In this document: in pieces, positions 1 to 64,000 of the stretch
How positions within the stretch are numbered: the stretch's first letter is position 1
Layout of the letters: each line of letters opens with the position of its first letter
NCBI GenBank assembly: GCA_965222225.1
Contig: CBDCTK010000002.1
Span: forward strand, 3,296,001-3,360,000
Direction: 5' to 3'
DNA: 64,000 bases
Origin: Candidatus Poribacteria bacterium
Lineage (GTDB): Bacteria; Poribacteria; WGA-4E; JAJDTR01
Position numbers and translations under genes: made by a program
Notes under the pieces: model-generated
What the model was told of the DNA's origin: nothing
The model's input: the letters and a program-made list of their open reading frames with translations, nothing else
Database searches by the model: none

Positions 1-4
1 CCAT

Positions 5-3000
5 TTAACGGCCAGAGATTTGTACAATGGCGGCTATTCTGCTGGTCTCAGCCAGTTGTAGCTCAAACCGCGATTCAGACGGTTTTTTCGTCGCTTCCTC
101 CACAATTGCAATCTCGTCGGAGGTGAGGCCGTACAATTCATAAATCAGTCGATCAATCTCTTGTTCGAGATTAGACGCTCCATAATCTGGATTCGATTGT
201 TTCATAGATAAAATTCGATCGACGAGTGCTATTATCTGTTCGTGCTTAGCCTTATCATTCGGGTTATTAAAGTCTAGGTCGTAGATGGGCATTGCTTCAA
301 TTTCTGATTTTTTGATTTTTGGAAATAAGGTTTTGAAGTCAGAATTGTTCTTAATCCAGAACCATTTCCCCAATTTACTGTTTATGATTCCAAGGATATA
401 CTTTAGAGAATATCTATCATCCGAACCAATTAGATTATAAATCGTATTTAGCGTGTAATATTGTTCCCCATCGTACGTAGCTATCGGGCTGCTTCCTATT
501 TGACGGATGACTATCTTGGGATTCAAGAAATATTTTTCATTTCTCTTGCGATGCAGCCAATTGCCATATTGAACATAAAGTCCGTCCCAATTTTTCTGGT
601 AAGTATTTATGTCCTTCCCATCAAGCACCTTCTTATATGTTTCATCCATCCTGATGCTAGAGACAAAATTTTTCTTGGAATCACCACCGGAACTTCCGCC
701 AAGTTGGATACCGATACAAATATCAGAAATCCCGCCCAGAGACACCGAAATGCTTTTGACCTTTTTTATTAACTCTGTAGCTGGCGGATCGATGTTAACG
801 TTAAAGCGAAAATCCACATTTGCGGTGAAAAATGATTGGGGAATATGAAAACCTTCCACCCCCTTGATAAGAACTTGATTTGATTCACTACTATCAACCT
901 TTTTGACAATAATAACAATGCTTTCAACCTGGGCAGCAAACACTTTCGAGTCAAAAGTTCTGATGACTTCAATACTTGTGTTTTCAAGAACTATTCTGCG
1001 CAGGTTCCGCGCGTTTACATTTGCCAAAAAGGTATTTGGTAGGATATACGCCAACAGACCTTCTTTCTTGAGTACGGAAATCCCTTTCTCCGTGAAGTAA
1101 ATGTATAAATCATACTTTCCTCCATAGGCATTATAGTTCTCAGAAAGATACTGCTTCACCTCATCTCCAAATGTTTCTCTTCCCAACACATAGGGAGGAT
1201 TCGCTACGACTATATCAAACCCATCCGCGATCCCGAACATCCATTCCGTGTCAAAGAAATCGGTAGAGGCGTTCTGGTCATAGGGATCCCAATAGGCGAT
1301 TTTTTCGGCTTCATCGGCGGGCATTCCGACACCCGTTAACTCCGCCGCCAATTTTCCGCGCAGTATCTTATCTCTACGTTTACAATTAAGTTTCTGTCGA
1401 CGTGTCGTGGCATGAAAATAGCGTTCCCGGTTGTCGCGCAGTTGGCGCTCAATGTCCTGTGCTTTTACGCTCGTCAGATCTCGCACGCGGGTGAGGCCGA
1501 TGAGGGTGTTCGCCGCGATAAAGCGCGTCTCCAGATTCGGCAACGGCTTGATACCGAAGTTCTCCGCGCCTTTATCCGGCAGCTGCTCAATGGCAAGGGA
1601 GATGAAGAAACGGAGTTTGGCGATTTGGCAAGCAATAGACTGAATATCCACGCCGAAGATGCTGTTCTGAATCAGGTACAACTTTCGGCCGAAATCGGAA
1701 TCCCGATACCGCTTGAAAGTTTCGTCGATTTCGACGAGCTCCTCGCGCCGTGTCTTGTCATCTTTCGTGTCAAACGCAACCTCTGCCCGCTTTGCCGCCC
1801 GTTCCTTCTGTAACCGTTCCCATCGGCTGTTATCCGGGTCGAGCCGCCGCAGTGCGAGAGTCAGCTTGTGGAGCACCCCCATCGGAAACGCGCCGGAACC
1901 CACGGCGGGGTCGAGTATCTTGAGTTCCGAGATTGCTCGCACGATTCTATCAGCTTCGCCGCTATCGAACCACTGGTCGGCATCGTCGGACGCCCTCGCA
2001 TAATCCAGCAGATAGTGCAACCGCTCCTCCCAGAATTTGGCATCCCCATTTGTTGGGCGCACCTGTCCTGCCAGTGTCGCTACCAATGCCTCCTCTACCA
2101 TATAATCGACGATGGGGCGCGGGGTGTAGTAGGAGCCGGTCTGTTTGCGGGCGGACTCGCCGGTTTCCGGGTTGTATGCCGCCAGCAAGTTCTCAAACAC
2201 CTTGCCCAGCAGTTCGGGGTCCAGCGCGACCTCCTGCTCCATCGGTGTGTTTTCCTCAACCGTGAACTTGTAGTGTTTCAACAAGGGAAACAGACCGTCG
2301 TCTTTATCAAAAAAGAGACGGTTGGGAAGACTCAGTTTTTTGTAATGTTTATCCGAAAAACAGTCGATGCGGAAGCCGCCGTCGTCTGTTGCCTCCTCGC
2401 TGTCCAAACAATCGAACAACCCGCCGTTAATGAAGGGTGTTTGGGCGAACAGCTCCAGCAGTTTATCAGGATCGTTTATCTGCTTCTTGAAACGATACCG
2501 CGAAAAGTCCCGATGCGTGGCGTTTTTCTCTGTGCTAAACTCGCGCTTTTCTATCTCTGTGTTGAGCGTGGCGAAGAACAAGTTTTGCAACACGGCGCGA
2601 TAGTAGGAATCGCCGTCCTCACGGTCATAGTTCTTCAACAGGTCTCGTACATCATCCTCCTCGAACAATCCCTCTGCGACCAATCCCTTCTCCTTAAGAA
2701 ACCAGACGAACAATAGGCGGGTGATTAGCCGGATAACGTGTTCCTGCGGGCTTAACGTTTTCATCTCCTCTGCCGGAAACTTCGCTTGAGACACCGCCCA
2801 TTCAAACCACTTGAACAACTCCTTATAAAAATCCCTGTTGAGCGCTTCTGTGTCCAGCGCTTCCTTCCACGCTTCATGGAGCGAATTGAGATCCGAGAAT
2901 TGACGCTGCCGATGCGAGAGGTCGAATAGAATGTCGATGTGCGCGCGGTGGGGGTCCCCAAGATTGATGTCCTTAATCAGCGTCACTTTTTCGAGCACAT

Positions 3001-3493
3001 CCCTTGATTCGTCGCGCTTGTGCAAACGCCGATCGATAACCGCAAAGGTCAGCGATCGGCCATGCTGGAAGACCATCATCGCCGGCATCGGGGTAAGTTT
3101 GTTGATTTCGCGTGTTATCTGCGAGAGCTGGGTGCGGGAGTAACTGCTTCCGCGCAACTTGAGAGCAAAAAAGAGGTAGGATTGATAAATGCTATTGTCT
3201 ATCCCGCTGCCCTCAAAGCCAAGTGTGGGCTGGTCGCTTAGGGTGATTTCGTCTCCTGTCAGCTGAAACAGGAGGTCGATAGACTCCCATTCATCTAGCA
3301 GCGCCCGTTCTGCATTCATCGTATTCGACGGATCAAAATAATCAATAAACTCGTCGGCTGTATTGGGCTCAAGGGACATCGTCCGTCCGCTCCGGTAGCC
3401 GAGCGTGTCTAAGAGGTGCCGCGCGTTTTCGGCGAGGTTGCCGCCGGTAAAGTGTTTAAGGGCGTCTTTTATGTCGTTTTTGTGTTGTTCCAT
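5..3493 (-). CDS. Type IIG-like (Eco57I/TaqI-like) restriction-modification protein: N6-adenine methyltransferase with C-terminal target recognition domain
   Basis: Motif I ILDPAVGSGAF, motif IV NPPY, LGKVFENLL/TGSYYTP segment, TaqI-C-like tail (EIDRLIYELYGLT). Likely start ATG at 3493 (MEQHK); the ORF track extends to 3514. Confidence 0.85.
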   Translation of the reverse strand: MEQHKNDIKDALKHFTGGNLAENARHLLDTLGYRSGRTMSLEPNTADEFIDYFDPSNTMNAERALLDEWESIDLLFQLTGDEITLSDQPTLGFEGSGIDNSIYQSYLFFALKLRGSSYSRTQLSQITREINKLTPMPAMMVFQHGRSLTFAVIDRRLHKRDESRDVLEKVTLIKDINLGDPHRAHIDILFDLSHRQRQFSDLNSLHEAWKEALDTEALNRDFYKELFKWFEWAVSQAKFPAEEMKTLSPQEHVIRLITRLLFVWFLKEKGLVAEGLFEEDDVRDLLKNYDREDGDSYYRAVLQNLFFATLNTEIEKREFSTEKNATHRDFSRYRFKKQINDPDKLLELFAQTPFINGGLFDCLDSEEATDDGGFRIDCFSDKHYKKLSLPNRLFFDKDDGLFPLLKHYKFTVEENTPMEQEVALDPELLGKVFENLLAAYNPETGESARKQTGSYYTPRPIVDYMVEEALVATLAGQVRPTNGDAKFWEERLHYLLDYARASDDADQWFDSGEADRIVRAISELKILDPAVGSGAFPMGVLHKLTLALRRLDPDNSRWERLQKERAAKRAEVAFDTKDDKTRREELVEIDETFKRYRDSDFGRKLYLIQNSIFGVDIQSIACQIAKLRFFISLAIEQLPDKGAENFGIKPLPNLETRFIAANTLIGLTRVRDLTSVKAQDIERQLRDNRERYFHATTRRQKLNCKRRDKILRGKLAAELTGVGMPADEAEKIAYWDPYDQNASTDFFDTEWMFGIADGFDIVVANPPYVLGRETFGDEVKQYLSENYNAYGGKYDLYIYFTEKGISVLKKEGLLAYILPNTFLANVNARNLRRIVLENTSIEVIRTFDSKVFAAQVESIVIIVKKVDSSESNQVLIKGVEGFHIPQSFFTANVDFRFNVNIDPPATELIKKVKSISVSLGGISDICIGIQLGGSSGGDSKKNFVSSIRMDETYKKVLDGKDINTYQKNWDGLYVQYGNWLHRKRNEKYFLNPKIVIRQIGSSPIATYDGEQYYTLNTIYNLIGSDDRYSLKYILGIINSKLGKWFWIKNNSDFKTLFPKIKKSEIEAMPIYDLDFNNPNDKAKHEQIIALVDRILSMKQSNPDYGASNLEQEIDRLIYELYGLTSDEIAIVEEATKKPSESRFELQLAETSRIAAIVQISGR

Positions 3494-3522
3494 GATTGAT
3501 TTTCGCAATGGCAAAGGCTGGT

Positions 3523-3559
3523 AGGAACTCTATCGCCCTTCTTAATCAGTCGGTTGATC
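3523..3559 (+). repeat. 37-bp degenerate micro-repeat (RGGAnnTCTATCGC...TTGATC) inside a REP palindrome; representative of >=14 copies
   Basis: Other copies at 12173-12209(-), 27235-27271(-), 31630-31667(-), 34936-34972, 37337-37373, 37450-37486, 37568-37605, 38053-38090, 40642-40678, 40853-40889, 44249-44285, 52319-52355, 54532-54569. Confidence 0.85.
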
Positions 3560-3564
3560 GCACC

Positions 3565-4947
3565 CTACAAAGACCGCAAGGGTTCATGGCGAGATGCGGA
3601 CTCTAAGTTTTGGTTTACCTCAGTCCACCATTCTGGATACTCAAGCGGTTCGGCATAATGGAGGTTATCAGAAGATTTTCTAAGAAATTCATCTTCAATT
3701 TCTATTTGTCGATTGATCGCCTTCTGATATGCTTCAACAGCGTCTTGGTAGTGACCGCACCTGTGACATGTTGTTCCAAGACGGCAAAGCAACTCGGGAT
3801 AGAGTCGAGACATATCTGAAGGGAAGTCATAGGCGCTCCTTACACGCCTATAACACCAGATTGCCAACTCATAATGTCCAGCTTCATCATTGGCAACAGC
3901 GAGATCGTAATACACCTCATTACGATCGTCTCTGAAGGCGGTCACTATGGCGTTATTATAGCATTCAATTGCTTGCATGTAGTTTCCACCAGCGAAGTAT
4001 TGTTTTCCCAACTCATGGTATGCCCCAGCAAGATTATTACGGCCCTTATTGTCAAGAACAATGGCTTGTTTGAATGCTTGAATCACATCGTCAAATTGAC
4101 CGATCCATTGGTACGCCTCTCCTAGTGCGCTATAGGCATCCGCATAATGGGGTTTGATTTCGATGGCTGTGCGATATGCTTCTATTGCCTTTTCGAGAAC
4201 AGCTCGAACTTCGGGGTGTTTGCCTTGCTTCATTGCCTCAATTTCGTCCTGGGTTTCATTACCATAATCTTCAGACAGTGTTATGTAGGAATCAATCGAA
4301 CCACTGTACGCTTCTCCCAATTCGTAATATGCCTTGGCGTCGTCGGGTTGAATTTCCGTGAGTTTTTGATAGATTTCTATGCGTGCCTCCACGATGTCAA
4401 CTGTTATGATGCCTGTTTGATCGTATAGAAAGGAATCGTCCCAATCGTTAATCTCCTTGTCTTCCATCAATAACGTGTATGTCCATGCCAATTTGTAGTA
4501 GGAATCAGTGAGATCGGGGCAAACTTCAATGGCCTGTTTATACCATTCAATAGCCCGCATGCTGTCAGATGGATACTCTATATCCTCGGATTGCTTCCCA
4601 CCAAAATCGTGGAACAGTCCGGCTAAAGACTTGCGAGCGTCCGCGTGATCCGGTTGGAGTTCGATCGCTTTCTGGTAAGCCCCTATTGCCCCTTTATAAA
4701 GTTCATACTCCTCATCAGCGTAAAGCGATTCTTCAGTGTTCTCGATTTGTATCCTAGTTAATCCTGAGCGACAACACCCTATCCGAAACCACGCTTCGGC
4801 ATGAACAGCGTCAAGCTCAACAGCCTGTTCAAAGCAGGATAGGGCATCGGCATAGTGTTCGTGCTTTATCAAGACTAGCCCTTCCTCACAAAGTTGCTGA
4901 GCAGTTTCAGGGGTGTCGGCGGTTTTCTGCAACGGCTGTTGGTTCAT
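3565..4947 (-). CDS. Tetratricopeptide repeat protein
   Basis: Multiple TPR units (AIEAYRTAIEIKPHYADAYSALGEAY, AYQKAIELQPDHADA). Confidence 0.85.
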   Translation of the reverse strand: MNQQPLQKTADTPETAQQLCEEGLVLIKHEHYADALSCFEQAVELDAVHAEAWFRIGCCRSGLTRIQIENTEESLYADEEYELYKGAIGAYQKAIELQPDHADARKSLAGLFHDFGGKQSEDIEYPSDSMRAIEWYKQAIEVCPDLTDSYYKLAWTYTLLMEDKEINDWDDSFLYDQTGIITVDIVEARIEIYQKLTEIQPDDAKAYYELGEAYSGSIDSYITLSEDYGNETQDEIEAMKQGKHPEVRAVLEKAIEAYRTAIEIKPHYADAYSALGEAYQWIGQFDDVIQAFKQAIVLDNKGRNNLAGAYHELGKQYFAGGNYMQAIECYNNAIVTAFRDDRNEVYYDLAVANDEAGHYELAIWCYRRVRSAYDFPSDMSRLYPELLCRLGTTCHRCGHYQDAVEAYQKAINRQIEIEDEFLRKSSDNLHYAEPLEYPEWWTEVNQNLESASRHEPLRSL

Positions 4948-5034
4948 GGTTAATTTTCCGAAATGTGGAGTGTGCGAACCTACCTATTAAAGAGTAAGTG
5001 GTCAATTTTTTGGATTCAATTACGTCAATTCAGT

Positions 5035-5063
5035 AAAGGCTGGTGCGCAGTGCGCACCCTACA
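5035..5063. repeat. GTAG-type REP palindrome (TGTAGGGTGCGCACTGCGCACCAGCCTTT family)
   Basis: Related copies at 6901-6927, 22864-22892, 28400-28428, 32041-32069 and 40790-40818, all near gene ends or intergenic. Confidence 0.85.
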
Positions 5064-5071
5064 AGACGAGG

Positions 5072-5479
5072 TCAACAATCGTTGCCCTCGGCAGAATAAC
5101 TCGCACGAACCACCGTTTTAAGCCCACCCCGAAGATTGAACTCCCCAACCACCTCGACGCTGCGCGGACGACAAGCCGCAACAAAATCGTCCAATACCTT
5201 GTTGACGACGTGTTCATGGAAGATTCCAACGTCGCGGAAAGAGAGGAAATACGATTTCAACGACTTGAGTTCAACGCATCGCTCGTCGGGCACATACGTC
5301 ACCCGAATCGTGGCAAAGTCGGGTAATCCGGTTTTGGGGCATACGGCGGTAAATTCGAGATTCGTGATTTCGATGGTGTAGTCTCGATCGCTGTACTCGT
5401 TCCTCCACGTTTCGATTTCCGGTGTGTCGAGTTGGCGGATGCGGTTTTGTAAGCCATCGTAGGAGCGGGGAGTGCTCAT
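5072..5479 (-). CDS. queF: NADPH-dependent 7-cyano-7-deazaguanine reductase (short type)
   Basis: EFTAVCPKTGLPDFA catalytic Cys motif, VELKSLK QueF motif, GIFHE, FNLRGG. Confidence 0.95.
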   Translation of the reverse strand: MSTPRSYDGLQNRIRQLDTPEIETWRNEYSDRDYTIEITNLEFTAVCPKTGLPDFATIRVTYVPDERCVELKSLKSYFLSFRDVGIFHEHVVNKVLDDFVAACRPRSVEVVGEFNLRGGLKTVVRASYSAEGNDC

Positions 5480-5641
5480 GAAGGTTTCCTTTCTAGTGCT
5501 GCGTTTTGATTAGAATGATAACACCGCTTCATGAATATCGTCAAGTTGTAGACAGAGTTGCATGCTGCGCAGACTCGTAGAGAATAAAGATTTTCAATCG
5601 TCAAATCGTCGATTGCGCCGTACAACGCCGAGAGGTTTGCC

Positions 5642-5671
5642 TTGACACGTCTAACGTTCGGCATCTATAAT
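5642..5671 (+). promoter_or_regulatory. Sigma70-type promoter for the MFS gene
   Basis: TTGACA-18 nt-TATAAT about 40 nt upstream of ATG 5712. Confidence 0.7.
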
Positions 5672-5711
5672 CATCGCATTGCCACCACATCGCGGCAGCG
5701 GGCCCCCACGG

Positions 5712-6875
5712 ATGACGAAAAGCGCATTAACGATTTTGTTTCTGACGATGTTTTTTATTATGCTTGGTTTCGGGATTATCATCCCACACCTCGCATACTA
5801 TGCTGACAATTTAGGCGCTAGTCCGCTGCAAATTGGTGGTTTGTTGGCAGTCTACTCGGCAGCACAGCTTGTCTTTGCGCCGATGTGGGGGCGCCTCTCC
5901 GACCGCAAGGGCCGCAAGCCGTTGATTCTGATCGGACTCATCGGAAATGCGGCTGCACTAATCCTGTTCGGTTTTTCGAAAACGTTGATCTGGGCATTCA
6001 CTGCCCGCGCCCTATCCGGGGCATGGTCGGCAGCGGTCCTGCCCACGGTCATGGCTTATGTCGCAGATGTGACGACAGAGAAAGAACGCGGCAAGGGCAT
6101 GGCTTTGATGGGAGCGGCAATGGGACTCGGGTTCATCTTGGGCCCTGCCATCGGCGCCGTACTGCATCAGCACCATACCCCGTTCTTCCTTGCCGGCGTG
6201 CTCTCGCTTGCGACTTTCGTTTTCGCCTTAATCCTGTTGCCGGAGTCACTCAAAGCCGCAAATCGTAAAGATGGCGGCGAGGGTTGGGTTTTCCCGTGGG
6301 AGATATTCAGTCCGCGGACGTTGCGTAACCCGTTAATGCCGCTGTTCCTTGTGGCATTTTTCTCGACCTTCGTTTTCTCGGGCTTGGAGGCGACCTTCCC
6401 GCTCTTCATCGCGGACCGATGGGATTACGGGGCAAGAGAGATAGGGCAGATGTTCGTCATTATGGGTTCCATCGTCGCCCTGCTGCAAGCAAGTGTTCTG
6501 GGTAGGCTGATAAACAGGTGTGGAGAATTCAGACTGATTGTCCTCGGCTTGATGATTAACGCCGTTGGTATGGCGTTGCTGCCGTGGTCAATGGGGTTTG
6601 TGACCGTCACGGCTTATCTCACAATCACCGGAATCGGAAACCAGATTGTCCGCCCGACAACGTCGTCGTGGATCTCGAAAGAGACAACAATCGGTCAAGG
6701 TACAGCCATCGGAATGATGGATGCCTACCTAAGCCTTGGCCGCGTGTTAGGTCCCCCTTTTGCCGGGAGGTTATACACAGCCGAAACCTTCCGAATCCCC
6801 TACTGGATTTCTGCGGGGATATTGATACTTGCGTTGATTTGCCTGTTCTTCCCCTTGAGGCGGATTGGACGGTAG
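5712..6875 (+). CDS. MFS transporter, TetA/DHA1-like efflux family
   Basis: Motif A WGRLSDRKGRKP, GFILGPAIG motif C, about 12 hydrophobic segments; start taken at MTKS. Confidence 0.9.
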   Translation: MTKSALTILFLTMFFIMLGFGIIIPHLAYYADNLGASPLQIGGLLAVYSAAQLVFAPMWGRLSDRKGRKPLILIGLIGNAAALILFGFSKTLIWAFTARALSGAWSAAVLPTVMAYVADVTTEKERGKGMALMGAAMGLGFILGPAIGAVLHQHHTPFFLAGVLSLATFVFALILLPESLKAANRKDGGEGWVFPWEIFSPRTLRNPLMPLFLVAFFSTFVFSGLEATFPLFIADRWDYGAREIGQMFVIMGSIVALLQASVLGRLINRCGEFRLIVLGLMINAVGMALLPWSMGFVTVTAYLTITGIGNQIVRPTTSSWISKETTIGQGTAIGMMDAYLSLGRVLGPPFAGRLYTAETFRIPYWISAGILILALICLFFPLRRIGR

Positions 6876-6948
6876 AAAAGAGGGGGCAAATTCAGTCCAC
6901 AGGCTGGTGGGCGGTGCCCACCCTACAAGGAAAGGACGAACGACCGGT

Positions 6949-9900
6949 TCACTCTAGGGCTGGCAAGTCGTGACTAATTCGCCGCGTGTTGTATTCCAAT
7001 TGATGCCGCAAATGCTCGGCGTCGCTCGGATAGCTCTCGCCGTCGGGATACGGATAGGCGGACATCCCGTGGAAAGGCAGCGGCTCGACCGTTTGAGAGT
7101 GGAGCGTGTTGATATCCCCGTCCTTGTCCCAACCGTCGCTGTAGAGGATAAAACCCCTTACCCATCCATCCTGTAATGGCGGTAATTTATCGGCATCAAA
7201 CTCGACCGTCATCTCGTCTCCCGCGTTCATGATAACATACATATCGTCAACCGATTGCATCAGCGGTGTGACATCCCCGAATCGGGTATAATGCCCGCGC
7301 AAATCTCGCCATTGCCCCGTCGTTGTGACCTCATCATAATCGAACAAGTGCGGGGCATGCGGCGTGGGACGGTACATCTTTGAGAACCCGCGATAGTGCA
7401 GATCCGCACGCTCTGGCGACAATTCCGTCACCCGAATTGGCACATCGTTGTCGTCGCCGACGCTGAAGAACGCCGCATCCCAGTAAATCTGCATATCCGT
7501 TGCAATCTTCACCCGACGGTCGTCGGAAAGAAACTTTCCCGTTAGGTCGATTGCGATGGTCTTGTTCTTTCCGGCGGGCAACCCGATGATATCAACCACC
7601 GTTTTCCAATTTCCCTCCGCATCCCGCACCTGCAGATAAGGGAAAACCGGACTGATTTGCGGATTCTGGAAGAGTGACACGTTGATGCTTGTATCGGTAG
7701 GAAAGATCCAACCGGTCAGGAAAAGCGTCACCGTTTCGCCATCTGGCACATCACCGAGATTGAGGACGATGGCGTGTGGCGAGACGACGCCCTGATATTC
7801 CCCCGGCTCGTGCTCTATCGCGTATTCATAATCGAATTCCCTAAGCGCATCGGAGACATCGTTTCCGAGGTGGTCAAAAGCGCTTTGCGGCTGACGCCTC
7901 TCCTTGACGGTATAAATCTTGAACGGAGAATAGGGTGGCAGCGTATATCTTTCATCAACAAAAACCTCTGTCCCGGCGGGTCGATCGACAGCCATTAGTT
8001 TCACCATATCAAAGTACGCTGTTTCCCATAACTCCTCCGTAATTTGCAGCGAATAAACTCCGTCTTTCGGAGCCACGAAGTCGGGGATCTTCACATAATC
8101 TGCGGTCTGATCCGGCGCGACGGAGCCGATAGACGTAATCATGCCGAGAGGGCTGCGCCACAGAAGGTCCGTTACGAACCGGTATCGCTCGCCATCATAG
8201 ACATAAAGGAATGGGCAAGACCCCTTCAAGACCTGCTTCTCGACGATTCGCTGATTCGCTTCCGGTTTAATCACATTTTGCGGCACGCCATTCGTCCATA
8301 CCACACGCAACACATCTGCCCGCTCAGCCGATCCCAAGCCGAAATGCGAAACCGGCTCAGTCGTGTACTTCATTTGATAGAGGTCGTCAATCTTGACCTC
8401 GACTTTGGAGCCGATGCCGTCAATGTTGACCTTGTTGTTGCCCGTGGTCACGGCTTCAAGACGCACCTGCAGCCAACTGTTCCGGTTCCCGCCATCATTG
8501 CGCAGCGCAACAACCTGACCATTGCCGTCAACCAGAAAGAGATCAAGATCGCCGTCATTGTCATAATCGCCGACTGCGCCATGGACACCGCTGGAAAGGG
8601 AGCTTGGCAGGATGTCCGAGACATCGGTAAACCGCCCTGTCCCGTCATTTCGAAATAGGAGAACGGGCCGATTGTGGCCATGTGCCGATCCACCCCATCG
8701 TTCTCCGAGAATCCATAAATCGAGAAATCCGTCGTTGTCGAAATCGACGAAGTGGCAATCCCTACTGTGTAGGGCCAATGTTGTCTGTATATCGGCATCA
8801 AAGTGTTTATCGCGGGTGAACGTGCCATCGCCGCGATTGCGATAAAGTTGGTGGGGTGCTTCTATCGGTGTAGCAAGAAAAAGGTCAAGCGCGCCGTCAT
8901 TGTCATAATCGGCGGCCGCAACTGAAGTAAACTGTTGGTCTTGCGGGATGCCGGTTTCGTCCGTCACTGCTTTCATCCGTCCCTGACGCTGGTTATCGTA
9001 GAGCGTGCAACCCCCATTCCCGTTAACAACAAACAGATCTGTGTCGCCGTCATCATCGAAATCCCCGAAAGCGGCATCAATGCCAGGAGAAGGCGCGGTA
9101 GGGAGAAAGGTTTGGTGTGTAACATCGGTGAAAGTGTTGTCGGCGTTGTTGCGATGGACTTCGATTTCACTATCGGTAACGTAAATTTTGTCCAAGTCTC
9201 CGTCATGATCATAATCAACAAATAGTAGCTCCGCACCGACTCCGTATTCTATCAGATAACTATAACCATCGTCACCTCTTTGGACAACCGTCTCTTGTTG
9301 TTTGTCCAGAATAAACCACTCTTGGTCGCCATTTTTATCAATGTCGGCAAAAGCTGAAGCATCTCCGTGTTCTGCCATAGCGAACAGGCCCGATACAAAT
9401 ACGACGGGCCCGTTTTCATTCAGTGGGAGCGATGTGTAAGACTGGCTATCTGGCGCTAACAGCACAAACAATTCTAAGCCACCGTCGCGGTCAGTATCTA
9501 TCACAAATACCTTCATCGGCTTTCTCCGTCTAAGAAAAGTACCAAGAATCTCTTCACTCACATCAACGAATTGCACGTCAATCGGTGGGCTCAGTTTCGC
9601 CTTCACGCGGGATTTGAAACCTTGATCGAACGCTTCAATCGGGTGACCCAAGATGTCCGTCACCAACTCGCCAATCCCCTGCTGGTAACGAGGCGTGGCT
9701 TTCTGAATATTTTCAAAGATTCGAATGAACTTCTTCGCGCCCTTTGAATCGTCCTGCTCAAGCAGGTGCAACCCCTGTTTGAGATACTTCAGCGCATCCT
9801 CTTTGACATCCCAGAACAGGGCAGCCAATTCCGCGCCAATCTGTTTCGCTTCTTCAATCCGCTCAACCTGCAAAAGCGCTTGCGCCAATTTGAGCCGAAC

Positions 9901-10476
9901 AACGACGTTCGTTGGCGTTTGATTGCGTAGCGTCTGGAGGTGAGAAATTGCCTGCTTCGTGGCTTCTTGGTCATCCCGCATCCCGAGGTAGTGGCGTACC
10001 AACTTATATCGCGCCCCCAAATCCTCCGGATCGCGTTTCACAGCTTCGATCATCTCCGCGACAGCTTCCTCGGACTTTCCCTGCCACTGGTAAATCTCCG
10101 AGAGGATAAAATGCAACTGGCTATCCATCGGTTGAACTTCAAGCCCGCGTTTAACCCATACTTCAGCTTCTTCGCTGTTCTTGAGACGAAGATGTGCCAC
10201 AGCCATGTTGCCGTAACCGATCGCTTCATCGGGAACAAGGTCGATTAACGCCCGGAATTCTTCAGCCGCCTTGTGGGGTTGCGATTCTTCGAGATAGGCT
10301 AAGCCGAGGTTCTGGTAGTGGATTGCTCCCGCGATAACGTCGGCGGGACTACGTTCCTGAGGATGCGCATTTGGAAGATAAAAAAGAAGGGCGAGAATAA
10401 CAAGCGTTGAAATGTGAAGAATGTTATGTCTGGCGTGGTTCATGAATTTACGTAGCAATCGTGAATATAAAATCAA
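6949..10476 (-). CDS. Secreted TPR + FG-GAP/VCBS repeat + ASPIC/UnbV (CRTAC1-like) protein
   Basis: N-terminal hydrophobic signal, TPRs, repeated DYDNDGDLDLF motifs, HFGLG...VVWTNG (ASPIC-UnbV), conserved KGSCP C-terminal domain. The start may be a few codons downstream. Confidence 0.85.
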   Translation of the reverse strand: MILYSRLLRKFMNHARHNILHISTLVILALLFYLPNAHPQERSPADVIAGAIHYQNLGLAYLEESQPHKAAEEFRALIDLVPDEAIGYGNMAVAHLRLKNSEEAEVWVKRGLEVQPMDSQLHFILSEIYQWQGKSEEAVAEMIEAVKRDPEDLGARYKLVRHYLGMRDDQEATKQAISHLQTLRNQTPTNVVVRLKLAQALLQVERIEEAKQIGAELAALFWDVKEDALKYLKQGLHLLEQDDSKGAKKFIRIFENIQKATPRYQQGIGELVTDILGHPIEAFDQGFKSRVKAKLSPPIDVQFVDVSEEILGTFLRRRKPMKVFVIDTDRDGGLELFVLLAPDSQSYTSLPLNENGPVVFVSGLFAMAEHGDASAFADIDKNGDQEWFILDKQQETVVQRGDDGYSYLIEYGVGAELLFVDYDHDGDLDKIYVTDSEIEVHRNNADNTFTDVTHQTFLPTAPSPGIDAAFGDFDDDGDTDLFVVNGNGGCTLYDNQRQGRMKAVTDETGIPQDQQFTSVAAADYDNDGALDLFLATPIEAPHQLYRNRGDGTFTRDKHFDADIQTTLALHSRDCHFVDFDNDGFLDLWILGERWGGSAHGHNRPVLLFRNDGTGRFTDVSDILPSSLSSGVHGAVGDYDNDGDLDLFLVDGNGQVVALRNDGGNRNSWLQVRLEAVTTGNNKVNIDGIGSKVEVKIDDLYQMKYTTEPVSHFGLGSAERADVLRVVWTNGVPQNVIKPEANQRIVEKQVLKGSCPFLYVYDGERYRFVTDLLWRSPLGMITSIGSVAPDQTADYVKIPDFVAPKDGVYSLQITEELWETAYFDMVKLMAVDRPAGTEVFVDERYTLPPYSPFKIYTVKERRQPQSAFDHLGNDVSDALREFDYEYAIEHEPGEYQGVVSPHAIVLNLGDVPDGETVTLFLTGWIFPTDTSINVSLFQNPQISPVFPYLQVRDAEGNWKTVVDIIGLPAGKNKTIAIDLTGKFLSDDRRVKIATDMQIYWDAAFFSVGDDNDVPIRVTELSPERADLHYRGFSKMYRPTPHAPHLFDYDEVTTTGQWRDLRGHYTRFGDVTPLMQSVDDMYVIMNAGDEMTVEFDADKLPPLQDGWVRGFILYSDGWDKDGDINTLHSQTVEPLPFHGMSAYPYPDGESYPSDAEHLRHQLEYNTRRISHDLPALE

Positions 10477-10491
10477 GATGGGATTTTCTCG

Positions 10492-10731
10492 TCAATCCTC
10501 TTTCTGGGCAAGGTCAAGCGCGACGAACCGGTAGCCGACCGCCTTCAGTTGTTCCACAATAGCCTCACGCATCTGGAGAGCACGGCCAAAAACTGCCTCA
10601 GGCACTTGGATGCGTAAGACCGGCGAGTGGTCAAAAAGGACTGCTTCCTTGATACCAATCTCCTCCAAACAGCGCCGAGCCTCTGTGAGCAATCTCTTTT
10701 TTTCAGCTTTTGACTGGGAATCCTGATTCAT
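10492..10731 (-). CDS. Small protein resembling the LarE C-terminal domain (stand-alone)
   Basis: LRIQV...REAIVEQLKAVGYRFVALDL resembles the C-terminus of LarE/PP-loop proteins; the PP-loop ATPase domain is absent. Confidence 0.55.
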   Translation of the reverse strand: MNQDSQSKAEKKRLLTEARRCLEEIGIKEAVLFDHSPVLRIQVPEAVFGRALQMREAIVEQLKAVGYRFVALDLAQKED

Positions 10732-10857
10732 TCTATATTGGGTATATTCGGGTGTGTAGATGAGACCTAGAGATACCAATACTTACCGCAACCGGAACAG
10801 CCAATTGTATCATCCCTGCTATAGCTGGTCAATCGAAAATAACCTGATTCCACCAAC

Positions 10858-11838
10858 TCAGTCAACCTTCAAGAGAATCTTGCCGAAATTCCTATTAGAT
10901 TCCATATACTCGTGCGCTTCACGCGCTTGAGACAACGGTATAACGGTATCAATTATCGCTTTAATCTTCCCCTCCTTGAGCAACGGCAGCCACCGCTTGA
11001 TGAACCGCTCGGTAATGCGAATCTTGTCCTCGATAGGTAGTGCACGCATCACGGAGCCGAAAATCTGCAGGCGCTTACGCAAGATGACTCCCATATCAAT
11101 TTCGCCTGCGCTGCCGCCCATCAACCCGACAACGACCAAGCGGCCGCGCGGTTTGAGTATGGCGAGATTGCGTTTGAGGTAAGGCGCTCCGATAAAATCT
11201 TGTACAACGTCCACACCTTCCCCGTCTGTCAGTCGCATGATTTCATCGGCAAAGTCAGCCTCCTTATAGTTGATGCCCTCCGTGCATCCAAGGCTCTTGC
11301 TCCGTTCAATCTTTTCTGCGGATCCGGCGGTGATAAACACCCGCGCACCTATCTGGTGCGCCATCTGCGTCCCGGTTGTTCCTACCCCGCTCCCGCCCGC
11401 ATGAATCAGCACGGTTTCTCCGGCACTCAGTTTGCCGAATGTAAACAGCGTTTCACTCGCCGTAAAGAAGACCTCCGGCACCGCTGCCGCCTGCTCAAAG
11501 CTCCACCCCTCCGGAATGGGTATTGCCATGCGATAGTCGATAATCGTCTGCTCGGCGTATCCACCACTTCCTATTAAGCCGAATACGCGGTCGCCCTGCT
11601 TGAAACCGGTTGCTTTATTCCCGATCCGTTCAACCGTACCGGCTATTTCCAAGCCGAGAATCTCGGATTCACCCGGCGGCATGGGATAGGAGCCCTTTCG
11701 TTGGATAGTATCTACACGATTGACACCAGCCGCTTTGACATTGACCAATAATTGTGTTGGACTAGGGGACGGCACGGGAAACTCCACCAATTTCAGAACC
11801 TCGGGACCGCCGCCTGCGGTTGCAATAATTGCCTTCAT
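10858..11838 (-). CDS. NAD(P)H:quinone oxidoreductase, PIG3/MDR family
   Basis: ILGLEIAG, VLIHAGGSGVG nucleotide-binding motif, C-terminal GKILL. Confidence 0.9.
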   Translation of the reverse strand: MKAIIATAGGGPEVLKLVEFPVPSPSPTQLLVNVKAAGVNRVDTIQRKGSYPMPPGESEILGLEIAGTVERIGNKATGFKQGDRVFGLIGSGGYAEQTIIDYRMAIPIPEGWSFEQAAAVPEVFFTASETLFTFGKLSAGETVLIHAGGSGVGTTGTQMAHQIGARVFITAGSAEKIERSKSLGCTEGINYKEADFADEIMRLTDGEGVDVVQDFIGAPYLKRNLAILKPRGRLVVVGLMGGSAGEIDMGVILRKRLQIFGSVMRALPIEDKIRITERFIKRWLPLLKEGKIKAIIDTVIPLSQAREAHEYMESNRNFGKILLKVD

Positions 11839-12064
11839 TAAACATCGTGAGCGAGAATCGCCCTCTCCTTTTTGTGTTTTTGGTTATTTTGGCTATTGAC
11901 GGATTTTATCATACCCGCCAGGCAATGACAATTTGAAAAAAGCGCCGTTGACATTCTGTGCGCAGGCGACCACCAAGGAACGCCTCTCCACAGGACATCA
12001 CAAATCTGTACTGCTAGCGCATTTTGTGGCCCGTGCAATTGTCCAATAAGAATCAAAATCATTA

Positions 12065-12270
12065 GACCTTGTTTGAAGATTCATTTGTCGTAGCACCATA
12101 CAGCCCAAAGCCCTGGAAGGGCGACAGGTGTAAAGCAACGCCGATCTCACACACATCAAAGCCCCAGAGCGGGATCAAACGAGTGGATAACGAGTGCGAT
12201 AGAGATCCCACAGGTAGCAACAACTCAAATACCCAAGAATCGCTTTGCCACCGATTATTCAAACAGGTTC
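12065..12270. mobile_element. Non-autonomous MITE with IS5-like ends
   Basis: Imperfect terminal IRs GACCTTGTTTGAA / TTCAAACAGGTTC with TNA flanks (TTA/TCA). The ~45-bp right end recurs at about 22966-23010 and 31783-31830. Confidence 0.55.
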
Positions 12271-12599
12271 TCAACAAAACCACGATTGGATTGCTCTTCT
12301 TTATGTAATCTGGAGAAAATTCTCTCTTTCAACCCGTAGGTTGGGTTGAACACAGTGAAACCCAACTATTCCGCTCCCATGCCGCCCCTCCAAAGAATTA
12401 TGGGTTACGTGGAAGAAAACCTTCCGCCCTTCTTTTCTTCCATTCTTCCAATCCCTCGACATATGATCTGGAGAAAATTTCCGCTTTCGGGTAAAATATG
12501 GTGGAAGAAACACTGGACGAAGAATTTTATTGTGTTTCATCGTTTGGCTATCTCCATTTTTGGGCTTTTCTAGCGTACTGGAGGACTCGGGTCGACAAC

Positions 12600-15500
12600 A
12601 TGAACTTGAAATACTTTCTTCTCGGAGGAGTCGCTGTATTGCTCGGCTTTCTGCTGTACCCGCGCGGGGAAGAGCCGATCAATCAAGAATATGTTAAACC
12701 CGTCCGTCAGCTTGATAACGAGCCGCTCCATTACACTGACATTTTGAGCACAACGCCGATCTACACGACCTACGATCTCGGTTATGTCTATAAAATCGAC
12801 AAAGTTGAAGTGCAATTTGATAACCCGAATGAAAGTGGACCAAAACAGTTTGACCTGTTGGTTCAAACTGACCGGTTAAAAACACCCTTCCCACGAGCCT
12901 TTTCTTACGTTGGCAGTTCCCGCGAGTATAAGTATTCAACGCATTCTCTCCCCATCCCGGCTGAAGCACGCTGGATACAGATTGTGATTAACGACTGGTT
13001 CAGTGACCGACCAAGATTGAAAAACGAGGAATTCAGAGTTGGCTTACGCTATGAATCACCGAGCCAATTCCTTGCGATGGAGGCGAATCACAATAACTCG
13101 GCAGACCTGATAAAACTGACGGATTTGCTGATTTCTGAGGATTCAAAGTGGAAAGGCGCGCGGAGAATAGAGGAAAAGGTCGAGATAGACGGCAAAACCG
13201 AGCGCCGAATCTCCTACGCTTCTCCAACAGAAGCTCTGGAAGTCACGGCCGATTTGGGAGCCGTCTCCAAGATTTACGGTTTCCGCCTCACAACCGACGG
13301 TCCCGGCAATAACCTCAAGCGATTTCGTGTTCTAATCAGTTCCGATGGGGGGAAATATTCCGAGGTATATGTTTCAAACATCTTGCCTGACGAAACTTTC
13401 ACCGATCTTCATCTTTTTGAGTCGCCTTCCTTTAATCATTTCAACTCCGATGCTCAGGGGCACGACAATGAGATTCGCGCACGTTACATTCGCTTACAGA
13501 TTGATAGTGGAGATTGGTACGGCAGTTATCCGGAGCTTCGTGAATTTGAGGTTTTCACGGACGCCTATCGCCTACCTCCCCCGTCCGAACACAAGTTGAG
13601 CGATTACAACGCGATACAGATGCACTATGAGAATTTGGGACTAGACGGCAATGTCTTGGCACCACACTTAGTTCAAGGATTCGCCTTCGATCGTGGAACA
13701 AGAGACAAAAACCACTATTTCATAGCGACGGATAAGGTGGATGCGGGGAACACGCCCAGCCAGTTGAGTTTCGCCTATCATTACAATCAAGTGAAACTAA
13801 GATACACGGGACTAGATCCGTCGCACCTCTATTGGGTGCGTACAACATACCTGGGTGAAAAGGGTGGGGGACGGACACAGAACTTCGTACTCGACGGGTT
13901 CATCCTGCATGATGCGATGCTCGTGCCGGAAGGAAAAGCGGAGATTCATGTTTTCCGGATTCCGAGCGCCGCATACGCTGATGGCGCAATTGAATTGAAT
14001 TTCAATCGACTAACGGGACCGAACGCTGTTGTTTCAGAAGTCTCCATCCTAGAAGCACGGCTCACATCAGAAATGGATAGTAACGTGAAGTCGACAAATC
14101 TAGATATTGGGTGGGCGACACGCGTTCCCGCTGAACCGTCCTCCGCCAGCCGCGTTGTGATTGATGGAAAACTGAATGAATGGCCTCAACTTTATCCGCT
14201 GCTCCCTGACAGTTATGATACAGCCGCTAACGCCCCTGTAGCTCTTCATGCCCAGTGGGACGAGGATAACCTCTACATCGCGGCGGAAACTGACCGACAA
14301 GCAACGCCGATACAAGATGAACAGTCCGGTCCAATTGAGGACGCGCGCGCGTCCTCGGAAGATAGCCCGGTACTGCACTTGTTTGTTGACACGGCTCTTC
14401 GCAGGTCTCCGGGAATGTATACGGCTAACGACCACCATTTTACATTCACAATCTTCGATTCGGAAGACAACCAACCTCAGGTCGTGCCAGCACAAATCCA
14501 TCATCACCTTGATGCCATTCCCAACAGCATCAATGACCACCAAGCAATCAAGGCAACGGTAACGAAAACAGTCGCCGGACACATCTTGGAGGCGCGAATC
14601 CCCAAGAGCCTCGCGCTGTCTGAATTCCATCCGGAGCTTGAGGGCCGCATCGGATTCAATTACGTGGTAGAAAACTTGAAGCACCCGGACAATCAACCTC
14701 GCCGGTTTGCTTATGGGACGAGTGATTTGACGGCGCCGCCAAATCGCTGGAATGTTCTCCGGCTCGCGAACCAAATCAGCGGACAGGCTGCTATCATTGC
14801 TCAACACCAGTCTGCGAATGGAGAAGGAACCGTTGCTTTAACGGAAATGGACGGCAATAGCCCGCGCTCTCACGCCACGTTTAGTGCCGGAGACATTCTC
14901 ATACTCTGCGTCTGGGATACCGAGCGTAATACCAATCGCATCGAATCCGAGTCGATTACGGCAGAATTGCGAAATGAAACGACAGGGCAATCGTGGAATG
15001 TCGTTTTGCACGAGAGCGATCCCGCTGCGCTCATAGACGACGACCCGGAAAATGACCGGGCGGAGGACAGTTTCCTTTTCGCTGCAAAGGTCGAGACCCT
15101 CTACCGAGAAGTTGATGGGGAAACCCTGGACTCGGGAACGGTCACCAACCCGGAGAATACGCCCACCCCACTCTCCGTTGATGGTAAGGAAGTCATTTCC
15201 TTGACCTACATCGATCCCTATTACAGCACCACCCAACACAATCTGCCTGTTAAGACCTCTACGACAGTAAATTCCGGAACAACAGGGACAGTCGCAATCA
15301 CTAACGAAGCTGGGGAGATAATTCAAGAATTTGAACTTGATGACACAATATATATCCACGTTCAAGATGCGGATTTGGACGCGATAGATCCGGCGTCTGC
15401 TCATGAAATCACAGCGCGTCTGCTTGTCCTTGAAACTCCGGAAGTTGAAATTGTGAAACTGAGATACAGACAAGATCAGGACCTGTACGTGGGAGAAATT

Positions 15501-18500
15501 GTCTCAACGTATAGTGAAACCCCGGCACCGGGTGATGGCATCCTACAATCGGTTGGCAAGCGATTTGTGCAGGCGGTGTATCTGGATGAGATTCAGGACA
15601 CAGGGAGGACCAACGTGCCCGTCAGTGCAAGAGCAGACGCAGTCGTTGGGAAGACCGCTCGCATTCAGTTTCGCCCCGCTACGGACTGGGATACCCGTAA
15701 TGACTTTAGGTTTTTTTATGCAGGAGATCGGCTCGCCGTTTGGTTAACAGACACTGATTTAAATCAGGACAACGACCAGAGAGAAACCGTCGACGTTACG
15801 TTGAGCGGAAACCTCCTCGGCGATCAGTATGAATTAACACTCACCGAGATTAAGCCAGAATTAGGGGAATTCATCGGATTTGTCCAAACGCGCCACGCGA
15901 AATCCGCGTCAGCGAACGGTATACTTGAAGTAACGGGAACAGAAATTATCACAGTCGGCCATCTCGACCTGCTTCAAGATTCTGGCGAAACGCATGTGAT
16001 TGTCATTGATAAAGCGCATGTGAAAGCCGGAGATGACGGGAAAATCGAAATTCTCAAATCCAATTACCTGACACAGCGTGAGAGGTTCAACGCGGGAGAA
16101 ACCCTCTACTTTCGTTTGCTAGACGAGGATGTAACGGATGAAACCGTTGAAATCACACTTGAAGGGAACGGATTGAATGATCGTGAGACCGTTCATTTAT
16201 TGCCATCCCCTACGCCGGGCGATGCTCAAATCCAACCTGTCAAAAGCGTATTTTACGGCTCGATTCCAACAACCTATGACCTCATAGCGACGAAAGCTGA
16301 TGGTTTGTTGCAAGTCCAAGGAACAGAACAGATTCGGGTAACCTACATTGATGAGTTACGTGCCATGGGTGAAGTATCCTTCGTCACTTCGGAAAATTGT
16401 GTTGTGAATACCGGTGCAACTGGCTCACTCAAAGTATATGACAGTGCGGATTTTACCCCTGACGCGGCTGAAAATCGTGAAATATCGAAATTTCGTGCAG
16501 GGGACACGTTGATCTTGGAAATCCGGGATAGTGACTTAAACAAGGCAGATGCGGTTGCAGATCTGTTTCAAACGAATTTTAGTGAAAACACTCAACGCGA
16601 TGATATTCGTGTTTCAATGGTTGAAACGCGGGGCGGATCAGGAGTTTTTCGCGGAGAGATTCGCACTGCGTACGGCGAAACACCAATTCCAACCGACAAT
16701 ATCTTGCAGGTTCAAGGGGGTGGAATTGTCAATTTCACATACATTGATGCATTACAAAACACAGGGGCAACTCAAGTGCCAATCACGGCAACACTCTCGG
16801 TCAAAGCCGGTGACAAGGGAGAGTTGAGACTTTACGGCGCCGAAAGCGGGAAACTAATCAGCGGTCTCTCTGTCGGCACAGGCAGTTTCGAATCAGGCGA
16901 GAGACTTCGGATGGAGCTAATGGATAAAGACCTCAATCTCTCACGGGAAGTGGCTGACACAGTGAGAATTGCTGCATCCGGGAACGTGCTCAAGGACGAA
17001 GTGGTCCTCATGTTGGAAGAGACCGAAGACGATAGCGCCATTTTTGTGGGTGAATTGCGGACGCAGAAATCCGACCAGACCGGACTTCCCGATTTTACTT
17101 CGCAAAGCGAGGGCGAGATTGAATCGGTAGAAGAAGAGACAACTTCACTCTCTTTTGAGAACAATTCTGATTCTGATATAGTCCGGGAAATACAACCTGT
17201 CGCCGTCCCTGACGATATTCTACAGGTTACCGATAAAGAGAGGATTACTGTCGAATACATCGATATGCTTACGACGACGGGGGAACCAAACGTACCAATC
17301 CAAGTCGAAGCGATCGTGTTGGGGGGTAGCGCCGGCTTATTGCGTATCGTCAATGGAGATGGTGTTGGTGCTCAATTTGCCCCGAGTCAGGAATTGGCAA
17401 AATTCAATGCCGGAGAGCCTATCTATTTCCGCTTGGAGGATTTGCTATTAAGCACGGTCGTCGACACGGAGGCAGTCCAAATTACTGTCGCCGGGAACAA
17501 AACGCACGATCGCGTCAGTGTTACTTTGCGAAAGCATCCGGAGGCACAGGGCGTATTCACCGCATTCGTCGCGACGAGGTATGGCACCTCCCCGATAGCG
17601 GATGAAACCCTTGATGTGCAAGGTGCCGAAGAAATCCGTGCGGTTTACAATCCGCCAGCCCCTATTGTCCAAGATTTCGGGATTGCAGACTATACCTACG
17701 TTAATCACGGGGTGCGCGGTAATCTAAGTATCGTCAATCAGGACGGGACACTTCTCCACAATTTCAATATTGGAAGCTCGCTTCACTTCCGTCTGGAAGA
17801 TGCAGACTTGAACTCGGACCCATTCGTGGCGGAAACTTCGAAGATACTGGTAACTAAAACTGATTCGCAAGGTACAATACAGCGCTCGGTTGCGATCACT
17901 GTACCCCTATATGAGGATTGTCAAAACTCACATATTTTTAGGGGTATGCTTCCTACTCAATATGGGAGAACTTCGGCGGAAACCAGTATAGGGTTAGTCG
18001 GGGAAGAAATCGTGACCGCAACTTATGAAGATGGGCTAACTGATACCGGAGAGATAAACGTGGAGATTGAGGTTGCCTTTCGCGCGAACCCTGTCGCATG
18101 GGCGCGATACACCAGCGAGCCGGTGGTGATTGATGGAATTGACGACAAATGGCCGCTGGAACGAGTTATCCGAACATCAAAGGACGAAGGACTGATTTGG
18201 TTACAATGGAGCGACGATTCCCTTTACCTTCTCGCCCAAATCTATGATGACGATGTAATGGTGCCCAACGCGCTCAAATATTACGAAGGCGCGGATGCGC
18301 TGGAAATACACATAAATATTCAGCCCGCTGGAGATAGCAAACCGAGTTACCTACAGACTGGGCAAGATCCGAACCGGTACATTCTTTGGATTTGTCCGAA
18401 AGGGGCGGGCTTCGGCGGGGACGAACCATACATTGGTCAGTGGCTGCCGGATCGCATCTACAACTACGAGGCAAGAAATCTTAAAGCTGCTGTGCGGCAG

Positions 18501-18722
18501 GAAGCTAACTATTACATTATAGAAGCGCGAATCCCCTTCTATCCCGTTCTTGGGAGTTTTGACCCCATAAAGACGAAACGGCATAAGCGCATCGGCTTCA
18601 ATCTGGTCATCCATCGATCCGACGATCAGCGCGTCTATTGGGCGAGACAGACACCCGGCGCCGAAACCGCTGCGCCAAGTGATTTAGGTATGTTGATTTT
18701 GGAGGGGCCTGCCCCACAGTAG
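12600..18722 (+). CDS. Giant secreted/membrane-anchored protein with discoidin(F5/8)-like, CBM9-like and about 8 tandem Ig-like repeat domains
   Basis: N-terminal TM/signal after ATG 12600 (GAGGA upstream). ARYIRL/ELREFEV discoidin motif; two IDG.L.EW...WDEDNLY CBM9-like domains; repeats D.DLN...ETV.V...ET....G.F.G...DG.L.V.G.E.I...Y.D. Confidence 0.75.
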   Translation: MNLKYFLLGGVAVLLGFLLYPRGEEPINQEYVKPVRQLDNEPLHYTDILSTTPIYTTYDLGYVYKIDKVEVQFDNPNESGPKQFDLLVQTDRLKTPFPRAFSYVGSSREYKYSTHSLPIPAEARWIQIVINDWFSDRPRLKNEEFRVGLRYESPSQFLAMEANHNNSADLIKLTDLLISEDSKWKGARRIEEKVEIDGKTERRISYASPTEALEVTADLGAVSKIYGFRLTTDGPGNNLKRFRVLISSDGGKYSEVYVSNILPDETFTDLHLFESPSFNHFNSDAQGHDNEIRARYIRLQIDSGDWYGSYPELREFEVFTDAYRLPPPSEHKLSDYNAIQMHYENLGLDGNVLAPHLVQGFAFDRGTRDKNHYFIATDKVDAGNTPSQLSFAYHYNQVKLRYTGLDPSHLYWVRTTYLGEKGGGRTQNFVLDGFILHDAMLVPEGKAEIHVFRIPSAAYADGAIELNFNRLTGPNAVVSEVSILEARLTSEMDSNVKSTNLDIGWATRVPAEPSSASRVVIDGKLNEWPQLYPLLPDSYDTAANAPVALHAQWDEDNLYIAAETDRQATPIQDEQSGPIEDARASSEDSPVLHLFVDTALRRSPGMYTANDHHFTFTIFDSEDNQPQVVPAQIHHHLDAIPNSINDHQAIKATVTKTVAGHILEARIPKSLALSEFHPELEGRIGFNYVVENLKHPDNQPRRFAYGTSDLTAPPNRWNVLRLANQISGQAAIIAQHQSANGEGTVALTEMDGNSPRSHATFSAGDILILCVWDTERNTNRIESESITAELRNETTGQSWNVVLHESDPAALIDDDPENDRAEDSFLFAAKVETLYREVDGETLDSGTVTNPENTPTPLSVDGKEVISLTYIDPYYSTTQHNLPVKTSTTVNSGTTGTVAITNEAGEIIQEFELDDTIYIHVQDADLDAIDPASAHEITARLLVLETPEVEIVKLRYRQDQDLYVGEIVSTYSETPAPGDGILQSVGKRFVQAVYLDEIQDTGRTNVPVSARADAVVGKTARIQFRPATDWDTRNDFRFFYAGDRLAVWLTDTDLNQDNDQRETVDVTLSGNLLGDQYELTLTEIKPELGEFIGFVQTRHAKSASANGILEVTGTEIITVGHLDLLQDSGETHVIVIDKAHVKAGDDGKIEILKSNYLTQRERFNAGETLYFRLLDEDVTDETVEITLEGNGLNDRETVHLLPSPTPGDAQIQPVKSVFYGSIPTTYDLIATKADGLLQVQGTEQIRVTYIDELRAMGEVSFVTSENCVVNTGATGSLKVYDSADFTPDAAENREISKFRAGDTLILEIRDSDLNKADAVADLFQTNFSENTQRDDIRVSMVETRGGSGVFRGEIRTAYGETPIPTDNILQVQGGGIVNFTYIDALQNTGATQVPITATLSVKAGDKGELRLYGAESGKLISGLSVGTGSFESGERLRMELMDKDLNLSREVADTVRIAASGNVLKDEVVLMLEETEDDSAIFVGELRTQKSDQTGLPDFTSQSEGEIESVEEETTSLSFENNSDSDIVREIQPVAVPDDILQVTDKERITVEYIDMLTTTGEPNVPIQVEAIVLGGSAGLLRIVNGDGVGAQFAPSQELAKFNAGEPIYFRLEDLLLSTVVDTEAVQITVAGNKTHDRVSVTLRKHPEAQGVFTAFVATRYGTSPIADETLDVQGAEEIRAVYNPPAPIVQDFGIADYTYVNHGVRGNLSIVNQDGTLLHNFNIGSSLHFRLEDADLNSDPFVAETSKILVTKTDSQGTIQRSVAITVPLYEDCQNSHIFRGMLPTQYGRTSAETSIGLVGEEIVTATYEDGLTDTGEINVEIEVAFRANPVAWARYTSEPVVIDGIDDKWPLERVIRTSKDEGLIWLQWSDDSLYLLAQIYDDDVMVPNALKYYEGADALEIHINIQPAGDSKPSYLQTGQDPNRYILWICPKGAGFGGDEPYIGQWLPDRIYNYEARNLKAAVRQEANYYIIEARIPFYPVLGSFDPIKTKRHKRIGFNLVIHRSDDQRVYWARQTPGAETAAPSDLGMLILEGPAPQ

Positions 18723-18761
18723 ATCATGTCCCTCATTCAACTGTGTTGATTCCTCTGTTGC

Positions 18762-19526
18762 TTAACGGCCTGACAACTCATTGACAATCGCGACGTTCTC
18801 CTCTACCTCGCGTCGACTTTCCATCCCGATTGTCATGGCATGCACACACGGCAACCCCATCACAAATTCGATGCCCTGTCTGGGCCCATCCTGTTTTGCG
18901 AGCTTGCCCTCTCCACACACCTTCATGCCGTAAATCCCCTTGCCGAAGGCAGCCATCTGCTCCATCGTTCGGATGACATCTGCGGGAGAGGCATCCATAC
19001 TCACACCGGCGTAGTTGATTCGCGCCAACACGACCTCAACCCATTTCGTCATTGCCGCTGTCTGAAATGCACCGTAGTCATGACAAGACACGCCGTGTGC
19101 ACGAATCAACCCCTGTTCCTTGCACTCCGACAACGCCTCCATCGCATCGGGATAACGCTCCGTCCAGTCGGGCTGTGTCAGGCAGTGCAGCAGCACGATA
19201 TCAATGTAATCGGATCCCATCTCCTTTAAGAAACGCTTGACATCACTCATGACCTCCTTTTTGGTGCGCGAGGTCGTTTTCGACGTGATAACAACGCTGG
19301 ATCGATCCACGTATTTTAGGGTTTCCCTGATGTACGGATGACTCCCATACCCGTCTGCGGCATCCCAAAACCTGACGCCAAGGTCATGTGCGAAGCAGAG
19401 CAGATTGGCAAATCCTTTCAGACCAAGCTTGGTTTGGTTGGAGCTGCCACCGTTGCCCACAGTGCCCGTGCCGATTGAAAGTCTCGAGACGCGGAGACCC
19501 GAATTTCCAAGATTAACAATTTGCAT
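18762..19526 (-). CDS. Aldo/keto reductase
   Basis: LGNSGLRVSRLSIG, DAADGYG, DYIDIVLLH, GVSCH. Confidence 0.9.
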   Translation of the reverse strand: MQIVNLGNSGLRVSRLSIGTGTVGNGGSSNQTKLGLKGFANLLCFAHDLGVRFWDAADGYGSHPYIRETLKYVDRSSVVITSKTTSRTKKEVMSDVKRFLKEMGSDYIDIVLLHCLTQPDWTERYPDAMEALSECKEQGLIRAHGVSCHDYGAFQTAAMTKWVEVVLARINYAGVSMDASPADVIRTMEQMAAFGKGIYGMKVCGEGKLAKQDGPRQGIEFVMGLPCVHAMTIGMESRREVEENVAIVNELSGR

Positions 19527-19645
19527 GCGATTCCCTCCTTCTCTTCAACCAAAATGTGCGGCGACAATAAATCCCAGTATGAATTATACCACAAATTTAG
19601 CGATCGTGGGAGAATTCTAAAAATAAAGCAGAAACGGGGCAACAA

Positions 19646-20683
19646 TTACTCGGCATCCGACAGATGGACTACCTGCCCTGTTTCTATGCTCTCACTTATC
19701 CCCCGTATAACGCGCATATTCTGATACGCATCCTCCAGACTAGGCTCTGGCTGCTTCCCGTCAAGCAGCGAATGTGCCCAATGGCTCATCTCTTCATAAT
19801 ACCCCGGGCGCCTGATTCCGTCAAGCGCGGTGTTAACATCCCATTCCTCCGTTGGAGTGTTCGCATACCCACCGCCGTCACCTGTCCATGTCGGCAGGCG
19901 GTAGCGACGCAACTTGCGCGTTTCGAACACTTGAACCGCATGATTGTTTGTGCTTTTGATAAACACCATCGCCTCCAAAACGGCGCCGATGCCCAGTGTC
20001 ATTGCGCCGACGCCTCTATTCTCGTACTGAAGATTGACGCAGATTGATACCGTACCGCTTTCGGCGTCGTTGGTGGCGAATGCAATGAGCTGGCTCACCG
20101 GTCCCATGAAAAAGCGCATGCAGTCCGTCGGGTGTATTACCTGATCCAGCATGAAGGGCCAAGCGTACGGCGATCCCGGTTCATGAATACGCGGCGTGGG
20201 TGCAAGGTATCGCGTCTCGTATTGGCAGACACTGCCGAACTCCTCCTCTTCAAGCAGTCGTTTCGCAAGGCGGTGTGCCGGCGCATGACGCCACATTGTG
20301 CCGACCATCCCGGTCTTGCCTGATCTAACTGACGCATCAAGCAGCATCTTTGCCCCCTCGACAGTCGTGGCGGGCGGCTTTTCGGTGTAGATGTGGTATC
20401 CGCGTTCGAGACACTCGATACCGATATCACGGTGCATCTTGTCTTCCGGACGCCCAACCACGGCAACAGCGTCAAGTTCCTCCGTTTTGAGCATCTGATC
20501 GTAATCGGAATACCAGCGTAACGCGCCATATTTTCGAGCGTTCGTTTTCGCTTTATCCTCGATTAAATCACATGTCGCAACAAATTCAATTTCGGGAATC
20601 ATCGGGATGCACTGCTGTAGTCCTGAGGACATTGCGCCGCATCCGATAAATGCGAGTCGAATTTTTCTCAAATTACCCTCCAT
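19646..20683 (-). CDS. Gfo/Idh/MocA family oxidoreductase
   Basis: AFIGCG Rossmann motif, HIYTEKP, QVIHPTD; start taken at MEGNL. Confidence 0.9.
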   Translation of the reverse strand: MEGNLRKIRLAFIGCGAMSSGLQQCIPMIPEIEFVATCDLIEDKAKTNARKYGALRWYSDYDQMLKTEELDAVAVVGRPEDKMHRDIGIECLERGYHIYTEKPPATTVEGAKMLLDASVRSGKTGMVGTMWRHAPAHRLAKRLLEEEEFGSVCQYETRYLAPTPRIHEPGSPYAWPFMLDQVIHPTDCMRFFMGPVSQLIAFATNDAESGTVSICVNLQYENRGVGAMTLGIGAVLEAMVFIKSTNNHAVQVFETRKLRRYRLPTWTGDGGGYANTPTEEWDVNTALDGIRRPGYYEEMSHWAHSLLDGKQPEPSLEDAYQNMRVIRGISESIETGQVVHLSDAE

Positions 20684-20754
20684 GCTCACGCGGTCGATAC
20701 GTCGCCTTCGGTTAGGGCATTCATGCCTGCAACTCCAACACACGCGCGAATTTA

Positions 20755-20851
20755 TTCTTGGTTAACTACAGGTTGCGAAACGGTGGACGCCGCAGCGGCG
20801 ATCGCTTCTTCGATTCGGCAATTTTTCTCCGCATCAATGGCGTTAGGATGA
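20755..20851 (-). pseudogene. Diverged duplicate of the 3' end of the flotillin gene (cf. 23035-23132)
   Basis: Colinear similarity: HPNAIDAEKNCRIEEAIAAAAST versus HPNAIDAEKNRRVEEALAAAAST, extending to the stop-codon region. Confidence 0.8.
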
Positions 20852-20905
20852 GATAAAAGTTTCACGATCTTTCATAATTTTGGAATCGTGGGCGAGAAAA
20901 ACCTG

Positions 20906-22771
20906 CTAACGGTAGGTATTGACAATCTCTGAGATGACGCTGGCTCTGTTTTTCCAATTCATGCGAGCAGGCGGAATGAGATAGATTCCGTCAATCACGC
21001 ATTCGTCTTGATCGCGGATGTCCCGAATCAATTCCAAGCATAATCGCATACCGAGTTCGTGTCCGGCGGTATCCCCAATGTCTCGGAATTTGTCAACAAT
21101 AAACTGTGGGATGTAAAGCCCCAAATTGTCGCGTAAGTAGGATGCGCTGCGGAAACTTGTAAGTGGCAAGATACCGTAAAGAATCTTTATACCGAGATGT
21201 TCCGTCGCTTGCTGCGCACGCACGATATCCCGATACGTCCAGACAGGTTGTGTATAGGCGAACTTCGCGCCCTGCGCCACTTTATTTGCGAGATGCTTAA
21301 CATGTGGTTGCAGATTCTCGGCAATCGTGAAGCCTCCACCGTAATAGAAACCGCACGGCTCACCAATCGATGAGCCATCAGCGAGTTCACCCTGATTTAA
21401 CCGGGCAATGAGTTTCATCAACTGGACCGCACCGCGGACATCGGGAACGAGGCATGCTGTTTCATAGGGACCAGCCTTCGGATGGTCGCCGGATAAGGCG
21501 ACAATGCCGCGGATGCCTAATGCCTCCGCCTCCAGCAGATGTGATTGCATACTGATGAGATTTCGCGATCGGGTTGTCCAATGGATGAGCGTCGGAATCT
21601 GGGTCGTCTGTTGAACGCGATACGCTGTGCCGACAGCCCCGATGTTCACCGCAGCACCGGAATTATCGGTTACATCGAATAAATCCACCGCGGTCGCGGC
21701 AAGATTCTTTGCCTCCCGCAACAACGTGCGCAACTGTGGAAATGTATTGGCGCGCATCTCTACACTTACGATGCGTTCGCGTGTTTCAAACACCTGTTGC
21801 ACAGGATTATCGGTCGGTGCTTTGTACAGTGACGTGCTTTTTGGGAGGACGAAGATACGTTGCTCCCGTTTTACAGGTGCGCTTCCTGCAACAGCCTGCC
21901 GGACTTTCGCCGTGTATGCCGGTGTTGTGCCGCAGCACCCGCCAATCATGTTCGCCCCAAGTTCGACTAGCTTCACGACGTAATCGCTGAACACCTCGGC
22001 CTCGACTGTGTAAGATAGCGCTATTTCGCCCTGCTCTACTCTCGGATTACCGGCATTCGGTTGAACCACAATAGGGGCTTTGATGACAGGGGCAAGAAGT
22101 TCCATCGCTTCAACGAGATCATGCGGTCCTCTGCAATTGATGCCAACCGCATGCGCGCCGAGTTGTTCAAGTTCTTGTGCCAAGACGCGTACATCTAATC
22201 CGGCACCGATAGTTCCGCCAGAAACGCCGCCAATTTCAACGACAACGGGGACACCGTAAGTGAGAGCCTGCTTTGTAGCGATTTCCGCTTGTTTGGAAGA
22301 GACGAAGGTCTCAAGTACGAGAAGGTCAACCCTTTCATCAACGAGCGCGTCCATCTGCTCCTCAAAAAGCCTTCGGATTGCCTTGGTGGCGGGAACGGGG
22401 GTATCTAAGGCATGGAACGGAATTTGCCCTACGGAACCGGCTACGTAGCAGGTTTCTTTGGCTACCGCGCGTGCGAGCAACACGCCTGCTTTGTTAATTT
22501 CTTTCACCTGTTCAGCCAAGCCGTGGACAGCCAATGCCTCCCTGTTTGCCTGGTAGGTGTTTGTCTGGATAACATCGGCACCTGCGTCAATATAAGCGCG
22601 ATGAATCGCCGAAACGTCCTCGGCATGTTCCGTAGAAATATTGCAGGCATCAACGCACTGCAAATGTGACGGGACGCGTTTGCGGAGTTCGGTTCCGATA
22701 GCACCATCGCACACCAGAATCTGACGCGCAAGGGCTTGCATGAAGTTTTCTTTTCTTGAATTTGCAACCAT
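20906..22771 (-). CDS. yitJ: Bifunctional homocysteine S-methyltransferase / methylenetetrahydrofolate reductase (YitJ-like)
   Basis: DGAIGTEL, GINC and IGGCCGTTP Zn-binding motifs, followed by an MTHFR domain (DVTDN, ALSGD, GAKFAYTQP). Confidence 0.85.
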   Translation of the reverse strand: MVANSRKENFMQALARQILVCDGAIGTELRKRVPSHLQCVDACNISTEHAEDVSAIHRAYIDAGADVIQTNTYQANREALAVHGLAEQVKEINKAGVLLARAVAKETCYVAGSVGQIPFHALDTPVPATKAIRRLFEEQMDALVDERVDLLVLETFVSSKQAEIATKQALTYGVPVVVEIGGVSGGTIGAGLDVRVLAQELEQLGAHAVGINCRGPHDLVEAMELLAPVIKAPIVVQPNAGNPRVEQGEIALSYTVEAEVFSDYVVKLVELGANMIGGCCGTTPAYTAKVRQAVAGSAPVKREQRIFVLPKSTSLYKAPTDNPVQQVFETRERIVSVEMRANTFPQLRTLLREAKNLAATAVDLFDVTDNSGAAVNIGAVGTAYRVQQTTQIPTLIHWTTRSRNLISMQSHLLEAEALGIRGIVALSGDHPKAGPYETACLVPDVRGAVQLMKLIARLNQGELADGSSIGEPCGFYYGGGFTIAENLQPHVKHLANKVAQGAKFAYTQPVWTYRDIVRAQQATEHLGIKILYGILPLTSFRSASYLRDNLGLYIPQFIVDKFRDIGDTAGHELGMRLCLELIRDIRDQDECVIDGIYLIPPARMNWKNRASVISEIVNTYR

Positions 22772-23041
22772 ATAAGAGAAAAGCGCGCATAGAAAGCGCG
22801 CTTTCTTGTGCTTAAGAAACAGGTTCTACTTAATTGTAGAGACTTAGCTCCAGTTTGTACATCTGTAGGGTGGGCACCGCCCACCAGCCTTTGAAAGCAC
22901 CAGCGGCGCGACAGGTGTATAGCGACGCCGATACGCCCCCAGAGGGGCGACAGCGAATAGCGCCCAAATACCCAGAAATGGCTTTACCGTCAATTCTTCA
23001 AACAGGTTCTAAAAGCTACAAGCTACTAATTCCGTTCTTGG

Positions 23042-24289
23042 TTAGCCACGAGGTTGCGTCACGGTGGACGCGGCAGCGGCGAGCGCTTCTTCGACCCGAC
23101 GATTTTTCTCCGCATCAATGGCATTCGGATGAATGGCAGAGATCGGACCATCTTGGTGAAGGTCACCGGCAATAACCGTTATCTGATCGACGGGAAACAG
23201 ATCCATTGTTTGGGCAAATGGTTCGATTAAATCCTCAAACTTCTCGATGATATAGGTCGTCAATCCCGAATCACCCACTGAGCGAAGGATTTCAACGGTA
23301 CGCTTCAGTTGTGTGAGTTCCGACTGAGCCTGGCCGCGGATTGTCGCGGCTTCCCCCTCTGCTTCCTGAATCATCTTCTCCTTTGTCGCAGCCGCGGGAA
23401 CAATCGTATCCGCCTGACATCTCGCCCGCACCATTTCAATCTGCTGTTTTTCAGCCTGAATCTGGGCTTGGATCCCCGCCACCTCGGACTCCGCGTTTCG
23501 GGTTTCCTCTTGGGCATTCACGGCGCCACGCTGATTTTCCTCTGCAGTGTTGACTTTCGCCTGTGCCTCGATTCGCTGATACTCATTTTGGAGTTCACGA
23601 ACGGAGACTTCAGCTCGACGTTCCTCTGCCTGCTCTTTTGCGGCGGCACGTGCGTTTGTCTGTGCTTCGCGCGATTGCGTTTCAGCATCGGCAGTTTGTA
23701 TCCGCTTCAACAGCGCGATATATAGATCGGGCTCATCAACCCCATCTAGCCGATGATCGTCCACATCGGCGATATTCATGGTGGTGATTTCCAGACCGAT
23801 ACCCTCCAAGTCGGACTTGCAGACTTTGATCATGTTTTGGATAAGCTGGTCTTTTTGGCTCATCACCTCTTCGGGAGTCATTGCCGCAATTGAGTCGCGC
23901 AGATGCCCTTCAATGATAGAAGTGGCAATGTCTTGTAGTTCAGTCCAGTCCTTGGTCATGTTCAAAATGCGTTTGACAGCATTGACGAGGCCCTTTTCCG
24001 TCTTTGCCACGGAATAACTGACTGTCGCTTTCACGGTCAACGGGACAATTCCCTCGGCGATGGCTGACTCCACGATAACCGTCGTCGTTTGAGGCGTGAG
24101 GTCCATTGTGCTGAAGCGGTTGATTAGCGGAAACACGAAAACTCGTCCACCTCGGAATGTGCTGAAACTGTCGCCTTTTCCGTGTACGACGGCAAGCTGA
24201 CTCGGCGGTATGAGCTTCATCTTCATCACAAGTTGAAGAATCAGTGTCACCAATATGAGTATGGCAAGTGTTATGAGGAAGAATATCAT
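23042..24289 (-). CDS. SPFH/flotillin family protein
   Basis: N-terminal TM, GGRVFVFP, EGHLRDSIAAMTPEE, A/E-rich coiled coil with AEGEA. Confidence 0.9.
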   Translation of the reverse strand: MIFFLITLAILILVTLILQLVMKMKLIPPSQLAVVHGKGDSFSTFRGGRVFVFPLINRFSTMDLTPQTTTVIVESAIAEGIVPLTVKATVSYSVAKTEKGLVNAVKRILNMTKDWTELQDIATSIIEGHLRDSIAAMTPEEVMSQKDQLIQNMIKVCKSDLEGIGLEITTMNIADVDDHRLDGVDEPDLYIALLKRIQTADAETQSREAQTNARAAAKEQAEERRAEVSVRELQNEYQRIEAQAKVNTAEENQRGAVNAQEETRNAESEVAGIQAQIQAEKQQIEMVRARCQADTIVPAAATKEKMIQEAEGEAATIRGQAQSELTQLKRTVEILRSVGDSGLTTYIIEKFEDLIEPFAQTMDLFPVDQITVIAGDLHQDGPISAIHPNAIDAEKNRRVEEALAAAASTVTQPRG

Positions 24290-25767
24290 GATACACCTCC
24301 TTCTCGAATCGGGTCTAGTGGTGCTTCGTCTTCGGAAATGACGGAGGTTTCCGTCTGCTTCCGCGTGATTAGCTCCTTTACGCTAATGCCCAAGCCCTGT
24401 TCAAAGCATTTCAAGAAATCAACGAATGCCGCAGGGCCTCGATTCACAGCGCTATTGAACCCATCTTCTACATTGAGAACCAGCAAGTTATCGACCTTCA
24501 ATGATTTCGCGTGTGTGCGGTACGCTTCGAAAAGATGGGGCAGCTGTGTGATGAATAATGCGATTTTACCTGTATCTCCGGTATTCTTGAGTAAATCCAC
24601 TTTCTGTAGAAGGAGATCATTCTGGGTTTGTTGAACAATGTCAACAGCTTTTGCCTCTCCTTCTGCCAGAATCTCGGCGGCATGACGCTTGGCTTCAGCC
24701 TCCACAATAACCTCGGAGCTGTTTTTCAACTCTTGAAGTTTCGCCGACACTTCCTCTATGCGCCGCTGACCCGTACTTCTCGCCATCACAACGGCGCTGT
24801 CCGCCTCAAGTTTCGAGCGGTGCACGTCCGCGTCACACTGGCGACGAAACAGCTCGACGTCTTGTCGAGATTGAAGAATCTTCTCGGTGGCGCGATTTTC
24901 AGCCACCAGCATTCGACGTTTCGAATCAGATTCGGCGCGCTCGGCCCGCGCTTTCAGACGGGATTCTTCAATCTCCACCTCCTGACGTTTGCGTGAAAGG
25001 GTCTTGTTCGCAAGATTCGCGATGTAATTGGAGGTATCCCAAATGCGCTGGAGTGATACAGAAACGACATTCATTCCAAACGCACTTAAATCCTCGCGAC
25101 AATCCTCAAGCAGAAATCGACGGAAGATTGCCCGTTCACCGTCTCTCGTTTGGCGCGATTCGGAGGTATGCGCATCGTCTTTTGCTTGGTCAGCATCGGC
25201 TGCGCTCTCCTCCGAGGACGATTGGCTCTGCGCATTGGAGCTCTCATTCTGTTCCTGCTGCTCAATACTTTCTACACTCTCAACCATGCCGATAGCCTGC
25301 AACGGCGTGGTTTTGTTAAGCGCCGCGCGAAAGTTGCCAATCATCGTCTGTTGAATCTGCTCCTGGATCTGCTCGCGCGATTTACCGAGCAACTGTTGCA
25401 CCGCGCTGTAGAGTAGCACTTTGTCCATGTCGTCAATGCAAACACAGGCAGTTGCGTCGGATCCGACGGTGATCCCATTCGCGGAATTCACATTATCAAC
25501 CTGGACGTTGATTGGGATGATTGTGATATCAAGGAATTGGACGCTCTGAATGAATGGAATAACGAAGGTCCATCCGCCTTTTTGCAGACGAAAACCGTAT
25601 TTTTTGCCTTCGACCACGGTTTCTGTGCCGCCGGTAACCACAAGTATATGATTTGACGGACACACGCGAATCAAAGATCGCAGAACCGCAATCAATAGGA
25701 GGAATGCAACGATCGCGAGAACGCCGCCAGCAACGCCGTCTATCTGAGTAATCAACTCCATCTTCAT
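24286..25767 (-). CDS. SPFH/flotillin family protein (second paralog)
   Basis: N-terminal TM, GGWTFVIP, coiled coil with AEGEAKA; 4-bp overlap with the next gene. Confidence 0.88.
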   Translation of the reverse strand: MKMELITQIDGVAGGVLAIVAFLLLIAVLRSLIRVCPSNHILVVTGGTETVVEGKKYGFRLQKGGWTFVIPFIQSVQFLDITIIPINVQVDNVNSANGITVGSDATACVCIDDMDKVLLYSAVQQLLGKSREQIQEQIQQTMIGNFRAALNKTTPLQAIGMVESVESIEQQEQNESSNAQSQSSSEESAADADQAKDDAHTSESRQTRDGERAIFRRFLLEDCREDLSAFGMNVVSVSLQRIWDTSNYIANLANKTLSRKRQEVEIEESRLKARAERAESDSKRRMLVAENRATEKILQSRQDVELFRRQCDADVHRSKLEADSAVVMARSTGQRRIEEVSAKLQELKNSSEVIVEAEAKRHAAEILAEGEAKAVDIVQQTQNDLLLQKVDLLKNTGDTGKIALFITQLPHLFEAYRTHAKSLKVDNLLVLNVEDGFNSAVNRGPAAFVDFLKCFEQGLGISVKELITRKQTETSVISEDEAPLDPIREGGVS

Positions 25768-26406
25768 CTACTCCTTTGCCATATTTTCGTGTTCAACATA
25801 TACACACTCAGCGGTAACATTGGTAACCCGAACCGTATCCCCTTTCTCAAACCGGGCATTCGGCTCGGTAGCTAATGCGTACTGTTCGGTTACATTCATA
25901 CCCACCTGCACACGCACCTTACCCATCGTGTCGTGCGTTAGTGGAACGGTAACAGTGCCTAGTTGAAAGAAAAGTTCCTCCGAATGCAGCGATGAATCTG
26001 TATCGGTACGCTGGAAACGAAAGAACATGTGTGCCAAGACAAAAGCCACCACGCCGGCAGGCGCCGCCCAAATTAGGCTCTGTCCCGCACTCTTTCCCAT
26101 GGATATGGCTACCCATCCCGTGGGACCAAAACCGAGAAAGAAATAAACAAGGCTGCGCAGGTAAGAAATCACGGACAGCACAGCTACTTTGCCAGCGGTG
26201 TGAGTGATACTTTCTGGCGGGGTTTTCCCCGTGTTGGTCTCGTCCACGGGGAAAACCGTATCGAACCTCATGCCACCATCTTCGACGCCATCGCCGCCAC
26301 CACTATCACTATCTTGGCTCCCACCTAGGAATCCAAGGAAATCAAGGACGGTGATGGTCACGGAAAACAGTGTACAACCGATGTAAACTCCATTTAGCCA
26401 TGTCAT
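25768..26406 (-). CDS. NfeD-like membrane protein (flotillin partner)
   Basis: Three TM segments, then an OB-fold-like C-terminus (GTVTVPL...GKVRV...KGDTVRVT...YVE); abuts the flotillin gene. Confidence 0.8.
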   Translation of the reverse strand: MTWLNGVYIGCTLFSVTITVLDFLGFLGGSQDSDSGGGDGVEDGGMRFDTVFPVDETNTGKTPPESITHTAGKVAVLSVISYLRSLVYFFLGFGPTGWVAISMGKSAGQSLIWAAPAGVVAFVLAHMFFRFQRTDTDSSLHSEELFFQLGTVTVPLTHDTMGKVRVQVGMNVTEQYALATEPNARFEKGDTVRVTNVTAECVYVEHENMAKE

Positions 26407-26733
26407 CGGATGCCTCTTTGTGAAAGGGAAAGTCGGGGTTGGAGAGATGAGGTAATGTGGAGCGCCCTCTGCTTTCGAGGCTCAAAGGTCCATTCAAGAA
26501 ATTGCAATCAATTCCGGGGTCGTCCACATTTCCTCACGGTTCAGGTGGAAAGTAACCAGATACTCGATCGTGGTACTACGGACTCATGTAGGTTTAAAGC
26601 TTCTCACTTCGGATGCTGGAATCCAATAACGGTTCATTTTACGTAATGCGTAACCCGTTTTCTTACGTATTGCGCATTACGATTTACATCATGCCCTTCT
26701 TTTTTCTACGAATCGGAGCAACTCGCGCAAGCC

Positions 26734-27138
26734 CTAGCTAATATATGGCGATAACAGGTCGTGAGCGGTCATCACGTTTACGGCAAGCGAATCTAGCGCA
26801 AGCAGAAGTTCATTATCATCCAGATTCTCCGTTGCGAGACTGTCCACCAGTACAATCCGCTTGTCGCTCGGGTTGTCCGAATCTATCCCGAAACAACACG
26901 GCAAAATCTCCGTATTTTGATCGAGAATCTTCTCATAAATCTCTTCCAGCTTGAGCCCGTCAAGATCGCTAACCCTGCAAAGGTCAACCATGAACTCGAT
27001 TTGACTGTCATCAATAACGGCGAAAATATTCAAGCCGTCCTCATCCTGCAAAATGAGCAGTGGATCCTGATCTTGAATCGTGTATCCCTGTTCCTCAACA
27101 AAACTGACGATCTCTGCTTTGCTGTTTAACTGTGTCAT
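26734..27138 (-). CDS. YjfI/DUF2170-like (type III chaperone-fold) protein
   Basis: ILDQNTEILPCCFGI...LVDSLATENLD pattern, acidic, directly downstream of pspA; start taken at MTQLN. Confidence 0.6.
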   Translation of the reverse strand: MTQLNSKAEIVSFVEEQGYTIQDQDPLLILQDEDGLNIFAVIDDSQIEFMVDLCRVSDLDGLKLEEIYEKILDQNTEILPCCFGIDSDNPSDKRIVLVDSLATENLDDNELLLALDSLAVNVMTAHDLLSPYIS

Positions 27139-27529
27139 TTTTCCCTCTTTTGAAGTCTTGATTATAATACCATTTCGTTTGAATAACAGTGCATATGGTG
27201 TTTTAATTATATCATTATCTTTCTCGTGGGCGGGGATCAAACGAGTGAACAGCGAGTGGGATAGAGATCCCCTTGCCCCGCCTTGGTAAGACTTGATCGA
27301 TGCTATTTATGCACTGCAAATATAGAGAAATGGTATAACGTGGCAATCCGAGAAGTCGCACGGGGCAGACCGTAAAACTGAAGGTCAACCACGTAGGTTG
27401 CCCCAACAAAAACGGGGCATCCTCACGGATACCCCTACGCTTAGTCCCTTTTCTGGGCGCATGAAATGTAACAATGTGGGTATGCCAGGTTTCAGGGTTG
27501 GATCTGTAACAGTCGAAACCCCGAACACA

Positions 27530-28198
27530 TCAATTCGTGCCCATCTTCGCCTTCAAGGCGGCAAGATCGTCGTCCACGTTGCCCTTCCCGAGATCTGCGA
27601 ACTCTTTCTCCAAGGGGTCCTGACTCATTTCGGTCATCTCTGCCGTGGCATCGGCGCGGGCTTCCGAATCGGCAACCTTTTGCTCCATGCGATCGAAACT
27701 TTCAAAAGCGCTGTTCTCTTTCATGCCTGCCATGGTTTCATGAATGAGCCTTTGTGCTTTGGCGCGCTTCTGCCGCGCAATAAGTAAATCTTTCTTCCGT
27801 CTGGCTTCCTCAATCTTACGCTCAAGCGTACGAAGATTTTCTTTAAGCGCTTCCACCGATGCTTTCTGCTTCTCCCACTGAGCATGGTAATCTTCTGCAA
27901 GGCTGCCGTGTTCGTTTCGGCGAACGAGAGCCTCTCTCGCGAGATCTTCCTTTCCCTGCTGTAGAGCTAACGTGGCTTTCTGTTCCCAGTTCTCCGCCTG
28001 CTCTTGTGCGTTTTCGTAATCTTTGTGCAGCCGCTTTTCGAGAGCGATTGTCGTGGCAACCTGCTGCTTTACCTTCACCAACTGCTCCTGCATCTCCATG
28101 GTTATCTGGTTCAGCAGCTTTTCCGGATCTTCAGCCTTGTCCAACGCGGCATTTACGTTTGCCTTGAATACCCTTGAGACGCGGTCGAATATACTCAT
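27530..28198 (-). CDS. pspA: PspA/IM30 (ESCRT-III-like) family protein
   Basis: MSIFDRVSRVFKANVNAALDKAEDPEKLL, EDLAREAL, FDRMEQKV, DLAALKAKM. Confidence 0.95.
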   Translation of the reverse strand: MSIFDRVSRVFKANVNAALDKAEDPEKLLNQITMEMQEQLVKVKQQVATTIALEKRLHKDYENAQEQAENWEQKATLALQQGKEDLAREALVRRNEHGSLAEDYHAQWEKQKASVEALKENLRTLERKIEEARRKKDLLIARQKRAKAQRLIHETMAGMKENSAFESFDRMEQKVADSEARADATAEMTEMSQDPLEKEFADLGKGNVDDDLAALKAKMGTN

Positions 28199-28489
28199 GA
28201 TGAAATCTCCTTACAAGTTAAATTGAATTGTGTGTGATGGGGCACATTTTGTGTCATCACTGGCTAACTGCAACGACGTATTTCCCCGCATTGTTGAAAT
28301 AACAGGTGATTCATGATTAAGCAGATTATAACCGAAAAACGGCGATATGCCAACCCCAAACCGTAGCGGCGAACTCTTCCAAAACGCCGTACGGCGTTTT
28401 GTAGGGTGGGCACTTCCCACCAACCTTTGAAAGCGCCGTAAGTGAACAGCTTCAGATTTGGATTGTTGCAAGATTTTTGCCGTTTCCCT

Positions 28490-30577
28490 TCAAAGCAGCG
28501 TGCCCAACTCCCCAATATCCGCCGTGGGTGTTTGGCAGGCGTAGTTTTCACAAACGTAGACAGTCGCTTTTCCATTAATTTGCGTCTTGCCAGCCGTTAA
28601 CGGCATCAACCCATCGGCAGAGGATTGATCGTTGCTTGAATCTAGCAGCGCCAAGATTTTATTCGGCAGAAATCGACTGTGAATCTCCTGCAAAATAATC
28701 TTCGTGTCATCGGCATTCTTTTCGCCAACAACCGCGATTTCCCGAGGCGCCGAAAGCAGAAACTCTAGTTCACACAACAGTTGTCCCGATCCGGATGGGG
28801 CATTTTCTATTTGCTGATAATAAAGGCTCAGCGCTTGGACAGCCTTTGCGTGGAAGTCGGGACGATCGAGATGCTTGGCGAGTCTCAGCAAGCTATGAAC
28901 CGCCATTGCTGTCCCGGACGGAGTCGCACTGTCATACGCGGACTTGGACTGAACAATGAGTGATTCGTGCGCTTTGCCTGTGAAGAAAAAGCCGCTGCTC
29001 GATTCATCCCAAAACTGTTCAATCATGATCTGCGTAAGCCGTTCCGCCTCTTGCAACCAACGTGGATTGAAACTGGCTTCGTAAAGCGCGACCAAGCCGG
29101 CGGATAAGTAAGAATAATCCTCAAGATATGCGTTCAAGTGGCTCTTTCCCGCGCGGTACGTGCGCAGCAACAAGCCATCGGCTTGGGACAGTTCGGTCAA
29201 AATGAAATCCGCCGATTTCTCAGCCGCTTCAAGATAACGCCGGTCATTAAGCAGTTGGTATCCGAAAGCCATGCCTCGAATCATAATACCGTTCCAACTG
29301 GTCAATATTTTGTCGTCCAGACCGGGTTTGATTCTATCTTCCCGCACCTCAAATAGTTTCTGTTTTCCTTCGCGAAGGATTGCCTCCAATTCGGCTTCAT
29401 CTCGGCGCAATTTCTTGGCGAATACATCCAACGGTGTTTGTATGTGAAGGATGTTCTCCCCTTCAAAATTTCCCGATTCAGTAATATCGTAATATTCGCA
29501 GAAAATCTCCGCGTTTTCCCGCCCCAGAATCCGATCGACCTCATCTAACGACCAGACAAAGAACTTGCCCTCAACGCCTTCGCTGTCCGCATCCTGCGCC
29601 GAGTAGAATCCACCTTTTTCCGCATCGTACATTTCGCGCAGGACGTAATCAAGCGTCTCCTTGGCAATTTCACGATAAAGCGGTTTCTTCGTCGCTTGAT
29701 AGGCTTCCAGATAAGCGGCCACGAGTTGTGCGTTGTCGTAAAGCATCTTCTCGAAGTGCGGGACCAGCCAAACGGCATCGGTTGAATAACGGTGGAATCC
29801 GCCGCCGAGTTGATCGTACATACCACCGAGCGCCATTTTCTCCAGTGTCAATTCTGCCATTTCCAACGCATTGGGGTTCCCCGTCCGCAGCCAGTAGCGC
29901 AGCAGAAAAGGCAATCCCATGCTTGGCGGAAACTTGGGCGCGTTCCCAAAGCCGCCGTATTGCGAATCGAAGGTCGAACGATAGTGCCGAAAGGCTCCAT
30001 CCAGGAGGTCGGTTGTTAGGTCGTGTCCGTGGTCGCTTACACTCGACATCTGAGTAAGATGCTCCACAATCTGTTCGGCTTGTTTTGCGATATCACTTCG
30101 CCGGTCACGGTAGGCAGTGGAGACAGCTTGCAGGACGTTTGCAAATCCGGGGCGTCCGTGACGGTCATCGGGCGGGAAATAGGTGCCGCCATAGAAAGGC
30201 TGGAGATCGGGCGTGAGGAACATCGTCATCGGCCATCCCCCTTGCCGCGTCATGATTTGGACGGCGTTCATGTAAATCTCATCCAGATCGGGGCGTTCCT
30301 CACGATCGACCTTGATGTTGACAAAATGCTGATTCATGATGGCGGCAATCCCTTCGTTTTCAAAGGACTCGCGCTCCATTACATGACACCAATGACAAGC
30401 GGAATAACCGATACTCAAAAGGATTGGTTTGTCCTCTCCTTTGGCACGATCCAACGCTTCCTCGCCCCACGGATACCAATCCACCGGATTGTGGGCGTGC
30501 TGTAGAAGATAGGGGCTAGTTTCATTGCTGAGTCTGTTGGTATGTTTCAGCGTATCCGACATAAGGTTCCTTTCCAT
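28490..30577 (-). CDS. Thioredoxin domain-containing protein YyaL/SPATA20
   Basis: [47 protein letters not shown]. Confidence 0.92.
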
Positions 30578-30621
30578 CCGGCTTGACTTCGACGTAGGTT
30601 CACTCAGTTCGCATCAAATTC

Positions 30622-31560
30622 TCACTCATCACTCTCCGCTCGTAACGCGACATAGCTCCGATGACGGATGGGACTTATTGTTCCCGCATTCACCGCTTCG
30701 ATGACCGCGCATCCCGGCTCGCCAAGATGAGAGCAATCGTTGTAATGACAGTTGCCAAGATAGGGTTCCATTTCCGGGAAATAATGCTCGAGGTGTTCCG
30801 TATCAATTCCCCATAGTCCAACTTCCCGAATGCCCGGGGTGTCCGCCACTTCGCCGCCAAAATCAAGCGGAAATAGCTCAACGAGTGTGGTTGTGTGCTT
30901 GCCCTTTTCCGATTTTTTCCCAACCTCCCCGACGCGCAAGCCTAAACCGGGTTGAACGGCGTTTAGAAGACTCGACTTGCCCACACCGGATGCTCCGACG
31001 ATGACGCTAAATTTTCCCTCCATTACCCGTCGGAGATCACAAACCCCCGGATACCCCTTGGTACTTGTATAAATCACCTCATAGCCGAGCGAACGATAGG
31101 TGCCGAAGAGCGATGTTACCCTTTCCTGTTCCTCCGAATCAATGAGATCCATTTTGTTCAGGCAAACGACGGCGTCCATTCCGCCGTTCTCCGCCAAAAT
31201 CAGAAACCGATCCAAAAAGCGGAATTTCACATCGGGCTGACGTGTCGAGATGATAACAATCACCCGATCTGTGTTGGCAACGATGACCTGCTCAACTGTC
31301 TCACGCTTACCCGGATATTGGCGCGAAAACTTTGTCCGACGCGGGAGTAACTCTTCAATGACGCCCTCTTCATCATCGAGTTGAGTGAAGGTTACCACAT
31401 CGCCCACGGCAACCGGATCCGCGTAAATCCGCCTGCCTATCTCGGAACGTTGTTCACGTTTGATGCGTCCGCGCAGAGTGCAACGGAGAGTAAGATTATC
31501 GCGCTGAACGTCGTAAAATCCAGATGTCGCGCGAATGACTCGCCCCTGAATTTTATCCAT
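30622..31560 (-). CDS. rsgA: Ribosome small subunit-dependent GTPase A
   Basis: NKMDL, GASGVGKSS, GKHTT, DTPG, C-terminal CxxxxCxHxxEPGC Zn finger. Confidence 0.95.
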   Translation of the reverse strand: MDKIQGRVIRATSGFYDVQRDNLTLRCTLRGRIKREQRSEIGRRIYADPVAVGDVVTFTQLDDEEGVIEELLPRRTKFSRQYPGKRETVEQVIVANTDRVIVIISTRQPDVKFRFLDRFLILAENGGMDAVVCLNKMDLIDSEEQERVTSLFGTYRSLGYEVIYTSTKGYPGVCDLRRVMEGKFSVIVGASGVGKSSLLNAVQPGLGLRVGEVGKKSEKGKHTTTLVELFPLDFGGEVADTPGIREVGLWGIDTEHLEHYFPEMEPYLGNCHYNDCSHLGEPGCAVIEAVNAGTISPIRHRSYVALRAESDE

Positions 31561-32149
31561 ATTTAATTGACTTCAATTTCGGTTACACCTCTCTCGTAGA
31601 ACGGGATGAACGATTTGCAAGCACTAAACGATCAACTGAGTGGATAACGAAGGCGATAGAAGATCCCATAGTGAGTGCGATAGGAATCCCCTGACCACCA
31701 TTTTTTGAAGAGCGCGATAGAACTTCCATAGAAATCTTAAAGGCTTATAATGGGCGACAACAAAACATGGGACAGTCCCTACTCAAATATCCAAAAAGGG
31801 CTCTACCACTTACTTTTCAAACAGTATCTTAACTCGACTTTGTACATTTGAGCGAGGCAACAAACGGTGTCAATCAAGCGTGGAAGAAAAATGGAGGAGA
31901 TTTTAGACATTTGGTCTTTTTGGTTGACCATTGAAAAAGTCTCAAGCGGTTCCTGATACTATGCAACCTGTCGCCCCGCGGGGGCTTTGGTGTGCGGTGA
32001 ATCCACGTTTCTACACACCCGTCGCGTCGCTGGTGCTTTCAAAGGCTGGTGCGCAGTGCGCACCCTACAAGATGGCAATTCAGTATTGTACTTTTGTACA
32101 AAGTCTAGCTTAAGTTTTATCAGCGATACAGCCAAAACAAATCCACGGA

Positions 32150-32497
32150 CTAAACGTAAGGCACAATCCAATGTAAGAGCGTATCAATCAGCGAAATCAG
32201 AAAGGCGGCGATGAGGGTATCAAACAGTCCTTTTACCTCAAACTCCGAAATCAATTTGTCGGTCAACCACAGCAGAAAAGCATTAATCACAAAATAGAAT
32301 AGACCGAATGTCAAGAATATCAAGGGTAGCGAAAGGAAAACCAGGATTTGCGTTAGCAATAGTTTCAGGATCCCGTATACGAAGGCAACAAAGACCGCCG
32401 TCGCGAACCCCTTGATGCGCACGGATGGCAGAATGCGCGTCACGACAAAAACAGATACGCTAAGAGTGAACCAGTTGAGTAACCATGTCACAAGCAT
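32150..32497 (-). CDS. 4-TM phage holin-like membrane protein (YvlD/DUF360 family)
   Basis: LSLPLIFLTFGLFYFVINAFLL signature, four TM segments. Confidence 0.8.
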   Translation of the reverse strand: MLVTWLLNWFTLSVSVFVVTRILPSVRIKGFATAVFVAFVYGILKLLLTQILVFLSLPLIFLTFGLFYFVINAFLLWLTDKLISEFEVKGLFDTLIAAFLISLIDTLLHWIVPYV

Positions 32498-32553
32498 AGA
32501 ATTTTTCCGGTTCTTCGTTGGCTCGTGTCAGATGAAGGTGCAAAGGGAACTTG

Positions 32554-32588
32554 AGAAACCGAGTTTTGAAGAAAAAACTCGGTTTCTT
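32554..32588. repeat. AGAAACCGAGTTTT...AAAACTCGGTTTCT palindrome
   Basis: Hairpin between uppS and the holin-like gene; degenerate copy at about 34718-34751. Confidence 0.6.
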
Positions 32589-32617
32589 GCACGGTTTCTT
32601 AACATGAGCGTTTTCGT

Positions 32618-33421
32618 TTATTTTCCAAACCGCCGCTGGCGTTTGCTGTAATCGCGGATGGCACGGAGAAAGTCGATTTTTCTGAACGAAGGCCAAAAAG
32701 TATCGCAAAAATAGAATTCCGAATACGCGCTCTGCCATAGGAGAAAACCTCCGAGTCGTACCTCGCCGCTGGTACGGATGATCAGATCCGGGTCCGGCAG
32801 ATTGGAGGTATAGAGGTGCGGCGTAATCCGATCAACGCTCAATTCGTCAGCGACCTGCGCCAGATCCTTGCCTGCAGTCAGCTCCGCGTTCAAATGCTCT
32901 CGACATGCCTCAATAATCTCCTCCCGTCCGCCATAGGCAACAGCCACATTCAGTATGAATTTGTCGTAATCCTTAGTGGCTTCCTCCGCGGCGCGGATAG
33001 CTTCTTGAAGACTCTTTGGCAGAAGTTCAATCTCGCCCATTGCGCGGACTTTAATCTGGTTGGTGTGTAACCCCTTGATAGTGACCAAATCTCGCATCTT
33101 TTTCTCAATTAGGTTCAAGATGCTGGTTACTTCAGACTTTTCTCGTTTGAAGTTATCCAGCGAAAAGATCCAGATGGAGAAAATCTTGACTCCCATTTCG
33201 TCGCACCAGTGGAGCACGTCTTCAAGTTTGTCCGCTCCGTCATAGTGGCCTCGAATTAAATCCGCGAAGCCGTTCTTCACGGCATAGCGACGGTTTCCAT
33301 CAAGGACAACTCCAATGTGGTACGGGATTTTCCAATGACTTGCTTCCCTTTCCAACCGCCGCTGATACATGTTGTAGAATACTTTTTTTACGCTTCCTTT
33401 AATGAAAGTCCACGGATTCAT
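32618..33421 (-). CDS. uppS: Isoprenyl (undecaprenyl diphosphate-type) transferase
   Basis: VLDGNRRYA, FSLDNFKR, YGGREEI, DPDLIIRTSGEVRLGGFLLWQSAYSE. Confidence 0.92.
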   Translation of the reverse strand: MNPWTFIKGSVKKVFYNMYQRRLEREASHWKIPYHIGVVLDGNRRYAVKNGFADLIRGHYDGADKLEDVLHWCDEMGVKIFSIWIFSLDNFKREKSEVTSILNLIEKKMRDLVTIKGLHTNQIKVRAMGEIELLPKSLQEAIRAAEEATKDYDKFILNVAVAYGGREEIIEACREHLNAELTAGKDLAQVADELSVDRITPHLYTSNLPDPDLIIRTSGEVRLGGFLLWQSAYSEFYFCDTFWPSFRKIDFLRAIRDYSKRQRRFGK

Positions 33422-33555
33422 AACGAAACCTCTTCACGTTTTCCCGTATCAACGGGATAACACCATAATCTAGAATGAATGCATTTGGGCGATTAAATCA
33501 TTTACAAACGTGCCTTTTATCCGTTCGTCATCATAATCACCGCACTACATTTAGT

Positions 33556-34599
33556 TAGGAGTTACGCAGTTGGCTGAAGCGTATAAAGAGGTTGTGCCAA
33601 ATAAGCCCGTACCGCATCTCTGACAATAGAGAGTTTTGCATCAAACCAACTGATACCGGTATGATAGCAATAGTGCTCAATTCTCAGAAAGGCTCTCAGC
33701 GCTAAACCGATATGATTTCTTTGAGTGCGAGCAGAGCGCACTTGTGCGCGTTCAATGCCAACAAATTGCTTAATCCCGCGATGATATTCTTCTATTGTCC
33801 AAGACCATTCGGCATATTTGAGACGCGTCAATTCGTCCATCTGTAAATCATTCGTTGCCCAATATTCAATGTCACCTTCTGGAGTGTCAACCTTAAATAC
33901 TCGAATCAATCCATAGCCTTTGAGATGGACAATTGTACCTGTTGATTCACTCGGAAGCGTACTCACCGGACGGTTACCGGAATAATCTTTACTGACAAGT
34001 CGGTTGGCAGCTAGACGAGTAAGCCACTTCCAACCATGACCTCGCACCGCTTTTAGATTCTTTAGACTGGCATACCAACTATCAAAACACACACATTCAG
34101 GAGCAAAACCGCGTGTTTTCGCTTCTTCAAGCATGGCGCGGAAATGCTCATTCTTCGTCAAGCCGTCTTTGGCTTTATCATAGATTCGATAATCACACGG
34201 AATATGTCTATCGCCATCCGTCCGGAGCAAAGTGACCAAGTTAATCCCATTCACAACTCGGTGGTGTTTCCCTGACCAGTGTTTTGTCACGAGTTCAATC
34301 TTTTGTGAATAAGGTTTATCCAGAGTCGAGTCATCTATAACTAAAATTCCGGATTCTAATTTCACCTGATTTCTCGATTCTTGCCACAGTTTGCCAGTAT
34401 CGGGTTCCTCTCGATGCAAGAGCCGTGTTATCGAATCGTGAGCCGGAGGATTATCAGCTTGGGGTTGAACTTTTTCCGATTCAAGACAACTGTAACTTTT
34501 CTGAGCGGCTACCAAGAAATCAATATAGTCAGTGTCAGTATATTTAGGGGGATTCATACTCAAATTATAACCTATTTTCACTCAACTGCGTAACTCCTA
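33556..34599 (-). mobile_element. IS701-family insertion sequence, copy 1 (1044 bp)
   Basis: Perfect 17-bp IRs TAGGAGTTACGCAGTTG / CAACTGCGTAACTCCTA, 5-bp target duplication TTAGT. Confidence 0.93.
33562..34581 (-). CDS. IS701-family DDE transposase
   Basis: VIDDSTLDKP, FDSWY, WTIEEYHRGIKQ. Confidence 0.9.
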   Translation of the reverse strand: MKIGYNLSMNPPKYTDTDYIDFLVAAQKSYSCLESEKVQPQADNPPAHDSITRLLHREEPDTGKLWQESRNQVKLESGILVIDDSTLDKPYSQKIELVTKHWSGKHHRVVNGINLVTLLRTDGDRHIPCDYRIYDKAKDGLTKNEHFRAMLEEAKTRGFAPECVCFDSWYASLKNLKAVRGHGWKWLTRLAANRLVSKDYSGNRPVSTLPSESTGTIVHLKGYGLIRVFKVDTPEGDIEYWATNDLQMDELTRLKYAEWSWTIEEYHRGIKQFVGIERAQVRSARTQRNHIGLALRAFLRIEHYCYHTGISWFDAKLSIVRDAVRAYLAQPLYTLQPTA

Positions 34600-35013
34600 T
34601 TAGTATTATAACATTGAGAAGTCCCTTGGGAAAAGCAAAACATTGCCCAGCCCCAACACAGCCACTCCCGATTTTGGAACTGTGGCGGTCTTCGATTACA
34701 AAATCGCCGATTCCCTTGAAACTAAGTTTTTTCTTGAAAACTCAGTTTCTTTGAACGTGCAGCATTCCGGTAGGAGCAATCGCAAAGCGCGATTCTCGTC
34801 GGCTTTTAGCTTTATTTTCTCTTTTGCCCAAATCAATTGAGGTAACAAACTCTCAGGGCAATCTTATCATTTAGGGGACGGCCCTGTGCCGTCCTATGAT
34901 TTTAGCACCCTCCCCTAGCTGTCCCGAAGGCTGGTGGGATTTCTATCGCAGTCATTATTCATTCCTTTGATCGCACCCTACAACGGCTTGATTGTGCCTT
35001 ACAACAACTGAAT

Positions 35014-36813
35014 TTACACTCTCACGACGGGGTTGCGGTGGAATTTGCGGGCGGCGGACAGGTTTACCCGCTGCTGTGCGGTGGTCGTGATGCGAGCGCG
35101 GCAGGCGCCTTGGACGGCGTCGGGGGCGTCGTTGTGATCCGCTGTCGGGAACTGGCGGAACTGCTTCCAGAACTCGCCGGGTAAGTCGCGCTCATTGAAC
35201 GCTAACCATCCGTTAGCTATAGCAGGCTCGAGCGTGGCGATCCGGTCTTCTTTGTTCTGGTGCTGCTCATGATATATAATCGCGCGGTCATACCGATGCC
35301 GCTCTTTCATCGTACGGAACGCGGCGTCGGTTGACATCTTGATGGTGCCGTCTTTGTCAGGCCGCTGTTCGCAAACGAAGTTGGATTTCGGGTACGCTGG
35401 CGCCAACATCGCCTCGGCTCGCTGTGCCAGCAAAATAGCGTTCTCCATCTGCTCCGTCAACGCCACACGCTCCATCCAAGCGAGCATGACGTATCCGTTC
35501 ACGCCGGAAAGCGAATCGGGATTCATTGATTGACCCCCAAGAAGCGGTTCCCAGGCGATCACGACAGCGCAGGCGAAACTGTTGTCCGCCGCATCGCGTC
35601 CGCCCATGGTGTCAAGGTATGTCGTGAACCCGCCTATATCGTGCCACGGAACGACACGCTCATCATTCCGCCGAAAACCTTCATCGGTCACGGCGAATGT
35701 CATCGCGTTATCCATATCGAATAGTGACATCGACGGATCACGCGCGTCGTTCTGGAGCTCGCGCATGACAGAATGATAGCCGCGCTCGACGACTTCTTTC
35801 CGCACGGTGAGATAAGGCAATTCCGATTTCCAGAGCATCTGGACGCCGGAGCTCATTTCTTTCTCATGGAGCTGGTAGAATCCGTTAGCGTTCTGCTCGC
35901 GTTCGGAATCGTCTAGCGTGGTGTCGCTATAGAAGCGCTCCCACTGTTTCCAGAAGCGCTCGGCAGTGGGGTGATAGATGTCTTTGGGATATGTGACGGC
36001 TTCGAAGCGCAACGTCTCCCAACCAGGGACAGTGCGGAGGTGCTCGGAGAGCGATTCGGGGTGTTTGACAGTATCAACTATCATCGTGTTGGAGTGTTTG
36101 CTCCCCAAGTCACCGGCGTACATAAGATCCGTCATGAACCAATCCCTATCTTCCTCACGCAAATCCGGATTCAGACATCGCTTCGGATCTTCGATATCGT
36201 CGCACAGTTTCAACGTCGGCCGGACATCGCCGATGAGCGCGCCGCGGGGGGAGGAGCCGCGTCCGAGGGGTCTCAACCCCACGCCGTTACTGGTGTCGGT
36301 CTCGGTCTTTGACCACGGATCGCCGACCAAGTCGCCAAAATCTTGGCGGATGAGGGGGTTGCGTTCAAGCACCTGGCGGATCTCGGTTATGCGTTGGCGC
36401 GCCATGCGTTCGTTGCGACCGACAATGAGGATAAACTCCTCCGGCTGCCTATCCATGGCGATATCGAAGTCCTTGTAGCAAATGCGCCAGATAGGGATAA
36501 GCCGGTTGACAAGGGTGGTCTTGCCGGTGCCGCGCGGTGCTTGGACATTTATCTGTTTCCCATAATCACCGGGCTTTATCGTGTTCAGTATTTCAATATG
36601 GAAATCCATTATTTGGTCTATGCGATAGCTGATACCCGCGATGTAGAACCAGATGAATAGCTCGGGGAAGACATAACCGGCGTGGGCTGTGAGAAGGCGA
36701 TAACCCTCCTCATCCTTCCGATTTTTTGTTTCCTCGATCCAATCTTCTGTGGCGTCGAAGCCTATCAATTGCAGCTCGCTGATTAGAGGGACTGATGGAA
36801 CGATGGTGTTCAT
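35014..36813 (-). CDS. Phage terminase large subunit-like protein (orphan)
   Basis: Walker A APRGTGKTT, RG..RP...CDDIED Walker B, RNase H-like nuclease YLDT...KEDRI...DHNDAPDAV. Confidence 0.82.
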   Translation of the reverse strand: MNTIVPSVPLISELQLIGFDATEDWIEETKNRKDEEGYRLLTAHAGYVFPELFIWFYIAGISYRIDQIMDFHIEILNTIKPGDYGKQINVQAPRGTGKTTLVNRLIPIWRICYKDFDIAMDRQPEEFILIVGRNERMARQRITEIRQVLERNPLIRQDFGDLVGDPWSKTETDTSNGVGLRPLGRGSSPRGALIGDVRPTLKLCDDIEDPKRCLNPDLREEDRDWFMTDLMYAGDLGSKHSNTMIVDTVKHPESLSEHLRTVPGWETLRFEAVTYPKDIYHPTAERFWKQWERFYSDTTLDDSEREQNANGFYQLHEKEMSSGVQMLWKSELPYLTVRKEVVERGYHSVMRELQNDARDPSMSLFDMDNAMTFAVTDEGFRRNDERVVPWHDIGGFTTYLDTMGGRDAADNSFACAVVIAWEPLLGGQSMNPDSLSGVNGYVMLAWMERVALTEQMENAILLAQRAEAMLAPAYPKSNFVCEQRPDKDGTIKMSTDAAFRTMKERHRYDRAIIYHEQHQNKEDRIATLEPAIANGWLAFNERDLPGEFWKQFRQFPTADHNDAPDAVQGACRARITTTAQQRVNLSAARKFHRNPVVRV

Positions 36814-37243
36814 CTGTTAGTTTCGCCGCTTCGTGGTGCGCTACGTCCTTGACCGGATAGATAGAGCGAGACACGGCAAGCAGGTCGTGGGCGTTGTCAA
36901 TGGAGATGTCGCGTGCACCACGGCGAACTTTTTCGACAAGCTCCAGGATTGCCGTGGAAGCCTTGCCAGCCGTGGCTTGAAGCAATGCGCGACGTTCTTC
37001 GTTAAAGTTCGCTAAAGTTCGTGCGTATATATCACGCCATTTTTTTGAAAAGCGCGTGGACCCCGGGTTAGAAAGTAATGATGCATCAGTAAATTTCTTG
37101 CGGTCAATGTGTTTCCACTTCGGATATTTTTCTATCCATGAATTGACAATCTGCGAGGTCGTCCAGCCATCGTATACACGCCGCCGGATGCCTTCAGCGT
37201 GATCTTCGTCAAATATTTTGAATTTGTCGCTTGTTGTTGCCAT
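36710..37243 (-). CDS. Hypothetical helical protein, putative terminase small subunit
   Basis: Immediately upstream of terL, HTH-like N-terminus. The 104-bp overlap with terL suggests a lost stop or a deletion. Confidence 0.45.
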   Translation of the reverse strand: MATTSDKFKIFDEDHAEGIRRRVYDGWTTSQIVNSWIEKYPKWKHIDRKKFTDASLLSNPGSTRFSKKWRDIYARTLANFNEERRALLQATAGKASTAILELVEKVRRGARDISIDNAHDLLAVSRSIYPVKDVAHHEAAKLTDEHHRSISPSNQRAAIDRLRRHRRLDRGNKKSEG

Positions 37244-37659
37244 GTTAATTGCGCAAAGATTTAAGTGGTTTATTTTCTAAGAGTCTATGGTAAGTGCTGG
37301 GGAACGGTTTGTAACATTGTCTGAACTGTGATTCATGGGATCTGTATCGAACTCACTCATCAGTCGTTTGATCTCATTTGATCCTCATTCAGTCGTGTGA
37401 TTGTTCGTTATTCACTGACTTGATTCCTCCGGCAAATCAAAAGGCTGGTAGGATTTCTATCGCGCTCATTATTCATTCGCTTGATCGCAGTGCGCACCCT
37501 ACAGGGATTTCTATCGCGCGTGCTATAGGATTTACTATGGGAGTTCTATCGGGATTTACTATCGCACAGGATTTGCTATCGCGCTCCCTGTTCAGTCGCT
37601 TGATCGTTATTCACTCGTTTGATTCGTCCTACAGTGGTTGTTTGGCGGACAGATGGAAC

Positions 37660-37923
37660 AAAAAAAGCCCGTCAGCGGTGTCAGTAAAAAGCAGTGGTTA
37701 GTGACCAGCCGCCAGTGACCAGTAAAAGCCAAGATATTCTCTTGGTGTTACTGACCACTAACCACTGACCACAAGCCACCGGGTTTCACAGACTTCCACT
37801 AGCGGGCTTGCCTCAGTTGCGATTTTAGTGCAACGCGGTTTGCGTTGTTTTAGGTACGGCGGCCCGCGCGCGCCTTGTCATATAGATGGCTGCGGAGCGG
37901 ACCAATGCCGCGAGGTGCAACAA
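37660..37923 (-). ncRNA. Putative structured non-coding/leader RNA ending in a long hairpin plus U-tract
   Basis: Downstream of a consensus promoter; arms 37665-37689 and 37784-37809 pair, with an internal heptamer hairpin (37692-37767); 7-nt T-tract at 37660-37666 on the minus strand. Confidence 0.4.
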
Positions 37924-37929
37924 TGGGGA

Positions 37930-37958
37930 ATTATATCATGTTAGGGCCGATATGTCAA
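37930..37958 (-). promoter_or_regulatory. Consensus sigma70 promoter
   Basis: TTGACA-17 nt-TATAAT on the minus strand. Confidence 0.75.
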
Positions 37959-38376
37959 GTGTTAATATGTTTTTAACATTGGGGAAGGCAGTGAGGAGTG
38001 GAGAAGGACAGAAAACGGGGAAACGAGAAGGGGGGAAGTTGGGGGAGGTGAGGGGATTGTCTATCGCAGTCGCTATTCGCTCCTTTGATCGTTTGATCTT
38101 ATTCGGTCACTTGATCTTTGTTCAGTCGCCTGAGTGTTATTCATCTCCGAGACGAGATAGACTGTACCTTTGGATTTTCGAGCATGCTCGACCACATCGT
38201 TGGCGCAGCCCCAATATGCAACTAAAACGGCATTGCGCGTGCAGACCCAAGACTTGGCCCTTGTTGTAGCACGACATCAAACGTCCAAGCCTAGCTTACT
38301 TCCGGGTGGTTGAGATATCAGGTTTTTTGTCACGCTCCAGCTTAATAACTCTGTGTTCGTTGAATTGAAAATAGGG

Positions 38377-38418
38377 TTGATTTTCGTCCTATTATGTCTT
38401 ATAATTCTTGTTATAAGA
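38377..38418 (+). promoter_or_regulatory. Promoter with overlapping palindromic operator
   Basis: TTGATT-17-TATAAT (38377-38405); inverted repeat TCTTATAA-6-TTATAAGA (38397-38418) covers the -10 box. Confidence 0.6.
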
Positions 38419-38488
38419 TGTACGACCTCCCGGCGAGGTTTACTTTTTTAACTAGCAAATTCAAAAAAAAACGAGGAGTGCTTCACTT

Positions 38489-39481
38489 ATGGCAAACAGG
38501 ACAAAGAAGAGCATGGAACTGAGAAACGATCAGATTATCTTTCGATTCCCGGAGGTATACGGATATGCCGAGTTAGCGATTGAGTTCCAGCGGACGCTGC
38601 GGATTCCGGATGATAACCGGCACTATTATTTGCCGCCGGGGCTGGGGAAATTTCCGCTGAGTCGTGTAGACGACTACCCGGATAACTTACCGAAAACGTG
38701 GAGCAAACATGGCGGGGTGTTCACGCCAATGTATCAAGCAGAGGCGATGTGGATCTGTTTCCACGGCGACTATCCGATGGCGGTGAAGATAGCGGCGGGC
38801 AAGGTCAATACGGTTACCGGGGAGGCATGGGAGGAGGAGCTCAGCGGGGAGCCGCAGGATTACTTGGTGGTGCCGGGTCAACCGTGGTTGGACGGGTTCT
38901 GCGTGGAGAAGGGTTTGATTCGGCAGTTTGTGGCGATGCCGCTGGGAGAGGGCTACACGGCGGAGGAACAGCTTACAGGCGAGGCGGAGCACGGCGGGCT
39001 TCAGATTGCTGTTTATCCGATGAAGCGGTCGATATACGACGAACTGCCACTTGATAAGAACCTGAGCAGAGCAGAATACTATGTACTTCGCGAGGAACCT
39101 CAGATGGGGTTGGCGCCGGGCGGTCTTATGCGGCAAGAGATTTTTGAGGACGAACACGGCATCGATGCATGGGACACTTCGAGCGGCTCGCGTTGTTTCG
39201 TTCATATCGTGAATAGCGTGGAGCTCCTCAAAGTGACGGGTTGCGAGCCGCTAGGGAAGCCGCCGACGGCTCAGGATTACACAAACGCGAAACTGCCTTG
39301 GTACGATTACTACGGGGGCGATTTGAAGGCGGTGCAAGGGGCTAAGAAGCTAGCGGAACTGGACAGCGTTGCGGCTGTTAAACTAAAGAAGGGGGAGGGT
39401 TTTCTGCCGGACAACGATCCGGTGACGCCGGCAGTGGTGAAGAGATTGAGCCGATCGGTGGTCAGGGAGGGTGTATTCTAA
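38489..39481 (+). CDS. Conserved uncharacterised protein (FQRTLRIPDD / PPGLG.FPL / QPWLDG / IRQFVAMPLG motifs)
   Basis: 330 aa, GAGGAG RBS, motif-dense sequence; no function can be assigned. Confidence 0.8.
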   Translation: MANRTKKSMELRNDQIIFRFPEVYGYAELAIEFQRTLRIPDDNRHYYLPPGLGKFPLSRVDDYPDNLPKTWSKHGGVFTPMYQAEAMWICFHGDYPMAVKIAAGKVNTVTGEAWEEELSGEPQDYLVVPGQPWLDGFCVEKGLIRQFVAMPLGEGYTAEEQLTGEAEHGGLQIAVYPMKRSIYDELPLDKNLSRAEYYVLREEPQMGLAPGGLMRQEIFEDEHGIDAWDTSSGSRCFVHIVNSVELLKVTGCEPLGKPPTAQDYTNAKLPWYDYYGGDLKAVQGAKKLAELDSVAAVKLKKGEGFLPDNDPVTPAVVKRLSRSVVREGVF

Positions 39482-39621
39482 GGTAGGTCGAGATTCCTCG
39501 ACACTGGCTGTAGGTAACGACGTTCGTGTTGCCATGTTCACTTGGCGTGCCAGCGATGCTGGAAGGCTTGGGCGGTCGATAAATATGGCAACCGTGGCGT
39601 AAATCTAACGAGGGTTTTATC

Positions 39622-40533
39622 ATGAAGCAGGGGAAGGAATTGGACAGGAGTTTGCGAATCGCCGCGGGTACGGGGGAGGAGATTCGGGCGGAGGTGTCGG
39701 ATAACACGCTCAAGGCGTATGAGCACGCGACCCGCAAGCTGGAAGCTTGGCTAGACGGACGTACCCTAACCGATGCGGTGTTGGCGGAATATATCAGGTT
39801 TCTGTATGCACAGGGGAAATCGCCGGCTACAATCAATCTAGTCGTTTCCGCGGTGAAGTGGATGGCTGAGTACCGTGCGGTTGGCAATGTGGTTGGGGAC
39901 ATGACCGCGCGCGCATTGTCGAGAATCCGCGGCGAAGGTAAAGAGCGCGGGCGCCGCCAGGTAGACGGACTTACGTGGCACGAAGTGGAGCGGGTGTGCG
40001 CGGCGGCGGAATCGTCAGATACCGCGGCGGGCACCCGTGATGCCGCCATGATTAGCCTGATGAGCGATTGCCTGCTGCGTATCTCGGAGGCGGTCGCTGT
40101 GGATGTCGAGGATGTTAAGGACGAAGGGCTTCAGGTGCACGGCAAAAACGCAGACGAGGAGCAGCGGGGCGAAGTCCTGTATATCTGCGAATCGACACGG
40201 CGGTTGATAGAGCGGTATCGAACGAGAGCAGGGATTGCGTCGGGGGCTCTGTTTCGGCGGATTCGCTTCCAGAATCATGTCACTGAAAATCGGCTGGGTG
40301 TGAAGGGGGCACGTGGAGCGATACAGCGGCGGGCGGCGGAAGCGGGAATAGAGGGATCTATCAGTGGACATTCACTTCGTATCGGTTCCGCTGTATCGCT
40401 TGCAGAGGCCGGGGCAAGTGTGAAGGAGGTGCAACGGGCGGGGCGTTGGCAGAACCCGACGATGCCGGCGCGGTATGTGAGGGAAGCGCCGACGGAACGG
40501 AGCCCTGTGGAGCGGTATAAGGATGGGAAGTGA
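39622..40533 (+). CDS. Tyrosine recombinase, Cre-like
   Basis: SAM-like N-domain (SPATI), catalytic R (LLRISE), HSLR, GRW, ARY. Confidence 0.88.
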   Translation: MKQGKELDRSLRIAAGTGEEIRAEVSDNTLKAYEHATRKLEAWLDGRTLTDAVLAEYIRFLYAQGKSPATINLVVSAVKWMAEYRAVGNVVGDMTARALSRIRGEGKERGRRQVDGLTWHEVERVCAAAESSDTAAGTRDAAMISLMSDCLLRISEAVAVDVEDVKDEGLQVHGKNADEEQRGEVLYICESTRRLIERYRTRAGIASGALFRRIRFQNHVTENRLGVKGARGAIQRRAAEAGIEGSISGHSLRIGSAVSLAEAGASVKEVQRAGRWQNPTMPARYVREAPTERSPVERYKDGK

Positions 40534-40894
40534 GAAGGCGAGAGCGGAATACGACGAATTTGACCAGTATCGAATCACGCCCTACTGGCGCGAGCGGGTT
40601 CGGGACAAGAAAAAGGATTTCTATCGTACGCGATTTGCTATGGGAGCTCTATCGCAGTCATTATCCATTCCCTTGATCGGTCGCTATCCGTTCCCTTGAT
40701 CCTTCGCTGTTTGGTCGGTTGATCCTACTGAATCGCGACCAGGAGGTCGCTCCTACAGGACCTACACTTGCCGTCCCGCCGGGGATTTCAAAGGCTGGTG
40801 CGCGGTGCGCACCCTACAGAGTCGCGATTCGGAGATCGCTCCTACAGAGGATAGGATTTCTATCGCGCTCCTTATTCAGTCGCTTGATCGCACC

Positions 40895-43855
40895 CTACAG
40901 GTTCGGTGGGATGCGATAAGCGCGATAGAGGCGGCTCTTTAGGTCGTCCTTAACCTCCGGTTTTGATAGCTTGTTATACAGTTCCACCTTGTTATTGACA
41001 AAATCCAGCAGGATTGTGTCAAGCACTTGTCCAAATTTGTAGTGTCGGTTGCTCTCCGTATTGTCGCCCTCCATAACCTGCCGAAGGTCTTCATTCTCGT
41101 TCACCCTGCGGCGGATTGTGTCAATATCAACCTTGTCTTCCTCGGTGAAGTCTGTCTGATGGGCATTGTTCAACGCCTCAATGATACTGGAGAGCAAATC
41201 TACCTCCGGATCGGCGATGGTGCCCTCTCCACTCCCGATTCCGGGAACTTCGCTGTCCTCCGATTCAAGTTTGAGTTGCAAATCTTTATGGACTTGCTGA
41301 ACGCGAAACGAATCCAAGTCCACCGCTTCCAGCACATCGCTCACGTCGGGGTGCTCCCGTTTCGGCAGCTTTTTGTTGAGGCTGCGAGCAAAGACGTACA
41401 GTTTCTCCAGATCGGCGTCGGTGAAGGTAATCAACTGCGAGATATAGCCGTAGAGGCGGATGTAGCTTTGCAAGGCGGATCGGAACTCCTCTCGTTCCTC
41501 CTCGTCCCGGTCCGACCAGCGTTCGACAACCTCGTCCAAGATGGCCTGTATCAATTCGTCGGGTTGCTCCCCGTCATAAAAGACGAGGCAGAATCGGTTG
41601 ATGGTATCCTCGCTGTAGACGTTGAAATCCTCCAACTGGCGCTGCAGGTCGTACAACCGATTGGGGTCGGTCTCCTCCGCCAGCATCGTCGTCTGGTAAT
41701 ACTGCTGAAAGGCGGCTTGGATTCCGTCGGGTTCGTTCACGAAATCGAGCACCAGCGTATCCGTCTTGCCCTCGACGACGCGGTTCAAGCGGCTTAGGGC
41801 TTGGACGCATTGCAGCCCCTCCAGCCGTTTGTCAACGTACATGGTGTGGAGCATCGGCTCGTCGAAACCGGTCTGGAACTTGTTCGACACAATCAGAATC
41901 CGATACTTCGGACTCTTGAAGGTGTCGGGAATGGAGACGCCCGGCGGCAAACCGTTCATGCCGTTCTCGGTGTAGTCCTCTCCGTTGTCGGTGTCGTGCA
42001 CCGTGCCGCTGAAGGCGACCAGACAACCGTAAGGGAGATTCATCTCGCGCATCTGCTCCCCAAATTCCTGCTTGTAGCGGACGCAGTGAAGACGGGATCG
42101 CGTAATCAGCATCGCCCGTCCCTTACTCCCAATCGTCTTCGCCGTGTGTCGGATGAAGTGTTCAAGCATAATCTTCGTCTTCGTCTCAATGCTGTGCGGT
42201 TGTAGATCAACGTAGTTCGTCAAGGCGCGCAGCGTCCGCCCCGTCTCGTAGACTTTATCATCCTCCGCGTTCTTGACCAGTTGGAAGTACCGCTTGAAGG
42301 TGTTGTAGTTCTGCAAGACATCAAGCGTGAAGACTTCGCTGATGCTCTGTTTCATGGAATAGACGTGGAACGGGAGGAACTTTCCGTCTTCGCCCTTGCG
42401 TCCGAACAGTTCCAAGGTTTTGTTCTTGGGCGTACCGCTGAACCCGAAATAGGAGATGTGATCCTGCGCGCCCCGGAGTTCCATCTCCCGGATAATCCGC
42501 GCGTCCATATCGGATACTTCCGCGCCGTCATCATCGGCGCCCTCGTCCGCCTCTATCCCTCGCGACAGCGATGCCCTTAGGTTGCGCGCCGCCTCGCCGG
42601 TCTGGGAGGAGTGGACTTCGTCAATAATCACGGCGAAGGTTTTGCTTTTGAGTTCGCCGATGGTTTCGGCAATCACGCTGAATTTTTGTATCGTGGAGAT
42701 GATGATGTCCTTGCCGGTTTCCAGGAAGCCTCTGAGTTGCACGGAGGTCTTGTCAACGGAATGGACGACGCCTTCCACCTGCTCCGACTGCTTGATGGTC
42801 TCCTGGAGTTGTTTGTCGAGCACGCGCCGGTCGGTGACGACAATCACCGAGTCGAAGATGCGCTCCGTATCCGTCGGGGAGCGGTAGAGATGCGTCAGCA
42901 GGTGCGCCAGCCAAGCGATGGAGTTCGACTTGCCGCTGCCGGTGGCGTGTTGGATGAGGTAGTTGCGCCCGACGCCTTCCACAACGATAGCCGCTTTCAG
43001 TACCCGGATTACGTCAAGCTGGTGGTAGCGCGGAAAGACCAGTACCGACTCCTTTTTATCTTTCACCGCGCCCAAGCCGGCGTCGAAAACTTTTGTTGTG
43101 ACCTCCTGCTCATGGATGAAGTCCCCAATTAAGTGCAGCAGGTTATCGGGTTGCAGGATATCCTCCCAGAGGTAGGCGACCTTGTGACCGTCGTCGTTCA
43201 CCGGGTTTTCGATATCCCTGTTAAACGGAAAGAATCGGGTTTCGTTCCCCGCCAAGCGGGTCGTCATGGAGACCTTCTCGTTGCCCACGGCGAAGTGTAC
43301 CAGGCAGCGCTTGAATTTGAAGAGCGGCTCTCTGGGGTCTCGATCCTCCTTATACTGTTTCTCGGCGTCCGTCACCACCTGACCGGTGAGGCTGTTCTTG
43401 AGTTCCATTGTCACCAGCGGTAGACCGTTGAGGAACAATGCCATGTCCAGCGATTTTTCGTTTCGCTGCGAATACTTGAGTTGGCGGATCAGGGTGAATC
43501 GGTTCAGCGCGTGGAGGCGTTGATGGTCGGGGTTCATGCCGCTCGACGGACGGAAGTAGGTCAGGCTGAAGTTGCAGCCGCGGTCTTTCACGCCTTTGCG
43601 CAGCACATCAAGGACACCGCGGCGCTCAATCTGCATTGCGATTCGATTGAGGAGCCTATCCGGCGTCGCTGCCCCGTATTCGCGTTTAAGCCGCTCATAC
43701 TCCGTTGGTTGTGTATTTTGAATGAATTTCAGCAACTCCTCGGGAATCAGGCAGGCGTATTTGTCGTAGTCGGGGGATTGGAGTGAACGGTAGCCCGACC
43801 GGTTCAGGCGCTCTTCAATGTGGTCTTCGAAATTGGTTTCGGAGTACGTGCGCAT
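40895..43855 (-). CDS. hsdR: Type I restriction enzyme R subunit
   Basis: DMALFLNGLPLVTMELKN nuclease motif, QHATGSGKS, DEVH, FSGTPK, TGFDEP, QALSRLNR. Confidence 0.95.
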   Translation of the reverse strand: MRTYSETNFEDHIEERLNRSGYRSLQSPDYDKYACLIPEELLKFIQNTQPTEYERLKREYGAATPDRLLNRIAMQIERRGVLDVLRKGVKDRGCNFSLTYFRPSSGMNPDHQRLHALNRFTLIRQLKYSQRNEKSLDMALFLNGLPLVTMELKNSLTGQVVTDAEKQYKEDRDPREPLFKFKRCLVHFAVGNEKVSMTTRLAGNETRFFPFNRDIENPVNDDGHKVAYLWEDILQPDNLLHLIGDFIHEQEVTTKVFDAGLGAVKDKKESVLVFPRYHQLDVIRVLKAAIVVEGVGRNYLIQHATGSGKSNSIAWLAHLLTHLYRSPTDTERIFDSVIVVTDRRVLDKQLQETIKQSEQVEGVVHSVDKTSVQLRGFLETGKDIIISTIQKFSVIAETIGELKSKTFAVIIDEVHSSQTGEAARNLRASLSRGIEADEGADDDGAEVSDMDARIIREMELRGAQDHISYFGFSGTPKNKTLELFGRKGEDGKFLPFHVYSMKQSISEVFTLDVLQNYNTFKRYFQLVKNAEDDKVYETGRTLRALTNYVDLQPHSIETKTKIMLEHFIRHTAKTIGSKGRAMLITRSRLHCVRYKQEFGEQMREMNLPYGCLVAFSGTVHDTDNGEDYTENGMNGLPPGVSIPDTFKSPKYRILIVSNKFQTGFDEPMLHTMYVDKRLEGLQCVQALSRLNRVVEGKTDTLVLDFVNEPDGIQAAFQQYYQTTMLAEETDPNRLYDLQRQLEDFNVYSEDTINRFCLVFYDGEQPDELIQAILDEVVERWSDRDEEEREEFRSALQSYIRLYGYISQLITFTDADLEKLYVFARSLNKKLPKREHPDVSDVLEAVDLDSFRVQQVHKDLQLKLESEDSEVPGIGSGEGTIADPEVDLLSSIIEALNNAHQTDFTEEDKVDIDTIRRRVNENEDLRQVMEGDNTESNRHYKFGQVLDTILLDFVNNKVELYNKLSKPEVKDDLKSRLYRAYRIPPNL

Positions 43856-43916
43856 GGTCGGCGATTAGTACTTTACTACTAATCCCTCCGGGGTTACTCG
43901 TGTGTGATAGTTATGT

Positions 43917-44459
43917 GAGGGGTGTGCATAAGTGAATTTCTCAGCCTTGGTCGCACAATTTGGGCTGAGCGGAGTGAATCTTATTTACCAAGTTGCTTTG
44001 AATCCCGATCTTATCGGGGCTAATCCCTGCTGAATTTGCGATTTAGACATGCGATTCACATTGCGCTCCTCTGGAGCGCAGAGATTGGACGCATCACGAT
44101 TCTATTGACATCGCACTCCTCTGGAGTGCAAGAGGTAGGAAATCTCTATTAAGGAACGCTTTCTCAAAGCTAACCAAGGATCGAAAAACGAGTGTTGCTT
44201 GCTGAAAGAATTTTTCCGACAGGAATAATGGCGCGCTACAGACATATCAGGATCTCTATCGCACTCACTATCCGTTCGTTTGATCACTCCTTATCCAGTC
44301 GCTTGATCTCACTCTGGAGCGAAGGTTCCTATTAGACTGTTAGGACTATCTTGTATTATACTTGCTGGAGGCACGAACATGGCGAGGGCTTCGTTGACGT
44401 ATCCATTTTTTCTGTGTCATCTTCTGAATCTATTTCAGTAATAGTTATGCACACGCCTC
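43917..44459. mobile_element. Nested non-autonomous element (MITE), IS256-like ends
   Basis: 15-bp IRs GAGGGGTGTGCATAA / TTATGCACACGCCTC (1 mismatch), 8-bp target duplication AGTTATGT (43909-43916, 44460-44467), no transposase. Confidence 0.75.
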
Positions 44460-44480
44460 AGTTATGTGATATGTAGATAC

Positions 44481-44511
44481 AAAAAAGGCGGGTGATGTAA
44501 ATACACCCGCC
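44481..44511 (-). terminator. Intrinsic terminator after the DUF5678/protease pair
   Basis: GGCGGGTG / CACCCGCC stem followed by 6 T on the minus strand. Confidence 0.6.
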
Positions 44512-44537
44512 ACTTTGAAGGCGCGTAAATGTCGTGA

Positions 44538-44793
44538 TTAAGGTTGAAAGTCAAGACTAAATTTGCCTGCCTTGCCATCGTATATCAATACACCAAAGCG
44601 TAAAATATCCATTCCCAGTAAACAATCAACGGTTATATCAATAGGTAATGCGGTTACACGAAAGTCATCAACGTACTTTCCATATGGTTATGTTAGGTGC
44701 GAGAATCAAGGGAAAGTGAGTAGCACGAGACACTTCCATGGGCACAGTTAGAAACTGTGTATCTTGCGCCAAGGTAGCGTCATAGGTTGGCAT
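44538..44793 (-). pseudogene. Retropepsin-like aspartyl protease, internally deleted and frameshifted
   Basis: ATG coupled (TAATG) to the upstream gene. The N-terminal frame stops after 41 aa; another frame carries the C-terminus VDCLLGMDILRFGVLIYDGKAGKFSLDF; the catalytic DTG segment is missing. Confidence 0.7.
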
Positions 44794-45026
44794 TATCGTG
44801 CTCTCACCAGGCTTGGCATAAAGCGAATCCTAAACTCTTCATCGGTTATTTCATTGACAAGAAAGTGGGAATCCTTAAATTGCTCATTGCCTTGTTTAAC
44901 TGCATCCAGTTCGTTTTCAAAGATTCCAATTATCTCATCATCTTTGATTAAAACGAACTTTCCCTTGTGATTCTTAACAAGATTCGGCTTATTTTCCTGA
45001 AATGTCTGAAATTCTTTATCTAACAT
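44793..45026 (-). CDS. Small DUF5678-like protein (usual partner of retropepsin-like proteases)
   Basis: F..N...L...HKGKFVLIKDDEIIGIF....DA...G pattern; start taken at MLDKE. Confidence 0.6.
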   Translation of the reverse strand: MLDKEFQTFQENKPNLVKNHKGKFVLIKDDEIIGIFENELDAVKQGNEQFKDSHFLVNEITDEEFRIRFMPSLVRAR

Positions 45027-45242
45027 GGCGGTCACGATTATGTCCTCCATTATGTTAGCAAAAAACACCTATACATATATTACCATATTGGCTAATTTTC
45101 TATAGCCGGTAAGCATTATTGTACGGAATTAGTAGCTTGTAGCTTTTAGACTGACGACAAACATAAAACTTGGTACCCTGTCGTAAATCTTTTCGTCACA
45201 CGTAGATGTCCATAGTGACTATTCTTCTCGTAGGAGTTTGCT

Positions 45243-46097
45243 ATGGACATTTTGAATCTTATGAAAGAGTTTCCAAATCAAGAATCTTGTCTCAGATTTA
45301 TAGAGGAAAAACGTTGGAAGGACGGTGTTTGCTGTATCCACTGTGGCAGTGAAAAAGTTGGACGCAAGAACAAAAACGACATTACTACTGGTTGGAATTG
45401 CTACGATTGTGAATCTAGCTTTTCGGCTACAGCAGGAACCATCTTCCATGGTACCAAGATACCTCTCCAGAAATGGTTTTTGGCTATCTCAATTCTTTCC
45501 AATGCCAAGAAAAGCATATCGAGTTGTCAGCTTGCTCGTGACTTGGACATGAATCAAAAGTCCGCTTGGTATATGGCAATGCGCCTCCGTGAGAAAATGA
45601 GTGATAGTGATGAATTGCTGAAAGGGATAGTTGAAGCGGACGAAACCTATGTCGGCGGCAAACCCAGAGCAAAATCTAAGAGAGGTAGAGGCACAAATAA
45701 ATCTCCCGTCATCGGCGTAGTCGAGAGAGGCGGTCGGGTGGTTGCTAAATTCATGAAGGTTCTATCTGGTGAAAATATCAGAGAATTCATCCTTAGCAAT
45801 GTCTCACCCGATGAGTCTATTCTTATGACTGATGAATTTCGCTCTTACAATAGTCTGGACGAAGATATCGAAAGACATGTTATCCATCACCAAGAGAGAT
45901 ATGTTTCTGAGGACGGCGTAACTCACACCAACACCATCGAGTCGTTTTGGGCTTGTGTCAAGAGGTCATTCTACGGAACGCATCATCACTACAGCAAGAA
46001 GTGGCTGCCACTGTATATCATGGAGTCTTGCTGGAAATATAATCGCAGAAAAGATGATGAGATTTTCATAAGATTTTTTGATGAATGCTTCACCTGA
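45243..46097 (+). CDS. IS1595-family (ISXO2-like) transposase
   Basis: Zn ribbon CIHC...CYDC, GTIFH, EADETYVGG, TDE, TNTIESFW. Confidence 0.92.
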   Translation: MDILNLMKEFPNQESCLRFIEEKRWKDGVCCIHCGSEKVGRKNKNDITTGWNCYDCESSFSATAGTIFHGTKIPLQKWFLAISILSNAKKSISSCQLARDLDMNQKSAWYMAMRLREKMSDSDELLKGIVEADETYVGGKPRAKSKRGRGTNKSPVIGVVERGGRVVAKFMKVLSGENIREFILSNVSPDESILMTDEFRSYNSLDEDIERHVIHHQERYVSEDGVTHTNTIESFWACVKRSFYGTHHHYSKKWLPLYIMESCWKYNRRKDDEIFIRFFDECFT

Positions 46098-46533
46098 GCC
46101 ACATGAATTGTTTGGCTATCGGTATATTCTGTCAACGACAACATCATGGTGTGCTGAAAATCCCATAGTGTTGGAAATTAAAATCCCGCAGATAACCCGC
46201 AATGCTCCCGCGAGCATGTACAAACGCTTGGTCAACATGATATGCCTCCATTTCTCTCTTATAGAGATGTATTTTAGTGTGAATCAAGATTCCGAACACT
46301 GTCTAAAATGATTGTACATTAAGAAGAGAAAAGCAAGCAAATCGACCAAAAAGCAGTTAACTACTAAGTCCCTTATTGTATCATCTAAACACAGTGAAAT
46401 CAAGGTTTCCCTGACAACCGACATATCACTTCCTATCATCCTGTCGGGGTGTCTATTCTCATTTTTTCACCATACGTATGAAAAGGGATTTGTAGTCTAC
46501 GACTAGTGGGAGGGTACTAATCACCCGCACGGT

Positions 46534-47727
46534 CTACACCTCGTCCCGGACATCTATCTTGCCCGTCACAACCTCGGAGATGAGGGATTGGCGGTATTCT
46601 TTGAGGAGTTTGATGCTTTGTTCTTCGGTGGAGCGGTGTTCGTCGATTTGGCGTGTCTTGTGGTCAAGGAAGGCAGCGATTTGAAATTGTTCAGAGAGTG
46701 TAGGATATGCGATCTGGATATCCCCAACTTCGGATTCGTTTATTGATGGAACGGTGCCACCTCCCCTGTAGTACCTCTCAAAATCAACGTTTATCATCGT
46801 ATAGTACAAAAGCTTATAGTTTAATTGGGTTGAATATACGGACATCATGTTGTTGTCAATACATGAGTCTTTGACAAGGATATTTCGCTTGTTCAATAGC
46901 AATGCGGCGCCAATTTTCGGAAACACGATGCTCTTTGGTTTATGGAGCGTAAACTTGAAAGCATGAACCTCGTGGGAGGATACGGTATTTTGGGCACACA
47001 ACATTTCGACCTTGTTCGTGGGTAAATTGGTATCAGACACTTTGAAAAAAGGTACTTCCAAACTTGTTCTGCCCTGTAAATCATGCGAGAATCCATTCCC
47101 CGATTTGAGAGAACAGAAATATTTCAATTTTTTGACTTGCCAATACTTGGGTATCTCCCCAATCCAGTCTACCCCTGACGGTTTCATCTCCACATTTGGG
47201 TCAAGCCCCTTCGTCACTGCCTGATGTATCAGGGAGGCACGGTATTCACCCAGGAGTTCTATCTTTCGTTCTTTGACGCGGATGAGGTCGTCGATTTGTC
47301 CCGTCTTGTGGTCAAGGAAGTTGGCGATTTGGCGTTGTGTGGGAATTGGAGGTATTGAGGTTGGTACTTGTCGAAGGACAATCTGTGTTAATAGAGGTTG
47401 TGCAGACCCGCCCGCATAACGATTTAAGTTTAGCCCTCCAAGCAAGTAGTAAATGTATTCTATGTCGAATGAAATATCCTTCGGTTGTCCTACAATTGTG
47501 TTGTCTGAAGCCCAGAAATGCGTCTTGCAGTATTTGATCGAACCGCAATATGCACCCACACGACCAATGATTAAGCCGTTTTGATGTGTATACTCACTAC
47601 TTTGCCCTATCAAGCCGTTCGAACCATAAACTGGATATACTCCATCACCTCCTGGCTTTATGGATTTACCATTGAAGAATCTTAGCACATTGCCGAGCAC
47701 GGTAGGTTTAAAATGACTAGACTGCAT
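46534..47727 (-). CDS. hsdS: Type I restriction-modification specificity subunit
   Basis: Two TRDs separated by conserved repeats (Q.QIA.FLDHKT.QID), SGVDWIGEIP, C-terminal SLISEVVTGKIDV. Confidence 0.93.
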   Translation of the reverse strand: MQSSHFKPTVLGNVLRFFNGKSIKPGGDGVYPVYGSNGLIGQSSEYTHQNGLIIGRVGAYCGSIKYCKTHFWASDNTIVGQPKDISFDIEYIYYLLGGLNLNRYAGGSAQPLLTQIVLRQVPTSIPPIPTQRQIANFLDHKTGQIDDLIRVKERKIELLGEYRASLIHQAVTKGLDPNVEMKPSGVDWIGEIPKYWQVKKLKYFCSLKSGNGFSHDLQGRTSLEVPFFKVSDTNLPTNKVEMLCAQNTVSSHEVHAFKFTLHKPKSIVFPKIGAALLLNKRNILVKDSCIDNNMMSVYSTQLNYKLLYYTMINVDFERYYRGGGTVPSINESEVGDIQIAYPTLSEQFQIAAFLDHKTRQIDEHRSTEEQSIKLLKEYRQSLISEVVTGKIDVRDEV

Positions 47728-47943
47728 TAGTTGAATTCCTACGCGATTATCACTAATTCATGTCCGAATCCGGATTTCTTGGTTTTTAGGATTAAATTAA
47801 CAGGGCGGACTTTATCTGTTGCCATTTACTATTCTGAGAATCCTGATTCTGAAACCTCTGTTAAAATCATCGCCAATCAATTTAGTTTCAGCACAACCGC
47901 CCATAACATAAATGTCTAATTCAGTAAGCTTTCGCCATCCCGT

Positions 47944-48450
47944 TCAAGCGTGTCTACGTAATTGCCGAATGTCATCCTCGCAAATAAATTCAATTGTTAC
48001 GCCATTTCGACAAAATGCGTCGCGGAGTTGCCACCACTGTTTATCCATGGCTTGGAGGATGGGCGGCTTTTCGGCATGGGCACGGGCAACTGCGATAAAT
48101 TTCCGGTCGTCGGGATCGAATTTTTGCAATTCTGGGTCGTCAGGGAATTCTATGAACTCAGTTTGTGAATTTTCAATAGGCGTAATCGGAACCAATTCGC
48201 ACTGCTCCGTGTTTGTCCGATTTCGTAGGCTCCACACGAAAAACCTATCACCGGCGCCCGGTTTTCCACTTTCACTGAGATTTCTTGAATACTCGCCGAG
48301 AATTATCCAATCCGCGTCAAGAATCAATTTCATCTCGCCCTGCATAATCCGTTCTAGCCAGTTAATGCAGGATTCTTCACACTCCTTAAAGTCTTTTCCC
48401 CATTCGCCGTTGGCGAGCCTTGCTACGTTTGTATCTACAATTACCATCAT
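47944..48450 (-). CDS. PIN-like domain protein (putative ribonuclease effector)
   Basis: N-terminal VIVDTNV, I..EY, DPDDRKFIAVA, ILQAMD acidic residues; 4-bp overlap with the upstream ATPase. Confidence 0.7.
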   Translation of the reverse strand: MMVIVDTNVARLANGEWGKDFKECEESCINWLERIMQGEMKLILDADWIILGEYSRNLSESGKPGAGDRFFVWSLRNRTNTEQCELVPITPIENSQTEFIEFPDDPELQKFDPDDRKFIAVARAHAEKPPILQAMDKQWWQLRDAFCRNGVTIEFICEDDIRQLRRHA

Positions 48451-49721
48451 AATGTGTTTGCTTTCCGACGCTTAATTTCAGCTTTGGCTCTTTCTACAAC
48501 ATCACCTGCGTCATCGCCAAAGAAGTCCCGGGGCCAATTGCTAACGTTGCCGTATTCATCCATCTTCAGTGGTTCAATTTGGGATGTGCCATCGTTGATT
48601 TGGCAGGAATAGAGTGCCATGGCATCCGCCGAAATCTCTCCCTCGGCGATGCGGCGCGTCAAGCGGTGAAGCAGGTGCTCGCTGTGGCTCTCAAGGATAA
48701 TCTGGATATTCCGGTTTTTTACGACATCAATGAGGACATCCGCTAATTCGGATTGTACCTTCGGATGGAGGTGCGCTTCGGGTTGTTCGAGAATAAGGAT
48801 TGATCCTTCGCGAGCGTAGTAGCAGTCAACCAGCACCGGAAAGACTTGGGAGACGCCGAAGCCCACGTCCGTGAGCCGCACCTCGGGACCGCCCTTGTGC
48901 TTCGTGACGCGGACATCGTAACTGCCTTTTTTATTAAGATTGGGTTGGATTCGATAAGAGTCAATCAGATCCAAGCGTTGGAGCCATTCAAGTATCTGCT
49001 TCTCAATGGAGAGGAGTTGTATTCTGCCTGAAAGCAGGGCGGGAATTGCCTTTTCTCCACGCTGTCCGATGTTTTCTGGATGATCGCCCTTCCACGTGTA
49101 CCAGTGCCGTGGGGGTTCGCGCAGTGGGCCTAGGTAGTGGATTCTCTTGAATAGGTTTTCAAATGCGTCTTGGCGAGTCAAAAAAGCTTCCAAATATTTG
49201 TCCGGTCCACCACGCTGTTCAACAACTCCATAGCATCGAAACGCCTCTTTCTGTTTAGTTGAAAAATGTCTTCCGGCTGCATAATCGGGGAACGTGAACG
49301 TGTATCCCGCCCCATCTCTTACTAAATCCCATCTGGAACCGTAGCCCTCGTAACGAAAAGTATGTAAATTAGGATGCTCGGATGTTTTCTCAATGGACAT
49401 CGAAAAGGTTAAGTTTTGTCCAATCTTCATTTCTTCAGGTAGCTCACACGACACGGAAATGCGGAGGCTCAAATTCGCGTTATGTTGGTGGATGACATTA
49501 TCAAAACTGACCAAATTGACAAGCGATTCCTCAGTGCCGAAGTAGAGTGGCTCATTCCACTCCGGTGGACGCTCCACAGTCTGCTTGAGCATGAGCAGTA
49601 CCTGCAGGATACCTGTCTTGCCGGAGCTATTGGCGCCGAAGAATCCGGTCAATGGAGCGAAATCTAATTTGCCTGTGTCTTCCCATGATTTGAAATTCTC
49701 CGCTCTGAACTCGGTTATCAT
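48447..49721 (-). CDS. ABC-type ATPase (AAA_21/AAA_15) with DUF3696-like C-terminus, paralog 2
   Basis: ENFKSW, Walker A GANSSGKT, HYLGPLR, DVGFGVSQ signature, ILEQPEAHLHP, ESHSEH, WP..FF. Confidence 0.88.
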   Translation of the reverse strand: MITEFRAENFKSWEDTGKLDFAPLTGFFGANSSGKTGILQVLLMLKQTVERPPEWNEPLYFGTEESLVNLVSFDNVIHQHNANLSLRISVSCELPEEMKIGQNLTFSMSIEKTSEHPNLHTFRYEGYGSRWDLVRDGAGYTFTFPDYAAGRHFSTKQKEAFRCYGVVEQRGGPDKYLEAFLTRQDAFENLFKRIHYLGPLREPPRHWYTWKGDHPENIGQRGEKAIPALLSGRIQLLSIEKQILEWLQRLDLIDSYRIQPNLNKKGSYDVRVTKHKGGPEVRLTDVGFGVSQVFPVLVDCYYAREGSILILEQPEAHLHPKVQSELADVLIDVVKNRNIQIILESHSEHLLHRLTRRIAEGEISADAMALYSCQINDGTSQIEPLKMDEYGNVSNWPRDFFGDDAGDVVERAKAEIKRRKANTL

Positions 49722-49743
49722 GGCTCTTGTCTCCTTCTCGTAG

Positions 49744-49770
49744 AACGTTAGTATCGACAATCACCGTCAT
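49744..49770 (-). pseudogene. Remnant of a PIN gene start (MTVIVDTNV) between the two ATPases
   Basis: Matches MMVIVDTNV of 47944-48450 and begins 3 nt after the stop of paralog 1. Confidence 0.7.
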
Positions 49771-49772
49771 TA

Positions 49773-51035
49773 CTAGCTTATTCCCCGTCGATCCATTTCC
49801 GCTCTGCCTTGTCTTATCAAGTCGCCGGTGACATCGCCGAAGAACTCCTGGGGCCAATTGCTGATGTTGCCGTATTCATCAACTTGTAGCGGTTCAATTT
49901 CGGATACCCCGTCGTTAATTTGACAGAAATAGAGCGCCGTGTCATCCACGCACAGTTGTTCCTCGGCGGTGCGGAGCATTAAGCGGTGAAGCAGGTGCTC
50001 GCTGTGGCTTTCAAGGATAATCTGCAGATTTTGACTCTTCACGGCATGAATGAGAACATCACCCAGTTCGGATTGCACTTTCGGATGGAGGTGTGCCTCG
50101 GGCTGTTCGAGAATGAGGATTGAGCCTTCGGGTGCGTAATAACAGAGAATCAACACCGGCAGCACTTGGGAGACGCCGAAACCCACGTCGGTTAGTTGGA
50201 TTTCGGGACCGCCCTTGTACTTTCTGATGAGAAATTCGTAATCCTTTTCTGTACCAGAAACGGGAACAAGGCGATAGGAGTCTATCAAACCCAATTCTTG
50301 TAACCACTTCACTATTTGTTTGTCAACTGAGAGAAGTCGAACTCGCCCTGAAAGCATTGCAGGAACCATCTTTTCTCCATGCCGTCCAACCCCTTCTGGA
50401 TGGTCGCCATTCCACGTATACTGATGTCGAGGATATTCGCGCAGCGGACCTAGGTAGTGAATTCGGGCGAAAAGGTTTTCAAAAGCTTCTTCAAGGCCAG
50501 AGAAAAACCGTTGAGTAAAATCAGCAGGTGGAGAGTTGGATGACAAATCCCGAATGCCGTAGCATCGAAATAAAGATTCGATGCGTCCTTTTCCTATGGG
50601 AGTAACGGCATTGTGGTCCGGGCCTTCAGGCAAAATCTCAAAGCAATGCTCACCAACTTGGTAAGAGAACCTGCCTACACTCTTGTTATGGAAATTAAAG
50701 TAAAAATTAAGGACGTCAAGTTCATATGTATTCATAAGCATCTTCTTTTCGGGCACGCGCCACGATACAGAGATGCCAAGACTTATACCATTTCCGGACC
50801 GGTGAATAACATCATCAAAGCTACCCAAGTTGGCCAACGAATGCTCATCACCAAAGTAGAGTGGTTCATTCCAGTCCGGTGGACGCTCCACGGTCTGTTT
50901 GAGCATCAGCAACACCTGCAAGATACTGGTTTTGCCGGAGCTATTCGCACCGAAAAATCCGGTTATTGGGGCGAAACGCAATTTGCCTGTGTCTTCCCAC
51001 GATTTGAAGTTCTGTGCCCTGAGTTTCGTTATCAT
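49773..51035 (-). CDS. ABC-type ATPase (AAA_21/AAA_15) with DUF3696-like C-terminus, paralog 1
   Basis: Same motifs as paralog 2; AAGGAGG RBS upstream. Confidence 0.88.
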   Translation of the reverse strand: MITKLRAQNFKSWEDTGKLRFAPITGFFGANSSGKTSILQVLLMLKQTVERPPDWNEPLYFGDEHSLANLGSFDDVIHRSGNGISLGISVSWRVPEKKMLMNTYELDVLNFYFNFHNKSVGRFSYQVGEHCFEILPEGPDHNAVTPIGKGRIESLFRCYGIRDLSSNSPPADFTQRFFSGLEEAFENLFARIHYLGPLREYPRHQYTWNGDHPEGVGRHGEKMVPAMLSGRVRLLSVDKQIVKWLQELGLIDSYRLVPVSGTEKDYEFLIRKYKGGPEIQLTDVGFGVSQVLPVLILCYYAPEGSILILEQPEAHLHPKVQSELGDVLIHAVKSQNLQIILESHSEHLLHRLMLRTAEEQLCVDDTALYFCQINDGVSEIEPLQVDEYGNISNWPQEFFGDVTGDLIRQGRAEMDRRGIS

Positions 51036-51065
51036 AGCCTATACCTCCTTTCCGTCCGTCTAAAT

Positions 51066-52109
51066 TAGGAGTTACGCAGTTGGCTGAAGCGTATAAAGAG
51101 GTTGTGCCAAATAAGCCCGTACCGCATCTCTGACAATAGAGAGTTTTGCATCAAACCAACTGATACCGGTATGATAGCAATAGTGCTCAATTCTCAGAAA
51201 GGCTCTCAGCGCTAAACCGATATGATTTCTTTGAGTGCGAGCAGAGCGCACTTGTGCGCGTTCAATGCCAACAAATTGCTTAATCCCGCGATGATATTCT
51301 TCTATTGTCCAAGACCATTCGGCATATTTGAGACGCGTCAATTCGTCCATCTGTAAATCATTCGTTGCCCAATATTCAATGTCACCTTCTGGAGTGTCAA
51401 CCTTAAATACTCGAATCAATCCATAGCCTTTGAGATGGACAATTGTACCTGTTGATTCACTCGGAAGCGTACTCACCGGACGGTTACCGGAATAATCTTT
51501 ACTGACAAGTCGGTTGGCAGCTAGACGAGTAAGCCACTTCCAACCATGACCTCGCACCGCTTTTAGATTCTTTAGACTGGCATACCAACTATCAAAACAC
51601 ACACATTCAGGAGCAAAACCGCGTGTTTTCGCTTCTTCAAGCATGGCGCGGAAATGCTCATTCTTCGTCAAGCCGTCTTTGGCTTTATCATAGATTCGAT
51701 AATCACACGGAATATGTCTATCGCCATCCGTCCAGAGCAAAGTGACCAAGTTAATCCCATTCACAACTCGGTGGTGTTTCCCTGACCAGTGTTTTGTCAC
51801 GAGTTCAATCTTTTGTGAATAAGGTTTATCCAGAGTCGAGTCATCTATAACTAAAATTCCGGATTCTAATTTCACCTGATTTCTCGATTCTTGCCACAGT
51901 TTGCCAGTATCGGGTTCCTCTCGATGCAAGAGCCGTGTTATCGAATCGTGAGCCGGAGGATTATCAGCTTGGGGTTGAACTTTTTCCGATTCAAGACAAC
52001 TGTAACTTTTCTGAGCGGCTACCAAGAAATCAATATAGTCAGTGTCAGTATATTTAGGGGGATTCATACTCAAATTATAACCTATTTTCACTCAACTGCG
52101 TAACTCCTA
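51066..52109 (-). mobile_element. IS701-family insertion sequence, copy 2 (1044 bp)
   Basis: Same 17-bp IRs, own 5-bp target duplication TAAAT. Confidence 0.93.
51072..52091 (-). CDS. IS701-family DDE transposase
   Basis: Identical to copy 1 except LLWTDG versus LLRTDG. Confidence 0.9.
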   Translation of the reverse strand: MKIGYNLSMNPPKYTDTDYIDFLVAAQKSYSCLESEKVQPQADNPPAHDSITRLLHREEPDTGKLWQESRNQVKLESGILVIDDSTLDKPYSQKIELVTKHWSGKHHRVVNGINLVTLLWTDGDRHIPCDYRIYDKAKDGLTKNEHFRAMLEEAKTRGFAPECVCFDSWYASLKNLKAVRGHGWKWLTRLAANRLVSKDYSGNRPVSTLPSESTGTIVHLKGYGLIRVFKVDTPEGDIEYWATNDLQMDELTRLKYAEWSWTIEEYHRGIKQFVGIERAQVRSARTQRNHIGLALRAFLRIEHYCYHTGISWFDAKLSIVRDAVRAYLAQPLYTLQPTA

Positions 52110-52398
52110 TAAATTATACCATTTTTCTAAAATTCAAGTACATTGATTACGTGGAACAAGTAACGAAACTTGCAAGGAGCGGAATAAGAAGCATTGTGTC
52201 CGCACAAAAGCGGCGGGGCAAGGGGTCTCTATTGATCAACCGACCAAATAGGGAAGGCAATAGGTAAATTTACTCGTTATTCACTCGTTTGTGCCCGCTG
52301 GCGCTCTCAAAGGCTGGTAAGAGTTCTATCGCACTCCCTAGGCAGTCGCTTGATCGCAGTGCGCACCCTACAACTACACTAAATTATACCTTCTGTGG

Positions 52399-54156
52399 CT
52401 ACCCGTCTGAAACTAATTCTAACACGTCCCTCAGCAAGCCCTCGTTTTGACCCTCAAGCGCCCGCATCTCATCGGCGATCTCTTGGGGTGACCGCAGCGG
52501 CGTGTGACGATAGAAATAGCGATTGAAGTTGATTTCGTAGCCCACCTTGTCCTTCTTCCGATCCATCCAACCGTCCGGCAGGTGGGGTTTAATCTCTCGC
52601 CGGAAGTAGTCGCCGATGTCCTCCGCGAAGGGGATGCGCTCGTCCTCTCGCAGCGCGGTGTCCGGTTTCGGAACCCCCTTCTTGTCCTTTACGACCAACT
52701 CGTTTTGCTCGCCGGGGGCATCGCGCTTTTCGACCAGCGGTCTTTCGATAATCACCTTGGTGTAGCCGAAGAACTCGTTCGGATAGATCTTGGAGTGCTC
52801 GCATTCCTCGAAGTTCGTGTAGATGTGCACCAGCCGCTCAATGTGCAACTCGGAGATGAAAACGCTTTTGTTGCCGAGATTTCGTTTCATCGACTCGAAG
52901 AAACCGGCGCCGTTTATTAGTTGGATCTTGCCCCGCCGCCGATCCAGTTTGCGGTTCGTCAGGATCCAGATGTAGGTGGAGATGCTGGTGTTGAAGAAGA
53001 GTTTGTCGGGCAACGCGATGATGCACTCCAGCCAGTCGTTTTCGATAATCCAGCGTCGGATGTTACTCTCGCCGCTGCCGGCGTCGCCGGTGAACATCGG
53101 CGAGCCGTTCAGGACGATTCCTACACGGCTGCCGCGACTCTCCATCTTGGAGAGCATGTGCTGCAGGAATAGCAGCGCTCCGTCGGAACTGCGGGGCGTG
53201 CCGGCTGTGAACCTGCCGCCGGTAGTGCCCGCCTCCGCTTTCACGGCGGATTCATCGGACTTCCAACTGACGCCGAACGGTGGATTGGTTATCATGTAGT
53301 CGAAGCGTTTCCCTTGAAACTGGTCGTCGGAGAGGCAGGAGCCGAGTTGGACCGCGTCGGGGTTTTCGCCGGTTATCAGCATGTCCGATTTGCAGATGGC
53401 GTAGGTCTGCGGGTTGAGTTCCTGTCCTAACAGCCGGATATCGGCGTCCGGATTGATCTGCTCGCGAAAGTATTCCTTGCCAATCGTCAACATGCCGCCG
53501 GTGCCGCAGCAGGGATCGAAGATGCTGCGGATAACCCCCTGTCCGCGCGCCTCCTCGCTGTGTTCGGCGAATAGCAGGGAGACCAATAGCCGCACGACAT
53601 CCCGCGGCGTGTAGTGTTCCCCACTGGTCTCATTAGACATTTCCGAGAATCGGCGCAGCAACTCCTCAAACACCTGTCCCATGGTGTGGTTGTCCACCTG
53701 ATTCGGGTGCAGATCGACCTCCGTGAACTTGTCGCAGAAGATGAACAGTCGATTGTTCCTGTCCAGTCGGTCGATAAACTGATCGAGGTTGAAGTTTTCG
53801 ATGATGTCCCGGACATCCTTGCTGAAGCCGTTGAGGTAGTTGTTGAAGTTGAGACGGATGTTGTTGGGGTCGGCTTTCAGCCGGGAGAGGTCGTATCGGG
53901 AGGTGTTGTAGAAACTGGAATCCGTCTCTTTCAGAATTATCTGCGGCAGGGATTCTTCGGGGACGACATCTTTGAAGCGGCTGTAGGTTTCAATGGATTT
54001 GTCTTTTCGGTCGTCTTCCGTCAAGATGCAGTCCAATCGGCGCAGCACGAGAAAGGGGAGGGTGATGTCGCCGTATTCGTGGGGTTTGAATAAGCCTCGG
54101 AGGACATCGTCGGCTACGTTCCAAACGAGGTTTGAGAGTTCTTGGTAGTTTGCCAT
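52399..54156 (-). CDS. hsdM: Type I restriction-modification methyltransferase subunit
   Basis: GEHYTPRDVV, FDPCCGTGGM (motif I), TNPPFG (motif IV), GYEINFNRYFY. Confidence 0.95.
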   Translation of the reverse strand: MANYQELSNLVWNVADDVLRGLFKPHEYGDITLPFLVLRRLDCILTEDDRKDKSIETYSRFKDVVPEESLPQIILKETDSSFYNTSRYDLSRLKADPNNIRLNFNNYLNGFSKDVRDIIENFNLDQFIDRLDRNNRLFIFCDKFTEVDLHPNQVDNHTMGQVFEELLRRFSEMSNETSGEHYTPRDVVRLLVSLLFAEHSEEARGQGVIRSIFDPCCGTGGMLTIGKEYFREQINPDADIRLLGQELNPQTYAICKSDMLITGENPDAVQLGSCLSDDQFQGKRFDYMITNPPFGVSWKSDESAVKAEAGTTGGRFTAGTPRSSDGALLFLQHMLSKMESRGSRVGIVLNGSPMFTGDAGSGESNIRRWIIENDWLECIIALPDKLFFNTSISTYIWILTNRKLDRRRGKIQLINGAGFFESMKRNLGNKSVFISELHIERLVHIYTNFEECEHSKIYPNEFFGYTKVIIERPLVEKRDAPGEQNELVVKDKKGVPKPDTALREDERIPFAEDIGDYFRREIKPHLPDGWMDRKKDKVGYEINFNRYFYRHTPLRSPQEIADEMRALEGQNEGLLRDVLELVSDG

Positions 54157-54447
54157 GGTGGTTTATTAGGGAATCGGGGATTTGATAACCAGTGAGAAAT
54201 CTCTGTAGCATAGCTGTAGGGAACGCAGATCCGCGTTGCCTACATTAACCCTGTAGAGGATTCCATCTTCGGCAAAATATGAGAATCAATGTGCTGCGAA
54301 TGGATATGATTATGGTCGCTATACGCCAGGCGGTTTGCCACGGATTTCTATTGTAGCATGGGGACATTGGGGATGTCTATAGTGAGTTGGAAGATAGGGG
54401 AGTGGGGTGAGGAGTTCGGAGGAATGGTAGGCGGGGGAACTGTATTG

Positions 54448-54627
54448 GGATCTACTATCAGGACTTTCTATCGCCTTAGGTTCTCTATCGCGCATGCTAT
54501 TCAGGATCCCTATCGCGCAGGGATCTCTATCAGGATTTTCTATCGCCTTCGCTATTCACTCAGTTGATCGCTCCTTTTTCAGTCGCTTGATCTATTCGCT
54601 TCCTTGATCGTTCAGTTGATCCTACAA
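54448..54627 (+). repeat. Tandem mosaic of half-units of the 37-bp micro-repeat
   Basis: A run of GGA..CTATC(G) 5' halves followed by a run of ..TTGATC 3' halves; similar mosaics at about 37337-37632, 40615-40730 and 31630-31735(-). Confidence 0.75.
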
Positions 54628-54870
54628 ATGTAAAAAGTTGAGCTATGTTTTCAATTGATTTTAATCTATTAAAGGTTTACAATGGACTCAGTGTCCGTTG
54701 ATTGGAGATTACAAATCGCCCTGTGACTTTCTCCACTAGCGTTTTCATGTCCAGAAATGCCCACAGCTAAAAAGAATTGATAAATCTGGCTACGAAACGT
54801 CTCGGTACTGAAAGACAAAGGCAAATCAGTTCCGCGCCTGTCGTTACGAAAAATTAGGAGGATACATGCT

Positions 54871-56121
54871 TTGAAAGTTATAGGATACAGATGCACCTTG
54901 GGTATCGGAATGGCGGTTTTACTGTTTGCTTCACAACTGGTAGCTCTCGCGGAGGACAAGAAAAGCCCGATTAAAGTTGGGGGCGCCATGCGGGCGAACT
55001 ATATCTACGGTACTTACACCGACGATGGCCGAGGCGAGACGATTGGCGATGTCGCGCTTGAGTTATTTCGACTGAATGCAGACCTTGGCATTGACAACAT
55101 CATCGGTAGACTGGAATACCGGTGGTATCCCAGGTATGGGAGCAACTCCAGCGGCTACAGTATGATACATACAGCGTGGCTAGGGTATAATCTGGGCGAT
55201 CTGGGCACTATCAAGGCCGGCGTTATCCGCGCACCTTTCGGGCCCACCGCCTACGGCGTCTCTACTAGTTGGTTCTTTGACCAGCATTTTTATGTTGGGC
55301 TCGCTGACGACCAGGACCTCGGCATCAGATGGAACGCCACCTTTGATAAACTGATGCTTGATGTTGGCTACTACCCCATGAGCGAACCCCAGACGATAGG
55401 AAATAGTCTTGCGAGTTCGCGATATAGCTATGACGTTGTCAAATGGGAAGAAAAAGCCGACGCAGAAGGCACGGTTGAATGGGGTGCCGGTGAAAACGGG
55501 TATGATGAGCAACATCAACTTAACCTGCGTGCAATCTATGCGCTTGAGAAGATTGCGGATGTGGGCGTGTCGATTCAATACGGGTTGCTGAAGGCGGCGG
55601 AAGGCATGGATGATGACGGCGCGAATCACTATGCGCTCTCTGCGCACATGAAGAACGTGTTCTCGGATTTCACGCTCTTTTCACAATTTTCCTATTATGC
55701 GCATAACATTACCGATGAAACTCCTTGGGGCACCGGCGACTTGATTCCAATGGGGGCTTACGATTTTGCTTGGCCCATAGCATCTAAGGGATTAATACCC
55801 GCGCTATCCCTGCGCTACAAGGGTATTGATACATCGGGTATTTCCTGGATTGACAGCGTTATGCCGTATATTGAAGCAAGCACTATCCTGAAAACGGTAG
55901 ATGGTTTCAACAACAGTACGTTGGTGACTCTTGGCGCTAGCTGGACAGTCCGTGGGAACCTGTATATCTACAGCGATCTGGCACTTTCCAACGGCAACTC
56001 CTTTGTCGGTAACGACGGGGATGTCTACGACAACATCTACACAGGGGCCGGTGACGTTGGCGCCAACGGAAATGACTCGTGGAATCGGCGCATTAATTTT
56101 AACTTCGGCTACTATTTCTAA
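54871..56121 (+). CDS. Outer-membrane porin-like protein linked to a BCCT transporter
   Basis: AGGAGG RBS + TTG start, signal peptide, amphipathic beta strands, C-terminal NFNFGYYF. Confidence 0.7.
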   Translation: MKVIGYRCTLGIGMAVLLFASQLVALAEDKKSPIKVGGAMRANYIYGTYTDDGRGETIGDVALELFRLNADLGIDNIIGRLEYRWYPRYGSNSSGYSMIHTAWLGYNLGDLGTIKAGVIRAPFGPTAYGVSTSWFFDQHFYVGLADDQDLGIRWNATFDKLMLDVGYYPMSEPQTIGNSLASSRYSYDVVKWEEKADAEGTVEWGAGENGYDEQHQLNLRAIYALEKIADVGVSIQYGLLKAAEGMDDDGANHYALSAHMKNVFSDFTLFSQFSYYAHNITDETPWGTGDLIPMGAYDFAWPIASKGLIPALSLRYKGIDTSGISWIDSVMPYIEASTILKTVDGFNNSTLVTLGASWTVRGNLYIYSDLALSNGNSFVGNDGDVYDNIYTGAGDVGANGNDSWNRRINFNFGYYF

Positions 56122-56181
56122 GTGGCTACGCTTGTAGCCGCGGACCGCTACGTCTGTCCAACTAGAAGGAGAATTTTGAAT

Positions 56182-57729
56182 ATGCGTGAAGAAGGAAATC
56201 AACCCCACCTACCGGAGGAAAGGGAGTACAGGAAACTGTTCGGCTTAGACATCTACTTGACTCCCGTATTTGTAATTTCCAGTATCGCCATCCTCATCTT
56301 CGTCGTCGGGGCGCTCGTATTCCAAGAAGGCGCGACAAAGGTTTTCGGAAACACCCGCACGTGGCTAACTACGAACCTTGATTGGTTATTCATGATCACC
56401 GCCAACCTTGTCTTTCTGTTTTGTCTGGTTGTGGCGATCTCTCCACTCGGCAAGGTGCGCCTCGGGGGTGTGGATGCAAAACCGGAATACTCCAACTTGA
56501 CCTGGCTTTCCATGCTCTTCGCGGCGGGCGTGGGCATCGGTCTGCTGTTTTTCGGGGTGGCGGAGCCGATGTACTACCTGCAAAACCCTCCGCTCGGCAT
56601 TACCGCCGGGACGGCGGAAGCCGCGACCGTCGGCATATCGGCGACGGTTTTTCACTGGGGGTTTCACGGCTGGGCAATCTATGGTGTCGTCGGACTCGCC
56701 CTCGGCTTCTTTGCCTACAATCGAGGCCTTCCCCTCACCATCCGCTCGGTGTTCTATCCCCTGCTCGGAGACCGCATCTGGGGCTGGCCCGGCCATGTCA
56801 TTGATACGTTCGCCATATTCGCGGGTCTGTTCGGGCTTGCGACCTCGCTCGGATTGGGGGTTAAACAGGTCACATCCGGCATGAACTATCTGTTCGATGT
56901 TCCCGCAAACAACATCACCATGGTGATACTGATTGTGGTGATTACGGCCATTGCTATGATATCGGTGTTAACCGGTATTAACGTCGGGATAAAGCGTCTC
57001 AGCCAGTTCAACGTAATCCTCGCGTTTCTGTTGCTGGTGGCTGTTATCATTCTCGGTCCAACACTCTACATTTTCCGCAGTATGTTCGATGGGCTTGTTG
57101 GCTATGTTGTTAAGATTGTGCCACTCAGCAACTGGATTGGACGGGAGGACACCGGCTTCTTTCACGGCTGGACCACGTTCTACTGGGCGTGGTGGATAGC
57201 ATGGGCGCCCTTCGTTGGCACCTTCATTGCCCGCATCTCAAAGGGGCGTACGGTACGCCAATTCGTAATATTCGTGTTACTCTTGCCGACACTGGTATGT
57301 TTACTCTGGTTTGGCGCCTTTGGCGGCACCGCCCTTCACCAACACCTCGTCGAGGGCTATACCGGTGTGACCGAGAATGTCAAGTTGGAACTCGCGCTTT
57401 TCAAAATGTTAGATCAACTGCCGTTAACGGCGCTACTTTCCTCCGTCGCTATGCTTCTAACAATCATCTTCTTCGTTACCTCGTCAGACTCAGGCTCACT
57501 CATCATTGACACCATCGCAGCCGGCGGCAAAATGGACGCGCCTGTAGCTCAGCGTGTGTTTTGGTGTTCGATTGAGGGGTTAATCGCCATCGCGTTATTG
57601 CTTGGAGGCGGGCTGAAATCGTTACAGGCGGCGGCGCTCGCAACCGGTTTCCCGTTTGCAATTGTCCTATTGGGAATGGCGGTGTGCGTCTGGATGGGGC
57701 TTCGGAAAGAGGCCGCTAATCCCACATAA
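56182..57729 (+). CDS. BCCT family (betaine/carnitine/choline) transporter
   Basis: SMLFAAGVGIG, FHWG.HGW, WTTFYWAWWIAWAPFVGTFIARISKGRT, TSSDSG; start taken at MREEG. Confidence 0.95.
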   Translation: MREEGNQPHLPEEREYRKLFGLDIYLTPVFVISSIAILIFVVGALVFQEGATKVFGNTRTWLTTNLDWLFMITANLVFLFCLVVAISPLGKVRLGGVDAKPEYSNLTWLSMLFAAGVGIGLLFFGVAEPMYYLQNPPLGITAGTAEAATVGISATVFHWGFHGWAIYGVVGLALGFFAYNRGLPLTIRSVFYPLLGDRIWGWPGHVIDTFAIFAGLFGLATSLGLGVKQVTSGMNYLFDVPANNITMVILIVVITAIAMISVLTGINVGIKRLSQFNVILAFLLLVAVIILGPTLYIFRSMFDGLVGYVVKIVPLSNWIGREDTGFFHGWTTFYWAWWIAWAPFVGTFIARISKGRTVRQFVIFVLLLPTLVCLLWFGAFGGTALHQHLVEGYTGVTENVKLELALFKMLDQLPLTALLSSVAMLLTIIFFVTSSDSGSLIIDTIAAGGKMDAPVAQRVFWCSIEGLIAIALLLGGGLKSLQAAALATGFPFAIVLLGMAVCVWMGLRKEAANPT

Positions 57730-57942
57730 GATGGGTACCGTGCACTATAGCATCTCCATGAACCCACGAATCCTAGGTGTGTTAGGTCTTAGGCAGTCGA
57801 ACACTCAAAGATGCTTAGTCAGGCGATTCTGTAGGGAATAACGAGGATCTCTATCGCGCTCGTTATTCCCTACAAGAGCCGCGTAACATAAAATCATGGC
57901 TGAAGATCGTAACTCCTGTTACTTACGTCAGTCTTGTCCGTG

Positions 57943-58167
57943 TCAAACACAATCATCTAACGCGCTCCAATCTTCCTTCGCTTCCGGCTCAGTGGGATTG
58001 ATGTATTTTATCGGCGTACTACGCAGCGGATATCGGTCTTTTTCACGCCGTTTTGAAACACATTGCAAAATAATGACTTCAACCAATTCCCCTACCTGAA
58101 TCGGCAAATCCTCTAATGTTACCCTTCGATCTTGGCTGATAACAGTTTCAACGCGGTGTGCATTCAT
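57943..58167 (-). CDS. Small putative type II antitoxin (AbrB-like N-terminus), orphan
   Basis: 74 aa, LEDLP...GELVEVIIL...YPLR...P.EP...DW. Followed by an overlapping ORF MIVFDT (ATG 57956) that stops after 20 codons. Confidence 0.55.
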   Translation of the reverse strand: MNAHRVETVISQDRRVTLEDLPIQVGELVEVIILQCVSKRREKDRYPLRSTPIKYINPTEPEAKEDWSALDDCV

Positions 58168-58383
58168 TCGAGACGTACTCCCAAATCCAGCTACAGTTCC
58201 TAACCCTACACCAGTTTCTATTTTTGCACATCGATCAGTGTGCTAACTGCAAACAAAAAACTCAATGAAATCCCTCGTGCGGTGCTATTATTGCGTGAAT
58301 AGCGGTTTATGTTTGGATAGGCCTTCGACAGGAATCCCGTTGGTTCGAGGTAAACAACGCTCCGTAGACGGTCGTTACTAAAG

Positions 58384-59448
58384 GTGCATGTATGTGTTAG
58401 CTTTATCTGTGAGTGTTGTTTCACGCTGTCAAGAGGAGATTGCAAGCTGTTCAATTCGAAAAAGACTAGGAGTTTTCTGTTTAGTTCACTCTTCTTAGCT
58501 TTCGTTGTACCCTCCGTTGTTGCACAAACTGATGCTTCGGCGCCTTCCACTGCTGTCTGCTTAATTGGCGACCATTTGGGCATCCCGGAAGCCGACGCAC
58601 ACACCGTGGCAATGCTGGTGTGTGATGAGCTGCGCAAGCAAGGTATATCAATTGGCGAGCCTGTTTACGAGGCGCCGACCTCAGCGAATGTCTATCGCGT
58701 TGTTTTACGACGTCTAGGCGAGAAGGTTTTTGTGCGCTTGAGTCAGGAAAACCCCGTCGGATCAATTCTTATTGTACGCCAAATCCTCTTGGCGAATATC
58801 GAAGAAATGGTCTCAGCCGCACCGAGGCTGGTTGATGCGCTTGTCGGCAGAAAGTCAATCGCTTGCACGGTAGGCATGGAGAATGTTACCGAACAGGAGG
58901 CGCGCGTGATTCGGAAGATAGCGGGTGAGTCTCTTTGGCATATGGGAATCCTCGGAGCCTTCATCCCCGGCACTGATATAGCAGCCGAACCCGGTTATGA
59001 ATTCGGTTGGTCTTATGAGACGCCAGCCTATGCTGTGGGGACCGAGTTTCGAGGCAGAGGACACGACGAATATGGGGACGACGGCAACCGTTTCTCATTC
59101 CACTCTTGGTCGATCGGCGGACGTTACTTCTTCAACAAACAGAATATGTCGCCCTATGCGGGCGGCGGCATCTCCATAGTCGGTGCAAGCTATGAAACGA
59201 AAGGAACGCAAAGAAAGGAGGATAGGATCAGTGACGAGTGGGAGCTGTACGACGATCACGATTCAGAAGAAAAAAGTGGTCTGGGCGCCTACGGTGTCGT
59301 GGGAATAGAGATTCTGCGCCTCGCCCAGAGTCGCTTGAAACTCGAATTGCGAGTGGATAGACCATTCTTTAAGTTGCCATCCCGAGACATGATGCCGGTA
59401 ACCGTGGGTATTTCTCTCTATATTCCCGGCAGTTTCTGCCTGTTCTAA
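58384..59448 (+). CDS. Hypothetical secreted protein with C-terminal outer-membrane beta-barrel-like domain
   Basis: Signal-like segment (FLFSSLFLAFVVPSVVA), GGRYFF..SPYAGGG motif; start uncertain. Confidence 0.55.
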   Translation: MHVCVSFICECCFTLSRGDCKLFNSKKTRSFLFSSLFLAFVVPSVVAQTDASAPSTAVCLIGDHLGIPEADAHTVAMLVCDELRKQGISIGEPVYEAPTSANVYRVVLRRLGEKVFVRLSQENPVGSILIVRQILLANIEEMVSAAPRLVDALVGRKSIACTVGMENVTEQEARVIRKIAGESLWHMGILGAFIPGTDIAAEPGYEFGWSYETPAYAVGTEFRGRGHDEYGDDGNRFSFHSWSIGGRYFFNKQNMSPYAGGGISIVGASYETKGTQRKEDRISDEWELYDDHDSEEKSGLGAYGVVGIEILRLAQSRLKLELRVDRPFFKLPSRDMMPVTVGISLYIPGSFCLF

Positions 59449-59734
59449 TTTCAAAGATTGTCCTGTTTTGCACTCCAGCGGAGTGCCATGTTTGTAGTAA
59501 AGGACATCTCCTATTTCCTCGCTCCAGCAGAGCGGCATGACTCTTAGAAATAGAACTATTGATGATAGAACTGACCGGTAGAAATACCGTGCAACCAAAT
59601 GACGCAATCCTCAATCATAAAATGCCTGGCCTCCCTTCTAATCTTTTCAGTTGCACATCCGGCACGGATATTTTGAACTCGTTTTATCGGGATTAAGATC
59701 GTGCGTTTATTTTCGATTATTCTGAAAAAAATAC

Positions 59735-59763
59735 TTGACAATGCTCCACACGCGATTTATAAT
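59735..59763 (+). promoter_or_regulatory. Consensus sigma70 promoter of the iron-uptake cluster
   Basis: TTGACA-17 nt-TATAAT. Confidence 0.8.
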
Positions 59764-59791
59764 AGCCGAAATTTGTTTATAGGTTAATGTT

Positions 59792-59906
59792 AATTGCGAA
59801 TGAGTCTCAGTAGCAATTTGGAATGCCTCACATCAATCGTATCTCTTGGATGAGTGTGTCCATTTTTACGGTACTCGTTATTGAGGTTGAGTCTCATTGT
59901 CAATAA
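59792..59906. promoter_or_regulatory. Two Fur-box-like palindromes
   Basis: AATTGCGAATGAGTCTCAGTAGCAATT (59792-59818) and TTATTGAGGTTGAGTCTCATTGTCAATAA (59878-59906), both centred on TGAGTCTCA. Confidence 0.65.
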
Positions 59907-59923
59907 TTTTGAAGTGGATATAA

Positions 59924-61126
59924 TTGCGAACCTTTTCATGTGCTGTTTTTCTTCTCTTAGTAGTTCAAATAATACCTGCTAATGCTTCACGCTTCCAAGT
60001 GTCGGGCTACGGCGCCATCAATTACGCCAACTTCAATTGGGATACTGATCCGGAACGACGTGCCCGCATTGATGTGGAGCGATTTGTCATCTCGCCCAAG
60101 TACAAGGTCAGCGATAACATACGGCTTGAAGCCGAGCTAGAGATCGAGCACGGCGGCACCGGCATCACCATGGAGTTCGACAGATTCGAGGAGTTCGGCG
60201 AGTTCGAAATGGAGGTTGAAAAGGGGGGAGAGGTCATCGTCGAGAAACTCGCCGCTGTATTTGAGATCGAGCCTAAAATCAACGTTCGGATTGGACATAT
60301 CATCGTGCCCGTTGGGCTTGTCTCCAAGAGGCATCGCCCCCAACACTACTTCACCGCCGCCCGCCCCGAGTCCGAATCCGACCTGATTCCAACCATTTGG
60401 CATGAGAACGGGATTGAACTGTTTGGCGAGATTGGCGCGTTGCATTACCAAGCCCAAGTCGTCAACGGCTTGGATTCAACCGGTTTCAGCTCGCGCCGTT
60501 GGATTGTCGGCGGACACCAATTGCGATTTGAAACCGCTAACGCCGAGGATTTTGCACTTGTCGGTCGAGTCGATTACACCATCACCCGGGGAGCGGTTCT
60601 GGGCGTCTCCGGCTACTATGGCGATAGTGCGGACAACCGCCCCAAACCGGACCTGCGGGTTGACGCGAATGTCGGCATCTTTGACCTGCACGGCTTCTAC
60701 GAGGTGGGCGCGTTGAAAGTCCGCGGATTATTTCTTTACGGCACGCTCCAAAATTCGGATCTCGTCTCCAAAGCCAATCGCAACCTCTCAAATAACCTGA
60801 ACGTAAAACGGACTCCTGTCGGCAGCAAAGCCGGCGGCGGATACCTTGAGGTCGGCTACAACCTGCTCTCGTTCTTCAAATCATCATTGAATACTGACAT
60901 CGTCCTAGACCTCTTCGTCCGCTACGATAACTACGATACCATGGCTGCCGTTGAGGGAGAGATTTTTGATAACCCGCGTTGGGAACGTCAAACCTGGACA
61001 TTCGGTGCCAACTATCATCCGCATCCACAACTGGTTTTCAAGGGACACTTCTCCGCGCGCCGATTGGGAACGGAAGTTGACAACAAGGAAGACACGTTGG
61101 CAATCGGCTTCGGATTTCAGTATTAA
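59924..61126 (+). CDS. Outer-membrane porin-like protein of an iron-uptake cluster
   Basis: Signal peptide, ELEIEHGG..E..GEV..E motif, IPTIWHENG, C-terminal GFGFQY. Confidence 0.75.
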   Translation: MRTFSCAVFLLLVVQIIPANASRFQVSGYGAINYANFNWDTDPERRARIDVERFVISPKYKVSDNIRLEAELEIEHGGTGITMEFDRFEEFGEFEMEVEKGGEVIVEKLAAVFEIEPKINVRIGHIIVPVGLVSKRHRPQHYFTAARPESESDLIPTIWHENGIELFGEIGALHYQAQVVNGLDSTGFSSRRWIVGGHQLRFETANAEDFALVGRVDYTITRGAVLGVSGYYGDSADNRPKPDLRVDANVGIFDLHGFYEVGALKVRGLFLYGTLQNSDLVSKANRNLSNNLNVKRTPVGSKAGGGYLEVGYNLLSFFKSSLNTDIVLDLFVRYDNYDTMAAVEGEIFDNPRWERQTWTFGANYHPHPQLVFKGHFSARRLGTEVDNKEDTLAIGFGFQY

Positions 61127-61152
61127 CTTCAAATCAGAAAAAGAGGAATCCA

Positions 61153-62244
61153 ATGAGATTCAACCTGTACGTTTCACGAATCTTTATTTTCACCCTGTCA
61201 ATCCTTCTAGTCACATCGTTATTCTTGGTCGCTTGTAGTGACGACGACGACGATGGAGACCACGCCCAATTTGACGCAGCCACAACGCTCAATGACTTCG
61301 CCAACACCGTTGTACTTGCCACCTACACCGATCTGGACAACAAAGCGGGCGACCTTCTGACCGCCGCGAGAGCGTTGAATTCAAGCAAAACTCAAGCAAA
61401 TTTGGAACGGGCGCGGACAGCCTGGAAGGCAGCGCGACGACCGTGGGAACAGAGTGAAGCCTTCCTATTCGGTCCCGTTGACACGCAAGGGCTTGACCCG
61501 GCGCTCGATAGTTGGCCCGTCAATCGTGTGGATCTCGACGCGGTGCTCGCTAGCGGCGATGTATTAACCGCGTCATCAATTGACAGTCTTGAAGACACGC
61601 TGAAGGGTTTCCACACCATTGAGTACCTCCTCTTCCGCGACGGTAACCAGCGGAAAGCCGCGGACATCACTCCCCGCGAACTGGACTACCTCGTCGCAAC
61701 AACAGAAAATCTGAAAGCGAAAACCGCTCAGTTACGCCTCGCTTGGGATTCGACCGGAGAGAATTTCGCCGCCGAAGTCGCGAACGCGGGAACTTCTAGC
61801 ACCATTTATAAGTCGCAAAAATCCGCGATGCAAGAGATGGTCAATGGAATGATAGCTATCGCGGACGAGGTGGCTAACGGTAAAATCTCGGACCCGTTCA
61901 ATGAGCGCGATACAACGCTTGTCGAGTCGCAGTTTAGCTTCAATTCCATCACCGACTTCCAAGACAATATCCGCGGCATTCAGAATGTCTATCTGGGCAA
62001 ATTCACCGCGGATGGTCAGGGGTTGAATACCTTCATTGCCGGTACGGATGCCGCACTCGACTCCAGATTCCAGACGGAAGTGCAGGCCGCGATTGACGCG
62101 ATTGGTGCTATTCCAGACCCGTTCCGCGACTCAATCACGGCAAATCGCGTAGCAGTCCAAACAGCCATTGAAGCGGTCAGTACCGTTCAACAAACGCTTG
62201 AGCAGGACATCTTAAAGTTGGTGTTAGACAGTAATTTCAATTGA
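61153..62244 (+). CDS. Imelysin/IrpA-like iron-regulated lipoprotein
   Basis: Lipobox LVAC, WEQSEAFLFGP, LDSWP, GFHTIEYLLF, ESQFS.NS. Confidence 0.88.
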   Translation: MRFNLYVSRIFIFTLSILLVTSLFLVACSDDDDDGDHAQFDAATTLNDFANTVVLATYTDLDNKAGDLLTAARALNSSKTQANLERARTAWKAARRPWEQSEAFLFGPVDTQGLDPALDSWPVNRVDLDAVLASGDVLTASSIDSLEDTLKGFHTIEYLLFRDGNQRKAADITPRELDYLVATTENLKAKTAQLRLAWDSTGENFAAEVANAGTSSTIYKSQKSAMQEMVNGMIAIADEVANGKISDPFNERDTTLVESQFSFNSITDFQDNIRGIQNVYLGKFTADGQGLNTFIAGTDAALDSRFQTEVQAAIDAIGAIPDPFRDSITANRVAVQTAIEAVSTVQQTLEQDILKLVLDSNFN

Positions 62245-62276
62245 TGGACATTAGGTGGCGTTCACGGTCGGCATTC

Positions 62277-62732
62277 TCAATCATGCTCACCGCCCGCTTC
62301 GTTGCTACCATGTTCGCCACCTCCCACTTCAGGATGGGCAGTCCACCCGTCAAAGTTCATGCTTGTTGCCGTTAGTTCGACTTCGCCTTTTGCGCCGGGT
62401 TGCAAGTCCACCGGAGTTGTTGGTCCGAGTTCTGTTCCGTTTGACAAATGGACTTCAACTCGAACTTGCTGTAAAGTCTCGTCGGTGGTGTTTTCCACTG
62501 TACCCTTGAAAGAATTGCTTTGTGCGTCGTATGCCAGAATGAGTCGCGCACCGTTTCTGACATTATCGTACGTCTCGTTCAGCGTGAGTTCAGTGCTTGA
62601 TTCTTCGCCACTATCTTTAAGAATGTCATCATTTGAACAGCCGCTAATGAGACCGACTGTTAACATGACAGTAATCATGATCAGAGTTCCACGAGTGTAA
62701 TTCACGAATGTCTTCCTTTCTGAGGTGTCCAA
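62277..62732 (-). CDS. Small lipoprotein with Ig-like (FxLYD-like) domain
   Basis: Lipobox ISGC, GTVENTT...VRVEVHL...DL.PG, Gly/Glu/His tail; start uncertain. Confidence 0.6.
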   Translation of the reverse strand: MDTSERKTFVNYTRGTLIMITVMLTVGLISGCSNDDILKDSGEESSTELTLNETYDNVRNGARLILAYDAQSNSFKGTVENTTDETLQQVRVEVHLSNGTELGPTTPVDLQPGAKGEVELTATSMNFDGWTAHPEVGGGEHGSNEAGGEHD

Positions 62733-62863
62733 TTCTTGATTAGACGGGATTTAACTTACGAACGGCTGGTGAAGTGTCTTCGTTTACGTGTTTTGGTTTT
62801 TCATTACTGGTACTTGTCACGACTTAACTCTTTCGCTATACCCGTTGATTGAGTAGCAAGGTC

Positions 62864-64000
62864 ATGGAGTTAAATAATCTTCTATACACGCTGATCCTCA
62901 TCGGATCGCTCTGCATATTGATGGTTGCCTGCGGTTCGGAGGACCTACTTGGTTCACCGGCGGTAGACGACCCGACAAAGGCGCTTTCGGGCGGCGAGAC
63001 AACGGTCTTTGATGCGACAAGCCACGCATTTTCAACCCCGGCGCCCAACCTTTCGGTGGAAGGATTGACCGAGCATCTTGTGGGCGATAGAGAGTTTGAA
63101 GCCGTCTTTGTCACCGTCCCGGCGGAAGTCAATCCGGGGCTGGGACCCGTGTACAATAACATCTCGTGCATCAACTGTCATGCGCGTGACGGGCGCGGGC
63201 GGGCGCCGAGTTCCGGTGAAAATCTCGCCTCCATGCTGTTTCGGGTAAGTCTCCCTAATCCGGATGGCGACGGAACGGGTGCCCCTGTGCCGGTTCCCGG
63301 TTTTGGGACACAACTCAATAACCGCGCTATCTACGGAGTCTCTCCGGAAGGTGAGGTCCTCATCAACTACACCGAAGGTCAGATTACGACAAGCGACGGG
63401 GCCATCGTACACCTCCGGACCCCAAAATATACACTGATTGACCCGTACCAACCGCTGCCGGATGAAGTTCAACTCTCTCCCCGAGTTGCGCCTGTCGTGT
63501 TCGGGTTGGGCTTGCTCGAAGCGGTTCCCGAAGCTACCATCCTTGCCCTGGCAGACGAAATGGATGAGAATAGTGACGGGATTTCGGGGAAAGCAAACCT
63601 CGTTTGGAACATCCAAAAATATGGGCTTAGTCTTGGAAGATTCGGTTGGAAGGCGAATCAGCCGACCTTGCTTCAGCAGATTGCATCCGCCTATAACGAC
63701 GACATGGGCGTCACAACCTCACTCCTTCCGAGGGAGAACTCTAACGGGCAGCCCCAACATGATGGACGAAATGATGACCCGGAACTGAGCGACGAAATCT
63801 TGGAAGCTGTGACATTTTATGTCCAAACCCTCGCCGTCCCCGCTAGGCGGGACCTTGACGACCCCGTTGTTCAGCGCGGGGAGGAGCTCTTCAAAGGCGC
63901 AGGATGTGCCGGATGCCATATTCCATCTTTGAGGACCGGAGTATTACCGGATGTTCCCGCGGTATCCAATCAGACGATTCACCCGTACACCGATCTCCTG
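62864..64000 (+). CDS. Di-heme oxidoreductase (DHOR/DUF1111) lipoprotein, runs off the window end
   Basis: Read by eye (not in the ORF track): lipobox MVAC, LSGGETTV, GLGPVYNNISCINCH, GLGLLEAV, GRFGWKA, second heme motif CAGCH. Confidence 0.88.
   Translation, partial: MELNNLLYTLILIGSLCILMVACGSEDLLGSPAVDDPTKALSGGETTVFDATSHAFSTPAPNLSVEGLTEHLVGDREFEAVFVTVPAEVNPGLGPVYNNISCINCHARDGRGRAPSSGENLASMLFRVSLPNPDGDGTGAPVPVPGFGTQLNNRAIYGVSPEGEVLINYTEGQITTSDGAIVHLRTPKYTLIDPYQPLPDEVQLSPRVAPVVFGLGLLEAVPEATILALADEMDENSDGISGKANLVWNIQKYGLSLGRFGWKANQPTLLQQIASAYNDDMGVTTSLLPRENSNGQPQHDGRNDDPELSDEILEAVTFYVQTLAVPARRDLDDPVVQRGEELFKGAGCAGCHIPSLRTGVLPDVPAVSNQTIHPYTDLL

Follow-up and report, generated by a model that had tools for sequence, protein, structure and literature searches.

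The kinds of sequence closest to the element described here are the cyanobacterial SDRs and the REPs, although it lacks some defining features of a GTAG-REP and departs from the description of SDR5. As a class, SDRs are shorter than 50 nt, non-coding, nested, structured with compensatory changes, and inserted without target duplication; SDR1, SDR4 and SDR5 of the Nostocaceae, which Elhai et al. reported in 2008, are said to measure 21-27 nt, to show compensatory change and to nest within themselves. The ends of IS200/IS605 and their derivatives, like the IS91/Helitron types, combine a fixed 3' end some 10 nt beyond a hairpin with strand specificity and the absence of target duplication, and the rolling-circle types (IS91/Helitron) are replicative. 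SDRs are cited in PMC4390886, PMC5861425 and PMC3116915, the first of which has SDR5 inserting precisely between bases 3 and 4 of HIP1. For REPs, PMC3479197, PMC8266576 and PMC3333891 describe an E. coli TnpA-REP that requires an AA/GC bulge and ignores iREP; it processes REP but not iREP and senses unpairing rather than sequence at the bulge (PMC8266576), which consists of C27:A12 and A13:G26, the same bases as the AA/GC mismatch of the present element (PMC3479197). GTAG-guided enzymes are reported to cut at C|T or C|A (PMC8266576) and integration of BIMEs into REP-bearing targets is proposed (PMC3333891). REP families and Y1 subclasses are described in PMC3733652 and PMC6006769, whose supplementary repeat tables could list a related repeat; the passages of PMC2884548 hold nothing relevant to the element.

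The element is a 36-37 nt non-coding hairpin of Poribacteria that ranks among the smallest jumping DNAs known, and the enzyme that moves it was not found. That it is mobile and selected for its shape is almost certain. In the window, that is, the whole 64-kb stretch analysed, a pattern made of fixed columns only finds 15 copies against 0.00 in 100 shuffles, the additional one being a degenerate copy at 52234-52263, and the 14 copies of the original prediction all lie where it placed them (pattern exact in 5, at most 2 mismatches in 11, at most 4 in all 14), with the near-fixed length it described (37 or 38, counting the terminal C common to element and target). A scan of GTDB with the strict pattern gave at least 127 loci among the matches listed, all of them in Ca. 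Poribacteria and spread over 13 genomes; the window has repeats in common with Poribacteria loci, as well as an IS701 (90%) and further genes (71-77%), and is therefore probably poribacterial itself. The copy set used below comprises 380 de-duplicated copies from the window and those loci, recognised by the fixed columns only with at most 2 mismatches, so that in this set the conservation seen at fixed columns is a circular result whereas the covariation of the free columns is not. Density is 11-24 copies per 100 kb in these loci, which are enriched for the element. A coding role was rejected, given that stops occur in some frames (by inspection) and that only 8 of the 380 copies lie well inside ORFs. 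An assembly artefact was likewise rejected, since 13 other assemblies carry the element (8 of them titled chromosomes) and orthologous copies are held in common. Rfam gave nothing at gathering score in the window and one chance hit (E 8) in 37200-41000; plasmids and phages, queried with one copy, gave chance-level matches only (E 0.5-6). Among the titles and abstract openings listed by literature searches, none describes the element.

Variation is indeed confined to fixed columns and drift alone does not give such a pattern, as had been argued, but the accompanying claim that the unit is not palindromic fails. The structured strand reads G-ATC-AA-nn-GA-nY-GRAYA-Rn-GA-nn-GC-GAT followed by a 9-10 nt tail ending TCCY, in the order three pairs, AA/GC mismatch, two free pairs, tandem G.A, two free pairs, GRAYA loop and tail, the fixed dinucleotides being the AA/GC mismatch, the tandem G.A pairs and the G.A closure of the loop. 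The variable columns pair with each other, and the unit is therefore an imperfect hairpin whose fixed columns are mostly its mismatches and loop. In the window copies alone 97 of 98 cells pair; shuffles give 79%, with none of 500 reaching the real value, and slid controls 18-45%. Across the 380 copies, mutual information is highest for columns 19-27, 16-30 and 15-31, with 20-26 fifth behind a pair that is a product of the two tail lengths; four column pairs are Watson-Crick in 354, 353, 276 and 275 copies, where 137, 182, 117 and 175 are expected, and G.T wobbles number 183 on one strand versus 26 on the other. With RNA parameters the minimum-energy fold is the covarying fold in four of four copies, with DNA parameters in none of four; under either set no folded copy is more stable than shuffles, and thus it is shape, not stability, that is conserved. 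The base before each GA runs C>T>G>>A, and the near-absence of A before either GA fits sheared G.A geometry.

Table 1. Copies of the element, nested arrays and empty host REPs in the window
Position	Strand	Feature
3523..3559	-	full copy in GTAG-REP, 8 target nt missing; structured strand -
5035..5063	-	empty host REP, GTAG strand -
12173..12209	+	full copy in GCCCC..GGGGC hairpin family; structured strand +
27235..27271	+	full copy in GGCGGGGC..CCCCGCC hairpin
31630..31667	+	full 38-nt copy, innermost of array; prefixes extend to 31727
32041..32069	-	empty host REP
34936..34972	-	full copy in GTAG-REP, 8 target nt missing
37337..37373	-	full copy, then end fragments of older copies to ~37425
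37450..37486	-	full copy in GTAG-REP, 1 target nt replaced
37504..37624	-	nested array: 4 prefixes, full copy 37568-37605, 1 suffix pairing with last prefix
38053..38090	-	full 38-nt copy, then suffixes to ~38147
40614..40724	-	nested array: 2 prefixes, full copy 40642-40678, 2 suffixes
40790..40818	-	empty host REP
40853..40889	-	full copy adjoining REP foot
44249..44308	-	full copy 44249-44285 and suffix of older copy
52223..52294	.	older copy split by opposite-orientation degenerate copy (52234-52270); ends approximate
52319..52355	-	full copy in GTAG-REP, 1 target nt replaced
54447..54621	-	nested array: 5 prefixes, full copy 54532-54569, 3 suffixes
57844..57868	-	partial copy in GTAGGGAATAAC REP

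Junctions were read from the 309 copies with clear ends, the other 71 being omitted for unclear ends. An exact 9+9 nt empty allele exists somewhere in the data for 110 of them, compared with 12 when the flanks are shuffled. Of these sites 1 loses no target nt, 48 lose 1 nt, 44 lose 2 nt, 10 lose 3 nt and 7 lose more, which is to say that 1-2 nt of target are replaced, with no target duplication, in 92 of the 110. A terminal C is common to element and target in 278 of 309 copies, and the RGGA start lies at set distances in 301 of 380, with a near match in 54 more. The comparison of empty with filled orthologous sites, put forward in the original prediction as a check, shows the inserted element in two pairs of loci (L055/L046 and L058/L105), 36 nt in and CG out. 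In both pairs the variable bases of neighbouring older copies are identical or almost so between the two species, and the variation therefore resides in the donor pool. At a third orthologous pair different arrays have grown at one site, and several orthologous gaps in other species, among the matches listed, have neither the element nor the host repeats.

REPs are insertion targets, as had been proposed, and the empty forms at 5035 and 32041, the separate hairpin family around 12173 and the partial state of 57844 were borne out. The supposition that the copies at 3523, 34936, 37450 and 52319 sit at one and the same point of their REP holds for the left junction, GGT|, which they have in common, but not for the right, where two lose 1 nt and two lose 8 nt. 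The partial copy is probably a full insert collapsed over a 9-nt repeat common to the REP arm; a full insert in the GTAGGGAATAAC REP is present at L076:3054. In 71 distinct site types the -1 base on the structured strand is G in 67, the base after the first break is C in 39 and A in 21, C is rare at -3 and -4, and the second break has no fixed base or dinucleotide. The structured strand follows the GTAG strand of host REPs in a ratio of 67:6 (six GTAG families) and is locked at 18:0 and 28:0 in two other families, counts whose effective numbers are lowered by amplified composites, although the families with more than two cases each span 5-9 genomes. Regional orientation concordance, at only 63-67%, lies below this lock. 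A host foot accompanies 110 of the 380 copies versus 5.5-5.7% of the intergenic background, and the hosts comprise at least eight families plus the element itself, at many positions. A general preference for hairpins is unsupported, joined flanks falling below -5 kcal/mol in 27.5% of cases versus 33% of the intergenic background. In 64 of 98 co-directional gaps the structured strand coincides with the sense strand (p=0.003). A replichore bias was not supported: judged by GC skew, whose values are small, the counts lean 185:127 and 171:141 to the C-rich strand. Once inserted, copies remain in place: 78 sites yielded no excision scar, and two candidates within elements rank at the level of control deletions. 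As guides to the target, the variable bases show weak associations only (mutual information up to about 0.1 for single columns and up to 0.17 for tail length), explainable by amplified composites.

Arrays of nested prefixes and suffixes, overlooked in the original prediction, are a main target in their own right. Among 353 copies, 73 are enclosed by the prefix and suffix of an older copy that runs in the same orientation and 19 by those of one that runs the opposite way, most of the latter being listed from one genome and hence not independent; a further 47 adjoin just a prefix and 32 just a suffix. Host halves pair across the nested insert in 50 of 69 positions, whereas shuffling gives 28.7 (0 of 5000 as high) and pairing with the inner copy instead gives 25 or 21. 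The four arrays that start at 31630, 37504, 40614 and 54447 are therefore built like Russian dolls, one insert within another. The halves missing from arrays probably collapsed over shared ends. As to diversity, 249 clean copies fall into 106 haplotypes versus the 144 expected under independent pairs (range 129-157), the 380 copies include 340 distinct 37-mers, and alleles are common to genomes with modest differences. The element is a lineage-structured population under shape constraint, not the outcome of site-wise randomisation. Some REP-plus-insert composites have also been amplified together (L051; genome f207).

Set against the described systems, the element groups with the SDRs and REPs, nearest to the SDRs; its insertion signature lacks an explanation, and no enzyme is known to move it. 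Each feature of the SDR class named above is found in it, and both are tiny non-coding mobile units without target duplication. SDR5 enters behind the G of G|ATC, in line with the G|C/A rule of the element, which nonetheless targets varied REPs and drops 1-2 nt where SDR5 inserts precisely into HIP1. Nostoc plasmids hold 4 similar HIP1-flanked inserts of 18-21 nt among 37 candidates, but these differ in sequence, form two small stem-loops and leave the HIP1 halves intact, and a model of the element run against 150 kb of Nostoc plasmid gave no hit below E 0.15. With the GTAG-REPs (group 2, TnpA-REP/RAYT) it shares size, intergenic abundance and a strand-specific imperfect hairpin with an AA/GC mismatch, and RAYTs are present in its genomes. 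In contrast to them, the GT[AG]G foot lies outside the unit as part of the host REP (in 22 of 380 copies GTAG directly adjoins the 5' end, and it is at varied distances otherwise), no flanking RAYT was found in the loci examined, the cut is G|M rather than C|T or C|A, and the element moves as a fixed-end singlet that parasitises true REPs. REPINs, as presented in PMC3116915, are similar in their shape-selected hairpin, compensatory change and insertion into or next to other copies; they move as doublets with no singlet excision seen there, whereas the element consists mostly of singlets with their own empty sites. Four genomes have other tails, two of them with inverted doublets; inverted doublets of the element occur in L063 and L115, a further likeness to REPINs. 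Unlike the IS200/IS605 and IS91/Helitron types, a single hairpin holds both ends in 36 nt and target bases are lost; there is also no autonomous partner among the sequences searched, and neither the loss-free insertion 3' of a fixed 4-5 nt target nor the precise excision of IS200/IS605 derivatives. MITEs (DDE) are marked by terminal inverted repeats and target-site duplication, in place of which target bases are lost at 109 of 110 sites. The paired variation and the A's conserved on both strands differ from the independent template-adenine variation of DGR products, and the element is dispersed, variable and without spacers, unlike CRISPR repeats; no cas genes were seen among 30 window proteins scanned.

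How, then, does it move? The leading model, at about even odds, is a non-autonomous micro-transposon copied as single-stranded DNA by a putative trans-acting HUH (RAYT-like) enzyme. An HUH tyrosine enzyme is suggested by the strand-specific reading of a mismatched hairpin, by the lack of duplication and by entry on the GTAG strand; the mismatch shared with the E. coli REP bulge and the presence in Poribacteria of a RAYT flanked by the host REP family also speak for it. Re-copying would be limited to copies that keep the shape, so that pairs would drift jointly while mismatches, loop and ends stay fixed, giving the look of two fixed and two free bases. With less assurance, a trans-acting enzyme of the RAYT/IS200-TnpA type might recognise the folded single strand, copy the element out with the donor left in place, and join it to hairpin DNA that is single-stranded; since the CY of the tail can face the AG after the stem, the intermediate may be a nicked dumbbell or a small circle. 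Several facts run against an HUH enzyme: the element has no GTAG foot of its own, a single HUH cut-and-join would lose no bases whereas 109 of 110 sites lose at least one, peel-and-paste should leave scars that the 78 sites lack, and DNA parameters do not yield the covarying fold. Known RAYT or IS200/IS605 chemistry fits neither the G|M cut nor the loss of 1-2 nt nor the missing scars. The fuller picture of a 36-nt replicative parasite of REPs and of itself, moved by an undescribed single-strand reaction, copied out by a shape-reading enzyme and swapped, as a nicked dumbbell, for 1-2 bases after a G on the hairpin's active strand, can be offered only tentatively.

The RNA-parameter folds, the wobbles, the tandem G.A and the GNRA-like loop would be natural in a bacterial micro-SINE. 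In such an element a small RNA would be cut from transcripts; a reverse transcriptase, primed at a staggered nick, would start at the UCCY end, proceed as far as the 5' G and use a single C:G pair for rejoining, at a cost of 1-2 nt. Such a route, though somewhat unlikely, accounts for the terminal C in common and the small loss, for intact donors without scars and for the sense bias; it is opposed by the absence of RT motifs from 4722 ORFs (a crude regex), the lack of an Rfam match, the C>T>G>>A order before GA where an RNA model puts G best, and neighbours identical head to tail in only 1 of 10 cases, so that there are no rolling-circle concatemers, and it leaves the REP-polarity lock unexplained. 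No dedicated enzyme at all would be needed if, at hairpin nicks made by the host or a RAYT, a DNA polymerase carried out the healing by switching to an extruded copy elsewhere as its template and then returning. Small losses, one-base homology at one end and a replicative outcome agree with such a repair patch, but ends fixed to the base in most copies, losses held tightly to 1-2 nt and conserved mismatches that template switching does not need make it improbable. A hairpin that binds protein or RNA, is selected by the host and spreads passively with REPs is very improbable as the origin, for all that copies avoid ORFs, favour the sense strand and in some cases are amplified with their REP: copies destroy each other by nesting (92 of 353), orthologous gaps lack the element, and the variety of hosts and positions likewise speaks against the predicted binding site carried by REPs. 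Selection of shape for protein recognition probably does hold, but at the copying step. Error-prone synthesis from one invariant master, DGR-like and the other mechanism originally suggested, could draw on the many distinct 37-mers and the similar allele sets in all genomes, yet it is scarcely credible, given that independent errors cannot keep partners complementary, that pairs are linked, that A's are conserved on both strands, that the variable bases of older copies at orthologous sites differ little or not at all between two species and that no master was seen in the loci examined.

The implications extend beyond one locus. The element shapes intergenic DNA in a major sponge-symbiont phylum, and it comes with junctions exact to the base, a rule for its targets, a polarity, orthologous sites that are empty and a succession of events read from nesting; all of these supply concrete predictions, both in an in vitro test and in a presence/absence search for the enzyme. 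More broadly, a motif of two fixed and two free bases can be the footprint of a mismatch-rich hairpin. Should the single-strand reaction be real, nested arrays would be a dated record of single insertions and the enzyme a duplication-free writer of short DNA oligos; should the carrier be RNA, the element would be a bacterial micro-SINE.

In about 1.6 Mb of redundant sequence, a small part of each of the 13 genomes, no enzyme gene was tied to the element, and gene families adjoining or bracketed by copies gave no recurring candidate. A 177-aa gene at 36710 adjoins arrays in three genomes but was rejected, since a terminase gene comes after it and the genes related to it are decayed. Four Y1-type genes occur in the loci; none is bracketed by the element there, all being flanked by other repeats, and one has a copy just past its stop. 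For the IS200-type protein of L049 a homologue search confirmed the family and gave no context. In this Poribacteria locus a RAYT (L049:15522-16097) is flanked by the host REP family, and the host REP is therefore a true REP.

Composites of the element and its host hairpin are also amplified passively, as shown in the poribacterial locus L051 by three tandem copies of a 330-bp unit that contains a REP and the element inserted in it (L051:10001-10690). Duplication in tandem also affects the REPtron of L049, likewise a poribacterial locus, where it involves the 3' end of the RAYT gene and the REPs. The same locus encodes one of two IS200-type TnpA proteins carrying the motif that PMC6006769 gives as the signature of subclass 1.2, and this gene is flanked by CACTCC..GGAGTG hairpins without GTAG, which are common targets of the element and are entered with locked polarity. 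Tandem G.A pairs also occur on the GTAG strand of a GTAG-REP family with GTTGGGTT arms (five instances, several loci), and the motif may be general among Y1-associated hairpins.

The element's inverted doublets, in which a linker of about 19 nt, itself conserved, connects the two halves, resemble the REPIN arrangement and possibly represent a second mobile form. The HIP1-splitting inserts of the Nostoc punctiforme plasmids fit SDR5 as it has been described.

Features of the window and of comparison loci
Feature	Location	Strand	Remark
Inverted element doublets	L063:10001-10079, 13795-13873, 14656-14734; also L115
REPtron	L049:15407-16710		RAYT with host REP family on its flanks
IS200-type TnpA	L049:18099-18593; L009:9176-9700		Y---Q--HH motif
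HIP1-splitting inserts, 18-21 nt	L129:13322, 29598; L130		Nostoc punctiforme plasmids
Purine-rich runs	window 38015-38052, 54340-54446		upstream of element arrays
Identical 28-nt sequence	window 23008-23035, 45123-45150		inverted, 22 kb between copies
Longer dispersed repeat	window 12223-12275, 22962-23014, 31781-31833		adjoins GCCCC..GGGGC hairpins
IS701, two copies	window 33555-34599, 51065-52109		near-identical
Terminase large subunit gene with 177-aa gene	window 35014-37243	-	terminase matches phrog_38 and lies behind the 177-aa gene

Within the window, the purine-rich runs look like short, very old element prefixes, and the longer dispersed repeat, present in other genomes too, may be a MITE or a REP-linked module. 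The second IS701 copy interrupts a type I restriction-modification locus (40895-54156), in which an IS1595 and a pair of AAA ATPase paralogues are also found. No further head genes were seen near the terminase gene. Degenerate relatives of the adjacent 177-aa gene adjoin element arrays in three other poribacterial loci (L015, L024 and L031).

Follow-up and report, generated by a model that had tools for sequence, protein, structure and literature searches.

Gene content and organization of the locus

The window analysed here is the whole 64,000-nucleotide stretch of DNA taken from a Candidatus Poribacteria bacterium (GCA_965222225.1, CBDCTK010000002.1:3296001-3360000). It contains a Type I restriction-modification (RM) operon in which two ATPase genes and a PIN-domain gene lie between hsdM and hsdS. 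The features are as follows.

52399..54156, minus strand: hsdM, methyltransferase of the Type I RM system, 585 aa, flanking the module upstream (Pfam N6_Mtase 3.5e-60, HsdM_N 1.6e-21; PADLOC MTase_I 1e-236)
52114..52373, no strand: short dispersed repeats, units of ~100-120 bp, intergenic (BLAST against the own genome)
~51066..52110, minus strand: IS701-family insertion sequence, 1045 bp, in the gap between hsdM and ATPase 1 (transposase ORF 51072-52091; NCBIfam transpos_IS701_2 1.2e-119)
49773..51035, minus strand: ATPase 1 (distal, D-type), 420 aa, ABC ATPase resembling NsnB, DUF3696 tail, putative sensor
49744..49770, minus strand: PIN-gene stub, first nine codons, 27 nt, in the 49-nt inter-ATPase spacer
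48447..49721, minus strand: ATPase 2 (proximal), 424 aa, ABC ATPase resembling NsnB, DUF3696 tail (ORF as listed 48447-49760, from a TTG at 49760)
47944..48450, minus strand: PIN-domain protein, 168 aa, putative RNase effector (PADLOC HEC-03A 1.6e-29; predicted fold)
46534..47727, minus strand: hsdS, specificity subunit of the Type I RM system, 397 aa, flanking the module downstream (Pfam Methylase_S 2.6e-27; PADLOC Specificity_I 1.5e-77)
45243..46097, plus strand: IS1595-family transposase, in the gap between hsdS and hsdR (Pfam DDE_Tnp_IS1595 1.2e-36, Zn_ribbon_IS1595)
40895..43855, minus strand: hsdR, restriction subunit of the Type I RM system, 986 aa (Pfam HSDR_N, SWI2_SNF2, ResIII, T1R_D3-like; PADLOC REase_I 1.9e-44)

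The co-oriented ATPase-ATPase-PIN module that a preliminary description had placed between hsdM and hsdS is borne out by the ORFs, all on the minus strand, and by Pfam, PADLOC and the predicted fold; the coordinates given there, 47944-51035, match the module ORFs exactly. The stop codon of ATPase 2 and the start codon of the PIN gene overlap as ATGA, and from this overlap the two genes are judged to be translationally coupled. The true start of ATPase 2 is likely the ATG at 49721, as M14 is where the protein starts to align with ATPase 1, and a GAAGGAG lies ~8 nt before this ATG.

The IS701-family element, which occurs in at least 23 further genome copies at 99-100% identity, has been inserted 30 nt upstream of ATPase 1 and may have disturbed transcription from the hsdM promoter. 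The neighbouring repeat stretch has more than 20 partial BLAST matches elsewhere in the same genome (76-94% identity). Contigs from RNA libraries (four of six runs, all with small shares) covered, at 95-99% likeness, only the multi-copy insertion sequence at 51065-52110 and parts of hsdM, with loose ends at the edges of the element (51065/6 and 52109); their coverage of the ATPase and PIN genes is essentially nil and says nothing for or against transcription of these genes. Between 43800 and 54500, neither promoter-like sites (18 against 16.0 ± 4.5 expected) nor terminator-like sites (15 against 11.1 ± 3.7 expected) exceeded chance.

Assignment of the module to the HEC-03 family

The suggestion in the preliminary description that the system may be undescribed does not hold, since both of its gene types match the PADLOC models for HEC-03. 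This system, the Hma-embedded candidate 03 of Payne, Hughes, Fineran and Jackson, is presented in their preprint as a pair of an ABC ATPase and a PIN protein embedded in defence operons (Payne et al., bioRxiv 10.1101/2024.01.29.577857). The names of the components differ between sources: in the preprint, A stands for the ATPase and B for the PIN protein, and PADLOC-DB v2 has them reversed (PDLC04147, HEC-03A, is the PIN; PDLC04148, HEC-03B, is the ATPase). HEC-03B is matched by ATPase 1 at 7.9e-107 and by ATPase 2 at 6.2e-105, and PDLC04148 is the best of the 124 and 115 PADLOC families that the two ATPases match. The PIN protein matches PDLC04147 at 1.6e-29, its residues 1-159 aligning with positions 1-153 of the 159-position profile. 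Judged by these profile matches, the module is a member of the HEC-03 family in a lineage-specific three-gene form; the two-gene architecture is replaced here by ATPase, ATPase and PIN plus the stub, which leaves family membership unaffected.

An ATPase gene lies directly upstream of the PIN gene in all 60 loci compared within the phylum and in 70 of 72 metagenome loci. Candidatus Poribacteria is unusually rich in HEC-03, which is present in 125 of 176 genomes of the phylum, often in several copies. An RNA ligase gene found 3′ of the PIN gene in five of six plasmid contexts was considered as a further component and rejected, as tblastn returned no homologue in the window or in 61 phylum loci.

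The PIN-domain protein

The 168-aa protein has no Pfam or NCBIfam match, and a sequence-profile search of the PDB gave a best E-value of 0.46 (SecA). Its AF2 model (pLDDT 93.6) aligned by VIA with VapC15, VapC21 and VapC11 at Z scores of 9.7, 9.7 and 9.6 (rmsd ~3 Å over 122-124 residues), and 31 chains, nearly all of them VapC or other PIN proteins, reached Z≥8; sequence identity to the VapC toxins is only 10-19%. Foldseek returned no match for the model at E≤0.001 (best 7.6e-3, VapBC2), so the PIN assignment is based on the consistent hit list together with the VIA Z scores. On the modelled structure, the protein is of the VapC-type PIN fold with its D-E-D-D acidic residues kept. Five acidic residues (D6, D45, E53, D115 and D136) are invariant across 36 PIN homologues, and the nuclease looks active, given the invariance of D6, E53, D115 and D136 and a predicted VapC fold at Z 8-9.7.

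The two ATPases

ATPase 1 and ATPase 2 are 59% identical. Pfam domains comprise AAA_15 (7e-26), AAA_21 and DUF3696 (6e-12) in ATPase 1, and AAA_15 (8e-27) and DUF3696 (8e-7) in ATPase 2. ATPase 1 carries the Walker A motif GANSSGKT together with EQPEAHLHP, GFGVSQ and SHS; Walker A and SHS are kept in 22 of 22 ATPases checked, and EQPEAHLHP in 20 of 22. The AF2 model of ATPase 1 (pLDDT 85.2) matched the heads of Rad50, SMC and PtuA at ~4e-12 in Foldseek, which corresponds to the ABC fold. With complete nucleotide-binding motifs and a predicted ABC fold, both ATPases look competent, and the dimer-interface motifs are complete and very similar in the two paralogues.

Identity is distributed very unevenly along the two proteins. 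Core blocks are 80-92% identical between ATPase 1 and ATPase 2, against only 3-23% across residues 92-182. This region, Insert-1, forms six beta-strands in the model of ATPase 1, and it is also the least conserved part within each ATPase clade (25-62% per 30-column window). The C-terminal thirds, when compared with their positional orthologues, are 90% identical for the distal type and 85% for the proximal type, to which ATPase 2 belongs; between positions the overall difference is ~30%, with ~33% identity in the last 16 residues. The centres of the ATPases in this locus match neither the distal nor the proximal type. The Insert-1 centres (about residues 92-182) are hypervariable and mosaic between genomes, and from their sequences they look swapped. 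Insert-region dN/dS lies at 0.22-0.49, below 1, and dS is saturated in many pairs, so the pattern is one of faster change and mosaicism rather than of demonstrated positive selection.

Trees were quick IQ-TREE runs with SH-aLRT support only. One of them placed ATPase 2 in a "solo-type" clade; this assignment was rejected on the region-by-region identities, which give its C-terminal third as proximal type, and the misplacement is attributed to the swapped centre.

A duplication scar between the ATPase genes

The 49-nt spacer between the two ATPase genes opens with codons 1-9 of the PIN gene (M-T-V-I-V-D-T-N-V). A homologous stub lies at the same junction in six other genomes, and thus in all seven multi-ATPase loci, so that a stub-bearing ATPase-ATPase junction is found in 7 of the 176 genomes of the phylum. 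One genome carries three ATPases, and in the multi-ATPase locus L036 the third junction has a more decayed PIN stub. The 30-nt stub by itself also has matches at the beginning of genuine PIN genes in two genomes (G056 and G044). As read from the junction, the segment that was duplicated began shortly before the ribosome-binding site of the ATPase and ended at PIN codon 9, such that the ATPase was copied and the PIN was not. The stub implies that ATPase 1 is without an effector of its own.

This ATPase-only duplication is old. The distal ATPases form a clade of seven (SH-aLRT 98), and the PINs of the multi-ATPase loci also group together (SH-aLRT 91, not starred). The stub sequence decays freely from genome to genome. 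The distal ATPases, on the other side, are intact in seven genomes of two families, with all catalytic motifs kept and no frameshifts or stops seen in their ORFs, and every one of the 21 pairs gives a core dN/dS between 0.11 and 0.24. To judge from these comparisons, both ATPase copies have been kept intact under purifying selection. Loci with a single ATPase predominate, at 53 of 58 in the phylum and 25 of 26 in the metagenome; L175, the one locus of the metagenome set that has two ATPases, shows no clear PIN stub at its junction.

Relationship to the Type I restriction-modification operon

The preliminary description had cast the module as a PrrC-like guard of the RM system. On this reading, which now appears decidedly unlikely, the module would be silenced by the Type I RM system or watch over it, and would fire, like PrrC, once the enzyme is disabled by an anti-restriction protein of a phage (Ocr, ArdA or Stp-like); in a variant that shares the same low estimate, the anti-restriction protein itself is what the module senses, in the way that PARIS senses Ocr. 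Its attraction lies in the position of the module on the same strand between hsdM and hsdS, in the weak match of the ATPases to AriA models (3.9e-29, PADLOC), and in the discussion of the preprint, which raises back-up roles for embedded systems (bioRxiv 10.1101/2024.01.29.577857). A survey of how often the pair lies within hsd loci, proposed in the same description, pointed both ways: the module is embedded likewise at 19 of the 58 phylum loci that could be classified, and all multi-ATPase loci are RM-associated, but no hsd gene occurs within ~9 kb in 34 of 60 phylum contexts, these 60 being the best-scoring matches on long contigs and not a random sample. In the metagenome, an hsd gene accompanies none of the 11 loci flanked by 5 kb or more on each side, and 2 of 80 overall. 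The Type I systems around the embedded loci, moreover, are all orthologues of one another (HsdM scores 1000-1270 bits); the associations are therefore not independent, and few events need be counted. In relatives, the same slot also holds unrelated cargo, namely pAgo, PD-Lambda-4-like and AbiU2-like proteins, and HEC-03 alone is reported in the preprint to lower plaquing in E. coli MG1655 ΔRM (bioRxiv 10.1101/2024.01.29.577857). A cargo hotspot fits the hsd slot better than a dedicated partnership does.

Proposed mechanism and alternative readings

The best explanation, which we consider probable as a whole, is that the module is an anti-phage member of the HEC-03 family inside a Type I RM operon, with two sensor ATPases serving one PIN RNase, and that the operon carries it and is co-regulated with it without being needed as a partner. 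In analogy to PARIS, to Septu and to the NsnB-NsnC complex predicted for Menshen, ATPase oligomers would hold the PIN protein inactive through their C-terminal DUF3696 regions. A phage-derived trigger, read by Insert-1, would shift the ATP-dependent state of the ATPase, whereupon the PIN protein would be released or activated and could cut RNA (tRNA, rRNA or mRNA), stopping translation and aborting the infection. Two ATPases with different centres might in this way widen the set of triggers available to a single PIN effector. A more specific proposal, offered tentatively as one possibility, is a sensor array of two (in one genome three) paralogous ATPases in which Insert-1 is swapped like a cassette, the C-terminal thirds are fixed by position, and all share one PIN RNase. 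As the array would be co-transcribed with the Type I RM genes, one of its centres may recognise anti-restriction proteins.

The position-specific C-terminal thirds, conserved within each position, could also be explained by an obligate hetero-oligomer, in which a subfunctionalised distal:proximal heterodimer clamps the single PIN asymmetrically and neither ATPase works alone. The common grouping of the PINs from multi-ATPase loci would agree with this, as would related systems in which, in the account of PMC12065111, two ATPase tails hold a single effector in an asymmetric fashion. A genome with three ATPases, however, is easier to explain by additive sensors than by a fixed pair, and both paralogues keep their complete dimer-interface motifs; the hetero-oligomer is rather unlikely. 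That the distal ATPase is a passenger, the working HEC-03 being ATPase 2 plus PIN and ATPase 1 an idle leftover or independent of the PIN, is unlikely: the lack of an effector of its own, the free decay of the stub and the sufficiency of one ATPase at most phylum and metagenome loci speak for it, but idleness is hard to reconcile with distal ORFs that have stayed intact in two families with low core dN/dS and every catalytic motif. An addiction module, with the PIN as a VapC-like toxin and the ATPase as antitoxin stabilising the RM island or a carrier replicon, is highly improbable. The VapC-type fold, the toxicity of HEC-03 when induced with IPTG in E. coli and the presence of homologues on conjugative plasmids beside Hok/Gef and AbiE genes would suit such a role, yet no VapB-like antitoxin is present, and the anti-phage activity of HEC-03 was measured directly; according to the preprint, protection by its representative needs both genes (bioRxiv 10.1101/2024.01.29.577857).

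As an instance of HEC-03 the module is ordinary, since a name, profiles and plaque assays already exist. The scar, by contrast, amounts to a natural experiment, in which a sensor ATPase was duplicated, its effector was left behind, and the copy was then held by selection. The concentration of change in one beta-rich, mosaic insert makes this insert the most likely reader of the phage signal in HEC-03- and Menshen-type ATPases, and proteins with the same C-terminus and different centres provide ready-made chimeras for the study of trigger specificity, a question raised in the preprint (bioRxiv 10.1101/2024.01.29.577857). If the sensor array is real, one toxic effector would be armed by several interchangeable phage detectors, an arrangement similar, on a small scale, to the sensor/helper receptor sets of innate immunity in eukaryotes. 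In this phylum, the Type I RM operon, for its part, serves as a slot for changing defence cargo.

Comparison with known defence systems

VapBC resembles the module in its effector, as the predicted PIN fold is closest to VapC toxins (Z 8-9.7); it differs in that no VapB antitoxin is found here and the gene upstream of the PIN encodes a 424-aa ABC ATPase. PrrC (EcoprrI) likewise links an ABC-type ATPase to an RNase nested in a Type I RM locus, and its dependence on the RM enzyme is treated as established in PMC2610378. However, PrrC is one polypeptide with a C-terminal anticodon nuclease, whereas the present ATPases end in a DUF3696 helix and the PIN is a separate gene; no PrrC model is among the best 25 of the PADLOC families (124 and 115) that the two ATPases match.

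PARIS (AriA-AriB) and Septu (PtuA-PtuB), in which an ABC ATPase oligomer controls a small nuclease, are by analogy the likely working model for the module, and weak AriA and PtuA matches were obtained here. Cryo-EM of both systems, as cited in PMC12065111, places an ATPase dimer on one nuclease. Their effectors are Toprim (AriB, DUF4435) or HNH (PtuB) proteins, not PIN, and their ATPases are without a DUF3696 tail.

Menshen (NsnA-NsnB-NsnC; Millman et al. 2022, as cited, and PMC12065111) has NsnB-like ATPases with this tail and a PIN-fold partner directly downstream, as here; PADLOC NsnB matches the two ATPases at 1.6e-62 and 1.1e-64. AF3 models described in PMC12065111 have the two DUF3696 tails of the NsnB dimer holding the PIN-like domain of NsnC. 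The upstream component NsnA (DUF262, ParB-like) is absent from the window: PF03235 has six matches in the genome, none inside the window and the nearest ~420 kb away, so the description of a Menshen-type DUF3696 ATPase lacking a DUF262 partner was accurate. NsnC, as characterised in the same article, combines an inactive PIN-like N-domain with a separate C-terminal toxin domain, whereas the 168-aa protein here is PIN only, keeps D-E-D-D and has no C-terminal effector domain.

The closest counterpart is HEC-03 itself, which shares an ABC ATPase, an adjacent VapC-like PIN, coupled genes and embedding in a DNA-modification defence operon. The host operon is Hma in the preprint's system and Type I RM here. 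The described system has two genes; the present one has two ATPase paralogues (three in one relative) per PIN, plus the stub. What is new is this architecture, a duplicated sensor ATPase with a single PIN.

Organisation of the locus

The module is embedded in a Type I restriction-modification (RM) operon, and its features are as follows, in order of transcription:

52399–54156, minus strand: hsdM
51072–52091, minus strand: transposase ORF of an IS701-family element, between hsdM and ATPase 1
49773–51035, minus strand: ATPase 1 (420 aa; Pfam AAA_15, AAA_21 and DUF3696)
48447–49721 (counted from its ATG), minus strand: ATPase 2 (Pfam AAA_15, AAA_21 and DUF3696)
47944–48450, minus strand: PIN ORF (168 aa)
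46534–47727, minus strand: hsdS
45243–46097, plus (opposite) strand: IS1595 transposase, between hsdS and hsdR
40895–43855, minus strand: hsdR

The ATPase-ATPase-PIN arrangement at 47944–51035 that had been recorded in the preliminary description is confirmed. The two ATPases share 59% amino acid identity (251/428), and the stop codon of ATPase 2 overlaps the start of the PIN ORF in an ATGA motif, which couples the translation of the two genes. The IS701-family element is 1,045 bp long (51066–52110), and ends 30 nt ahead of the ATPase 1 start. At least 23 further copies of 99–100% identity are found across the genome, with a second copy in the window at approximately 33555–34615, which points to a recent burst. 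The intergenic region on the hsdM side (52114–52373) comprises short dispersed repeats in units of about 100–120 bp, which are repeated, 76–94% identical, in more than 20 parts of the genome and are MITE- or REP-like. Coverage by RNA-library contigs is limited to the IS701-family element and parts of hsdM.

Identification as HEC-03

The module belongs to HEC-03, a kind of defence system already known and tested, and is well preserved. The PADLOC-DB HEC-03 PIN model (PDLC04147) matches the PIN protein at 1.6e-29, and the HEC-03 ATPase model (PDLC04148) matches the two ATPases at 6.2e-105 and 7.9e-107; their next-best PADLOC matches are to Menshen NsnB (1.6e-62 and 1.1e-64) and to PDC-M55A. In its account of the system, the HEC-03 preprint describes a pairing of ABC ATPase and PIN protein that is embedded in Hma systems (Payne et al., 10.1101/2024.01.29.577857). 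The earlier suggestion of an undescribed system is thus not tenable, since the module matches the profiles of a family that has already been named and tested. A third ATPase resembling HEC-03B, with a weaker match (E 2.3e-21) in an open frame of 436 aa, is located at 3434788–3435348 of contig C2 in the same genome, about 75 kb past the end of the window.

The 168-aa protein has no match in Pfam or NCBIfam, and a sequence search of the PDB returned no relative (best E 0.46). Its AlphaFold2 model, built on an alignment of 36 homologues, has a pLDDT of 93.6. Foldseek matches to this model are weak (best E 7.6e-3) and are almost all PIN proteins, while VIA-align gave Z scores of 9.7, 9.7 and 9.6 against VapC15, VapC21 and VapC11, at about 3 Å over 122–124 residues; the 31 chains with Z of at least 8 are VapC/PIN proteins nearly throughout. 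Residues D6, D45, E53, D115 and D136 are invariant across the 36 homologues and include the D-E-D-D set of PIN nucleases. Judged by these residues and by its predicted fold, the small protein is a PIN of the active type, and its catalytic make-up, like that of the ATPases, is intact. Cysteines C24, C28 and C157 are also invariant among these homologues, with C84 present in at least 90%, and the four are a putative metal or disulfide site of a kind atypical for VapC.

Duplication of the ATPase gene

The 49-nt spacer between the ATPase 1 stop codon (49773) and the ATPase 2 ATG (49721) opens with an ATG and the codons M-T-V-I-V-D-T-N-V (49770–49744), a sequence conserved at the N-terminus in the PIN family. 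Immediately after this stub of a PIN gene comes the ribosome-binding site of ATPase 2, GAAGGAG. The other six multi-ATPase loci all have the same junction, where the stub is progressively decayed (MTVIVDTNT, MTVMVDTYV, LTVIFDTTV, MTVIFDTTV, MTVIVDTNV and MTLIGDANV), and the three-ATPase locus carries a more eroded copy at its third junction. Searched with 126 nt of junction DNA, the 176 genomes gave full-length matches in six, the window's own included, and a partial match in one more. Of the seven, six belong to the window's genus and the other comes from a different family. When the 30-nt stub is used by itself, it additionally matches genuine PIN genes, at their 5′-ends, in two more genomes. 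The simplest account of these sequences is one old tandem duplication, one end of which lay ahead of the ribosome-binding site of the ATPase gene and the other at about codon 9 of the PIN gene; the ATPase was copied and the effector PIN was not.

The seven distal ATPases form one clade in a quick IQ-TREE phylogeny (SH-aLRT 98). PINs from the multi-ATPase loci also cluster, with an SH-aLRT of only 91. All the distal copies retain Walker A, EQPEAHLHP, GFGVSQ and SHS, and their core dN/dS (Nei-Gojobori) is 0.11–0.24 in 21 of 21 pairs. The extra ATPase is maintained, under purifying selection.

Divergence between the two ATPases is concentrated in one hypervariable region. Measured over windows of 30 columns, identity between them is 80–92% across the core blocks (residues 10–64, 183–211 and 285–344) and just 3–23% across residues 92–182, which also show the lowest conservation within each orthologous clade (25–62% per window). 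The dN of this region is three- to seven-fold above that of the core, with dN/dS of 0.22–0.49 where dS is unsaturated. In the AlphaFold2 model of ATPase 1 (pLDDT 85.2), this region is folded as six consecutive β-strands (E85–E152), preceded by the P-loop helix and followed by the next helix of the core. Taken as a whole, the model has Foldseek matches to Rad50, SMC and PtuA heads (about 4e-12). As modelled, the variable β-rich region is Insert-1 in the sense in which the preprint presents that term (10.1101/2024.01.29.577857). In their C-terminal thirds, ATPase 1 shares 90% identity with the distal clade and ATPase 2 shares 85% with the proximal clade. The centres fit neither clade: the best identity of ATPase 1 is 51%, with an ATPase from a different array, and that of ATPase 2 is 37%. 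By region-by-region identities, the ATPases are therefore mosaic, and it is because of its mosaic centre that the whole-length tree placed ATPase 2 among the single-ATPase loci.

Distribution and genomic contexts

The HEC-03 PIN profile has at least 222 matches in the phylum. Of its 176 genomes, 125 carry a match, often in multiple copies and at up to five places per genome, and none of 14 control genomes does; this load is unusually high for one defence family. The 60 phylum contexts analysed were chosen from the best-scoring matches on long contigs and are not a random sample, and in all 60 an ATPase lies directly upstream of PIN. Among the 58 classifiable loci, 53 have one ATPase, four have two and one has three. 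The remaining loci are L034, a complex RM-associated array (ATPase-hsdM-ATPase-PIN-ATPase-ATPase-PIN), and L070, which has two pairs in tandem and lacks hsd genes. At the phylum loci L066, L069, L070, L084 (three pairs) and L088, ATPase-PIN pairs form tandem arrays of two or three units. In metagenomes, among the best 80 of 313 loci, an adjoining ATPase was found in 70 of 72. Where the upstream sequence is at least 3 kb long, a single ATPase is present in 25 of 26 cases and two in the other (L175).

Twelve records were matched, and in five of the six contexts inspected, from plasmids of Aeromonas (two), Tistrella, Azotobacter and Rhodococcus, ATPase-PIN is followed by a gene annotated as an “RNA ligase family protein”. 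No homologue of this ligase was found in the window or in 61 phylum loci.

RNA ligase family genes following ATPase-PIN on proteobacterial and actinobacterial plasmids
L101: 7535–8236
L102: 7495–8187
L103: 7531–8223
L105: 5582–6181
L106: 5535–6236

Association with the Type I RM operon

The preliminary description proposed the module as a candidate guard linked to the Type I RM system, by comparison with PrrC, which fires when a phage inhibits the RM. Its embedding in the RM operon is real, and a window-like arrangement, with hsdM upstream and hsdS/hsdR downstream, recurs in 19 of the 58 phylum loci. The guard role is nevertheless unsupported, and dependence on RM is not favoured by the evidence. 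According to the preprint's report of the tested system, HEC-03 was active in a ΔRM host (10.1101/2024.01.29.577857). Most relatives stand alone: an hsd gene is nearby in 25 of the 58 phylum loci and absent from 33, as annotated by phmmer with the window's proteins as queries, by which detection of foreign hsd genes may be incomplete, and in the metagenomes one lies beside the pair in two of the 80 best loci out of 313, and in none of the 11 having at least 5 kb on both sides. The embedded loci, moreover, have one orthologous RM operon in common, and their gap between PIN and hsdS carries changing cargo.

In related phylum loci, this cargo includes a long pAgo with a Schlafen/AlbA_2 N-terminus (L051, L052), a short pAgo with its REase partner, Aga-REase (L041, L046), PD-Lambda-4-like STAND-type proteins (L044, L049), an AbiU2-like HEPN protein (L048) and, directly after PIN, an unannotated protein of about 810 aa (L038–L040). 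The gap looks like a cargo slot in the “guilt by embedding” sense, and the preprint, where it discusses such genes, describes them as frequent in Type I RM, BREX and DISARM (10.1101/2024.01.29.577857). In the window, the slot is empty (216 bp). The unannotated protein has no Pfam or PADLOC match, its ESM Atlas matches are “hypothetical protein” clusters alone (about 810 aa; score 0.96–0.97), and it is a candidate embedded defence gene.

Unannotated 805–837-aa protein in the RM operon of close relatives
L038: 6527–8944
L039: 9533–12046
L040: 9550–12039

Putative mechanism and comparison with known systems

How HEC-03 ATPases sense infection is stated as unknown in the preprint's treatment of the system (10.1101/2024.01.29.577857). 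By analogy with PARIS, Septu and the Menshen models, ATPase oligomers would hold PIN through their DUF3696 ends, Insert-1 would sense a phage cue, and an ATP-dependent change would free or activate PIN, leading to RNA cleavage and abortion of the infection. Two ATPases with different inserts could widen the range of cues. Their position-specific C-termini are compatible with separate homo-oligomers and with a heteromer alike.

In the Menshen study's description of its components, NsnB is an ABC ATPase with a DUF3696 helix, and in AlphaFold3 models NsnC is gripped at its N-terminal PIN-like domain by the two DUF3696 tails of an NsnB dimer; this domain is without catalytic residues and is accompanied by a separate toxin domain (PMC12065111). 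Unlike that domain, the PIN of the window is catalytic in type and stands alone. The absence of Menshen's DUF262 partner (NsnA), remarked on earlier, was borne out: the window contains no DUF262 match, and the nearest of six in the genome is about 420 kb away. PrrC is a fused ATPase-nuclease, whereas the ATPases and PIN described here are separate proteins. Within HEC-03, this locus is a new architectural variant, set apart by its mosaic Insert-1 and by a duplication of the sensor alone that left a scar.
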